Shown here: in pieces, positions 1 through 24,824 of the stretch
Layout: each line of letters opens with the position of its first letter
Numbering within the stretch: position 1 is the stretch's first letter
Source: a virus
Direction: 5' to 3' (one strand)
Length of the DNA: 24,824 bases
IMG/VR virus record: IMGVR_UViG_3300021400_000064
Location: 1 to 24,824 of that record
Made by a program: the position numbers and the translations under genes
Notes under the pieces: model-generated
Database searches by the model: none
The model's input: only the letters and a program-made list of their open reading frames with translations
What the model was told of the DNA's origin: nothing

Positions 1-107
1 AACCCATATACAGGCATTCATTATGGGCCTGCGCGTAAATACCGCACATTAGCGCAGATTGTTGATAGAGATGTCTATACTATTGTTGAGGAGCGTAATG
101 GCTGGGG
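1..107. repeat. Terminal direct repeat copy 1 (identical to 24718-24824). This is a circular-contig overlap or terminal redundancy; the unit length is 24,717 bp.
   Basis: aacccatatacaggcattcattatggg...gagcgtaatggctgggg occurs at both ends of the window. The repeat lies inside an open frame, and 24,717 = 3 x 8,239, so the frame is preserved across the junction. Confidence 0.95.
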
Positions 108-2553
108 TAGGTTAAAAGAATACTATCACGGCTGGATTATGTTATCAGCAACAGAAACGATAGTAGGACCTGGTTAGAACCCAGATTATGATACGCCAAC
201 AGACCAAACCGCAGTTATTCCATTCGCGGAGCATATAAATATTACTCGTTTGACTGTTGATAGATTGTGGGCTTATGTTCCAGCAGAAGAAAGTTGGATA
301 AAAGCCGAAGATATCAGTTATGATTAGGCTGGTAAGTTATATAATGCTTTGGGTATATTCACGATTGACTTGGAAAATGATGTAGATTGGACTACCGTTG
401 AAAGCATTGATGATATTGGTATTAAACCTGAATTAAGGCATTTACATTATCACGATTATGCCAATTATGTCTATGATGGTGCTCTTACAAAAGAAGCATT
501 TAGTAATATACACGATTTAGAATTTGTCTATCCGGAGACGGTTTATAATTATAATTGTATATATTATAAGGGTAATAAGTTCGCGGATAATGAATTGGGT
601 AGAACCGCATTTAGTTGCTCTATAAGCGATTGGAACCCTGATTGGGACCATTTCATTGAAACAAGTTGGATTGTTGATGAAGATGAAAATGAGGTATTGC
701 CAGAGTTGTATCGTGGCGCACCTATTTCTCTAAATTGGGATTACTTTGGCTTTGACCGCAACCTCTTCAAGCCAACAGGATACTATGATGGTATCTATTT
801 ATGGAACCCACATCCATGGGATGAAGAGCATCTATACTTCACTTTTGAAGAATTAGTGCGGACAGGCACATAGTATGTTATTTACCCATTCTTCGACCCA
901 CACGCTTATAAGTATTGGCATATGGTAAGATTAAAAACCGTGTCAGACGCAGGTAATGTTAATCAAACTCAATTCTGTTTAGACAGTGATAACACTTATA
1001 CAGAAGGTGTTTGGGAAATTGAACCGCCTATGAAGCGTGTTTCAACAGACAGATTGTATAACCAAGACTGGGGCGCTGGTTGGTATAATGATACAACAAC
1101 GCTACCAGCGGGTTGGCATATAAATGCTAATACAAGCATTTCACCATTATATTTCTCATTAGGTGGTGGCCCATTCGCAAATTATACAAGTAATTCTGTA
1201 AATGGAAAAATTAAGTCCGTAAGCAGAGACGGATAGGGTGCTATCTTATATCCTGACGATTATTTCAAGGATTTATTGAAGAGCACTAATTCCGCGCAAG
1301 TAGATAGTGCGACTGCTGAATTGGCATTGCGCGAAGAATTGGGCTTATTAAATATGATGGAATATGAGCCAAACGGTTATTACCGCATTACAGGTAGCGC
1401 GATTTCACCATATAGTGATTTGTTCTTATCAAAGATACCTTATCATAACGAATATGAACCCAAGTATTACATTTCCACTATTTATAATCGTTATTTCGGT
1501 TAGAATAGAACAAGTGGTTATGCTAATAAATGGCGACCAATTACATCACAGCATTTGTCTCTATATCAACAGGAATGGAACCCGATACAGATGAAGGGCG
1601 ACCCAAATGCGTGGAGAAGCAAACCCTATATTGGTGGCGGCGTCTATCACGGTGTGCGCTCTTATTTAAATGGTATATTAGAGCATTACTATGTGCCAGT
1701 TCCAAAAGGAATGTGGTATGAGTGGGATGGCGTCAAGAGCCAAATCACAGGTAATGGCTTATTCGATTTAATTACGGGCACGCTAAAAACTGATGACCCT
1801 GGCTGTGTTTTCACATATGATTATCGTAGCGCTGATGGTGAAGAACCATACGAGCATCGTTATGATTATTTCAGTGGATGGCAGTATGATGAAACCACTA
1901 TTCAACCTGCTATGTGGTATCAAATCACAGCATCAACAGACACATACAATCAACCTGACGCACTTGCTAATAAAATTCGCACATTATCAAATGGTTTGTA
2001 TCTACCTGTTGATAAACAAACACAAGATACAGAGAACCGTGTATAGGGCTTATGGTATCATAGTGCTAACTACTGGTTCAAAGTTAATAGCAACATATCT
2101 ATTGCCACGATGACTGGCACGCTAACAACAGAAAAGATTACAGCCGCAGTTATTCCAGATACGAATACAACTATCACGGTATTCAACTATGATGCGTATG
2201 ATAATCCTGATGGTAGCGCAACTTCAACAAGAGCGAATAATGGTAGTTTCTTACTCACGAGTTATTACACTTATAAAGTAGGGAATAAGACATTATTATT
2301 CAGCGGAAATAAGTGGTATGATATGGCGCATACCTCATTAGCGCACGAAGAAATGAATAATAATTATGTAGTAGCAGTAGATAGGTTAAATTATTACACC
2401 TATCCTATTGAAAATGATACATATAAAGCAGGATAGTATTTGGCTGGCGACCGTCTGTTTGTTCCATATCGCTCTTCTCGTAATACGAATTGGTATTACA
2501 CAGGACAGGGTTGGGTCAAATACGCAGATGGTAATTTATCATTAGTTGAATGA
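1..2553 (+). CDS. C-terminal part of the giant (~2,890 aa) tail adhesin/fibre protein; it continues from 18598..24717 across the junction.
   Basis: Frame 1 is open from base 1 to TGA 2551-2553 and is broken only by TAG (175, 325, 871, 1234, 1501, 2044, 2434). Track ORFs 349-873, 922-1236, 1276-1503, 1555-2046 and 2110-2436 all lie in this one frame. SH3b-like segments are present (VYTIVEERNGWGRLKEYYHGWIML; RLFVPYRSSRNTNWYYTGQGWVKY). Confidence 0.8.
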
Positions 2554-2564
2554 GGAGTGGTAAT

Positions 2565-2918
2565 ATGACAAGTAATTACTATCCTATTGTATTAGATGAG
2601 CGTGAAGGCAGTTTCAGTATTACAAATACTGGGACTGCCCCATCCCCTTGTGTAATCACGATAGTCCCAAGAGTAAGTTTTATCACTATGAAAATTGAAG
2701 GGTTAAGTGAAGACCCTATTGTTTTATCATAGATTGCCGCAAATGATGTTGTTGTTATAGACGGTGAATAGCGTGAGTTCCGCGTAAATGGCTCACTCGC
2801 TTGGGATAAATTTGATGGCTGGCAGTTCCCGCACTTGGAGCCTGGCATCAACACAGTAAAAATTACGAACTCTAATATGATGGATATTGAAGTTGCGTAT
2901 AACGCGAGGTATATCTAA
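2565..2918 (+). CDS. Small tail protein resembling the C-terminal (galectin-like) domain of siphophage distal tail proteins (Dit).
   Basis: GAGGAG RBS at 2552-2557 lies 7 nt before the ATG. Peptide: ITNTGTAPSPCVITIV...VVVIDGE[TAG]REFRVNGS...FPHLEPGINTVKITN. There are 2 in-frame TAG (2730, 2769) and the gene ends at TAA 2916. An alternative ATG at 2550 has no RBS. Confidence 0.7.
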
Positions 2919-2919
2919 T

Positions 2920-3948
2920 ATGATGAAAGTTTATGACACCGAGCATCAGTTTTTAGGTTTTTTCACTGATGGCTTACGGAATGTATATACAACAGAAACA
3001 TTGGAAACAGGGACCAAAAGTCTCTGTTTCCAAATGCCCTGTTTAGATAAATATTTATCATTAGTGCGGGAAGAACATTATATAGAAACGCAAGATTATG
3101 AATATATCGTAAAAGAATTGGTATTAGAAAAGAATGATTTCTTTACTGTCTATTGCGTTGCGAATATAGAAGAATTAAGTGGAACCACTTTTAGTGTATT
3201 TGATTGTTTTGAAAAGAACCCCGAACAAGCATATACCTATTGTTTGTAGCCTGTTCCAGCGTGGAGTTTAGATTATCAAAGTCAAGTAGCAACGGTCCTA
3301 ACTTTATAGACCGCTAATGTTTCTGCTCTTGAAATGATAAGAACTGTTGCGGAAATGAATAGCCAAGAGTTGTGGTTTGATGCCAAGAATAAGGTATTGC
3401 GCGTTTATGATAGAATTGGGCGCGCGAAGAGTAATATATACTATTCAAATGAATTAAAATTGCGGCAACTGTCAAAACAGTCATCAACTTACGATTATGC
3501 TACTGTTTTATATCCTATTGGTAAAGATGGATTAACTATTGAGAGTGTAAATAATGGTAGAAACTTTATTGAGAATTATAGTTATACCAACAAGAGGATA
3601 GTAAAGTATTGGTATAATGATGATATTGATGTGCCTGAACGCTTATTAGGTGCGGGGTAGGATTATTTAGATAGTATTGCTGAACCCGTGAGTAGTTATA
3701 AAGTATCGTTGAGTGAATTAAATCCCGACACACGATTGGGCGATACGATTATGCTTGTAGATAATATAAAGAAATTAAAGCAAAAGAAGCGAGTAGTAAA
3801 GATAGTGGATTTCCCATTTGAACCCGAGCGCAGTAATGTTGAAGTATCAAATAGGCAAGCAAATTTTGCGCGCACATTTGTAAAGCAACAGAAGGTATTA
3901 GATAAAGAAATCAAGTATATCCGCTCGGTAATCAAAAATATTTAGTAA
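2920..3948 (+). CDS. Baseplate hub / tail-associated protein N-terminal region (Tal-like, phage minor structural protein N-terminal family).
   Basis: Track ORFs 2887-3249, 3334-3660 and 3688-3945 are in one frame, joined by TAG at 3247, 3307 and 3658. Motifs: MKVYD..., LYPIGKDGLTIESVNNG, LGDTIMLVD, PFEPERSNVEVSN. A fourth TAG at 3943 is followed directly by TAA 3946. Confidence 0.8.
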
Positions 3949-4011
3949 GTTTGGGACAAAATTGTTCCAACCCCTATAAAGTATTTTCATATAGCAGTGA
4001 GAGGTAAAAGT

Positions 4012-4179
4012 ATGAGAGAAATAATACAAAACCTAAATAAAGCATCACTCGCTTCTGCTACTGGCATTTCTTATAGTAGATTACGCAAATATGCGGCAGG
4101 TATCATTTAGAACCTGACTGATGAAGAGAAACAAAAGATACGAGATTATCTATTAGCATTAGCAGAAGCGTTTAGATAA
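4012..4179 (+). CDS. Small helix-turn-helix protein (55 aa).
   Basis: GAGAGG RBS, then ATG 4012. Peptide: MREIIQNLNKASLASATGISYSRLRKYAAGII[TAG]NLTDEEKQKIRDYLLALAEAFR, ending at TAA 4177. One in-frame TAG (4108). Confidence 0.6.
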
Positions 4180-4208
4180 CTATATTATTTGAATAGGAGA
4201 CAAAATAT

Positions 4209-4820
4209 ATGAATGAAGAATGGAAACTTATTACTTGTTTAAAAAAACAGGGGTTCTCAAATCGGCAATATGAAGCATCCAATTTGGGAAGAATTAGAGT
4301 GAAAAATACAGGCTATATAATGAAACCCGCCACGCACAATTCTGGCTATATAATGTTTAGATACTCTTGGTATGATGTGAATGGAAAAAGATAGTAGGCA
4401 TTTGAATTATGGCATCGGGTTATCGCAAAAACTTGGATACCTAATCCAAATCACTTACCGCAAATAGACCATATCAATAGAGATAGACTTGATAATCGTG
4501 TTGAAAACCTGCGTTGGGTAAGTAATAGTGAAAACCAACACAATACTGATAGAACACTAAAAAAGAAAAAACTATTTAACCGTCGCAAGCCAGTATATAA
4601 AATAGATAATAATTTTAATATCGTAGATGTATTTGAAAATGCTATAATATGTGCGGAACAAGAGGGAACAAGCATACGATAGATAAATAGGATGTGTAAT
4701 GGTGATAGGCATCCTAAAAAGGGCGGTATTACTTATACATAGACATCTTTCCTTGAAACAAAAGGAATGAAGTTGATAGAAGATAATGATGGACCGCGCA
4801 TAATAAAAATTGACAACTAA
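4209..4820 (+). CDS. HNH homing-type endonuclease (203 aa).
   Basis: The N-terminal segment EEWK...[10 protein letters not shown]...MKP..NSGY continues through a TAG-TAG pair (4392-4397) into [44 protein letters not shown], the HNH core. Two more TAG follow (4680, 4740). The gene ends at TAA 4818. Confidence 0.85.
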
Positions 4821-4838
4821 AAAATTTTTTGTTATAAT
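4810..4838 (+). promoter_or_regulatory. Consensus sigma70/sigmaA promoter P1.
   Basis: TTGACA (4810-4815), a 17-nt spacer, TATAAT (4833-4838) with an extended TGt. It is near-identical in layout to P2 and overlaps the HNH stop codon. Confidence 0.75.
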
Positions 4839-4844
4839 ATATCT

Positions 4845-4929
4845 GTCAATGATGAAAGTCATAGGCGTTTCTTCCTTATATAAAGTGAGCCTACTGTATC
4901 ACGACCAACCTCGGTAGGCTCATTTTTTT
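4845..4929 (+). ncRNA. Candidate ~85-nt small RNA (P1 to the intrinsic terminator).
   Basis: A perfect promoter is followed about 40 nt later by a stem-loop plus U7. There is no RBS-preceded ORF. The RNA contains ttcttccttat (4869-4879), complementary to the RBS region at 4968-4978. Confidence 0.45.
4886..4929 (+). terminator. Rho-independent terminator.
   Basis: tgagcctac (4886-4894) pairs with gtaggctca (4914-4922), followed by TTTTTTT (4923-4929). Confidence 0.7.
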
Positions 4930-4956
4930 GACAAACAAAAAATATTTTGGTATAAT
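4928..4956 (+). promoter_or_regulatory. Consensus sigma70/sigmaA promoter P2 (early/replication operon).
   Basis: TTGACA (4928-4933), a 17-nt spacer, TATAAT (4951-4956) with an extended TGg. It lies 30 nt upstream of the 4987 start. Confidence 0.8.
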
Positions 4957-4986
4957 ATATTTAGAAAATAAGGAAGAAGGAATGTT

Positions 4987-5205
4987 ATGGAATATCAAGA
5001 TATTATTGCTGAATTAAAACAAGTATTAGCAAAAGCACCTATATATGATGACACGCCAGAAAGTTGGCATTTACATATAATAGAAAGCATTTTGGATGAT
5101 AGTGTATATCAAAGATTATGTGAAGAAAGAGATAACATTATAGATGATGATGCTGAAACTATTGTTGAGTTATTGCCATACATCTATGGTAATATGAATT
5201 ATTGA
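4987..5205 (+). CDS. Small acidic hypothetical protein (72 aa).
   Basis: AAGGAAGAAGGA RBS, then an intact ORF ending in TGA. No TAG codons. Confidence 0.6.
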   Translation: MEYQDIIAELKQVLAKAPIYDDTPESWHLHIIESILDDSVYQRLCEERDNIIDDDAETIVELLPYIYGNMNY

Positions 5206-5210
5206 TAACG

Positions 5211-5226
5211 ATGGCATATATGCCAT
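5211..5226. promoter_or_regulatory. 16-bp perfect palindrome ATGGCATATATGCCAT (possible operator).
   Basis: Exact self-complementary sequence in the intergenic region just after the 4987 gene. Confidence 0.3.
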
Positions 5227-5239
5227 AATAATATATGGG

Positions 5240-5267
5240 GCGTCCATTGTTATGGACGCTTATTTTT
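5240..5267 (+). terminator. Rho-independent terminator.
   Basis: gcgtccat (5240-5247) pairs with atggacgc (5252-5259), followed by ttattttt. Confidence 0.65.
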
Positions 5268-5289
5268 ATTCAAAGGAGAAGTCAAAAGT

Positions 5290-5472
5290 ATGACATACAA
5301 AAAGATTTTTATGAGACCATTGGCTGTTGAACTTCGTAAATTAGGTTATAGAATAGTTCAAGTTGAACCTAATTACCGCAAACCAGAATTAGATGTTTAT
5401 ACATTTGAAGTGTCTGGTAATTTTATGGTCGATTTTGCGCGGCTATCTAAAAATATTCGTCAGCAGAAGTAA
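5290..5472 (+). CDS. Small hypothetical protein (60 aa), DUF5659-like pattern.
   Basis: AAGGAGAAG RBS. Peptide: MRPLAVELRKLGYRIVQVEPN...VYTFEVSGNF. No TAG. The family assignment is from memory only. Confidence 0.55.
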   Translation: MTYKKIFMRPLAVELRKLGYRIVQVEPNYRKPELDVYTFEVSGNFMVDFARLSKNIRQQK

Positions 5473-5492
5473 GCCAGATAGGAGATAGCCAT

Positions 5493-5915
5493 ATGATAAG
5501 ACAGATGCCAGTATTAGCCCACAAGGGTGATAAGTTTGTTGCGGGACAAGCATTTTGGAGTATCCCGCAAGATATTCTAATTTATGCTTTCAAAAATCTT
5601 ACTTATAATGAAACGCAAGTTTTAGTTTATTTAATTGGTAATAAGCCCAAGTGTGAAGAAGAAGATTATAAAGGTTGGCAGATTAGTAATATCGAAGATT
5701 GTGTGAGTGGTAATGATAGAACCATTCGTGCGGCAAGAGCCACTTTGGCGCAAATGGGGTTTATTCGTCAAATACCTAATCCTGATGGTAAAACATATTC
5801 TACTATTGTTGTTGATTTTGATTGGATTAGAACAGTAGTAAGAAATGGTTGGGATAAAGAAACAACAATAAAAAACTTTGGCGGTTCCCCAGAACCGCGA
5901 ATTGGTAGCAAATGA
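5493..5915 (+). CDS. Winged-helix replication initiator-like protein (140 aa).
   Basis: AGGAGA RBS. Peptide: NETQVLVYLIGN...ISNIEDCVSGNDRTIRAARATLAQMGFI (wHTH-like). The 3' end and downstream flank carry the iterons. No TAG. Confidence 0.6.
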   Translation: MIRQMPVLAHKGDKFVAGQAFWSIPQDILIYAFKNLTYNETQVLVYLIGNKPKCEEEDYKGWQISNIEDCVSGNDRTIRAARATLAQMGFIRQIPNPDGKTYSTIVVDFDWIRTVVRNGWDKETTIKNFGGSPEPRIGSK

Positions 5916-6000
5916 CGGTTGTGTAGAACCGTGATTTGCTAGGAAAATACGGTTGTGTAGAACCGTGATTTGCTAGGAAAATGAGGTTGTGGAGAACCGC
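5882..6000. repeat. Iteron array (candidate origin of replication) followed by an AT-rich tract (6001-6035).
   Basis: There is a 34-bp periodicity with units starting at 5882, 5916, 5950 and 5984. The two central units are nearly identical over their 34 bp (they differ only in the last base) and read cggttgtgtagaaccgtgatttgctaggaaaat. Each unit has a CGGTT...AACCG inverted core. The first unit is diverged and lies inside the rep 3' end; the last is partial. Confidence 0.75.
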
Positions 6001-6144
6001 ATAATATATAAATTAGTAATAAATAAAATATGGGGAATACATAAGGTTAGAAACAAGATAATTCAAAAACCTTTTCGCCCCAGAGGTTGGATTTAGATAA
6101 TTTTTGCTGATAAAGAGACATATATAGTGAATAGGTGAGGAATT

Positions 6145-6336
6145 ATGGAGAACAAATTATTTTATTGTTATTCTAAAAACTTATGTTTATTCCTTAAATT
6201 AAATGGGATAAATTATGAAACAAAAGCAAGGCATCCTAATGGCACATATTATTATACATACATCAAAAATGATAAGTTGTTGAAGGGCTTATCATAGTGG
6301 AATAAATATAAAGAAACATTCGCGCAAATGAGGTGA
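6145..6336 (+). CDS. Small hypothetical protein (63 aa), apparent paralog of the 5290 gene.
   Basis: AGGTGAGG RBS. Peptide: MENKLFYCYSKNLCLFLKLNGINYETKARHPNGTYYYTYIKND...LS[TAG]WNKYKETFAQMR. One TAG (6295). Ends at TGA. Confidence 0.55.
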
Positions 6337-6341
6337 TTATA

Positions 6342-6728
6342 GTGGCTATAAATGAAAAACAAAAGATGATGGTAGAACGCTATATTGCTAATGGGTATAA
6401 TTTGCGTGAGGCTTATGAGGCTACATATGGAGAAAAAAAGAACCCCGCAATTTCATATCCCTATCAAATGATAAAGAAACCTGCGGTATAGGAATATTTA
6501 CAGAAGCGGCGTAAAGAGATATATGATAGTCTCCAAATTGATGCCGAGCGCATTGCTACTGAATTAGCAGATGTAGCATTTGCCCCAAAGGGTGATGAGT
6601 TCTACACAGCGCAAGCAAAAATCCAGGCATTAAATATATTAAGTAAGAACTTGGGATTACAGACACAAAAGGTAGAGACTAACCAGACTATTGAAGTGTC
6701 TATTGAAGATGAAACTACAAATCCGTAA
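6342..6728 (+). CDS. terS: Terminase small subunit.
   Basis: GTG start after AGGTGA. Peptide: KQKMMVERYIANGYNLREAYEATYG...KKPAV[TAG]EYLQKRRKEI. One TAG. Ends at TAA 6726 and overlaps terL by 20 nt. Confidence 0.75.
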
Positions 6729-7950
6729 GAATATTTTTAATAGTGTATATTATCCTCATCTATTGGATTACAACAAAAGATATGAAGTGTATTATGGTGG
6801 AGCAGGTTCAGGTAAAAGTGTGTTTGTCGCGCAAAAGTTAGTGGTTAAAGCATTGCGCGAAAAGCGCAAGATACTGGTGCTCCGCAAGGTAAATAGAACA
6901 ACAAAAGCATCTACATTTCAACTCTTGTTGGATACACTTACAAAGTTTCATATAATTAATCTGTGCGACATAAATCGCACAGACTTTTCTATATCTTTAC
7001 CTAATGGTTCATAGTTCTTATGTGCGGGATTAGATGATACTGAAAAGATTAAGTCTATTGTTGGACTGACTGATGCTTGGCTTGAAGAAGCAACAGAATT
7101 TAGTGCTGATGATTTTAGTTAGGTTGATTTGCGTGTGCGCGACCCTAACGCGCAAGGACAGTAGATAATACTATCATTTAACCCTGTATCAAAAGCGAAT
7201 TGGTGCTATTTATGGTTCTTTGCGCCAAATGAAGACCTCGCAGAGTTTCGCGCAGAAGCAGAAATAATTTAGACGAACTATTTAGATAATAAGTTTTTGC
7301 CGCAGAAATATATCGATGCTCTATTGCGTATGAAGAACACTAATCCTGTGTATTATACCATTTATGCTCTTGGTTAGTTTGGTTCTCTTGATAAATTAGT
7401 GTATAACAATTGGCAGGTTATGGATTTCGATAAAGACCGCATCAAAGGGTAGTTGCTGTGTGGTTGCGACTTTGGTTATACAAATGACCCGACCGCATTT
7501 GTGGCGTCTTACCTTGTGCCGCAGGAGAACCGCATATATGTATTTTAGGAGTGGGGCGGCACAGGTTATCTTAATAATTAGATTGCTTCTGCTATTGAGC
7601 GGATGGGGTTTGCGAAATCGGTTATTATATGTGATAGCGCCGAACAAAAAAGTATTGAAGAGTTGCGGCAAGCGGGCATTCGGCAAGCAAAGCCAAGTGT
7701 GAAGGGTAAGGGTTCCGTCCTTCAAGGAATACAAAAGTTATAGTAGTATGAGTTGATTATTCATCCCAACTGTGAGTGTATAAAAGAAGAGTTAGAGAAC
7801 TATGCTTGGGTGAAAGATAAGCAAACGAATGAGTATATAAACGAGCCTATTGATAAATGGAACCATTATTTGGATGCTTTGCGCTATTCGTTATAGTGTA
7901 TGGATGCCCGTGTGTAGTTATAGACTATTGATAAAAAATTACTATTTTGA
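6709..7950 (+). CDS. terL: Terminase large subunit (413 aa).
   Basis: Walker A YGGAGSGKS; DAWLEEA (Walker B-like); nuclease motifs CDFGYTNDPTA, CDSAEQKSIEEL and NHYLDALRY. All lie in frame 1 across 13 TAG codons (7012, 7120, 7162, 7270, 7375, 7450, 7546, 7579, 7741, 7744, 7894, 7915, 7921). The first TAA/TGA in frame is TGA 7948. Confidence 0.92.
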
Positions 7951-7966
7951 TAGGAGGCTGGTGTCA

Positions 7967-9355
7967 TTGATAACTTTATCTCGTGATACAGAATTGACGC
8001 CCGAACTTATAAAAAAGATTGTGGATACTCATAAGACAAGTGAGTTGCCGCGATTAGAAAAATTAAAGAGATATTATGAAACCAAGAATGACATACTCAA
8101 CCGACAGATGGCAGACAGCACTAAACCAAACAATAAGATTGCGAATGCTTATGCCAGTTTAATAACGAGCACGCTTGTTGGTTATTTTGTTGGTGAGCCT
8201 ATTACATATACCGCAGATGATAAACAAATGATGAATGAACTTCAACTTTTGTTTGAGTATAATGATGAGGCTGATGAGAATGCGGAATTGGCAAAGAACG
8301 CAAGTATTTATGGCGTTGCGTATGAATTATTATATATGGAGCAACAGGATGAAGGTATGGGCCGCCCGATGTTGCGGTTTCACACCTTGGATACGAGAGA
8401 ATGTGTGCCTATTTATGATGATACTATCGAACATAATCTAATTGCCTTCATTCGTTATTATACAACGAAGAATGTGTTGAATGATACTGATTTGCTCGTG
8501 GTAGAGTTAATTACAGATGCGGATACGAAGAGGTATGAAGCAACTGTCGCAGGTGGATTACATTTAGTTGATGAAGTGCCGCATTATTTTGGTATGGTTC
8601 CTGTTGCTATTTACAAGAATAACGAAGAGTTAATTGGTGATTTTGAGCCAGTTATTAGTTTAATAGATGCTTATGACACGATGGAAAGCGATACGGTAAA
8701 TGATTTTGATTATTTTGTAGATGCTTATTTAGCACTCTATGGATTTACCGCAGAAGCAGAAGACATTGTGAAGATGAAAGAAAACCGTGTTCTGTTGATG
8801 GATGAGGGCACAAGTGCGGAATGGCTCATCAAGAATACTGATGATACTAATGTCGAGAATATGAAGATTAGGTTAGATAAAGATATTCATAAGTTCTCGC
8901 ACTGTCCTGATATGAGTGATGAAAACTTTGCGGGGAATAGCAGTGGTGTTGCTATACAGTATAAGTTATTAGGCACTGAAAATCTTATTTCTATTAAAGA
9001 GCGCAAGTTTAAGCGTGGATTACAATAGCGTTTAGAACTTATCGCGCAGATGTAGGGATTGATGGGCGCTAATTTTGATTGGCGTGCTATTGATATAATG
9101 TTTAGACGGAACATACCTGCTAATTTGAGTGAGATTGCTACTGTTGTTAGCCAGTTGAAGGGTATAGTGTCTAATGAGACATTGTTAGCACAGATACCTT
9201 TTGTTGATGATGCGACTGCGGAGCAGGAGAAGTTGAATGATGAGAAGGAACAGGATAAAATGAATAATCCGTTCTTCCAGTTGGATTATGAGACTAATGC
9301 TATGTAGCGAAATAAACAATCACAAACGCAGACAGACGGTCAAGAGGTTGAGTAA
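7967..9355 (+). CDS. Portal protein (SPP1 gp6-like).
   Basis: AGGAGG at 7952-7957; TTG 7967 is the best-spaced start, with GTG 7961 as an alternative. Peptide: ELPRLEKLKRYYETKNDILNR...KPNNKIANAYASLI. Continues through TAG 9026, 9053 and 9305 to TAA 9353. Confidence 0.88.
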
Positions 9356-10269
9356 TGAACCCTGACAAGAAAAAACAATTAGCAAGGTATTACGCCACAC
9401 AAGAAAGAGTGCTTGAAGCGTTAGCATTAGCATATGAATAGACTGATGAGTTATATAAAATACTAAAAGAAATCACTGATGAAATGTGGGAAGATTTGCG
9501 GCCCGCCATTCAAGAGTTGATAGAAAAGTATTTAGATAACCCTCACGCGCAAATTGATTTGGATAAGTATCCCGCGATTAGGATGGCGATTAGAGAGATT
9601 GAGATGCGCCATCATCAACAGTTGTTGGAATACTATTGGATGGGCTATAATGTAATTACAGAGAGTTTGGTAAGCACTTATCAAAAGGCGAGTTTAGATG
9701 CGTATTAGATTATGTCTGTTGTTCCTACTTGGCAGAATTAGGAGATAAATCCTGTCATAAGACAATAGGCAGAAGTGCGAATTACAGACACTTACATTAC
9801 AAGCAATAAGTTGCCTATTCCGTGGTGTAGTGATGGTAAAGTATATTCGTAGCGTTTATACGGACACATTGCTAATTTTTAGTCTAAATTGAACTATGTA
9901 TTGAGTGAAGGTATCGCCAAAGGGCGGGGAATGGATTGGATGATGTAGGCTTGGCGCAAATTAGTTGGCGCCACTGCTTACGATGCCGCGCGCCTGTTGA
10001 AGACAGAGACTATGGCTTTTTATAATGAGGGCTTGAAAGATAGTTATATTGAAATGGGCGTTGAGTATGTTGAGATTGTGGGCGATGCCGAATGCGGTGG
10101 AATATGTTTAGATTATGTTGATGGCGACCCGATTAGGATAGTTGATGCCGAAATAAATGTAGAGTTGCCGCCTTATCATCCTAATTGTGCTTGTTCTTTT
10201 GTTGCGTGGGAAGAGACTGAAATCGTAGAAAATCCAGAAAATACATCAGGGAGCCAAGATGAAGAATAA
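9355..10269 (+). CDS. Head morphogenesis protein (Mu F / SPP1 gp7 family).
   Basis: TAATG stop-start overlap. Track ORFs 9484-9708 and 9997-10269 share frame 1 and are joined by TAG codons (9439, 9706, 9739, 9766, 9850, 9880, 9946 in total). Peptide: WCSDGKVYS[TAG]RLYGH...ELPPYHPNCACSF. Confidence 0.85.
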
Positions 10270-10294
10270 TCAGGGGTAAATGTAGAGTTTATAA

Positions 10295-10373
10295 GGCTTC
10301 TCGGTTTTTTAAGTTGATACCCTGTCTCTTAATCAGGGTGTCCGGGGTTCGAGCCCCCCCCGAAGGCGCACCA
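10295..10373 (+). tRNA. tRNA-like element (degenerate or non-canonical). The loop reads CUU and is not a CUA suppressor.
   Basis: Canonical T arm: GGGG-TTCGAGC-CCCC (10344-10358). The anticodon-like stem CCCTG/CAGGG (10320-10324 / 10334-10338) encloses TCTCTTAAT. A 5-nt variable region is present. The acceptor pairs at only 5 of 7 positions (GGCTTCT vs CGAAGGC), and the D-arm region is a T-rich stretch with no convincing stem. Confidence 0.35.
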
Positions 10374-10380
10374 TACGGAA

Positions 10381-10406
10381 AAGCCTCGCAATAGCGAGGC
10401 TTTTTT
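10381..10406. terminator. Rho-independent terminator (partly bidirectional).
   Basis: aagcctcgc pairs with gcgaggctt, followed by TTTTTT on the + strand. An A-run precedes the stem, giving a weaker U4 terminator on the - strand. Confidence 0.75.
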
Positions 10407-10423
10407 CTATACCGTAGCAAAAC

Positions 10424-10452
10424 TTGACACCGTGATTTTTTTAGTCTATAAT
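10424..10452 (+). promoter_or_regulatory. Consensus sigma70/sigmaA promoter P3.
   Basis: TTGACA (10424-10429), a 17-nt spacer, TATAAT (10447-10452). It fires antisense through the minus-strand gene toward scaffold and capsid. Confidence 0.75.
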
Positions 10453-10695
10453 TCAAATCAAGGGCTCCGCATAGTTCTTCACTTTATCTGTTAGTGTATA
10501 ACCGAGATATTTTTTAGCATAATCAAATTTCATAGTGGTGAGGGAATGCGGCACCTCTTTACCATCTTTCTTGCGGGTGTGCTTTTTGTTGCGCTCCTTT
10601 TGTAGCCAAAGCAAAGCATCTTTATCTTTGCGCGCTACCGCGTCTGCGATGAGGTCATCGAGAGACATTGCCATTATTTCCTTCGTAGTAGCCAT
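10453..10695 (-). CDS. Hypothetical 80-aa protein, the only minus-strand gene (possible regulator).
   Basis: AGGAGGTG RBS (complement of 10701-10708), ATG start, intact ORF ending in TGA. No TAG. Basic central segment: KERNKKHTRKKDGK. Confidence 0.65.
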   Translation of the reverse strand: MATTKEIMAMSLDDLIADAVARKDKDALLWLQKERNKKHTRKKDGKEVPHSLTTMKFDYAKKYLGYTLTDKVKNYAEPLI

Positions 10696-10715
10696 ATAAC
10701 CACCTCCTGTTGGTG

Positions 10716-10744
10716 ATTATAATACACGATGACCGCATTGGCAA
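10716..10744 (-). promoter_or_regulatory. Strong minus-strand promoter for the 80-aa gene.
   Basis: On the - strand: TTGCCA (10744-10739), a 17-nt spacer, TATAAT (10721-10716). Confidence 0.65.
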
Positions 10745-10842
10745 GTATAAGTTGGGCGAAATTAGCACAAACGCTTAATTATAAATACAAATAACAATAG
10801 AAGAACGAACTCATAGTAAGGGCGTTCGAAAAGGAGAAAATT

Positions 10843-11418
10843 ATGGAAGATACTAATGATAAGGGTATGGAAAACACGCAAACTCCTAATGAGGGTGCGG
10901 AAACCCCAAAGACTTATACAGAAGAAGAAGTTCGTGCGTTATTACAACAAGAGGGAGACCGTAGGGTATCCCAAGCGTTGAATAAACAGCGTAAAGAGTT
11001 GGAGAAGAAGCAAGCCGAAGCAGAGAAACTTCGTGATATGGATGAGAACCAGCGCCGCGAATATGAGTATAATAAAAAGGTTGCGGAGTTGGAGCAGAAA
11101 GAGCGTGAGTTCGCTATCGCGCAGAATAAGTTAGAAGCATCGAAGGTGCTCGCTAATAGAGGTTTGCCAGTCCAATTTGTAGATTATATAGTTGCTGATG
11201 ATGCTGATACTATGATGGCGAATATCGACACATTTGATAAAGCATTTAAGAGTGCGGTTGCTGATGCTGTTGCTATTCGTATAGCGCAGCCTACGCCGAA
11301 ATCTGGTTCAGCAACACAAACAGGAATAACAAAAGAGCAGTTTAGAAAACTAAACCTGGCTCAACAAGCAGAAATATATAAAACTAATCCCACATTATAT
11401 AGGGAATTGATTAGTTAA
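10843..11418 (+). CDS. Scaffolding protein (DUF4355-like).
   Basis: AAGGAGA RBS. Charged coiled-coil peptide TEEEVRALLQQEGDRRVSQALNKQRKELEKKQAEAEKLR. It sits immediately upstream of the capsid gene. All 15 Gln codons are CAA/CAG; none is TAG. Confidence 0.8.
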   Translation: MEDTNDKGMENTQTPNEGAETPKTYTEEEVRALLQQEGDRRVSQALNKQRKELEKKQAEAEKLRDMDENQRREYEYNKKVAELEQKEREFAIAQNKLEASKVLANRGLPVQFVDYIVADDADTMMANIDTFDKAFKSAVADAVAIRIAQPTPKSGSATQTGITKEQFRKLNLAQQAEIYKTNPTLYRELIS

Positions 11419-11434
11419 TAAGGAGTGTATATAT

Positions 11435-12370
11435 ATGGCAGCATATCCAGATAGCCACATTATTTATGAAAATGAAGTATTAGAAAATAAAATCACCGAT
11501 TTACTTATTACTGCGGTTGATTTATCCAATTATATGACTGTTGATAACAGTCTTACACAGAACGCAGGTATGACGAAGGTTATTAACCGTTATACCGCTT
11601 CTGGTAATGTTGAAGACCTTGAAATGGGCGAGGGCAACACCAAGGGTATTGAAGTTTCGTTTGACCCAGTTAGTTATGTTGTTGGCACCACACAGGGACG
11701 CTTTGCTTATTATGACGAGCAGGCTATGACTGACCCAATGGTTGTCGATGTTGGACTTGATGGTTTAGCAAAGACTATGGTGAATGATTTCACCACAAAG
11801 GCTATTGCGGAGTATGAGAATGCCGACCTTGGTATTGAACTTAACAGCGGTTGGAGTTTTGATGCTGTTGTTGATGCTATCGCAAAGATGAACCTTGAAG
11901 ATGAAAGTGGTTTATTCTTACTTATTTCTCCTGCGGACCAGGCCGCTTTCCGTAAGGCGCTCAAAGATGACCTCAAATATGTTGAGGGCTTTGTCCGCAC
12001 TGGTTATATCGGTAGTGTTTGCGGTGTTCCTGTAATCGTATCCAAGGCTGTTGATGCTGGCGTTGGTTTCCTTGCGACTAAGGACGCGATTACCTTATTC
12101 ATCAAGAAGGCTACTGAAATCGAGCAGGAGCGCGATGCTAATGTTCGTAAGAATACAGTTTATGCTCGTAAGGTTGCTGTTGTCGCGCTTACTGACGCTA
12201 CGAAGTTAGTAAAGATTGATGGGCGTGGATATTCGGTTGCGGAGACCTCGATTTCTACTAATCCTGCGGCAGAAGGTTTATTCGAAAAGACAGAAAATGG
12301 TGCTTATGTTCCTTCCAAGGATACTACTGCTATTAGTGGCAAGACTTATTACACACAGGATAGGGACTAA
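11435..12370 (+). CDS. Major capsid protein (HK97-fold type).
   Basis: AAGGAG RBS and a 311-aa intact ORF after the scaffold gene, followed by a terminator. No TAG. The call rests on position and composition; the family is not verified. Confidence 0.8.
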   Translation: MAAYPDSHIIYENEVLENKITDLLITAVDLSNYMTVDNSLTQNAGMTKVINRYTASGNVEDLEMGEGNTKGIEVSFDPVSYVVGTTQGRFAYYDEQAMTDPMVVDVGLDGLAKTMVNDFTTKAIAEYENADLGIELNSGWSFDAVVDAIAKMNLEDESGLFLLISPADQAAFRKALKDDLKYVEGFVRTGYIGSVCGVPVIVSKAVDAGVGFLATKDAITLFIKKATEIEQERDANVRKNTVYARKVAVVALTDATKLVKIDGRGYSVAETSISTNPAAEGLFEKTENGAYVPSKDTTAISGKTYYTQDRD

Positions 12371-12380
12371 TTTAAATAAT

Positions 12381-12417
12381 GGCTCACGGTTTTAACCGTG
12401 AGCCACACCTTTTTTTT
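12381..12417 (+). terminator. Rho-independent terminator after the capsid gene.
   Basis: ggctcacggt pairs with accgtgagcc, followed by a T8 tract 5 nt downstream. Confidence 0.7.
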
Positions 12418-12436
12418 ACTATGAGGAGGACAAAAA

Positions 12437-12733
12437 ATGCTTGATAGATTAAAATTACTCCTTCATAAAGAAGATGATGATACTGTTGATGAATTATTAT
12501 TGTTGCTAATCACACTTTGTAAAGATGAAGCATACATTTATTGTAATTTAGATGAGTATGATGAAGCGTTAGATTATATCGTAATACAGATGGTAATTGA
12601 ACGCTATAACCGCATTGGTAGTGAAGGAACAACCGCGCAAAGTGCGTCTGGCGCATCCGCAACATATGATAGTTTTTATAGTAAAAAAGTAGAGCGTATG
12701 CTAAATAAGCACAGGAAGGTGAAGTGCGTATGA
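12437..12733 (+). CDS. Head-tail connector protein (gp6-like).
   Basis: GAGGAGG RBS. Peptide: LLLLITLCKDEAYIYCNLDEYDEALDYIVIQMVIERYNRIGSEG. No TAG. Confidence 0.65.
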   Translation: MLDRLKLLLHKEDDDTVDELLLLLITLCKDEAYIYCNLDEYDEALDYIVIQMVIERYNRIGSEGTTAQSASGASATYDSFYSKKVERMLNKHRKVKCV

Positions 12734-13035
12734 TAAAGAGAGATACACTTACCCGTATTCTACTTCAACCTATTGATGATGAAGAGGGCGGCAAGTCATT
12801 TGATGAACCGCAAGTAATGGAAACTATTCCAGCACATATTTCTTCTGGCGCATCTTCTAATGAGATTTCTATGTATGGTGTAAAGACACAGTATGTCTTA
12901 CATACTACTACTGATGTAAAATTAGATGACCGCGCAATTGCGAGGTATGTATGGAGTAGCAAGGTATTCAAAGTTATGAGACAAATCAAATCAGGCAACG
13001 AATGGTTTGCCACTCTATTAGAAGTGAATGAGTGA
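12730..13035 (+). CDS. Head closure / head-tail adaptor protein.
   Basis: ATGA overlap with the previous gene; the size and position are typical. No TAG. Confidence 0.5.
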   Translation: MIKRDTLTRILLQPIDDEEGGKSFDEPQVMETIPAHISSGASSNEISMYGVKTQYVLHTTTDVKLDDRAIARYVWSSKVFKVMRQIKSGNEWFATLLEVNE

Positions 13036-13046
13036 GGAGTGGTGAT

Positions 13047-13376
13047 ATGCTTACATTTGATAACGATACAAAGAAAATCCGTATGGTAGTAAAAGATACG
13101 GGCAGTATTACCGTGAATGTAGAAAATTATACTCTTAATGAGGGTGATGAAGTAGTATTCACAGTAAATACGGGGCGTGAGATTGAAACGCCACTCATTC
13201 AAAAGAAAGTATCAGTATTTGCTGATGGTAAAGCCGTTATTCAGTTATCTGTTGAAGATACGAATGTCAAACCAGGCACTTATCTTTATGATATTCAAGT
13301 TAATGGCGCAGATGGCAGAGTTGATACAATTGTTGGACCCGCAAAGTTCGTATTTGAAGGGGGCATAACATTTTGA
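13047..13376 (+). CDS. Hypothetical structural protein (beta-rich, Ig-like?).
   Basis: GAGGAG RBS 7 nt upstream of ATG 13047. No TAG. Confidence 0.5.
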
Positions 13377-15760
13377 GTGAAGAGAATGTAAATATTAACA
13401 TTGGTGCTACTATTGAGACTGACCCTGAAATAGTAGTTGAGTTTGCCAACCCTACATATCAAGGACCCGCTGGACCTGCGGGACCTAAGGGTGATAAAGG
13501 CGACCCATTCACTTACGAAGACTTTACCGCAGAACAACTTGCGGCACTCGTTGGACCAAAGGGTGATAAGGGCGATGATGGCGAACCTGGCCCCAAGGGC
13601 GACCCATTTACATATGAAGACTTTACACAAGAACAGTTAGCCGCATTAGTTGGACCACGCGGACCGCAAGGCGAACAGGGAATATAGGGCATACAAGGAC
13701 CGAAAGGTGATACTGGCGACCGAGGCATTTAGGGATTACAAGGACCCCAAGGTGAGTAGGGTGTATAGGGACCACAAGGTATCCAAGGCGAGACTGGACC
13801 GCAAGGGCCCAAAGGCGATAAAGGAGACGCATTCAGTATTGCCGCGATTTATAGTAGCCTTGCTGAAATGAACCTTGACTTCTCCAATAGTAATGTTAAG
13901 TTTGGAGATTTTGTTATCATTACTTCTACTGTTGATGACCCAGACAATGCCAAACTTTATGTGAAGACATCAAGCGGTTTCAACTTTATTACTGATATGT
14001 CAGGTGCCGCAGGCATCCAAGGCCCAAAGGGTGATACTGGTGAGACAGGTGCTATTGGACCATAGGGACCGCAAGGTGTATAGGGTATTCAAGGACCGCA
14101 GGGTGAAAAAGGGGATACAGGACCTGCTGGAACATATACCGCAGGTGAAGGTATTGACATTACAAATGGTGTAATTAGTTCCACTGTTGATGGTGCTATT
14201 TATTCCGCTGGCGATGGTATTTCTATTGATGCCAATAATGTTATAAGCACGACAAAAGATTATTATATTATTAAATATCAAAATAATATAGCAAATTATA
14301 GTGCGGAAGATTTACAAAGATTGTATGAACTTGGTGGTTTCCAAGAGACCGCAAAACCAGTTGTAATAGAATATATGTATAAACACTATCATTATGCTGG
14401 TAGAACAGGCACTTAGATGGTGTTTGTAAATTGGAAGGCTGGCGGCACTGCTTCGCGCCACACAGTAGAACCAAATGCTATTATTTATTATATGGATAGT
14501 TTGAAAGAGACAATAACGAATTAGTTATTAGTCGATACTAATATAGGTATATATTCTTCAAATATATTCAGTAATAACGCTAATAACAACCCATCAGGAT
14601 AGAGTAATTCTAATTTATAGACGGAATTACAATATATTAAAAACAATTACACAAAGACCGCTGATTTAGCGGCTGTTGCTACATCGGGCAGTTATAATGA
14701 TTTAACTGATAAACCGACCATTTCAGGCGGCACCACTTATACTGCGGGCACTGGTATTAACATCACTAATGATGAAATTAGTGTTGATGCTACTGCTTTA
14801 TCATATAATGATTTACAGAATAAACCCACTATCCCAACAGTGCCGACCAATGTAAGTTCTTTTACTAATGATGCTGGGTATCTAACTACGCATTAGGATA
14901 TTAGTGGTAAGGCGAATAGCGCGGATTTAGCAACTGTTGCTACTTCTGGTTCATATAATGATTTATTAGACAAGCCAGAAATTAGCGAGGGTGCTACCTA
15001 CTCTGCTGGTTATGACATTTATATCGATGAAAATAATGTCATTAATGTTGATAATTTTATTGTTGATGTTAATTTAATGCTTGGCTCACAATCTGGTAGT
15101 TGGGAACTATTCTTTAATGGAAGTCCTTGGATAAATAGAAGTGTCCCAAATGACCCAGATAATGACGCGTTTGTTTATTTATATGATTGCTATTATGCCA
15201 GCGGTAAGAGTTGGGTTAATACACATTGCCATATCCATCCCAATGGATAGAACGCCGAATGGGGAAAAATTGTTTATGTCGATGGCGATGAAACGAGCAC
15301 TACAATCACTTTTGGCATATTCTTTGCGCCGAATTACTATTTAGAGTTAGGATATCGGCAACTTCCCACTGATGAAACACGCAGATACTTATATAGCGCT
15401 TCTGGCACCATAATTACGCCATCTTTGGCTTGGGATAGAACTAATAATATAGTTAAGGTTCGTGTGGAAAATGGACTAAATAAATTATATATAGACCCCA
15501 CCGCTATTTCCTATAATGATTTAACTAATAAACCAACTATACCTGACTTGACAGGATACGCAACTCAAACATATGTTGATAATGCTATTGGTTAGGTTCC
15601 TACTTATAGTGCTGGCACAGGTATTAGCATTAGTGCGAGTGGTGAGATTAGTTGCTCTGTTGTTGATACTAATACTACATATACTGCTGGTAATGGCATT
15701 AGTATTAATAATGGAGTTATTTCTTTAAATTTAACTAATGCGAATGGGGTGAGTTATTAA
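13373..15760 (+). CDS. Collagen-like fibre protein (795 aa).
   Basis: Frame 2 is open from TTG 13373 (which overlaps TGA 13374) to TAA 15758, with 13 TAG. Gly-X-Y runs are unbroken across TAG. There are two [18 protein letters not shown] units and repeated SYNDL(T/Q/L)(D/N)KP(T/E)I motifs. The start codon is uncertain. Confidence 0.85.
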
Positions 15761-16377
15761 TGGCTAATGTAATTATTGATGATACTCATTTAAGTGATAT
15801 TGCTGATGCTATTCGCGGCAAGAATGGGAGTTTAAATACTTATACACCAGCATAGATGGCGGCGGCTATTAGTGCTATTGAAACTGGCGGTAGTAAAAAA
15901 GTGAAATGGTTGCGTAGCGATACTGATGCTTCCTACACTTATGCCACGTCTTTCACAGTTCCCGATGATATGAAAAGCACTGAATAGATACTTTTTTTGT
16001 TATATTATTGGAGAACTACAGCAAAGTTAGCGTGTCCTTTTTATATTAGAGATTTTGCGTAGTATCAAATAAATAGTAGGACATAGAGATACTGGATGCC
16101 GATAGGCCAGTTTCCTAATTTAGGTGCCACTCCAACTACGAATGGTGGCAACTGGATTGCCAAGGAAAGTAATACGTCATTTTAGGGCGATGTTTTACGC
16201 TGCGATTAGTTTTTATTATATAGCACTTTTACTTTTAGATACAGTTGGAGAACATTGAAATCAGGAACAATCATTACGCCTACTCATTATACTAAAAAAG
16301 CATCTGCTCTTACTGATAGCGCATCAGGCACTTCTGTCAGTGGCACAAATCGTATATTTGTTTTATATGAAGTATAA
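15760..16377 (+). CDS. Hypothetical structural protein (205 aa).
   Basis: TAATG overlap. N-terminal peptide: VIIDDTHLSDIADAIRGKNGSLNTYTPA[TAG]MAAAISAIE. Six TAG (15853, 15985, 16060, 16084, 16183, 16207). Ends at TAA 16375. The six-frame track shows no ORF here only because of the TAG codons. Confidence 0.6.
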
Positions 16378-16388
16378 AGGTGAAACTT

Positions 16389-16976
16389 ATGGGACTTCGA
16401 TGTGAATTAGATATAGAAGATTGGGAGTTTCCTATGGAAACTCCTATTTTACATAAACCGATTGATTATAGTGAGGGCTTATAGGTATTTTGCGACACAT
16501 TTATGGAAGTATCAACAGCATATTGTCCCGTAGACACAGGATATTTAAGGAGCACACTGACTGCTGATAATGATGGCATTTCTTGGGCTGAATGCTATAC
16601 AGATTGTGAATACGCATAGTATCAAGAATATGGGACTTGGTGTATGCCAGCATAGCCTTATTTTGAAAGAGCGGTTGAGGCAGCGTTTGAAGAAGCCACA
16701 CAGTATTGGCAAATTGCCATTGATGAAGCGATGGAAGAAGAGCAGGATGAATTACAAGCAATGGCGGATGCTGCGGAGGCAGAGGGAGATTTTGAAGAAA
16801 CAGTTAGTTTAACATATGAAGGAGTTGCTGCGTTATTTTTTTTATGGGTGTTTTCAACGATTATGTGGGGGATACACGAAATATTGAAATCCGCGTTTGG
16901 TGATGAAAAAAAACATAATGAGATGGAAAACATAATGAAAATAGGTTTATAGTTTTATGATATAGAGATTACATAA
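16389..16976 (+). CDS. HK97 gp10-family neck/tail-attachment protein with an acidic linker and a C-terminal hydrophobic helix.
   Basis: AAGGTGA RBS. Peptide: CPVDTGYLRSTL...EYA[TAG]YQEYGTWCMPA[TAG]PYFERAV, then EEEQDELQAMADAAEAEGD and GVAALFFLWVFSTIMWGIHEIL. Four TAG. Ends at TAA 16974. Confidence 0.65.
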
Positions 16977-16987
16977 GGAGGGGTTGG

Positions 16988-17179
16988 ATGAATAAATTAT
17001 ATACTGCTCCCAAAGGTAAAGTATATGATTGGGCTGAACCGCATACAGCCCATATTGTTGAGCCTGACGGCACTATAACAGAAGTAGTAGAGCATTTATA
17101 TGCTAAATACTTGTCTATTGCTCGTGCCGACAGTATTGACAACTATATTTTGGTTGATGACCCGAGGGAGAATAAGTAA
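16988..17179 (+). CDS. Hypothetical protein (63 aa).
   Basis: AAGGAGGGG RBS and an intact ORF. No TAG. Confidence 0.55.
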   Translation: MNKLYTAPKGKVYDWAEPHTAHIVEPDGTITEVVEHLYAKYLSIARADSIDNYILVDDPRENK

Positions 17180-17571
17180 TGTTAGCAACAACCAAGAAAA
17201 AGTTTTGTAAGTTCTTGCGCGCATTAGAATATAATGTTGATGATAATGGTAATTATCGTGAGGAGTTTCCTTGGCTGATGTTGAGTATGGGTGGCGCAAG
17301 GGTATTAAAATCTAACGATTTAAATATGACTGAAATCCAACTCAAACTTGATATATTCAGCACTTATACGGGTGAAAAAGAGATACTTACTATTGTCGAT
17401 AACATTAATAGTCATATTCGCGCATTTATGGATGAGAATGCGGAAATCCAATATGTGTTTATGCGCTCTTTGCGTATAATTGATGATAAAGAGACAGGGC
17501 CTGTTCGCAAGCACGGGATAGCGCAGTTCTCTTTTATTGTGGCGCAGGAGGATATAAGCGATGGCGAATAA
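17179..17571 (+). CDS. Putative tail completion/terminator protein (130 aa).
   Basis: TAATG overlap, and a position directly upstream of the major tail protein. No TAG. The function is inferred from position only. Confidence 0.45.
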   Translation: MLATTKKKFCKFLRALEYNVDDNGNYREEFPWLMLSMGGARVLKSNDLNMTEIQLKLDIFSTYTGEKEILTIVDNINSHIRAFMDENAEIQYVFMRSLRIIDDKETGPVRKHGIAQFSFIVAQEDISDGE

Positions 17572-17950
17572 TGTTTAGAAGGGCATAAATATAGTCCTAA
17601 AAATAGGTGAGACTTTATTGGGCGGGCAGTTAGGTGCTACGCTCATTTAGTCTGCTTCTTCTATTGATATTACAAATAAAATTACAGGCGAATGGCAAGA
17701 GGTTTTAGAGGGTATAAAATCTTGGTAGATTACAGGTAATGGTTTATATGTAAAGAATAGTATCACATATAAAATGCTTCAAGATGCCTTTAATACTAAT
17801 ACTGCTATTGATGTAGAAGTAATGCTTGACGAGCATCGTTATGTCGGTAAGGCAATTTTAGTTGAGTTCCCACTTACTGCGGTTTATAACGGAACATATC
17901 GTTATAATTTCCGCTTATTGGGCGATGGAGCACTGACGATAAGTGAATGA
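17561..17950 (+). CDS. Major tail (tube) protein, TP901-1-like (129 aa).
   Basis: AGGAGG lies 9 nt upstream. Peptide: IVLKIGETLLGGQLGATLI[TAG]SASSIDITNKITGEWQEVLEGIKSW[TAG]ITGNGLYV...YRYNFRLLGDGALT. Three TAG. Ends at TGA 17948. Confidence 0.75.
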
Positions 17951-18443
17951 GCGCATTGTTGAGATTGATGGTAAAAATTATCGGTTCAAAATTGGACTTC
18001 GTAGTATAATTTATTTACAGTCTCTTTCAAAGATTGATGAAGGTGATATGTTTGTCGCTGGCATAATTACCTTTAATGATATTCCTATAAAAACGGCAAA
18101 GTTGATGTATCAGCGGCTTTGTCGTCAAAAAGATTATCAGCCATTATTTGAATAGGTTATCTCAACTCCTTTCATTGATGTGCGGGATTTATATCGAAAA
18201 GCCGTTGGCGAACTTGGTATAAGTCCCGCCATTTTCTACCAAATGTCGCCAGATGAAGTGGAATTAGCCTATCAAGGGTATTTGCGTAGATAGGAATTAT
18301 CCGCAAACCTTACTAAATTAGCAGTATTATAGGCTTTACACGATGACCGAAATGAGATTACTTTGGCGGCAACGCCTGAATATTCAGTGGGGACAGAACC
18401 TGACCGAGAAAAAACATTTTCTGTATTGGGGATAGAAGAATGA
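17943..18443 (+). CDS. Tail assembly chaperone-like protein, possibly a very short tape-measure-like protein (166 aa).
   Basis: It occupies the position after the tube gene. Peptide: LGISPAIFYQMSPDEVELAYQGYLRR[TAG]EL. Three TAG (18153, 18291, 18330). Ends at TGA 18441. Confidence 0.5.
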
Positions 18444-18598
18444 CAGATTATGAAACAGTAAAAAAGAATGTAGCAGATTAGATGAGTTAGGTGTCTTATC
18501 AGTTTGAGCGCACATCAACTTTACAAGAGGATAATACTGCTACTCTATTGAATGACATTGGTTTAGCGATAAACCGTGAAGGAGGTATGAGTATCTAA
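18440..18598 (+). CDS. Small protein (52 aa), or the -1 frame extension of the preceding gene.
   Basis: ATGA overlap upstream and TAATG overlap downstream. Two TAG (18479, 18488). Confidence 0.4.
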
Positions 18599-21500
18599 TG
18601 CTAATCAACGGTATAAATATAAATACCCTTGGTGTCAAATTATATGATAGAGTTATTAACTCTAACACTGTTGATACTACACAAGAATGGTTAGATGGTG
18701 ATATTCAGCCCACTTTTGTTAGACAGTAGGACCGTTTCAAAACTATGACACTTGCGTTCCTTGTATTAAATACTGATGAGGAAAACGCGTTTTTGCGTAT
18801 AAGCCGTTTAACGCAAGCATTACGCAAAGCGACATTATAGTTTGATGATATTAGTCTTACTTTTGATACAACATTAGTGGGCGCGGCAGAACCTGAACGC
18901 TTAAAGAACGGTAATTTTATCGTTAGATATACTCTAAACAGTGATTACGCGTAGGGTAATCGTGAAATATATACGACAGATGCCAAAGCAACAAGCGCAT
19001 TTAGGCTCACCGTTCTTTACTACAAAAACACAACTCAATTAGTCGGGCAGGATGTATATACTATTCGTGCTGGGGCTTTTGATGTTGGAACACCAACATT
19101 AAGTTCTATTGGTATTGATGTGGATAAATACCGCGAACAACACTATAATGCTGGTGCCGCAACTAATATGGGTTCGATGGAACTTACATATGAAAATTTA
19201 CAGTCTCTTGGGACTTTAATTATTAACTATGCGCCTGTGCGCTACAATCTCACACTTGCTTACTATATGAATAGTGGAGAGGGTTATAATGAGACTTTAC
19301 AAGAGACGATAACCTTTACACATCCACAACTTCAAAATATTAAGACCATCGGGCAACTATTTGATGTAAATACTTACCGTCCTGATGGTTATCGTGCGAC
19401 TATTGATTATAGCGGACCTCTTACTGTTGAAGGACTACTTGCGGCATCTCCTATTGCGGTTATGTATGATGTAGTTCAAAACGAACAGAGTAAGAATATA
19501 ACAGTAGTTTATCGTAATGAAAATGACGCTGGCGGTTATGATATTATAGATAGTGAATTATTGAATGTGCGTGAAACCGCTATTACTGATGGTAAAACTT
19601 TACGCGACATTTTCAACCTTAACGCATATAAGCCTAACAGCCTATACTATTTTGATGGGACCATTGAGGGCTATAATGCTGATGACCTTATTACTTATGC
19701 GGATTTGAATACAACTTATTACATCAACTACCGCAGACAAGAGCACACTATCTATGTTGAGTATTATGCTGGAACCTATCCAGATTGGTATCGCCTCACT
19801 AATATTCCTCTTACAGTAAAATATAAAGATGCGTATGAAGAAGAGTTTAATATTACAGACATTGGTTTGGATTTAGACCGCTATCATACAGCAGAGTATC
19901 AAAGAGGACAACTTTATAATGGCGATAACTTTGAGACATTTGATGATGTAATTACTACTGGCGTTCTTCAAGTATATTATGTGCCTATTGATTTCACTAT
20001 TAAGGTTCGTTATAAGAAAGATGATGCGAATGAATACACCGAAAAAGATGTAGTAATCAACGCATTACAGTTCTTTGGCGACCCAGTATTAAGTGATATT
20101 ATAGACATAAATACTGACCGTCCAGAAGGATATCAGTTAGATTTAGAAGAGAGTTATAACGGTGAAATTACACTTTCCGCACTCACAACGAGTTCTCCAA
20201 TATATATTGTATATGAAGAAATACAAGAAGTGCGGCAAAAGAATATCATAGTTAGGTATAAGCAACAGTTATCAAGCGCCTATTCTACCATAAATACTTC
20301 CATTTTGGTTATTAATGAAGCAGACTGCGTTGGTGGCGTGCGGTTGCGCGACCTTATCAACTTAAATCTCTATCGTCCAGATTACTATGATGGTGGTATC
20401 TTGAATGGCGCGAGTGAGAGTGCTTTATTGACTTTTGATGATTTACTCGCAAATTATGAAGTATTATACCGTGCTTCTACATACAACACTCCTGTATATT
20501 ACTATACGGATGATGTTGATGAGCGTAATTGGATTGGTAGTTCTGTAATTAATTATACAGTCCTTGATTTTACAACAGAAACAACACTGTATGATTTAGG
20601 GTTAGACCCAAATCAATATAAACCTTCATACGCCGCAGATGGTGTAGTTCAATATAATGGCGCTATTTCATTTAGTGCTTTACGCGGCTTATCAAGCATC
20701 AACATTGTGTATGATAGTATTGAAGAGCCAGAAGACCCAAGTGGTATTGATTATCCGCACAGGTTCTTATTCTTACAACATAATGATTTAGGCGCATATG
20801 AAAATCAGCATCCAGAATGGACTATGAACCACGCTTATATTAATACAGGCGTAAGCGTCCAGGATATGTCTAAATTGACAGTTATTATGGAGGCAAAGCG
20901 TGTTGATGAATATGTGGCGCCACATACAGTAAATGCGGGCTATGCTTACTTATTCGGTAGTTCATCTGCTCTTGGTTAGTATTATATGCGGTTTAACAAC
21001 CAAACGATGTATGGCACTAATCTAACGGGTGTAAATACTTATGAAGCAAAAGCAGGTAATACCGTAAATGCGTTAGTGCTGACAGAGGAGAACGCTATTG
21101 GTTGGAGTGAAAATTCTGGTATTTACTCTACATAGAATTATAATGGCTATTCAACAGCCACATTTACATATAGCAACCGTATGCCGACAGAGCACGCGCA
21201 AATGCCATATCCGCTTTATCTGTTCGCTAATAATAACAGCGGTTCCTATGCTGATGGACTTGCGGGATGGGGCATTTACAGTTGTAAGATTTTGTATGAT
21301 GGATAGTTATTGCGTGATTTTATCCCCGTTCAGTATTACGACAAGATTGGCGATAAGATTGCGCCAAGCAACTGTTTATATGATAAGATTAGCCAGAACT
21401 TCTTTGAAGATGCTACTGGCAAGAACAGTTTTAATATCATTGATGATGAGCGCTACACTGATACAAACCCAGAACATCAAATAGGTTCGTTCTATGTAAA

Positions 21501-24500
21501 TTATTATAAAGACGATATCCTTTATCAAACATCACAGATTTTCTTCCGTGGTAATGATTTTGATGAAGAATGGGATATGTATGATAAACTCAAAGTTGAT
21601 GATTTCCAACCGCCTTATTATAAATCTGGTAAGATTACTAACTTAAATGAGATTGCCGCGATTAATTTTGATAATTTAAATAATTTCATTTTTAAAGTAG
21701 TATATGAAGCGCAAGAAAATCAGTTTCAAGTAAATTATTATAAAGACAGTATTAATGAGAATAATTTGATTGCTTCTGATACTATTGCTCTTCAAGAGAG
21801 TGATTTCTTCCAAGTCCCTACTTTTGGTGATATTGTTCGTTTGAATAAATACCGTCCAGAAGGTTATAAAACAGACTTTGAGTATCCTGGCGCGAAGGTA
21901 TCCTTATCTCGCGTGATGGAGAACGCACCATACAATATTTTGTATGTGCCAGCAGGAACAGAAACAACTTATATCACAAGTATAAAATACATTAAAAAAG
22001 TATTTGGTATTCGCACTTATGAAACATTAGGCACTGTTGAAGTAGCGCTTACTGATAGTCAGTTCCGTGATGGCGAATATATTGAAAACTTTATTGATTT
22101 TAATGCGATGAAGCCAGCCAACTATTATAAAGATGGCGCGCCTTATCAGTGGTATTTAAAAGATATTAGATTAGATACGCCCGACAAATTAGCGCAAGAG
22201 TATATCGTAGTATATCAACCAGAAGAGCAAGCGTTAGAAATACGGTATTATAGAGATGAAGTAGCCGAGGAGAGCCTCATCGCAAATACTACCTGGATGA
22301 TTTCTGTTGATGACTTTGATGGGGAATTTTACTTGGTAGATTAGTTGCCTAATTCATTTATTAACCAATATAAACCTGTAAATGCTGATGGCGGTATTCT
22401 ACAAAATACTGATGTTCTTTACACATTCGCAAGTTTAGCAGAATACGGGCATATTGATATTATTTATAATAGTATTGCTTCTCCTGATGACCCAACTAAT
22501 GTTTCACGTATTGGTAAAGTGCTGTATTGGACTGCTAATGATATTACTTATAGTGATAGACAGACCTATACTTTGGGGAATGGTAAAGGTGTTAGCCATA
22601 CATATATTAATGGTGGTATAATTCCATATATAGATTTAGGATATACACCAAAAGAAATTGGTCGTCTTAAAGTTGAATTAAAAGCGCAAATGCTTACCGA
22701 TGGTTTTGCGACTGATACTACTAATTATGGTTATCAAGTTCCAGATTATACTTATGGATTTGGTTATTATGGTGCTTTGGGTGGTCCTGTGCTTGGAACA
22801 ACGCATAGCATCCAAGAGACTATGGATAAAGATAATGTAGGTATTACTTATCATAAATATATCCCGAAAAAGAGTTTTGCTTCTAATGGCGCTTTTGCTA
22901 TTCGCGGGCATATACCAAAAGCCTCAAAAGGTGTATATACTGATGTTGGATTACGCACGATAGACGGGCAGGATTTCTGGCTGACCTCTTTTAAAGGAGC
23001 AAGTGAAAGTCGTAGTGTATCCTTAAATCCGTGGATTATGAAATATAATGCGTTATCTGGCTTTTATCGTAAAGGTGCTTATGAAGATACAGATGATAAT
23101 TATAATTATATTAAAGCGTATAGTGATTATGATTATACTCGCACTTATAGTTTAGAGACATATCAAGATAGCAATATGAAGACTAATGAGAGTGAAAATG
23201 GTCTTTGGTCTTGGATGGCAGACCCGATTACGATGACATTAGATGCTTATCACTCTTATGCTTCTGCTTATGACTTTGGCACAAGCAACACTCTTACATA
23301 TACTAACTTTGATGAGAGCGCTGATATAGATATTTTTGAGAATAGATGTAAGCCTCGTGGCTCTATTACCTTATTCCGCACTCGTAATCCTGATACAGGC
23401 AAAATGAATATAATGCCATTTTCCGCAAAAACATACCCACTAATTACAGGTTTGGGTGTAATAGGCTTTTCTCAAAGTGAATTAACAAATATGTTAAACC
23501 CATTTAGTGATAATTTTACTGGTTCTGTTTCCAGGATAATTTTAGTCGGTTCTCATTATGATAGTGATAGTGATTTTGTTGATAGACAAGGCGACCAAGT
23601 AAATCCTGACTATCAGCCCCCAAGCGCGGTATATGAGTATATTACACAAGAAGTGAATGTTGCTTATAGTGATTTCCCTGTGCCAGTTTATCCACAAATG
23701 CGTGGTATGGCAGTATGGAGCCTCAAACTTTGGGATTAGGACCGTCTTGTGCGTGATATGATACCCGTCAAAAAAGGTGAAAAAATTTATGATTATGTAA
23801 TGCCTGATGATGGTTTATTTGACCTTATTACAGAGATTTTCTTTGGGAATAATAACCAAGGCGGCACATATACGCAAACCTATTGGACGAGTGATAGTGA
23901 TAATAAGCATAATGGTATGGTAAGCGAAACAACCACTATTGATGCGGCAGATGTATTACCTCTTCATTGTATTGATGACCCTTGCTATTATGGTAAGATT
24001 ACAGAAAATTATTATGATGAAGATAATCATTTTATTGCTAATCAGTATGTTGATGTTCCTACTTGGTTCTATGAAGGTAATACAACTCTTGCCGACGAAT
24101 TACAGTATAATGATTATAAGCCAGATGATTATCATTTAGATGGTATGCTTGATACTGATGACCCAGATAATCCAAATGAAGATTGGACTTTGGAAGAGAT
24201 TTATGATTAGGGTTTAATTAACATTTATTATAAATTACGGACATACGCTAAATCAGTAGTATATTATAGAGATAATTATCGAATTGGTTCGCGGGATTTA
24301 TTCTTCTCATTGAAGGATATTGAAAACGCAAATTCTTTAAGTGATTTAGGAATAGATGCTTCTTATTATCAAACAGACACATTTAAACCTGGGCGTCTGG
24401 TATTTAACAGTAGCATATTAGAGAATAATGATGTTGCTGGTTTTATTGATGCGCCAAGCCCGATTGTCGTTTATGATAAATATAGCAAAGCAGAACGCCC

Positions 24501-24824
24501 AGATTTACTCTATATTGAGTATTATCGTGGTGGAGCGTATGATGACCCAACAGCCGAGATTACATTAGATGGTAATAATGTAAATTACTTCAACTGTGAT
24601 TTACCTGCTGTCGTTCTAAATCCAAATGGCACTATTAAATATCGTAATCACTATCACAGCGCGATGTATGAGGATGAAGACCCTGGATACTTTGTGCCGT
24701 ATCAAGTGCGAGTTATCAACCCATATACAGGCATTCATTATGGGCCTGCGCGTAAATACCGCACATTAGCGCAGATTGTTGATAGAGATGTCTATACTAT
24801 TGTTGAGGAGCGTAATGGCTGGGG
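18598..24824 (+). CDS. N-terminal and central part of the giant (~2,890 aa) tail adhesin/fibre protein, with a Dit-like N-terminal domain; it continues at 1..2553.
   Basis: ATG 18598 follows GGAGG. Frame 1 contains no TAA or TGA to the window end, only TAG (18727, 18838, 18952, 20977, 21133, 21304, 22342, 23737, 24208). Track ORFs 19120-20979, 21310-22344, 22345-23739 and 23749-24210 all lie in frame 1. There are 13 or more ~80-aa repeats with the motif N.Y(K/R)P..Y. Confidence 0.8.
24718..24824. repeat. Terminal direct repeat copy 2 (identical to 1-107).
   Basis: Exact 107-nt match to the window start. Confidence 0.95.

Follow-up and report, generated by a model that had tools for sequence, protein, structure and literature searches.

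Many genes in this stretch of viral DNA are broken by TAG when read in the standard code, which raises the questions whether TAG is translated here, into which amino acid, and what supplies the decoding. The window, that is the whole stretch analysed, is 24,824 nt long. Judged from the sequence, our account as a whole, a phage in which UAG stands for glutamine, TAG use is patterned and the late genes would need UAG decoding, is very probably right.

A complete phage genome

When both ends of the window were compared, positions 1-107 proved identical to 24718-24824; this 107-bp terminal direct repeat is the mark of a circularly closing assembly, and the genome is complete, with a unit of 24,717 bp (divisible by 3). 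Its predicted genes, a Bacillota-like set, are those of a small siphovirus-type phage (TAG counts are in-frame):

18598-24824 and through the repeat into 108-2553, +: giant ORF (ORF reading), 2,890 aa, 16 TAG
18598-24824, +: its 5' part, 9 of the 16 TAG
1-2553, +: its 3' part, ending in TGA, 7 TAG (175, 325, 871, 1234, 1501, 2044, 2434)
2550-2918, +: 122-aa ORF resembling the C-terminal part of distal tail protein Dit (phrog_33, E = 4e-14), 2 TAG
2920-3948, +: Tal-like tail protein (Prophage_tail, PF06605, E = 7.9e-25), 4 TAG
4012-4179, +: small HTH protein, 1 TAG
4209-4820, +: NUMOD4/HNH endonuclease, 4 TAG including a TAG-TAG pair at 4392-4397
4810-4838 and 4928-4956, +: two perfect (12/12) sigma-70-type promoters with extended -10, upstream of the TAG-free block
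4987-5205, 5290-5472 and 5493-5915, +: three small genes, putative early block, 0 TAG
5882-5999, no strand: three 34-bp iterons, each with an inverted repeat; likely replication origin
6145-6336, +: 63-aa ORF, 1 TAG
6366-6728, +: small terminase subunit TerS (PF03592), 1 TAG
6709-7950, +: large terminase subunit TerL (Pfam, homolog alignments), 413 aa, 13 TAG
7874-9355, +: SPP1-type portal protein (Pfam E = 4.5e-118), start codon uncertain, 3 TAG
9355-10269, +: MuF-like head protein (Pfam, 25.9 bits, below the cut-off of 29.6), 7 TAG
10298-10367, +: degenerate tRNA-Lys(CTT)-like remnant (relaxed ARAGORN), an attP-type fragment and no suppressor tRNA
10379-10406, no strand: bidirectional intrinsic terminator hairpin
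10424-10452, +: perfect sigma-70-type promoter, driving the integrase in relatives; no integrase follows it in the window genome
10453-10695, -: 80-aa ORF, 73% identical to the ORF after the integrase in relatives, 0 TAG
10843-11418, +: head scaffolding protein (PHROGs), 0 TAG among 15 Gln codons
11435-12370, +: major head protein (PHROGs), 0 TAG
12437-13376, +: head-tail adaptor (PHROGs) and two small ORFs, 0 TAG
13373-15760, +: collagen-like tail fibre, 13 TAG
15760-16377, +: 205-aa ORF, 6 TAG against 2 CAA/CAG
16389-16976, +: Neck1/tail-completion-like protein (PHROGs), 4 TAG
16988-17571, +: 63-aa ORF and tail terminator (PHROGs), 0 TAG
17561-17950, +: tail tube protein (PF06199), 3 TAG
17943-18443, +: 166-aa ORF in the tail-assembly-chaperone position, 3 TAG

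The giant ORF has a counterpart in one relative (a gene call of 2,864 aa) and found no match in the Pfam scan. The last TAG of the Tal-like gene (3943) immediately precedes its TAA stop, and the genome's only two CTAG sites both lie in the iterons.

TAG as a glutamine codon

Coverage of the window by stop-free frames of 80 or more codons rises from 72.8% in the standard code to 91.8% with TAG as sense (rounded, 73% to 92%), 98% of the latter on the plus strand. TGA as sense gives 79.1% and TAA as sense 84.0%; because only 48% of the TAA coverage falls on the plus strand, its gain is judged to consist of spurious AT-rich antisense frames. The curated TAG-sense annotation is 95.1% coding, matching the density of about 95% that an earlier note on this DNA had estimated.

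The 81 in-frame TAG are spread over 15 of the 25 confident plus-strand genes and make up 25% of all Gln codons in the genome (48% of the Gln positions of TerL). Full-length Pfam matches extend across them, and the domain envelopes contain 17 TAG (TerL 8, Tal 3, portal 2, tube 2, TerS 1, MuF 1) and neither TAA nor TGA; as TAG accounts for 21% of off-frame stop triplets, 17 TAG-only interruptions would arise by chance with P ~3e-12. In the collagen-like fibre the G-X-Y periodicity continues through the TAGs. Gene ends in the plus-strand set are TAA (15) and TGA (10), never TAG. Read from predicted genes, this shows a small phage using TAG as a sense codon, with termination left to TAA and TGA.

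The earlier note, which had proposed a genome-wide change of TAG from stop to sense, probably Gln, with frames broken at TAG only and called genes ending in TAA or TGA, is thus upheld by coverage, domains and homologs. Its total of about 83 TAG in 16 genes was slightly too high, whereas its counts for TerL, the MuF-like protein and the fibre, the TAG-TAG pair upstream of the HNH_3 core and the quoted collagen tract were all reproduced exactly; the name MuF-like itself rests on the sub-threshold Pfam match listed above.

Could these TAGs go untranslated, the element being decayed or defective, or the triplets being artefacts of sequencing, assembly or base modification (C read as T in CAG)? The thought arises since a single transition turns CAG into TAG, and nothing was found in its support. 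If C were misread as T, CAA and CGA would likewise turn into TAA and TGA, yet the frames are interrupted by TAG alone; domain matches run on past the TAGs, and TAG is aligned with CAA more often than with CAG. All 13 TerL TAGs are kept in three independent SRA assemblies of 96-97% nucleotide identity, recoded relatives occur in many metagenomes, and gene order and coding density are those of an intact genome. In standard-code relatives, moreover, TerL runs to its full 413 aa, and homologs do not end at the TAG positions. Artefact or decay is refuted by these observations, and we give it a negligible probability.

Three independent lines support glutamine as the predicted meaning of TAG (genetic code 15). 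When 35 related IMG/VR loci were codon-aligned with the window, Gln proved by far the best fit of all amino acids to the residues opposite the TAGs (lnL -2127 against -2828 for Lys), and its share there (0.37) matches the self-conservation measured at true Gln sites (0.38). Table 11 translations of prophage homologs from bacterial genomes again favour Gln (lnL -2561 against -2970 for Glu): 76 of 79 homologs have Gln at TerL site 144, a TAG in the window, and 61 of about 80 have it at site 352. Finally, codons are exchanged directly, CAA/CAG and TAG replacing one another at conserved columns and one CAG/TAG difference separating 97%-identical strains.

Bacillota produce Gln-tRNA via Glu-tRNA(Gln), so that mis-acylation with Glu is conceivable; Glu and Lys are also the second-best fits, and ARAGORN names tRNAs with a CUA anticodon 'Pyl'. 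A sense codon for pyrrolysine, Glu, Lys or Tyr nevertheless seems very improbable, given that two independent homolog sets each put Gln about 400-700 log-likelihood units ahead, and that Gln is as frequent at TAG columns as at true Gln columns and is replaced by TAG at the invariant TerL Gln columns 144, 351, 352 and 402. In PMC9523058, proteomics is reported to have validated code 15 in other phages.

Relatives and known recoded phages

The window phage is one of a large uncultivated family with contigs of roughly 24–27 kb, whose standard-code, TAG-recoded and TGA-recoded members interleave in TerL clustering. TAG-recoded temperate Firmicutes phages of 22±3 kb have already been published as Topaz (10.1101/2021.08.26.457843); the TAG-to-Gln recoding is real here, yet of an already described kind. 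Set against the published description, and with no clade membership implied, the window phage closely resembles Topaz in the TAG-to-Gln change, in size (24.7 kb against 23.7 kb for the curated Topaz prophage), in a Firmicutes-type gene set with recoded structural genes, and in having temperate relatives with a TAG-free integrase adjoining a tRNA attachment site. Within clades of that study, codes 11, 15 and 4 occur side by side, as they do in the present family. The window genome differs in having lost the integrase and in its attachment remnant, which is tRNA-Lys(CTT)-like instead of tRNA-Thr, although relative L011 carries a tRNA-Thr adjoining its integrase.

Crass-like and Lak phages likewise read TAG as Gln, for the most part in late structural genes, and keep early genes compatible with the standard code, but they are Bacteroidota phages of 100-600 kb, many with Sup-CTA tRNAs and some with RF2, neither of which the 24.7-kb Bacillota-like window phage has. 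Three prophage loci on Bacillota contigs (L084, L089, L092), members of the wider clade, share the Terminase_3 lineage of the window's TerL, at 50-54% amino-acid identity, and have in-frame TAG in TerL and adjoining genes. In these loci a canonical amber suppressor tRNA lies 1-4 kb upstream of TerL; none is present in the window or in 39 family loci. The nearest cultured phages, Clostridium phages vB_CpeS_BG3P and phi8074-B1, share the SPP1-type portal, the siphovirus layout and 45-50% TerL identity, but with about 48 kb and the standard code they are no close relatives; identity stays below 60% in every one of 1,588 matching phage records. A search of 185,579 species genomes and of JGI metagenome contigs revealed neither an integrated copy of the phage nor a close prophage.

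Patterned TAG use and the source of UAG decoding

The uniformity implied by a genome-wide reassignment does not hold: 10 of the 25 plus-strand genes lack TAG, a non-random distribution (permutation p = 1.5e-4). TAG is used in most late genes, with terminase, portal, tail and fibre among them, and is absent from the promoter-proximal three-gene block (13 Gln codons, every one CAA or CAG), the scaffold, the major capsid and the relatives' integrase. In recoded relatives, TAG makes up 0/58 of all Gln codons (TAG, CAA and CAG) in the integrase, 1/34 in the 140-aa protein of the early block, the putative replication gene (one TAG against 33 CAA/CAG), 4/138 in the scaffold and 2/61 in the major capsid. 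The three-gene block, behind two consensus host-type promoters and adjoining the iterons, is likely an early/replication module.

The earlier note had also found it unusual that so small a genome shows none of the usual helper genes. Their absence is borne out: ARAGORN at default settings found no tRNA gene in the whole genome and relaxed ARAGORN solely the pseudo-tRNA-Lys(ctt), with no tRNA(CUA); an Rfam E-value scan detected no tRNA in the window, and when three suppressor tRNAs of related recoded prophages were made into a covariance model, its best score there was 11.9 bits (E = 0.3), against ~100 bits for the true tRNAs. The 21 proteins scanned with Pfam contain no release-factor or aminoacyl-tRNA synthetase domain, and the seven ORFs covered by PHROGs only (2550-2918, 6145-6336, 10843-11418, 12437-12733, 15760-16377, 16988-17179, 17179-17571) have structural annotations or none and are all too short for either. 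The situation is less unusual than supposed, given the size of Topaz and the many code-15 phages without Sup-CTA, a tRNA detectable in only 40-52% of them (10.1101/2021.08.26.457843; PMC11210395).

If the recoding is real, an amber suppressor tRNA supplied in trans by the host or a co-resident prophage is a source to which we would give slightly less than an even chance; related TAG-recoded prophages in Bacillota MAGs (L084, L089, L092) do encode tRNA(CUA). A factor hidden among the phage's TAG-free small genes is rather doubtful: within partial locus coverage, no gene is common to all TAG-recoded relatives and missing from standard-code ones, which weakens this idea without thereby proving supply in trans. 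Something else again is somewhat less probable still.

Mycoplasma phages match the code 4 of their hosts, and the host of this phage might similarly read UAG as Gln constitutively, by a changed code or a strong amber suppressor. The complete phage genome bears no decoding gene, and the interleaved codes would be easier to explain by repeated switches if the cell supplied the decoding. To our knowledge, however, no bacterial lineage reads TAG as Gln, and such a host does not predict the avoidance of TAG in integrase, putative replication gene and early block. TAG serves as 16 of 164 stops in standard-code relatives sampled in the same metagenomes and as 9 of 26 in TGA-recoded ones, and the published Topaz and Garnet prophages reside in standard-code hosts (10.1101/2021.08.26.457843). 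We consider a UAG-reading host unlikely, well behind the sources named above.

Early and lysogeny genes would be translated in a standard-code cell, and late genes would depend on efficient UAG decoding; 13-16 TAG per protein imply that roughly 80-90% or higher read-through per codon is needed. Capsid and scaffold genes are late and yet avoid TAG, a poor fit to a pure early/late switch unless UAG decoding is further assumed to be costly; the proteins made in greatest amount would then avoid the expensive codon.

TAG as a sense codon across the genome

The first and the last 107 bases of the window are identical, and it therefore represents a single unit, 24,717 bp long, that closes into a circle, with a G+C content of 37.6%, a length divisible by three, nearly all genes on the plus strand and one reading frame continuous across the junction. 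Measuring coverage as the share of the genome in stop-free stretches of at least 80 codons, we found that the gain expected from recoding is brought about by TAG and not by the other stops (from 73% to 92%), the longest ORF growing from 619 aa in the standard code to 2,890 aa.

Share of the genome in stop-free stretches of at least 80 codons
Standard code: 72.8%
TAG as sense: 91.8% (98% on the plus strand)
TGA as sense: 79.1%
TAA as sense: 84.0% (only 48% on the plus strand)

Given its low plus-strand share, the coverage with TAA as sense reflects AT-rich antisense noise. A curated annotation with TAG as sense contains 26 genes and is 95.1% coding, in agreement with the coding density of about 95% put forward in the earlier note. 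The total of about 83 in-frame TAG in 16 genes given there shifts slightly, to 81 in 15 of the 25 confident plus-strand genes; the counts for single genes were recovered as stated:

6709-7950, plus strand: TerL (413 aa), 13 in-frame TAG
9355-10269, plus strand: MuF-like protein, 7 in-frame TAG
13373-15760, plus strand: collagen-like fibre, 13 in-frame TAG

The collagen tract described in the earlier note was reproduced exactly from the sequence, and the TAG-TAG pair of the HNH gene, which has four in-frame TAG, was found at 4392-4397, directly 5' of the HNH core. All 25 plus-strand genes end, as had been claimed, in TAA (15) or TGA (10), the absence of TAG as a terminator holding partly by construction of the gene calls. 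The 3' end of the Tal-like gene (3943-3948) reads TAG TAA, placing an in-frame TAG directly 5' of the real stop; this TAG may be the gene's former stop codon, with one residue now added by read-through.

Domain matches extend at full length across the TAGs with the frame kept, both in Terminase_3 (positions 1-200 of 201, E = 3e-58), which is followed by Terminase_3C, and in SPP1_portal (positions 3-413 of 416, E = 4.5e-118). Other Pfam matches are Prophage_tail, Phage_tail_2, Terminase_2 and HNH_3, and the MuF match is weaker than Pfam's own cut-off. Inside the domain envelopes lie 17 TAG, no TAA and no TGA; as TAG accounts for only 21% of the off-frame stop triplets, the probability of this by chance is about 3e-12. 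TerL is equal in length to that of standard-code relatives, and the homologs do not end at the TAG positions. All 13 TerL TAGs are kept in three independent public assemblies (96-97% identity), which carry one additional TerL TAG where the window has CAG. Samples containing this phage include SRR27373466, SRR16606039 and SRR16606030.

For annotation this means that the standard code shreds two thirds of the genes, including the 2,890-aa tail protein, and that pipelines must use code 15. This ORF (18598-24824, continuing into 1-2553) makes up 35% of the genome and lies after a chaperone-like gene, in the expected place of a tape measure. Relatives share this conserved ORF, one of them with a 2,864-aa gene call; it has no Pfam match, and its sole PHROG match, a weak one, is with the C-terminal region in an amidase family (residues ~2019-2088). 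The next gene, a 122-aa ORF at 2550-2918, overlaps it in another frame by ATGA and matches Dit, but only the latter's C-terminal part. Among the genes of the window, none was recognisable as a tape measure, an endolysin or a holin.

Glutamine at TAG positions

In the protein database, the TerL proteins of relatives have Q at all 13 sites, but we rejected this as circular evidence, since code 15 had already been used to call these proteins; under table 11 they are not obtained from the relatives' loci. The evidence used in their place consists of codon-level alignments and of homologs translated with table 11. In the codon-level TerL alignment of 30 IMG/VR relatives, TAG, CAA and CAG replace one another at conserved columns (at column 138, for example, CAG occurs 11 times, CAA 11 times and TAG six times). 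The residues opposite the window TAGs, taken over all genes and 35 loci, are best described by the Gln profile (lnL -2127), followed by Lys (-2828), and the Gln share opposite TAGs (0.37) is the same as the conservation seen at genuine Gln sites (0.38). Prophage homologs in bacterial genomes, read with table 11, likewise favour Q (-2561) over E (-2970), and at TerL site 144 Q is present in 76 of 79 table-11 homologs. Across these tests Gln is best by 409-701 lnL units. The suggestion that TAG encodes Gln is thus backed by the codon-level alignment, the likelihood profiles and the table-11 homologs, which show that most late genes use TAG as a Gln codon, with TAA and TGA as the stops.

A phage family with three genetic codes

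The observation is correct; both the phenomenon and the kind of phage are already known. TAG-to-Gln recoding has been described in eight phage clades, which mix codes 11, 15 and 4 and include Topaz, a clade with genomes of 22±3 kb and Firmicutes hosts (Borges et al., 10.1101/2021.08.26.457843). Judged by this published description, the TAG-recoded unit of 24,717 bp fits the size range of Topaz and resembles that clade in its other features, a lost integrase excepted, which makes it a candidate member. The earlier note had regarded recoding in so small a genome, with none of the helper genes visible, as out of the ordinary. The absence of helper genes was confirmed; the unusualness was not, as TAG suppressor tRNAs were detected in only 40% of TAG-recoded genomes (10.1101/2021.08.26.457843) or in 52% (Cook et al., PMC11210395). 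With these figures and the size of Topaz genomes, neither small size nor missing helper genes sets this genome apart. It is a complete, very compact, tRNA-less addition to the code-15 phages, about half of which are without an explanation for UAG decoding.

A TerL search of IMG/VR returned 252 relatives, the closest on contigs of roughly 24-27 kb. Some family members use the standard code and have no in-frame TAG, in others TAG reaches up to 38% of the Gln codons, and in three loci (L017, L029 and L030) TGA stands in frame where TerL has invariant Trp columns, TAG serving as a stop; standard, TAG-to-Gln and TGA-to-Trp members thus belong to a single family. The three code states interleave on TerL clustering, occur in the same metagenomes and are all without a suppressor tRNA in the family DNA examined. 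At partial locus coverage (12-21 kb per locus), no gene tracks the code between recoded and standard-code relatives. Relatives with few TAG were considered as cases of incipient recoding and rejected, nearly all resulting from an over-extended portal N-terminus; after correction only two singletons, L009 and L045, are left.

The curated Topaz prophage is 23.7 kb long, lies on an Oscillospiraceae contig and has an integrase free of TAG as well as a tRNA attachment site (10.1101/2021.08.26.457843). The relatives of the window correspond to this: a TAG-free tyrosine integrase (0 TAG among 58 Gln codons in the recoded ones) separates their MuF-like gene from the scaffold gene, and in front of it lie a tRNA-Lys 3' half, a terminator and a promoter of consensus type (L003, 13640-13780; L162, 4440-4620). 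In the window, where the integrase is absent, only the tRNA remnant and promoter unit is kept:

10298-10367: degenerate 3' part of tRNA-Lys(CTT)
10379-10406: bidirectional terminator
10424-10452: perfect promoter
10453-10695, minus strand: conserved ORF abutting the promoter

As the same unit precedes the integrase in relatives, it looks like an attP region. The loss of the integrase suggests that the window derives from a temperate family and is itself lytic or plasmid-like. In the related L004 (24,746 bp), no integrase was found in the examined part of the contig, which spans the region after the MuF-like gene. The TAG-recoded L011, a 27.2-kb contig, carries a complete tRNA-Thr(CGT) at 6021-6096, about 270 bp upstream of its integrase, in agreement with the tRNA-Thr attachment site reported for Topaz.

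Regarding the host, no hit of a TerL profile among 185,579 species genomes exceeded 55% identity, and an integrase search of JGI metagenome contigs matched only phage-sized contigs; neither search linked the family to a host. The best-matching TerL proteins come from Clostridium phages and from prophages in Bacillota/Clostridia MAGs; of the phages in culture, Clostridium siphoviruses come closest, with 45-50% TerL identity.

Uneven use of TAG and the decoding of UAG

TAG makes up 25% of all Gln codons in the window, and its use is uneven among genes (permutation p = 1.5e-4), being highest in TerL (48%) and in a 205-aa ORF (75%). The TAG-free regions, together with the elements adjoining the first of them, are the following:

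4810-4838 and 4928-4956: two perfect sigma-70-type promoters, directly upstream of the small-gene block
4987-5205, 5290-5472 and 5493-5915, plus strand: three small TAG-free genes, the last for a 140-aa protein
5882-5999: three tandem 34-bp iterons, overlapping the 3' end of the 140-aa gene
10843-11418, 11435-12370 and up to 13376: TAG-free scaffold, major capsid and next three small genes
16988-17571: TAG-free

The same avoidance is seen in recoded relatives, with TAG among all Gln codons at 4/138 in the scaffold, 2/61 in the major capsid and 1/34 in the 140-aa early protein. Each iteron contains the inverted repeat CGGTT(N5-6)GAACCG, and the repeats are conserved in L001-L004. The iterons probably mark the replication origin, with the 140-aa gene probably encoding its initiator, and we read the TAG-free block behind the promoters as an early/replication module. 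For the 140-aa protein, a PDB sequence search gave no match, and a single-sequence AlphaFold model (pLDDT 39) was unusable.

Differing from the crAss/Lak-type code switch by suppressor tRNA, the window has no CUA tRNA, RF2 or synthetase. ARAGORN with default settings found no tRNA in the whole window, the relaxed search gave no CUA anticodon above noise, and Rfam revealed neither tRNA nor ribozyme. Release factors (including RF2) and aminoacyl-tRNA synthetases had no Pfam or PHROG match among the predicted proteins, seven ORFs, all too short for either, having been scanned with PHROGs only. The sole relaxed hit, at 10298-10367, was rejected as a suppressor, having a CTT anticodon and a degenerate 5' half and corresponding to the attP tRNA-Lys fragment that lies upstream of the relatives' integrase.

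Suppressor tRNAs do occur in more distant prophages. Three TAG-recoded ones on Bacillota MAG contigs of up to 156 kb, with TerL 50-54% identical, carry a canonical CUA-anticodon tRNA with an encoded CCA end (L084, 8822-8899; L089, 5848-5926; L092, 3726-3804). These begin with G1, its 3' partner in the first acceptor pair being C, C or U; Bacillota tRNA-Gln begins U1-A72. A covariance model built from the three scores about 100 bits on them, 11.9 bits at best (E = 0.3) in the window with filters off, and has no match in 39 family loci, in which no suppressor tRNA was found.

In a standard-code cell, the early/replication genes and the relatives' integrase would be readable, and terminase, portal, tail and fibre proteins would reach full length only with efficient UAG decoding: at 13-16 TAGs per protein, even a read-through of 50% per codon would give only about 1e-4 of full-length product. 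The presumably most abundantly made proteins, capsid and scaffold, avoid TAG, which suggests that UAG decoding carries a cost. Given real recoding, supply in trans by a host or co-resident-prophage tRNA(CUA) is the explanation we tentatively place first. A phage factor that has escaped recognition appears rather unlikely, and some other means a little less likely still. That the host constitutively reads UAG, the phage simply matching its code, we consider improbable; this reading is weakened by the avoidance of TAG in integrase and early genes and by sister phages stopping at TAG (16 of 164 stops in standard-code relatives, nine of 26 in TGA-recoded ones).

A wider proposal, which we would advance only as a doubtful one, is that this 26-gene genome and its whole family (contigs of ~24-27 kb) achieve efficient UAG-to-Gln decoding without a phage tRNA, and the sister lineages UGA-to-Trp decoding likewise, through a novel factor or the tRNA of another prophage. 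By the first route, a small TAG-free early protein (encoded within 4987-5915 or, on the minus strand, at 10453-10695) could put release factor 1 out of action, upon which host tRNA-Gln(CUG) could read UAG as a near-cognate codon; in mirror image, RF2 could be disabled and tRNA-Trp read UGA. By the second, the phage may rely obligately on the amber suppressor tRNA of another co-resident prophage, a genetic-code hitch-hiking. Either route, if true, would turn the family into a minimal system for comparing the ways in which phages switch code. Close relatives in three codes, together with TAG avoidance in early, lysogeny and capsid genes, offer a convenient comparative handle on UAG decoding, and a complete, minimal, tRNA-less case with such sister genomes could help to resolve it, giving no answer alone.

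Many 4-bp palindromes are extremely avoided across the whole window:

Observed and expected numbers of 4-bp palindromes
AGCT: 0 observed, 62 expected
GATC: 0 observed, 68 expected
GTAC: 0 observed, 69 expected
TGCA: 0 observed, 102 expected
CATG: 1 observed, 80 expected
CTAG: 2 observed, 57 expected
CCGG: 2 observed, 30 expected
ACGT: 3 observed, 37 expected

Owing to the avoidance of CTAG, no in-frame TAG follows a C. All five Gln codons after NTG codons are TAG; avoidance of TGCA was nevertheless rejected as the driver of TAG use, accounting for only five of the 81 TAG. Both CTAG sites of the window lie within the iterons.

Follow-up and report, generated by a model that had tools for sequence, protein, structure and literature searches.

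A tRNA-like element in a TAG-recoded phage genome is probably the relic of a tRNA-Lys attachment site

Tyrosine integrases of temperate phages and islands can target tRNA genes and cross over in the anticodon-loop sublocation; the mobile element then carries the 3' part of the tRNA, and the gene is restored at attL. This class of tRNA-gene integration sites was reportedly described by Williams in 2002. The other systems closest to the genome studied here are the TAG-recoded temperate gut phages Topaz and Garnet, whose genomes measure ~22-34 kb (Topaz 22 +/- 3 kb; Borges et al., bioRxiv 10.1101/2021.08.26.457843). Curated Topaz and Garnet prophages (23.7 and 24.4 kb) are delimited by the integrase and a host tRNA gene, and the hosts are Firmicutes (Oscillospiraceae) or Prevotella using the standard code (bioRxiv 10.1101/2021.08.26.457843). 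TAG is read as Gln in the structural genes of these phages, and the integrase is free of in-frame TAG (same reference). Of the TAG-recoded phage genomes, only 40% had a detected suppressor tRNA for TAG (Borges et al., bioRxiv 10.1101/2021.08.26.457843).

The window, i.e. the whole stretch of viral DNA that was analysed (24,824 nucleotides), carries an exact 107-nt terminal repeat, which identifies it as a complete circular genome of ~24.7 kb. The terminal repeats of two related contigs, A (25,718 nt) and B (24,746 nt), measure 127 nt in each. Both are circular permutations of the window, colinear with it but opened at different breakpoints, and the colinearity runs across the point, inside a 2,890-aa gene, at which the window itself is joined. 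A repeated domain of this giant gene could in principle have led to a false circularisation and so have hidden a tRNA; this was rejected in view of the circular contigs A and B, with their other breakpoints and their colinearity across the window junction. The terminal repeats and the colinear relatives therefore mean that absence of a tRNA applies to the complete ~24.7-kb genome. When TAG was treated as a sense codon, the open reading frame coverage of the plus strand rose from 15.8 kb to 25.3 kb. The in-frame TAG codons of the plus-strand stop-to-stop frames totalled 83, in agreement with the figure of about 83 given by a previous reading of the sequence alone (the sequence-only reading). 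In alignments with relatives the TAG codons of the window were matched by TAG (64) or Gln (63), and by Glu, Ser and Lys 12-13 times each. TAG is clearly a sense codon here and, as it aligned mainly with TAG or Gln, the whole clade reads it as Gln.

No tRNA or tmRNA gene was found in the window by ARAGORN at default settings, and Rfam returned zero matches to it at gathering thresholds. In a permissive scan of 10230-10430 the Rfam tRNA model (RF00005) was unlisted even at E<=10. At a 90% threshold ARAGORN produced one match in the window, a poor 70-nt 'tRNA-Lys(ctt)', which was the element at 10295-10373 that had been proposed to be the sole tRNA-like element of the genome; it was indeed the sole one. 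At an 80% threshold many noise matches appeared within genes, none of them with CUA. A custom scan of the window for anticodon hairpins with a CUA loop gave at best 4/5 AT-rich pairs, inside coding sequence. The CUA anticodon hairpins, as well as T-loop hairpins elsewhere in the window, were rejected as weak AT-rich matches inside genes. ARAGORN, Rfam and the hairpin scan thus agreed with the earlier statement that the genome lacks a tRNA(CUA), and this can be extended to the complete genomes of relatives. tRNA genes were absent from contigs A, B, L016 and L017 (ARAGORN and Rfam) and from the loci of L003-L005, L010-L012 and L015 (ARAGORN); in all, no tRNA gene was detected by ARAGORN or Rfam in the clade, over three complete circular genomes and parts of others. 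Megablast of the whole window against GenBank phages gave no match. Short blastn matches were seen between the element and mycobacteriophage intergenic regions.

Table 1. Features of the tRNA-like element and its surroundings in the window
Feature	Position	Strand	Remarks
P-arm motif AATAATCAGGGGTAAAT	10265..10281	+	holds first AATCAGGG copy, 10268-10275
Variable P-arm spacer	10282..10325	+	sequence unconserved among relatives
Anticodon-like stem	CCCTG 10320-10324 / CAGGG 10334-10338	+	encloses loop TCTCTTAAT
tRNA-Lys(CUU) positions 32-76 block	10326..10373	+	presumably attP/attB common block
CTT	10328-10330	+	within anticodon-like loop
T arm, GGGG-TTCGAGC-CCCC		+	sequence inspection
C8 run	10354..10361	+	three C's beyond intact CGGGG-TTCGAGC-CCCCG T arm
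Intrinsic terminator	10383..10406	+	GCCTCGC-AATA-GCGAGGC, then T6; A tract upstream (RNA fold)
Integrase promoter	10424..10452	+	TTGACA-17-TATAAT, 12/12 match, perfect sigma-70 consensus
Truncated convergent-ORF remnant, 80 aa	10453..10695	-	~104-108-aa ORF convergent with int in relatives
Third AATCARGG copy, AATCAAGG	10456..10463	+	P' side, just after -10 box; putative integrase-binding site
Deletion junction	10464..10466	.	1,092 bp missing relative to contig A

Inspection of the element confirmed that the anticodon-like stem and loop, the CTT, the T arm and the C8 run noticed previously were all in place (Table 1), and that CUU (Lys) is the only canonical reading of the loop TCTCTTAAT, as had been suggested. 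The sequence from 10326 to 10373 follows the order loop CTCTTAA, 3' strand of the anticodon stem, variable loop GTGTC, T arm, AAGGCGC, A73 and CCA, and the element ends at 10373 with ...GAAGGCGCACCA, i.e. GAAGGCGC-A-CCA. The similarity of this 3' half to bacterial tRNA-Lys, noted before, proved to be real: nucleotides 10326-10358 were identical at 33/33 positions to the bona fide tRNA-Lys(CTT) of L006, from C32 onward, and the acceptor end AAGGCGC-A-CCA was the same as that of the real tRNA-Lys(CTT) of L047, whose 5' strand is GCGCCTT. In the alignment of relatives the tRNA-Lys block was invariant or changed in a compensatory manner, and only the part of the element that is common with the host tRNA was conserved.

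The 5' part is not tRNA-like. It forms no D stem, as stated before, and the acceptor pairing at 5 of 7 positions, which had been mentioned alongside, turned out to be no better than that of shuffled arms: a 6/7 match to the acceptor 3' strand was obtained with 52-57% of shuffled upstream arms, and the apparent acceptor pairing in the window is at chance level. By the same shuffle test the 5' part did not rise above chance in tRNA-likeness in the window, L001, L032, L041, L044 or L035. A conserved acceptor stem with compensatory changes, which by eye looked promising in L003, L004 and L032, was rejected because the shuffles gave chance pairing in all but L003/L004, and because homologous arm positions carry the putative 5' strand inconsistently. 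The L003/L004 arms have 7/7 acceptor pairing (reached by 5-12% of shuffles) and D-arm-like residues, which suggests that some arms may descend from a whole captured tRNA gene. A full-length tRNA was also considered and rejected, as ARAGORN in default, intron and mitochondrial modes and Rfam yielded sub-threshold and mutually inconsistent calls. Two findings that would have spoken for a tRNA, a tRNA(CUA) anywhere in the genome or a covariance-model fold of this locus into tRNA-Lys, were both absent from the ARAGORN (default, relaxed and mitochondrial) and Rfam results.

The C8 run lies, as had been recognized, at a register-critical place. Its three extra C's are specific to the window (alignment columns 116-118) and break the register of T stem and acceptor; the T stem is a perfect 5-bp helix in every relative and in every real tRNA compared. 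With C5 for C8 the sequence would read CGGGG-TTCGAGC-CCCCG-AAGGCGC-A-CCA, a perfect T arm followed by acceptor strand, discriminator and CCA. The extra C's were absent from other contigs with the same acceptor end, and no intact (C5) version of the window site was found in viral contigs; the C8 run could be an assembly error. When C8 was edited to C5 in silico, the element was still not called by ARAGORN at the default threshold, indicating that the problem is the 5' part and not the C run alone. In the unrelated viral contigs L007 and L008/L009, AT-rich non-tRNA DNA is followed by this tRNA-Lys block (anticodon stem through CCA), which ARAGORN does not call there either; such a layout is usual for an attP aimed at a tRNA gene.

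Relatives of the window were collected through the minor-head protein, the conserved promoter and the integrase. Ten of them carry the integrase gene (int): L001/contig A, L003, L004/L005/L045, L030, L032, L041, L042, L043, L044 and L046. All those with contigs spanning the locus (L001/contig A, L003, L004/L005/L045, L032, L041, L044 and L046) have a homologous element in the same location, just downstream of the minor-head gene, with a shorter tRNA-derived block in L046. The contigs of L030 and L042/L043 begin inside this block, L042/L043 holding the T arm onward only. The relatives share the order AATAATCAGGGGTAAAT arm, variable arm (~45-50 nt), core CT[CT]TTAATCAGGGTG with the rest of the tRNA-Lys 3' part, terminator hairpin, conserved promoter, a tyrosine integrase of 321-330 aa and a small convergent ORF. 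The relatives' integrase has no in-frame TAG; it matched PF00589 (E=1e-31) and SAM-like N-terminal domains, and no Pfam match was obtained N-terminal of the SAM-like domain. The T stems of the elements differ by compensatory pairs (CAGGG/CCCTG and TAGGG/CCCTA; CGGGG/CCCCG in the window's ancestor), and the acceptor strands vary as well. Such differences would be expected if each phage matched the tRNA-Lys of its own host.

There is no adjacent integrase gene in the window. Comparison by blastn with contig A showed that window 9301-10464 corresponds to A 454-1603 and window 10466-11500 to A 2696-3736; the contig A integrase is encoded at 1631-2614 (Pfam PF00589, E=1e-31). The deletion is clean, with homologous flanks on both sides. 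It begins directly behind the third AATCAAGG copy and the promoter, and it took away the whole integrase gene as well as ~27 codons at the end of the convergent ORF. The truncated ORF is 79% identical over 77 aa to the 108-aa ORF of L001. An ORF of comparable length on the minus strand comes after int in all loci, and the convergent ORF may be a partner of the integrase module. In contig B the deletion is larger and has spared no more of the convergent ORF than its promoter and first codons, and in L017 a different cargo occupies the same locus. The lysogeny cassette has repeatedly been lost in this clade, through deletion of a part in the window and of the whole in contig B. Contig B and L017 are TAG-recoded and have neither the element nor the integrase; the element therefore follows the integrase and not the recoding. 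The CCC insertion was seen only in the window, which lacks the integrase.

The integrated state could be inspected in a more distant relative. An integrase with 63% identity is encoded on a 166-kb Ca. Limiplasma contig (L035). Its attL consists of an intact tRNA-Lys(UUU), recognized by ARAGORN and Rfam (69.6 bits), directly upstream of int and followed by a terminator. At attR, ~4.6 kb downstream, the 3' part of the tRNA is present as a 49-nt direct repeat with one mismatch, TGACTTTTAATCAGGGTGTCCGGAGTTCGAGTCTCCGATGG[G/A]TCACCA. Of the two copies, the distal one fits the 5' strand of the tRNA perfectly, as expected since it would be the displaced original host end. Upstream of the attR repeat stand AATCAGGGGTAAATG, the arm motif also found at 10268-10282 of the window, and GGCTTTCCCG, which is homologous to the GGCTTCTCGG of the window. 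Circularising the L035 element reproduces the order seen in the phages, and at a 90% threshold ARAGORN gives for attR the same sub-threshold 'tRNA-Lys' call as for the window element. Close integrase homologues (76-85% identity) were all located on free contigs of ~23-26 kb, and among the integrase homologues found there was no integrated copy of the window's own clade. A search of species-representative genomes with the capsid protein returned only more distant relatives, without the tRNA-Lys block. One more distant relative that was inspected for coding, L018, uses the standard code.

The flanks of the element have counterparts in these sequences. The P-arm motif overlaps the TAA stop codon (10267-10269) of the minor-head gene and is kept in the int-carrying relatives that span the region as well as upstream of the L035 attR repeat. 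The spacer includes GGCTTCTCGG (10295-10304), which had been taken for a 5' acceptor strand, and a CCCTGT that is a degenerate left half of the core inverted repeat. Homologous sequences, GGCTTC[GT]CGG / GGCTTTCCCG, occur in L044 and at the L035 attR beside different acceptor 3' strands. On the other side, a hairpin with a T run is found at the same position in all relatives and also after the attL tRNA of L035. The promoter is conserved as TTGACACCNTGATTTTTTTAGTCTATA in L001, L003, L004, L005, L030 and L032 and, with substitutions, in L041-L046, in each case directly upstream of int; in the window it has been orphaned by the deletion and now points at the scaffold and capsid genes. Three of the five matches to AATCARGG in 24.8 kb fall on the plus strand within 196 nt here (1.3 are expected genome-wide). 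They start at 10268, 10331 and 10456, that is in the P arm, the core and the P' arm, and the copies, the third among them, are conserved in relatives. The three copies are likely to be integrase-binding sites.

The architecture of the site, its association with the integrase, the loss of int from the window by deletion and the attL/attR structure of a family member, each directly visible in the sequences compared, therefore point to an orphaned and decaying attP. The region 10265-10465 is, with a probability of roughly 0.88, the relic attP of a tyrosine-integrase cassette, which lost its integrase gene by deletion and would have no role in TAG decoding; the term relic is used because of the missing adjacent integrase. 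The intact site would have comprised the 3' part of a host tRNA-Lys, beginning with the anticodon loop and ending with CCA, and behind it a terminator of its own, and the integrase would have recombined within the anticodon-loop region of the host gene. Strand exchange would take place in or next to CTCTTAA, which is flanked by an imperfect inverted repeat derived from the anticodon stem. At attL the phage-borne tRNA 3' part and terminator would rebuild a working tRNA-Lys, and the original 3' end of the host gene would be displaced to attR. On this model the upstream 'half' is phage arm DNA and would not be a tRNA 5' half. The presumed target is a host tRNA-Lys(CUU) gene ending CGGGGTTCGAGCCCCCGAAGGCGCACCA; the junction would be expected within CTCTTAA, with the AATCAGGGGTAAAT arm adjoining the displaced host 3' end. 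The terminator would end the reconstituted tRNA gene after integration and, in the phage, the packaging-gene transcript. In the window, the 1,092-bp deletion just after the integrase promoter would then have taken the integrase gene, and the orphaned site appears to be decaying, by the CCC insertion that broke the T arm and by an A-to-T change at the position matching tRNA nucleotide 31. The suppressor reading TAG as Gln would come from outside the genome, or would be something that tRNA finders miss.

Of the four identities that the sequence-only reading had offered for the element, the attP-like tRNA 3' fragment is strongly supported by the comparison, whereas decayed tRNA, RNA processing signal and non-canonical tRNA are disfavoured. 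It is very unlikely that the element is the decayed pseudogene of a full-length phage-borne tRNA-Lys, unrelated to integration. ARAGORN at the 90% threshold does call a tRNA-Lys(ctt) of 70 nt in the window and one of 75 nt in contig A, and the L003/L004 arms show 7/7 acceptor pairing, faint D-arm-like residues and, in L004, an Rfam tRNA score of 20.2 bits. However, in the window, L001, L032, L041, L044 and L035 the tRNA-likeness of the 5' part is at chance, the arm is homologous to the arm of the real attR in L035, where it stands beside a different acceptor strand, and conservation is limited to the part common with the host tRNA; moreover, the link of the element to an integrase is constant, and where the cassette is missing the element is missing as well. 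Still more doubtful is a tRNA-like RNA signal, an RNase P/Z site or a 3' stabiliser/terminator module, between the packaging and capsid units. tRNA-processing enzymes can recognise T arm and CCA motifs, and the element would be suitably placed for such a role between the minor-head and the scaffold gene, with a strong intrinsic terminator downstream and a perfect promoter after it. The same head genes nevertheless flank the locus in contig B without the element and in L017 with other cargo, and since these two lack the element it is not primarily a processing signal. In addition, the acceptor/T minihelix that RNase P/Z would need forms no better than by chance and is interrupted by the CCC insertion, and conservation coincides exactly with the block identical to the host tRNA. 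The terminator is probably functional, but as part of attP.

A non-canonical but functional tRNA taking part in decoding, including TAG suppression, is barely conceivable. The genome and all relatives are without any other tRNA, and relaxed ARAGORN settings yield, for the L003/L004 homologues, a tRNA fold of 88 nt whose anticodon is CUA ('tRNA-Pyl(cta)'). Against this, no loop of the window element contains CTA; its anticodon would be CUU (Lys), while TAG aligns with Gln. The relaxed calls differ between relatives (Lys, 'Pyl', His, Leu) and are accompanied by junk matches on the opposite strand. In the CUA model position 33 is a C, the D arm is poor and the variable region, of 12 nt, lacks structure; L041 has the CCCTAAA too but does not preserve the anticodon stem of the model. 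The TAG-recoded contig B and L017 do without the element. It is extremely improbable, too, that att sites of the L003/L004/L045 type encode an 88-nt non-canonical tRNA(CUA) of which the window copy is the dead remnant. For the window element itself a decoding role is practically excluded, as it has no CUA. The suggestion that this odd RNA might decode TAG fails on the same ground and on the missing D arm, the chance acceptor pairing and the broken T arm.

With the relic attP as the preferred reading, the element, which has no CUA and tracks the integrase and not the recoding, can be struck from the candidate sources of TAG decoding that the sequence-only reading had listed. The expectation that a TAG-recoded genome should carry a tRNA(CUA) was too strong, given the 40% reported by Borges et al.; with suppressors in ~40% of recoded phages, the missing suppressor is a known general gap and not a peculiarity of the window. 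Since ARAGORN and Rfam detect no tRNA in the clade, the reading of TAG may depend on a factor acting in trans, and the Gln reading may be supplied by the host or by a co-resident element. How TAG is read as Gln in standard-code hosts without a detectable phage suppressor is an already documented question, which is the same after this analysis. What the analysis removes is a false lead: the element is no cryptic decoder, and annotating it as a tRNA or pseudo-suppressor is unwarranted. What it adds concerns the mode of life of these phages: they are or were temperate, with an integrase gene kept clear of TAG and with tRNA-Lys genes as the probable target. What remains of interest is not the element but the absence, throughout the clade, of a tRNA that the tools detect, and this absence makes the clade a compact test case for the reading of TAG.

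The phage amber suppressor tRNAs (CUA) of crAss-like, Lak and other phages resemble the element in their tRNA-like appearance and in occurring in TAG-recoded phages; the element differs from them in having no CUA, no cloverleaf, no above-threshold ARAGORN or Rfam score and no link to recoding across relatives. Compared by description only, the window, a circular genome, is like Topaz and Garnet in its small size, in reading TAG as Gln and in having a tRNA-type attP, and its relatives are like them in having a TAG-free integrase. The differences are that the target is a tRNA-Lys, with CUU or, in more distant relatives, UUU, instead of Met or Thr, and that the window genome is without an integrase. 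The agreement with attP sites in tRNA genes extends to the parts of the site: the block of the window corresponds to the tRNA gene from its anticodon loop up to the 3' terminus, an inverted-repeat core is provided by the anticodon stem, a terminator follows the block, the integrase gene is adjacent in relatives, and for the 63%-identical integrase of L035 both attL and attR are present, with the 3' part of the tRNA directly repeated. Unlike active attP sites, the relic copy in the window has a deleted integrase and a disabling CCC insertion, and unlike usual attP cassettes it has an unusual location, between the minor-head and scaffold genes. In kind, the element is an ordinary tRNA-type attP, a known feature of temperate phages.

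The locus between the minor head and scaffold genes is a hotspot. Contig B (L002 4196-4330), a relative without integrase, has lost attP, the integrase gene and most of the convergent ORF that follows it in other relatives. In L017, another relative without integrase, two tandem small minus-strand ORFs occupy the place of the lysogeny cassette (20070-20700). The cassette seems to have been lost repeatedly in the clade of the window.

Among the integrase-carrying relatives, two Logan contigs of approximately 25-26 kb (L042, 1-160 and L043, 1-161) have their first bases within the tRNA-derived block, starting from GTCTAGGGTTCGAG. In both, the assembly break is located at the att core. A break would be expected at this point if the assembly branches there, either through the coexistence of integrated and free forms or through the host tRNA gene. 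In L046 (5300-5400) the tRNA-like block is limited to CTTACTTTTAATCAGG, which corresponds to a tRNA-Lys(UUU)-type anticodon arm; beyond it the sequence diverges and the T arm is absent. The att site of L046 is either a different one or a rearranged one, with the integrase family and the promoter unchanged.

When searched with ARAGORN at the 80% threshold, the attP elements of two integrase-carrying relatives (L003 10954-11041 and L004 11023-11110, the latter also present in L045) were folded into an 88-nt 'tRNA-Pyl(cta)', that draws on CCCTAAA from the arm. In this model position 33 is a C, the D arm is weak and the variable region lacks structure; L041, a further integrase-carrying relative, did not yield the same fold. 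The fold is probably a chance product. The phages in which it occurs are TAG-recoded and have no other tRNA.

The 5' UTR of the integrase gene contains an inverted repeat, CCTAATCA ... TGATTAGG (L001 1590-1640, L003 11125-11170, L004 11195-11240). Its 5' arm is the third copy of AATCARGG, the putative integrase-binding motif, and its 3' arm shares bases with the ribosome-binding site, AGGAGG. The hairpin could gate translation of the integrase.

An integrase with 61% identity is encoded at 10001-10969 of L037, an ENA scaffold of 177,835 nt. It comes from a further small siphovirus-like genome, also TAG-recoded, with endolysin, terminase, portal and capsid genes, which is present on 16-18-kb contigs as well as within the 178-kb scaffold. 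In the scaffold no intact tRNA was found within 10 kb.

In-frame TAG codons are unevenly distributed among the genes of the window (see the table). The terminase gene contains 14, and many of those in the collagen-like gene, which is divided into several genes in some relatives, fall in GPQ/GIQ-type triplets. Since the integrase deletion, a perfect sigma-70 promoter (10424-10452) lies directly upstream of the TAG-free block.

Features of the window, with in-frame TAG counts
Feature	Position	Strand	In-frame TAGs	Remarks
HNH endonuclease	4125-4820			sole family match beyond structural/packaging genes among the ORFs scanned (PHROGs/Pfam)
A few small ORFs	5290-5915			no family matches (PHROGs/Pfam)
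Scaffold, major capsid, head-tail adaptor and next two genes	10843-13376	+	0	
Collagen-like protein, ~800 aa	13373-15760	+	13	long G-X-Y repeats
Giant ORF, 2,890 aa	18598-24824 joined to 108-2553	+	16	

PHROGs/Pfam scans of most predicted ORFs of the window, the giant and collagen-like ORFs being outside the scans, revealed no replication, lysis or repressor families. Among the same scanned ORFs, PHROGs gave no match to a tape-measure protein. The giant ORF, within which the contig junction falls, makes up approximately 35% of the genome and has counterparts of 2,870-2,948 aa in relatives. It contains numerous repeats of approximately 100 aa and an SH3-like stretch, and its position, 3' of the major tail protein gene and two small ORFs, is the slot expected for a tape-measure gene.

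Follow-up and report, generated by a model that had tools for sequence, protein, structure and literature searches.

The window analysed in the present study (24,824 nt) is a complete circular phage genome of 24,717 bp with a 107-nt terminal overlap. Five plus-strand genes without an in-frame TAG codon occupy positions 10843-13376. The first encodes a head scaffolding protein of 191 aa (10843-11418; PHROG 172, E=2.6e-39; Pfam DUF4355, E=3e-25), and the second encodes the major capsid protein (MCP) of 311 aa (11435-12370; PHROG 544, E=1.4e-21). A GC-rich hairpin of 11 pairs, 7 of which are GC, followed by a T-run, lies directly 3' of the MCP stop codon (12380-12412, plus strand). Hairpins of a different sequence (-24 to -35 kcal/mol) occupy the same position in relatives of lineages B-F, and the element may be an intrinsic-terminator-like or RNA-stabilising structure that closes the scaffold-MCP cassette. 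The three genes that follow encode a head-tail adaptor (12437-12733; PHROG 132, Pfam Phage_connect_1), a probable head-closure protein (12730-13035; weak PHROG 501 match, E=0.005), and a small Ig-like or unknown protein (13047-13376; PHROG 1084, function unknown). They have 0/2, 0/4, and 0/3 TAG among their glutamine codons, respectively. The collagen-repeat fibre gene (13373-15760, plus strand) forms the downstream flank, and the upstream flank is the gene for a MuF-like minor head protein (9355-10269, plus strand), which was assigned by profile matches. The TerL gene (6709-7950, plus strand; Pfam Terminase_3, E=4e-60) served as a TAG-rich comparator.

Several short elements separate the MuF gene from the scaffold gene. 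A sequence resembling the 3' half of a tRNA (10320-10375, plus strand) was recognised by inspection and comprises an anticodon-arm-like hairpin, the T-arm motif GGTTCGAGCC, and, further on, GCGCACCA. It is followed by a putative terminator hairpin, AAAGCCTCGC-AATA-GCGAGGCTTTTTT (10378-10407, plus strand), also found by inspection, which would end the TerS-TerL-portal-MuF unit. A search of this hairpin stretch against Rfam returned sub-threshold matches only; these were limited to a terminator-type hairpin and T-run, with no family-specific structure. The hairpin can also serve the small gene that converges on it. The sigma-70-type promoter P3 (10424-10452, plus strand), which an earlier note on this DNA had described as a consensus promoter, is a perfect match (TTGACA-17-TATAAT, 12/12) and is situated 390 nt 5' of the scaffold gene. 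A conserved gene for a basic protein of 80 aa is encoded on the minus strand (10453-10695), with an 11/12 promoter (10744-10716) and an AGGAGG site. Its product had no sequence match in Pfam, PHROG, or the PDB. This small gene is free of TAG. The antisense ORF at 12765-13202 had been taken as a TAG-free minus-strand gene, but the closest relative has a stop codon within it, and it does not represent a gene.

The phage belongs to a siphovirus-type, probably temperate lineage of small gut phages in which TAG is recoded as glutamine. Reading through TAG increased the long-ORF coverage from 0.40 to 0.83 and joined the TerL, portal, MuF, fibre, and tail ORFs into full-length Pfam or PHROG matches. 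Glutamine was the most frequent partner of TAG columns (for example, 23 of 47 in TerL), and 22% of standard-code homologues had glutamine at TerL TAG sites versus 12% at CAA/CAG sites. ARAGORN screens of the complete genome and of 18 loci from relatives gave no tRNA, and Rfam detected no suppressor tRNA or other structured RNA in the genome at the gathering threshold or E<=0.5. According to the literature, a phage-encoded suppressor tRNA(CUA) is found in 40-52% of code-15 phage genomes, and in many none can be detected. A megablast search of INPHARED phages did not reveal a match to this genome. The nearest relatives in reference genomes have MCPs that are at most 49% identical and were found in Clostridia, Oscillospiraceae, and Acutalibacteraceae MAGs; the prophage copies in reference genomes were distant only (<=49%), and none was recoded.

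In-frame counts reproduced all of the figures in the earlier note. The scaffold gene uses 9 CAA, 6 CAG, and no TAG (0/15), and the MCP gene uses 6 CAG with neither CAA nor TAG (0/6). The adaptor, head-closure, and Ig-like genes together have 0/9. TerL has 13 TAG, 10 CAA, and 4 CAG (13/27), and the next TAG 3' of the TAG-free block is at 13685, which is the first in the fibre gene. The five-gene block accordingly has 0/30, versus 79 of 284 glutamine-type codons in the other genes (Fisher p=2e-4). A permutation test does not support uniform TAG use: the longest run of non-TAG glutamine codons comprises 37 codons and spans 10255-13676 (scan permutation p=8e-4). The chance of the TAG-free scaffold had previously been placed at roughly 1e-5. 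The depletion itself stands, but its improbability was overstated because the yardstick, TerL, is the most TAG-rich large gene; the genome-wide rate (0.27-0.28) gives 7e-3 for the scaffold by itself and 0.14 for the MCP by itself.

TAG use was also heterogeneous among the genes outside the block (chi2 p=3e-4). Because of this variability, the description of the flanking genes as saturated fits MuF (7/17) and the fibre (13/37) only. It does not hold elsewhere: the count is 3/20 in the portal gene and 16/101 in the giant tail gene (2,890 aa), which includes a run of 25 TAG-free glutamine codons. Off-frame TAG triplets occurred in the scaffold and MCP genes at 11.3/kb versus 13.9/kb, and CTA was likewise normal. 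The depletion in these two genes is therefore specific to the reading frame. The avoidance of TAG as a DNA motif was ruled out on the same grounds.

Seven to eight recoded lineages share the avoidance of TAG in scaffold and MCP. Pooled over seven TAG-recoded lineages, the scaffold gene has no TAG among 112 glutamine-type codons (0/15 in this genome and 0/16, 0/16, 0/16, 0/15, 0/16, and 0/18 in relatives), and the MCP gene has 2 among 40 (0/6, 1/5, 0/6, 0/5, 0/6, 0/9, and 1/3). Against lineage-specific TAG backgrounds of 0.18-0.28, the probability of this depletion was 1e-3 to 2e-2 in lineages A-F and 0.07 in lineage H; it was not significant in the more distant lineage G (P=0.12-0.30). At the level of alignment columns, TAG appeared in 2 of 54 glutamine-type columns in scaffold and MCP versus 100 of 310 elsewhere (p=2e-6). 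The two MCP codons are at different glutamine sites, ISPADqAAF in lineage B and YYDEqEM in lineage H.

The three small genes 3' of the MCP gene behave differently, and the proposal that the whole block is a TAG-free unit was not borne out. As a contiguous unit, the block fails in relatives: TAG is found among the adaptor, head-closure, and Ig-like genes of lineages B, C, D, and E. The adaptor has 2/2 in relative L001 and 1/3 in L005, the head-closure gene has 1/3 and 1/6 in relatives, and the Ig-like gene has 1/4 in L004. The TAG codons of the adaptor and MCP in L001 and of the MCP in L217 align with CAA or CAG of this genome. Since each of the three genes has only 2-4 glutamine codons, their TAG-free state in this genome is attributable to chance (P=0.05 for the three taken jointly at the genome-wide rate).

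We consider it very improbable that chance or history also accounts for the scaffold and MCP genes, either as a sampling accident in short genes poor in glutamine or through the recent acquisition of a scaffold-MCP module from a standard-code phage. Sampling is sufficient for the three small genes, and there are standard-code relatives with 49-61% identical MCPs. However, the depletion is seen again in lineages that are saturated at synonymous sites relative to one another. TAG positions are mostly lineage-specific and turn over rapidly; at 252 glutamine sites that the other genes of this genome share with the closest relative, there are 37 switches between TAG and CAA/CAG, TAG occurs in at least one lineage at 20 of the 43 glutamine-type positions of TerL, and the TerL, MuF, fibre, and neck genes quickly gain and lose TAG between lineages. 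The scaffold genes of lineages E and F, the products of which are only 43-45% identical, still have no TAG. Therefore, the depletion is not phylogenetic inertia. Horizontal import was rejected because there is no break in composition or divergence: the scaffold and MCP genes have a GC3 of 0.36-0.37, the same as the adjacent head genes, and a synonymous divergence from the closest relative of 0.23-0.28, equal to that of other genes, and the identity of their products to relatives is similar to that of the flanking TerL and portal.

The surroundings of P3 bear on a second explanation, in which the scaffold and MCP genes, or all five genes, are kept free of TAG so that they may be translated from P3 under the standard code before, or independently of, a code switch. 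A tyrosine integrase gene without TAG lies 3' of the equivalent promoter in the closest relative and in lineage C, and no integrase gene is present in this genome. The integrases of relatives are generally TAG-free (0/7-0/9). In lineages B and C, the integrase gene is adjoined by homologues of the small minus-strand gene, which are 72-79% identical. BLAST breakpoints place the end of homology with the closest relative exactly at 10375, and the closest relative's copy of the tRNA-like fragment folds better. ARAGORN and Rfam did not call the fragment at 10320-10375 a tRNA. Since it lacks a 5' half and a CUA anticodon, we read it as a putative attP-type core. The integrase appears to have been lost from this genome, which retains P3, the tRNA fragment resembling an att site, and the small gene convergent with P3; this small gene appears to be part of the lysogeny cassette.

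P3 was excluded as the cause of the island by these relatives. In lineages B and C, it is the integrase that the promoter drives, and the promoter there faces the convergent gene. The scaffold gene of lineages E, F, and G lies 41-108 nt 3' of the TAG-rich MuF gene without a consensus promoter and is still TAG-free. These data do not support a transcription start of the block's own that sets it apart from its recoded neighbours, or the suggestion of a standard-code block launched from P3. The MCP has TAG at an essential position in lineages B and H and cannot be made there without suppression. There are also 3 TAG in the portal gene, the product of which is presumably necessary for nucleation of a functional procapsid. 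The non-conservation of the block (TAG at both adaptor codons in L001 and, in lineages C and D, in the closure and Ig-like genes) and the avoidance of CAA by the MCP, which early translation leaves unexplained, also argue against it. Conversely, genes that are expected to function without suppression are indeed TAG-free, namely, the integrase of relatives, the small minus-strand gene, the small early ORFs of this genome, and g5493, which lacks TAG here and in lineages D and H, with 1 TAG in the closest relative's copy. g5493 and the ORFs at 4987-5205 and 5290-5472 had no sequence match in Pfam, PHROG, or the PDB. Borges et al. (bioRxiv 10.1101/2021.08.26.457843) describe avoidance by the integrase in Topaz and Garnet phages, and a 12/12 promoter is situated upstream of the scaffold in this genome. 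On balance, this explanation appears improbable.

No other gene of this genome deviates as strongly in codon usage as the MCP gene (chi2=143, p=5e-13), which has AAG at 17 of 20 lysine codons. In every lineage, including one standard-code relative, its AAG fraction is 0.73-0.94 versus a background of 0.30-0.54, and its CAG fraction is 0.78-1.0 versus 0.25-0.38; a smaller shift to NNC codons was also found in all lineages. The preference for CAG indicates that the MCP gene shuns CAA and TAG alike, the two minor glutamine codons. The expression-type signature is present for the MCP and partial for the scaffold. In other genes, TAG/(TAG+CAG) is graded and reaches approximately 0.75-0.86 in TAG-rich genes, close to the 0.86 of leucine TTG/(TTG+CTG). 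Within genes, standard-code homologues show no difference in conservation between TAG sites and CAA/CAG sites (p=0.58), which places the effect at the level of the gene rather than the site. A site-level cost of accuracy or ambiguity, with TAG tolerated only at unimportant glutamine sites, was consequently unsupported.

We consider it probable that the depletion reflects gene-level translational selection against a costly suppressed TAG codon in the most highly expressed genes. According to this explanation, TAG in the late operon would be an ordinary but costly synonymous glutamine codon. Decoding of each TAG would depend on suppression, with release factor 1 as the competitor, in a host that presumably uses the standard code, and selection against this cost would grow with the amount of protein needed. 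Scaffold and MCP are present at hundreds of copies per head in HK97-type heads. Their genes have strong ribosome-binding sites and form a cassette that ends in the conserved terminator hairpin, and TAG would have been purged from them. The low-copy TerL, MuF, fibre, and neck genes may have drifted to a mutational C-to-T equilibrium, at the TAG/(TAG+CAG) values given above, and the load would be intermediate in the genes for the portal and the giant tail protein. The depletion, its conservation and frame specificity, the codon bias of the MCP gene, and the lack of dependence on P3 are observations, and the roles of imperfect suppression as the cost and of expression level as the driver are inferred.

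The TAG load may also be read as an adaptive attenuator: incomplete read-through would set the ratios of virion proteins on polycistronic late mRNAs, such that genes with no TAG (MCP and scaffold) give the maximum yield and those with many (TerL, MuF, and fibre) a low one. The high TAG fraction of TerL in all lineages (0.19-0.50) and the significant heterogeneity among the other genes fit this reading. Moreover, no dedicated suppressor tRNA was found, and read-through may well be incomplete. However, the values of TAG-rich genes near the leucine ratio are those predicted by relaxed selection, and so positive selection for TAG is unnecessary. The rapid turnover of TAG positions is also unfavourable, and at 80% read-through per site, the 13-16 TAG of a gene would leave only 3-5% full-length product. 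Furthermore, the tube and terminator proteins do not follow any copy-number ranking in this genome. We regard adaptive attenuation as unlikely. It is similarly doubtful that the number of TAG per gene acts as a stoichiometry rheostat, with a suppressor supplied externally by the host or a co-resident phage gating particle production. The yields that such a rheostat would imply, namely, traces of TerL, fibre, and giant tail protein (at least a dozen TAG each) next to full amounts of scaffold and MCP, are also unlikely.

In description and gene content, the genome resembles the Topaz-type TAG-recoded temperate phages. Genomes of the Topaz and Garnet clades measure approximately 22-24 kb, read TAG as glutamine, and contain little besides structural and packaging genes, which the standard code breaks into fragments. 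The 24,717-bp circle falls within the Topaz size of 22 +/- 3 kb, and its structural genes form one TAG-recoded unit. Circular free genomes, relatives in Clostridia and Oscillospiraceae genomes, and an integrase without in-frame TAG, here seen in the closest relatives, are further similarities. This genome differs in having no integrase, with the promoter, att-like tRNA fragment, and convergent gene remaining. It also differs in that avoidance is found in late structural genes, scaffold and MCP, within the recoded module. Gene-specific avoidance of the recoded codon is documented for the integrase by Borges et al. (bioRxiv 10.1101/2021.08.26.457843), the main text of which reports none for scaffold or MCP.

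Expression-linked depletion of reassigned stop codons is already known in protists. In Blastocrithidia (PMC12153298) and in an oligohymenophorean ciliate (PMC10553269), reassigned stops are distributed non-randomly and are scarcer where expression is high; in both cases, the authors inferred a translational burden. The same logic is proposed here. However, those organisms have cellular genomes, in which dedicated tRNAs and altered release factors are present, whereas this phage presumably relies on standard-code host machinery, has no detectable suppressor tRNA, and has expression levels that are inferred. Two-code crAss-like and Lak phages (Yutin et al., PMC7886860; Peters et al., PMC9523058) also carry TAG-free genes beside recoded genes in one genome, and the early and lysogeny genes are TAG-free in the present genome. 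In those phages, the recoded class comprises late structural genes, and MCPs bear in-frame stops, which served Yutin et al. (PMC7886860) as evidence of recoding. In contrast, the TAG-free scaffold and MCP genes described here are inside the late module and track expression-type codon bias, not transcription timing. Our literature search found no explicit report of reassigned-stop depletion in phage capsid genes.

Recoded codons are usually considered to mark late structural and lysis genes, which remain silent until the code switch. The present results add a second layer within the late module, in which two top-yield proteins remain TAG-free over long evolutionary distances and their neighbours gain and lose TAG. 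This conserved depletion implies that TAG decoding has a real cost in these phages, and the relationship between TAG fraction and expression may provide a simple proxy for that cost. Moreover, a TAG-free capsid gene does not imply a standard-code phage, which needs to be considered in annotation. The explanation is conventional; it refines the current model of recoding and does not overturn it.

Two observations are at odds with an explanation based on expression. Apart from TAG, the scaffold gene in this genome has almost no general codon bias (chi2 p=0.68, with its 9 CAA); in most lineages, it showed a weaker shift in the same direction as that of the MCP gene. The tail tube protein is also abundant, and its gene has 3 TAG among 6 glutamine-type codons here and no codon bias. 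The proposal that abundant virion proteins avoid dependence on suppression is supported for scaffold and MCP only. In relatives, the TAG content of the tail tube gene is low (1/4, 0/5, 0/5, 0/3, and 0/8).

Reading TAG as sense turned broken standard-code ORFs into one tiled plus-strand gene set and raised long-ORF coverage from 0.40 to 0.83. Positions 1-107 are identical to 24718-24824, which makes the window a complete circular assembly (24,717 bp). The contigs of its relatives are 24.7-25.8 kb and opened at differing points, and the terminal overlap of the closest relative is 127 nt. Based on Pfam and PHROG matches, the plus strand encodes TerS (6333-6728), TerL (6709-7950), an SPP1-type portal (~7958-9355), a MuF-like minor head protein (9355-10269), the scaffold (10843-11418), the major capsid protein (MCP; 11435-12370), a head-tail adaptor (12437-12733), a probable head-closure protein (12730-13035), a small Ig-like/unknown protein (13047-13376), a collagen-repeat fibre (13373-15760), neck/tail completion proteins (15760-17571), the tail tube (17561-17950), a chaperone-like protein (17943-18443), a very large tail protein (from 18598), a Dit C-terminal domain (2550-2918), and Tal (2887-3948). 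Two terminal ORFs form a single gene of 2,890 aa with 16 TAG across the circle junction (18598-24717, then 1-2553). This gene occupies ~35% of the genome between the chaperone-like gene and Dit/Tal, the expected place of a tape measure protein; its product had no Pfam match, and its sequence is beta-rich and repetitive.

The genome carries ~80 in-frame TAG. No tRNA (including a suppressor), release factor, or tRNA synthetase was detectable in the complete genome, and no replication, lysis, or integrase genes were recognisable in it. Candidate decoders of TAG are a suppressor supplied by the host, a co-resident phage, and a non-canonical RNA.

The per-gene counts in the earlier note were all correct: TAG accounts for 13 of 27 Gln-type codons (TAG, CAA, and CAG) in TerL, 0/15 in the scaffold, 0/6 in MCP (all six CAG), and 0/9 in the next three genes. 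The first TAG 3' of this five-gene block is at 13685, as noted earlier. The block contains 0/30 TAG versus 79/284 elsewhere (Fisher p=2e-4), and the uninterrupted series of 37 non-TAG Gln codons that spans it (10255-13676) was matched in 0.08% of permutations. However, the previously estimated chance probability of ~1e-5 was inflated because it was scaled on TerL, which has the highest TAG content among the large genes. The non-block genes also differ among themselves in TAG use (chi2 p=3e-4), with 3/20 in the portal and 16/101 in the giant tail gene. Only in-frame TAG is depleted; TAG in the other frames and CTA occur at normal frequencies, which points to translation rather than avoidance of a DNA motif. 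A minus-strand ORF at 12765-13202 (145 aa) has no Gln-type codons, overlaps the closure and Ig-like genes, and exceeds most synonymous reshuffles in length (p=0.014); a stop interrupts the copy in the closest relative, and it is most likely not a gene.

Relatives were collected from IMG/VR and metagenome contig scans using MCP and the scaffold as queries; those with in-frame TAG inside TerL and portal homologues were designated lineages B-H, with the window as lineage A and the closest relative as lineage B. Their MCP identity to the window ranges from 83% down to 48%. More distant relatives use the standard code, as do all prophage copies in reference genomes of Clostridia, Oscillospiraceae, and Acutalibacteraceae (<=49% identity). 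The residue aligned with TAG is mainly Gln, and the TAGs in MCP and the adaptor of the closest relative coincide exactly with CAA/CAG codons of the window.

The five-gene block is not maintained in these relatives; only the scaffold and MCP remain depleted. TAG occurs in the adaptor (2/2 in lineage B, 1/3 in E), closure gene (one each in C and D), and Ig-like gene (one in D); with 2-4 Gln codons each, these genes could lack TAG in the window by chance. In lineages A-F and H, TAG counts are 0/15, 0/16, 0/16, 0/16, 0/15, 0/16, and 0/18 for the scaffold (pooled 0/112) and 0/6, 1/5, 0/6, 0/5, 0/6, 0/9, and 1/3 for MCP (pooled 2/40), against a background of 0.18-0.28 in the same genomes. Taken by itself, lineage G showed no significant depletion. 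In codon alignments, TAG occurs in 1/36 Gln-type columns of the scaffold and 1/18 of MCP, and in 20/43 of TerL, 16/44 of MuF, 12/24 of a neck protein, 6/16 of the tail terminator, and 3/6 of the adaptor. Pooled, the scaffold and MCP have 2/54 versus 100/310 in other genes (p=2e-6; as the lineages are not fully independent, such combined p-values set an upper limit on significance). An inherited TAG-free state was rejected: in other genes, 37 of 252 Gln sites shared with the closest relative had switched between TAG and CAA/CAG, and the scaffolds of lineages E and F are only 43-45% identical, yet contain no TAG.

No other gene in the genome comes close to MCP in how far its synonymous codon usage deviates (chi2=143, p=5e-13). 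In every lineage and a standard-code relative, MCP prefers AAG (0.73-0.94 vs 0.30-0.54 elsewhere), CAG (0.78-1.0 vs 0.25-0.38), and, more weakly, NNC. Both minor Gln codons, CAA as well as TAG, are thus avoided in MCP, as is usual for genes with high expression. In most lineages, the scaffold is weakly shifted in the same direction, but only TAG has been lost from it. A GC-rich hairpin and T-run lie 3' of the MCP stop at the same position, with differing sequences, in lineages A-F, and would bound a scaffold-MCP cassette. The constraint on TAG is graded across genes rather than switched: TAG/(TAG+CAG) is 0.75-0.86 in TerL, MuF, the fibre, the gene starting at 15760, and the tube, near the Leu T-versus-C ratio of 0.86; it drops to 0.23-0.37 for the portal and giant protein and to 0 for the scaffold and MCP. 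Within genes, conservation at TAG sites is not lower than at CAA/CAG sites, so the effect is at the gene level. In our reading, TAG would work as a Gln codon but at a cost, and selection would purge it in proportion to the amount of protein needed; we infer both the expression levels and the cost, which may arise from release factor competition and a limited suppressor supply. The earlier proposal that the most abundant virion proteins avoid dependence on suppression is supported for the scaffold and MCP only; the tail tube, with 3/6 TAG in the window, misfits a simple copy-number ranking.

The perfect promoter P3 (10424-10452, +) was confirmed. However, the suggestion that it launches a block translatable under the standard code was not supported. 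Its equivalent in the closest relative and lineage C precedes a gene for a 324-aa tyrosine integrase (no TAG, but TAG at the ORF end), which it would drive. The scaffold of lineages E, F, and G lies 41-108 nt after TAG-rich MuF without a consensus promoter, yet is also TAG-free. MCP synthesis in lineages B and H requires suppression, since each copy has one TAG, at a conserved Gln position that differs between the two; the portal also carries TAGs. The integrase has been lost from the window. Homology to the closest relative, which has a 1.2-kb integrase insert, stops exactly at 10375, the end of a tRNA-like 3' half (10320-10375, +; T-arm GGTTCGAGCC, end GCGCACCA; the window copy has a degenerate T-stem of poly-C) just 5' of P3. 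This half looks like an attP core left after integrase loss. The minus strand carries a conserved gene here (10453-10695; basic product of 80 aa, no assigned function) with its own promoter (10744-10716). The two promoters face each other ~290 nt apart, bracketing this gene, and could be a convergent-transcription switch of a lysogeny cassette.

The genome matches the description of Topaz/Garnet phages, which are 22-24 kb, temperate, and TAG-recoded, with Oscillospiraceae or Prevotella hosts and a TAG-avoiding integrase; the text of that study reports TAG avoidance for the integrase only (Borges et al., bioRxiv 10.1101/2021.08.26.457843). Avoidance in the scaffold and MCP adds a small new facet to this known type. 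Unlike the window MCP, those of crAss-like phages carry in-frame stops (Yutin et al. PMC7886860). Two incidental observations, undiscussed in their sources, hint that MCPs are frequently TAG-poor: in 57% of code-15 phages, MCP was recovered with table 11, and for the phAss-1 group TAG is listed in TerL and TMP but not in MCP. Reassigned stop codons in Blastocrithidia (PMC12153298) and a ciliate (PMC10553269) have been reported to show the same depletion pattern.

In some genes, TAG may retain its role as a stop, or serve as a leaky one with a backup. The 3' end of Tal (3943-3948) reads TAG-TAA, and the integrase of relB (IMGVR_UViG_3300021254_000014, rebuilt from L001 and L161) has TAG at ~2612-2614, where homologous integrases end. 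An HNH endonuclease gene (4209-4820, +; NUMOD4 and HNH_3, four in-frame TAG) sits 5' of the early region and terminase genes. Positions 4810-5980 are a probable early/replication region, with a duplicated perfect sigma-70 promoter within 33-nt repeats (4810-4842 and 4928-4960), small TAG-free ORFs (4987-5205 and 5290-5472), TAG-free g5493 (5493-5915; no family match), and three tandem 34-nt iterons, each with a CGGTT-N6-AACCG palindrome (5879-5980). The stretch at 4485-5205, between the endonuclease gene and g5493, has no homology to the closest relative. Block 14613-16667 is 93.5% identical to that relative versus ~85% elsewhere, and gene 15760-16377, the most TAG-rich (6/8 Gln-type codons), differs at 2/191 synonymous sites versus ~25% in every other gene; this near-identity suggests a recent recombinational exchange.

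Follow-up and report, generated by a model that had tools for sequence, protein, structure and literature searches.

The stretch of viral DNA analysed here, referred to as the window, is 24,824 nt long. Its positions 1-107 are identical to positions 24718-24824, and with this 107-nt overlap the genome is a circle of 24,717 nt. By its codon patterns, the genome uses code 15, in which TAG stands for Gln throughout. One open reading frame on the plus strand runs from the ATG at 18598 across the contig junction to the TGA at 2551-2553. It comprises 8,673 nt and 2,890 codons, contains no TAA or TGA in frame and occupies 35.1% of the genome. The 5' part (18598..24717; aa 1-2040) continues at nt 1, the segment 24718-24824 being a repeat of 1-107, and the 3' part (1..2553) encodes aa 2041-2890, the junction lying between aa 2040 and 2041. 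An in-frame TGA is located at 18577, upstream of the ATG. TAA and TGA together occur off-frame at a rate of 6.0% per codon, from which ln P is about -180 for 2,890 stop-free codons arising by chance. The frame holds 16 TAG codons, nine before the junction (18727, 18838, 18952, 20977, 21133, 21304, 22342, 23737 and 24208) and seven past it (175, 325, 871, 1234, 1501, 2044 and 2434). The predicted product has a mass of 331 kDa.

The first 118 residues (18598..18951, plus strand) constitute a Dit N-terminal (ring) domain, as judged by homology to the Dit of the comparator genome L002, where the gene order is TMP (PF10145, 2.6e-47), 260-aa Dit and Tal. The window N-domain gave 62 bits (E 7e-20) against this canonical Dit, aa 5-130, and its profile retrieved about 70 canonical two-domain Dits of ~230 aa, matched always at the N-terminus. 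These matches bear out the preliminary description, which had proposed a Dit-like N-terminus. The Pfam family Sipho_tail (PF05709) had no match on the window N-domain and matched one sister-lineage protein weakly. A search of PDB sequences with the N-domain profile gave nothing significant, no solved Dit being detectable by sequence.

The C-terminal, galectin-like domain of Dit is encoded separately just downstream of the giant ORF, in a 117-aa ORF (2565..2918, plus strand), so the Dit is split. This ORF matches Pfam PF22768 (SPP1_Dit, 3.7e-11) uninterruptedly over profile positions 1-97 of 97, as well as PHROG 33 (Dit, 2e-14), and is homologous to the C-half of one-chain canonical Dits with values down to 1e-26. 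It lies 11 nt past the giant ORF stop and has its own Shine-Dalgarno sequence (GAGGAG) and ATG. The C-domain ORF is separate in all relatives, where all three relative frames occur. None of the giant proteins contains the domain, and the window product does not carry it on the same polypeptide as a one-chain Dit does. A product joining the giant ORF to the C-domain by frameshift or read-through was considered and rejected, given the own Shine-Dalgarno sequence and ATG in the window, L001 and L003, the second in-frame stop in L003 and the relative frames of 2, 2, 0, 1, 1 and 2 in six genomes. The next gene encodes a Tal of ~342 aa consisting of the N-terminal structural domain only (2920..3948, plus strand; Prophage_tail 1.3e-25 and PHROGs). 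The order at the 3' side is therefore giant ORF, C-domain ORF, Tal, and no tape measure gene precedes the giant ORF.

Much of the chain behind the N-domain is built of repeats. An HMM revealed 13 strongly diverged copies of ~85-90 aa, all beta-grasp-like: seven of ~85 aa in the first block (aa ~112-700, 18952..20697; HMM and AF2), four in the second (aa 935-1285, 21400..22452; HMM) and two in the third (aa 1778-1938, 23929..24411; HMM), on the plus strand. A degenerate 14th copy with the motif NLFKPTGYY was found at aa ~2195-2320. The HMM was required because the BLASTP self-comparison of the giant protein returned no repeats at E<=1e-3. Copies outside the HMM training scored 8.8-13.8 bits; the highest score among 50 shuffles was 3.7. 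AF2 models were obtained for a TAG-free window segment and for a P0001 segment of 99% identity. Repeats 5-6 were modelled with a pLDDT of 80, and Foldseek matched this model to beta-grasp domains almost throughout, although weakly (best E 7.8e-3). A beta-grasp (ubiquitin-like) fold is predicted for the repeat unit from this model. The MucBP/beta-grasp-like repeats described earlier by eye are therefore retained as 13 repeats with a predicted beta-grasp fold, but their MucBP membership is not, as the MucBP/Flg_new Pfam families (PF06458, PF09479, PF18998) had no match in either the window or 17 relatives. A hhalign comparison of the repeat profile (1,329 instances) with Flg_new_2 of sister proteins showed no similarity (0.2% probability).

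The repeat blocks are separated by larger modules. Module A (aa 701-934, 20698..21399, plus strand) is conserved and predicted by AF2 (pLDDT 72) and Foldseek to be a LamG/ConA-like lectin jelly roll. Its PDB matches were CBM40, galectin and TSP2 with weak values of E~1e-3, and its BFVD matches were LamG-like/ConA-like phage proteins (E 5.8e-10). Module B (aa 1286-1777, 22453..23928, plus strand) is a second copy carrying a hypervariable insert of ~300 aa within aa ~1300-1700, where patches of 55-71% identity to L001 occur. Modules A and B share homology at either end (hhalign 94.6% and 96.4%), in agreement with the earlier suggestion of two copies of a larger module. The hypervariable segment aa 2341-2640 (901..1800, plus strand) is probably a third copy, module C: the C-terminal strand motif of module B reappears at aa ~2605-2636 (hhalign 81.7%). 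Across the family alignment this segment has 6-16% identity to the window and many indels. Among more than 100 relatives, two patches are hypervariable, aa ~1300-1700 and ~2350-2600, while the scaffold is conserved.

Between the third repeat block and module C, the conservation profile delimits a conserved segment at aa 1939-2017 (24412..24648, plus strand) with no match in any library. It is followed on the same strand by aa 2018-2088 (24649..24717 and 1-144), which match the C-terminal tail of PHROG 1794 (amidase; E 2.9e-5) across the junction and possibly form an SH3b-like wall-binding domain. The subsequent region, aa 2089-2340 (145..900, plus strand; HMM and conservation profile), is conserved and includes the degenerate 14th repeat. 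At this place about half of the family carries an additional SH3_3 domain as an insert, absent from the window; this insert accounts for the Pfam SH3_3 match in 4 of the 17 relatives tested, the sole Pfam match in them. Pfam SH3b (PF08239) had no match in the window, and hhalign showed no similarity of aa 2005-2095 or five other C-terminal segments to the family SH3_3 insert. The whole giant protein had no Pfam match, and the whole-family profile had none among PDB sequences at E<=1. The C-terminal region, aa 2641-2890 (1801..2550, plus strand), is moderately variable and, by composition, rich in Trp and Tyr. Trp makes up 2.9% of the C-terminal third vs 1.0% of the remainder (threefold, p=2e-4), and Tyr is at ~9-10% along the whole protein. 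The Trp-rich C-terminus that had been described with SH3b-like segments is hence confirmed in its composition, but for SH3b only the amidase-tail match was found. The fold assignments concern the protein outside ~950 aa of the C-terminal third.

The gene probably encodes a single 331-kDa virion protein in which a Dit ring N-domain of ~118 aa carries an adhesin arm of ~2,770 aa, an extreme, split form of the "evolved Dit". By analogy with known Dits, six N-domains would form a hub ring beneath the last tail-tube ring, and from this ring six arms of ~330 kDa each (~2 MDa in total) would extend outwards at the tip of the tail. The beta-grasp repeats could act as spacers, and the lectin modules, perhaps with the SH3b-like segment, may attach to polysaccharides in the cell wall of a Gram-positive host among the gut Clostridia. 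Host range would be set by the hypervariable inserts. The free 117-aa C-domain may dock non-covalently on the ring, at the site of the galectin domain in ordinary Dits.

Upstream of the giant gene are the tail tube gene (17561..17950, plus strand; Pfam Phage_tail_2 2.8e-13) and two small ORFs (17943..18598, plus strand) of 166 aa, chaperone-like, and 52 aa, which fill the space expected for a tape measure. No tape measure gene was found in the genome with Pfam or PHROG, and in three lineages only 457-1,106 nt separate the tube gene from the Dit-N start. The small upstream ORFs were considered as a conserved mini tape measure. This candidate was rejected, only a chaperone-like domain of ~88 aa being conserved; the last small ORF shows weak similarity between two lineages and is different in the third. 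It is conceivable, though the case is a tentative one, that the clade builds a siphovirus-type tail tip with no tape measure or with just a remnant of ~50-100 aa. Because the tape measure is absent, the textbook TMP-Dit-Tal assembly and the standard hexamer picture may not transfer to these phages.

Like the tape measure, genes for lysin, holin, replication, integrase and tRNA were recognised neither in the circle of 24.7 kb nor in L003, which is near-complete. The same list of missing functions would fit a helper-dependent satellite, to which a co-infecting code-15 phage supplies the tape measure, lysis, replication and the TAG suppressor, while the adhesin retargets the borrowed parts. Such dependence is unlikely, as terminase, portal, capsid, connectors, tail tube, Dit, Tal and fibre are all encoded in the genome itself, and about ten small unassigned ORFs might provide lysis or replication. 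The missing suppressor is also common among TAG-recoded phage genomes, in which a suppressor tRNA is detectable in only ~40% and absent from ~60% (10.1101/2021.08.26.457843).

The reading of the giant protein as one adhesin-bearing Dit depends on the translation of TAG. The preliminary description had stated that the full-length product needs decoding of every TAG, and this is borne out by the 16 in-frame TAG within the single 2,890-codon gene. Coding on the plus strand rises from 4,377 to 7,912 aa once TAG is taken as sense; most genes of the genome contain in-frame TAG, as expected of code 15, and none ends in TAG. In the comparison of the window with L001, CAA/CAG faces TAG at 10 of 13 differences. 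In the alignment of seven genomes TAG is paired with CAA/CAG in 158 cells vs 49 for Glu. Four TAG sites fall in invariant-Q columns.

It had also been suggested that the TAG at 18952 could give a short Dit beside the long fusion. Incomplete suppression at the 16 TAG would then be functional, a stop at 18952 releasing a ring-only Dit of 118 aa for co-assembly with the full-length form. This TAG (aa 119) lies precisely where the N-domain ends, a ring-only Dit is known in lambda gpM (PMC7291167), and the window genome has a free Dit C-domain. Moreover, no suppressor tRNA gene was found with ARAGORN and Rfam in the window or its relatives, and if each site were read through with 90% efficiency, full length would be reached by only ~19% of the chains. 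However, L001 has CAA at this codon and 111 of 119 family members have Lys there, and TAG codons further upstream, at aa 44 and 81, would cut the domain first. Intact orthologues have from 1 to 48 TAG each, never TAA or TGA; in L056 and L058 the entire giant gene contains just one TAG, and no TAG position is common to all seven compared genomes. The Q share is alike at TAG sites (34%) and CAA/CAG sites (31%). The short Dit is therefore not upheld and functional isoforms appear improbable; judging from these alignments, TAG in the giant gene is an ordinary Gln codon and not a programmed stop.

Since the giant gene occupies the position of a tape measure plus Dit, behind chaperone-like ORFs and in a genome without a tape measure gene, its product might also be thought to replace the tape measure as a length ruler or central fibre, instead of being a peripheral adhesin. 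This is very improbable. The protein begins directly with the Dit ring domain and has no match to any tape-measure family in Pfam or PHROG. It is beta-rich: none of its 100-aa windows reaches the helix-former content found in 15 of 29 windows of the L002 tape measure, and both pieces modelled by AF2 are globular beta domains. The tail tube lumen is ~40 A wide (PMC7291167). Globular lectin and beta-grasp domains would hardly thread through the tube lumen.

The putative peripheral, Dit-anchored adhesin is represented by a whole family of proteins: more than 200 giant homologues of ~2,850-2,950 aa were found on contigs of ~25 kb. An orthologous ORF is internal and collinear in six independent contigs, L001, L003 (L003/L004), L055, L056, L057 and L058. 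The L001 orthologue is 91% identical to the window protein, and around the junction (aa 2001-2100) the two are 99% identical and gap-free. The earlier claim of one ORF crossing the junction is thereby confirmed: the ORF is a single genuine gene and the junction is genuine. The opposite assumption, of several standard-code genes ending at TAG or of a circle wrongly closed at a repeat within the gene, could appeal to the 107-nt overlap lying within a repeat-containing gene and to the standard-code calls, which do break the region into about ten pieces as had been described, but it is refuted by the L001 and multi-genome comparisons, with no indel at the junction in six contigs from different samples, the same ORF of 2,870-2,880 codons in single-TAG relatives, more than 200 full-length homologues, and internal repeats diverged beyond BLAST detection and so unable to mislead an assembler.

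Sister lineages have the same N-domain fused to Flg_new_2, Flg_new, Fn3_assoc and CHB_HEX_C_1. Their proteins (470-1,054 aa; for example P0143 of 831 aa in L054) resemble the window product in the N-domain, in the adhesin-type extension and in the C-domain being off the chain. The order of tube, small ORFs and Dit-N fusion, with no tape measure, is also the same. They differ in being three to six times shorter and in having recognisable Pfam domains with no detectable kinship to the window repeats. Capsid relatives of the window phage were found in gut Clostridia genomes. Around 49 capsid-related loci in Clostridia genomes, a search out to 10 kb detected neither the N-domain nor the repeat nor module A.

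Evolved Dits with CBMs bind host saccharides (PMC7291167). Like them, the window product is a distal tail protein with added carbohydrate-binding-type modules, a predicted part of the host-adhesion device encoded just upstream of Tal. Evolved Dits carry one or two CBMs within loops of the C-terminal galectin domain, in one chain (PMC7291167); classical representatives of ~400 aa, with the C-domain match in two parts, are present among the relatives found. In the window, by contrast, the insert is located at the boundary of the N- and C-domains and the C-domain profile match is unbroken, with no insertion in its loops. The insert of ~2,770 aa exceeds the longest one-chain N-domain relatives found several-fold in length. 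As a stop codon ends the insert, the C-domain is a separate intact protein. Module A appears LamG/ConA-like by Foldseek and was not assigned to BppA. Lambda gpM (PMC7291167) illustrates that a Dit N-domain is workable without a covalently attached peripheral domain, but it has no extension, whereas the window ring domain bears the 2,770-aa arm and has the peripheral domain as a free subunit.

The beads-on-a-string arrangement and the predicted repeat fold are shared with tandem beta-grasp adhesins of bacteria, such as MucBP/Mub, InlB B-repeats, the Ruminococcus gnavus immunoglobulin-binding protein (7KPJ) and Lactococcus YwfG. In contrast to these cell-wall-anchored proteins, the window protein belongs to a phage tail, and its repeats have no MucBP, Flg_new or Flg_new_2 sequence membership. 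With TAG-recoded gut phages, the window shares one-strand genes, monotonic GC skew, Firmicutes/Clostridia affinity and animal-gut sources. TAG is also read as Gln in the Topaz clade (10.1101/2021.08.26.457843), Oscillospiraceae phages of ~22 kb, and the window, at ~25 kb, fits this clade in size, code and host phylum. Topaz phages are described as having an integrase and the prophage maps of Fig. 5 in that paper label a tape measure, neither of which was found in the window; no giant gene is mentioned there.

The giant gene is a clear case for code-15-aware annotation, as the standard code turns a third of the genome into about ten fragments. With it, a large unannotated family of gut-phage adhesins, comprising more than 200 homologues with a conserved scaffold, is defined. 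The two hypervariable lectin-type patches are candidate host-range determinants for phages of gut Clostridia that are hard to culture. The protein also extends the limits of the Dit scaffold, a ring domain of 118 aa bearing an arm of 2,770 aa while what is usually the peripheral domain is now a subunit of its own. If the tape measure is really missing, a rule of siphovirus tail assembly is challenged: a tip of this kind would depart from the TMP-Dit-Tal triad, which is described as conserved throughout the siphophages analysed in PMC7291167. The split of Dit into a ring with a 2-MDa adhesin crown and a free C-domain would then be part of a re-engineered initiation complex of a phage that is probably very short-tailed.

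[quoted passage not shown] In the frame of ATG 18598, the first TAA or TGA on the circular genome is TGA 2551-2553, which gives 8,673 nt and 2,890 codons (35.1% of the genome) with exactly 16 in-frame TAG. Recomputation on the circle confirmed these values as presented in the preliminary description. Off-frame TAA and TGA together occur at 6% per codon (ln P of the open frame about -180), so the frame cannot be a chance product. The + strand carries all recognisable genes, and GC skew stays positive along the whole genome. The encoded protein has a mass of 331 kDa, a pI of 4.5 and 9.3% Tyr.

The last 107 nt of the window (24718-24824) exactly copy nt 1-107; the genome is thus a circle of 24,717 nt. 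This overlap falls within the giant gene (aa 2041-2076) and looks like the circularisation overlap of an assembler rather than a biological terminal repeat. The contig junction sits between aa 2040 and aa 2041. In L001, a 25.7-kb IMG/VR contig from another metagenome, the orthologous ORF (2,868 codons, 91% identical, collinear) lies mid-contig, and aa 2001-2100 across the junction are 99% identical and gap-free. The orthologues on the related contigs L003/L004 (49% identity), L055, L056, L057 and L058 are likewise internal and collinear, confirming the earlier proposal that the ORF crosses a genuine junction. The internal repeats of the protein are too diverged for detection by BLAST and therefore could not have produced a false circle. 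On this sequence evidence, the junction is real.

Pfam gave zero matches on the 2,890-aa protein. Its upstream neighbours are a tail completion protein, a tail tube protein (Phage_tail_2) and a chaperone-like 166-aa ORF. The more distant standard-code phage L002 shows a textbook gene order of tape measure protein (TMP; PF10145, 2.6e-47), 260-aa Dit and tail-associated protein (Tal). Residues 1-125 of the giant protein align to residues 5-130 of this Dit (62 bits, E 7e-20), and the small downstream ORF starting at 2565 aligns to its residues 182-240. The small ORF matches the Dit C-terminal domain PF22768 over the whole profile (3.7e-11) and PHROG 33 Dit (2e-14), and is followed by Tal (Prophage_tail, 1.3e-25). 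The mechanically called Tal ORF begins at 2887 and overlaps the C-domain ORF; the lengths in relatives (340-346 aa) and the starts of PHROG matches suggest ATG 2920 as the true Tal start.

An exhaustive search of 1.84 billion representatives with the profile of the N-domain (aa 1-118) retrieved only 169 proteins, almost all matched at the N-terminus. They include about 70 canonical Dits of ~230 aa, in which the second half corresponds to the small ORF of the window (to 1e-26); a few classical evolved Dits of ~400 aa with the C-domain interrupted by an insert; proteins of 470-1,054 aa without the C-domain; and the giants, none of which carries it. Dit is therefore split in the giant family, the ring domain opening the giant ORF and the peripheral domain having its own gene. 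The identity of the giant protein, as judged by homology, is near certain. A TAA or TGA stop precedes the C-domain ORF. Fusion of the two ORFs by frameshift or read-through is excluded, since in the three lineages whose sequence was read the C-domain ORF starts at an ATG of its own behind a separate GGAG-type ribosome-binding site, its frame relative to the giant ORF varies among six genomes (2, 2, 0, 1, 1, 2; spacers -8 to +21 nt), and L003 has a second in-frame stop.

With TAG read as sense, coding on the + strand grows from 4,377 to 7,912 aa. No gene in the window terminates with TAG, which makes up 25% of all Gln codons. Ten of the 13 positions at which the window and L001 differ in TAG pair it with CAA or CAG. 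Codons facing TAG in the seven-genome alignment are CAA (92) and CAG (66), well above Glu (49) and Lys (42). Four window TAG occupy invariant or nearly invariant Q columns of the family, and Q makes up 34% of family residues at TAG sites and 31% at CAA/CAG sites vs 3% overall. No TAG position is common to all seven genomes compared. At TAG 18952, proposed earlier as a switch for a short Dit, L001 has CAA and 111 of 119 relatives have Lys, which does not bear out that role. TAG is glutamine, and none of the TAG is a programmed stop. No suppressor tRNA was detected in the window or relatives; the window, L001, L003 and L004 yielded no tRNA genes or Rfam matches at gathering thresholds, and under permissive settings a single match appeared, to psRNA6 (E 0.18), which is sub-threshold and at the level of chance. 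Suppressor tRNA is likewise undetectable in ~60% of the TAG-recoded phage genomes surveyed (Borges et al., 10.1101/2021.08.26.457843).

The giant gene somewhat under-uses TAG (16% of its Gln codons vs 29% elsewhere, p=0.009). TAG-free blocks are found at 10843-13376, 4987-5915 and 16988-17571 and contain the genes for scaffold, major capsid, two connectors, a 114-aa ORF, three small early-region ORFs and tail completion. In genes neighbouring these blocks, TAG reaches 75% of Gln codons, and 13 of the 419 codons of TerL are TAG. The tail tube gene carries 3 TAG, so the blocks do not simply reflect avoidance in abundant proteins.

The arm following the N-domain contains 13 repeats of ~85-90 aa, found with an HMM seeded on the (L/I)N.Y(K/R)P motif and arranged in blocks of seven (aa 112-700), four (aa 934-1285) and two (aa 1777-1938). 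Copies left out of HMM training scored 8.8-13.8 bits vs at most 3.7 for shuffles. Relatives retain 12-13 copies, and a degenerate 14th is present at aa ~2195-2320. AlphaFold2 modelled repeats 5-6, with the exact sequence of the window, as hairpin-helix-strand units (pLDDT 80). Nearly all Foldseek PDB matches of this model are beta-grasp domains of weak significance (best E 7.8e-3), including the R. gnavus immunoglobulin-binding protein, ISG15, USP7 UBLs, staphylococcal superantigen-like proteins and YwfG. No match was obtained between the repeats and the MucBP or Flg_new models, or between them and the Flg_new_2 repeats that sister proteins carry. The repeats described initially and their beta-grasp-like predicted fold thus stand, whereas the sequence models do not support membership in the MucBP or Flg_new families.

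Two larger modules, A (aa 701-934) and B (aa 1286-1777), lie between the repeat blocks. By hhalign, each end of one is homologous to the corresponding end of the other (94.6% and 96.4%), in line with the two copies noticed earlier; module B has a ~300-aa insert. Its C-terminal strand motif recurs at aa ~2605-2636 (hhalign 81.7%), which suggests a third, highly diverged copy of the lectin module (module C, aa 2341-2640). Module A with its flanking repeats was modelled as a beta sandwich (pLDDT 72) on the homologue P0001, which is 99% identical over this segment. The model matched CBM40 sialic-acid-binding modules, galectin, a trans-sialidase lectin domain and a phage tailspike in the PDB (E ~1e-3), and LamG-like and ConA-like tailed-phage proteins among predicted viral structures (best E 5.8e-10). 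Comparison of 119 relatives shows conservation over aa 1-1300 and 1700-2350, and hypervariability with numerous indels over aa 1300-1700 (within module B) and 2350-2600 (putative module C). The same two patches are the most diverged stretches between the window and L001. A conserved scaffold with hypervariable patches would be expected of receptor-binding surfaces.

In PHROGs, the giant protein has a single match, in which an amidase family aligns through its C-terminal tail with aa 2018-2088. Pfam SH3_3 matches in the giant-protein family fall in an 80-110-aa insert, which about half of the members carry and which is absent from the window and L001 (position aa ~2200-2300, nt ~480-780). The domain content of the arm therefore varies by cassette gain and loss. 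Residues 2018-2088 do not align with the SH3_3 domain of the family, and evidence for the SH3b-like segments is weaker than first suggested.

The absence of a tape measure, adjoining the giant-gene finding, is the most surprising feature. The 24.7-kb circle has no tape measure gene or other tape-measure-like ORF, and no segment of the giant protein has tape-measure-like helical composition. In three lineages, the distance between the tube gene and the Dit-N start is only 457-1,106 nt. This interval (window 17943-18598; L003 8936-9974; the sister-lineage locus L054 4201-4663; L055 2480-3004; L057 2317-3001) holds only the chaperone-like ORF (conserved ~88-aa domain, weak Phage_TAC_6 match) and one or two further ORFs, 52-99 aa long. 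In L002, the position is taken by a tape measure of 1,530 aa. The TMP-Dit-Tal triad has been described as conserved in all siphophages analysed (PMC7291167).

No endolysin, holin, DNA replication or integrase gene is recognisable in the whole window. Apart from genes for structure and packaging, the genome offers only an HNH endonuclease (4209-4820) and some ten small ORFs without assignment (3997-6336). A 795-aa collagen-like protein (13373-15760; 13 TAG; PHROG tail fibre families) with G-X-Y runs and repeated 11-residue motifs is encoded between the head-completion and tail-completion genes, an unusual spot for a fibre gene; the matching place in L003 is taken by a collagen-domain gene of 380 aa. 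A 94-aa hydrophobic Cys/His/Phe-rich ORF (10432-10716; 2 TAG) between the MuF-like and scaffold genes has no database match and may be spurious or a small membrane protein.

The closest relatives of the capsid protein (39-49% identity) occur in gut Clostridia genomes, isolates among them (Oscillospiraceae, Acutalibacteraceae, Faecalibacterium, Faecousia, Ruminococcus), which points to a Gram-positive host. The Topaz clade is alike in size, code and host phylum (Borges et al., 10.1101/2021.08.26.457843); no integrase was found in the window. Evolved Dits are the closest known kind of protein. They carry one or two CBMs in galectin loops, whereas the giant has ~2,770 aa at the N/C-domain boundary, differs in module types and belongs to a family with Dit on two polypeptides. 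Dits form a hexameric hub ring with peripheral C-domains, and evolved Dits bind host saccharides (PMC7291167). From these established properties we infer that six giant-protein copies would form the hub, with six ~330-kDa arms around the tail tip. The beta-grasp arrays would act as spacers, the lectin modules would bind wall polysaccharides, the variable inserts may determine specificity, and the free C-domain would dock onto the ring.

The giant protein has more than 200 homologues. Of the best 120, almost every one is full length (2,829-2,967 aa; 49-93% identity). Their contigs measure ~22-28 kb and come from samples in ENA, Logan and JGI, cattle among them. Sister proteins with the same N-domain, such as the 831-aa P0143 of L054, keep the gene order and join this domain to the adhesin domains InlB B-repeat Flg_new_2/Flg_new, Fn3_assoc and CHB_HEX_C_1. 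A Dit ring domain with an adhesin arm is thus a recurring design, of which the giant gene is an extreme form. Orthologues of the gene range from a single TAG (L056, L058) to 48 (L057), and none has a TAA or TGA within the frame. Coding in the family ranges from nearly standard to heavily recoded, and its members could serve for studying the spread of recoding.
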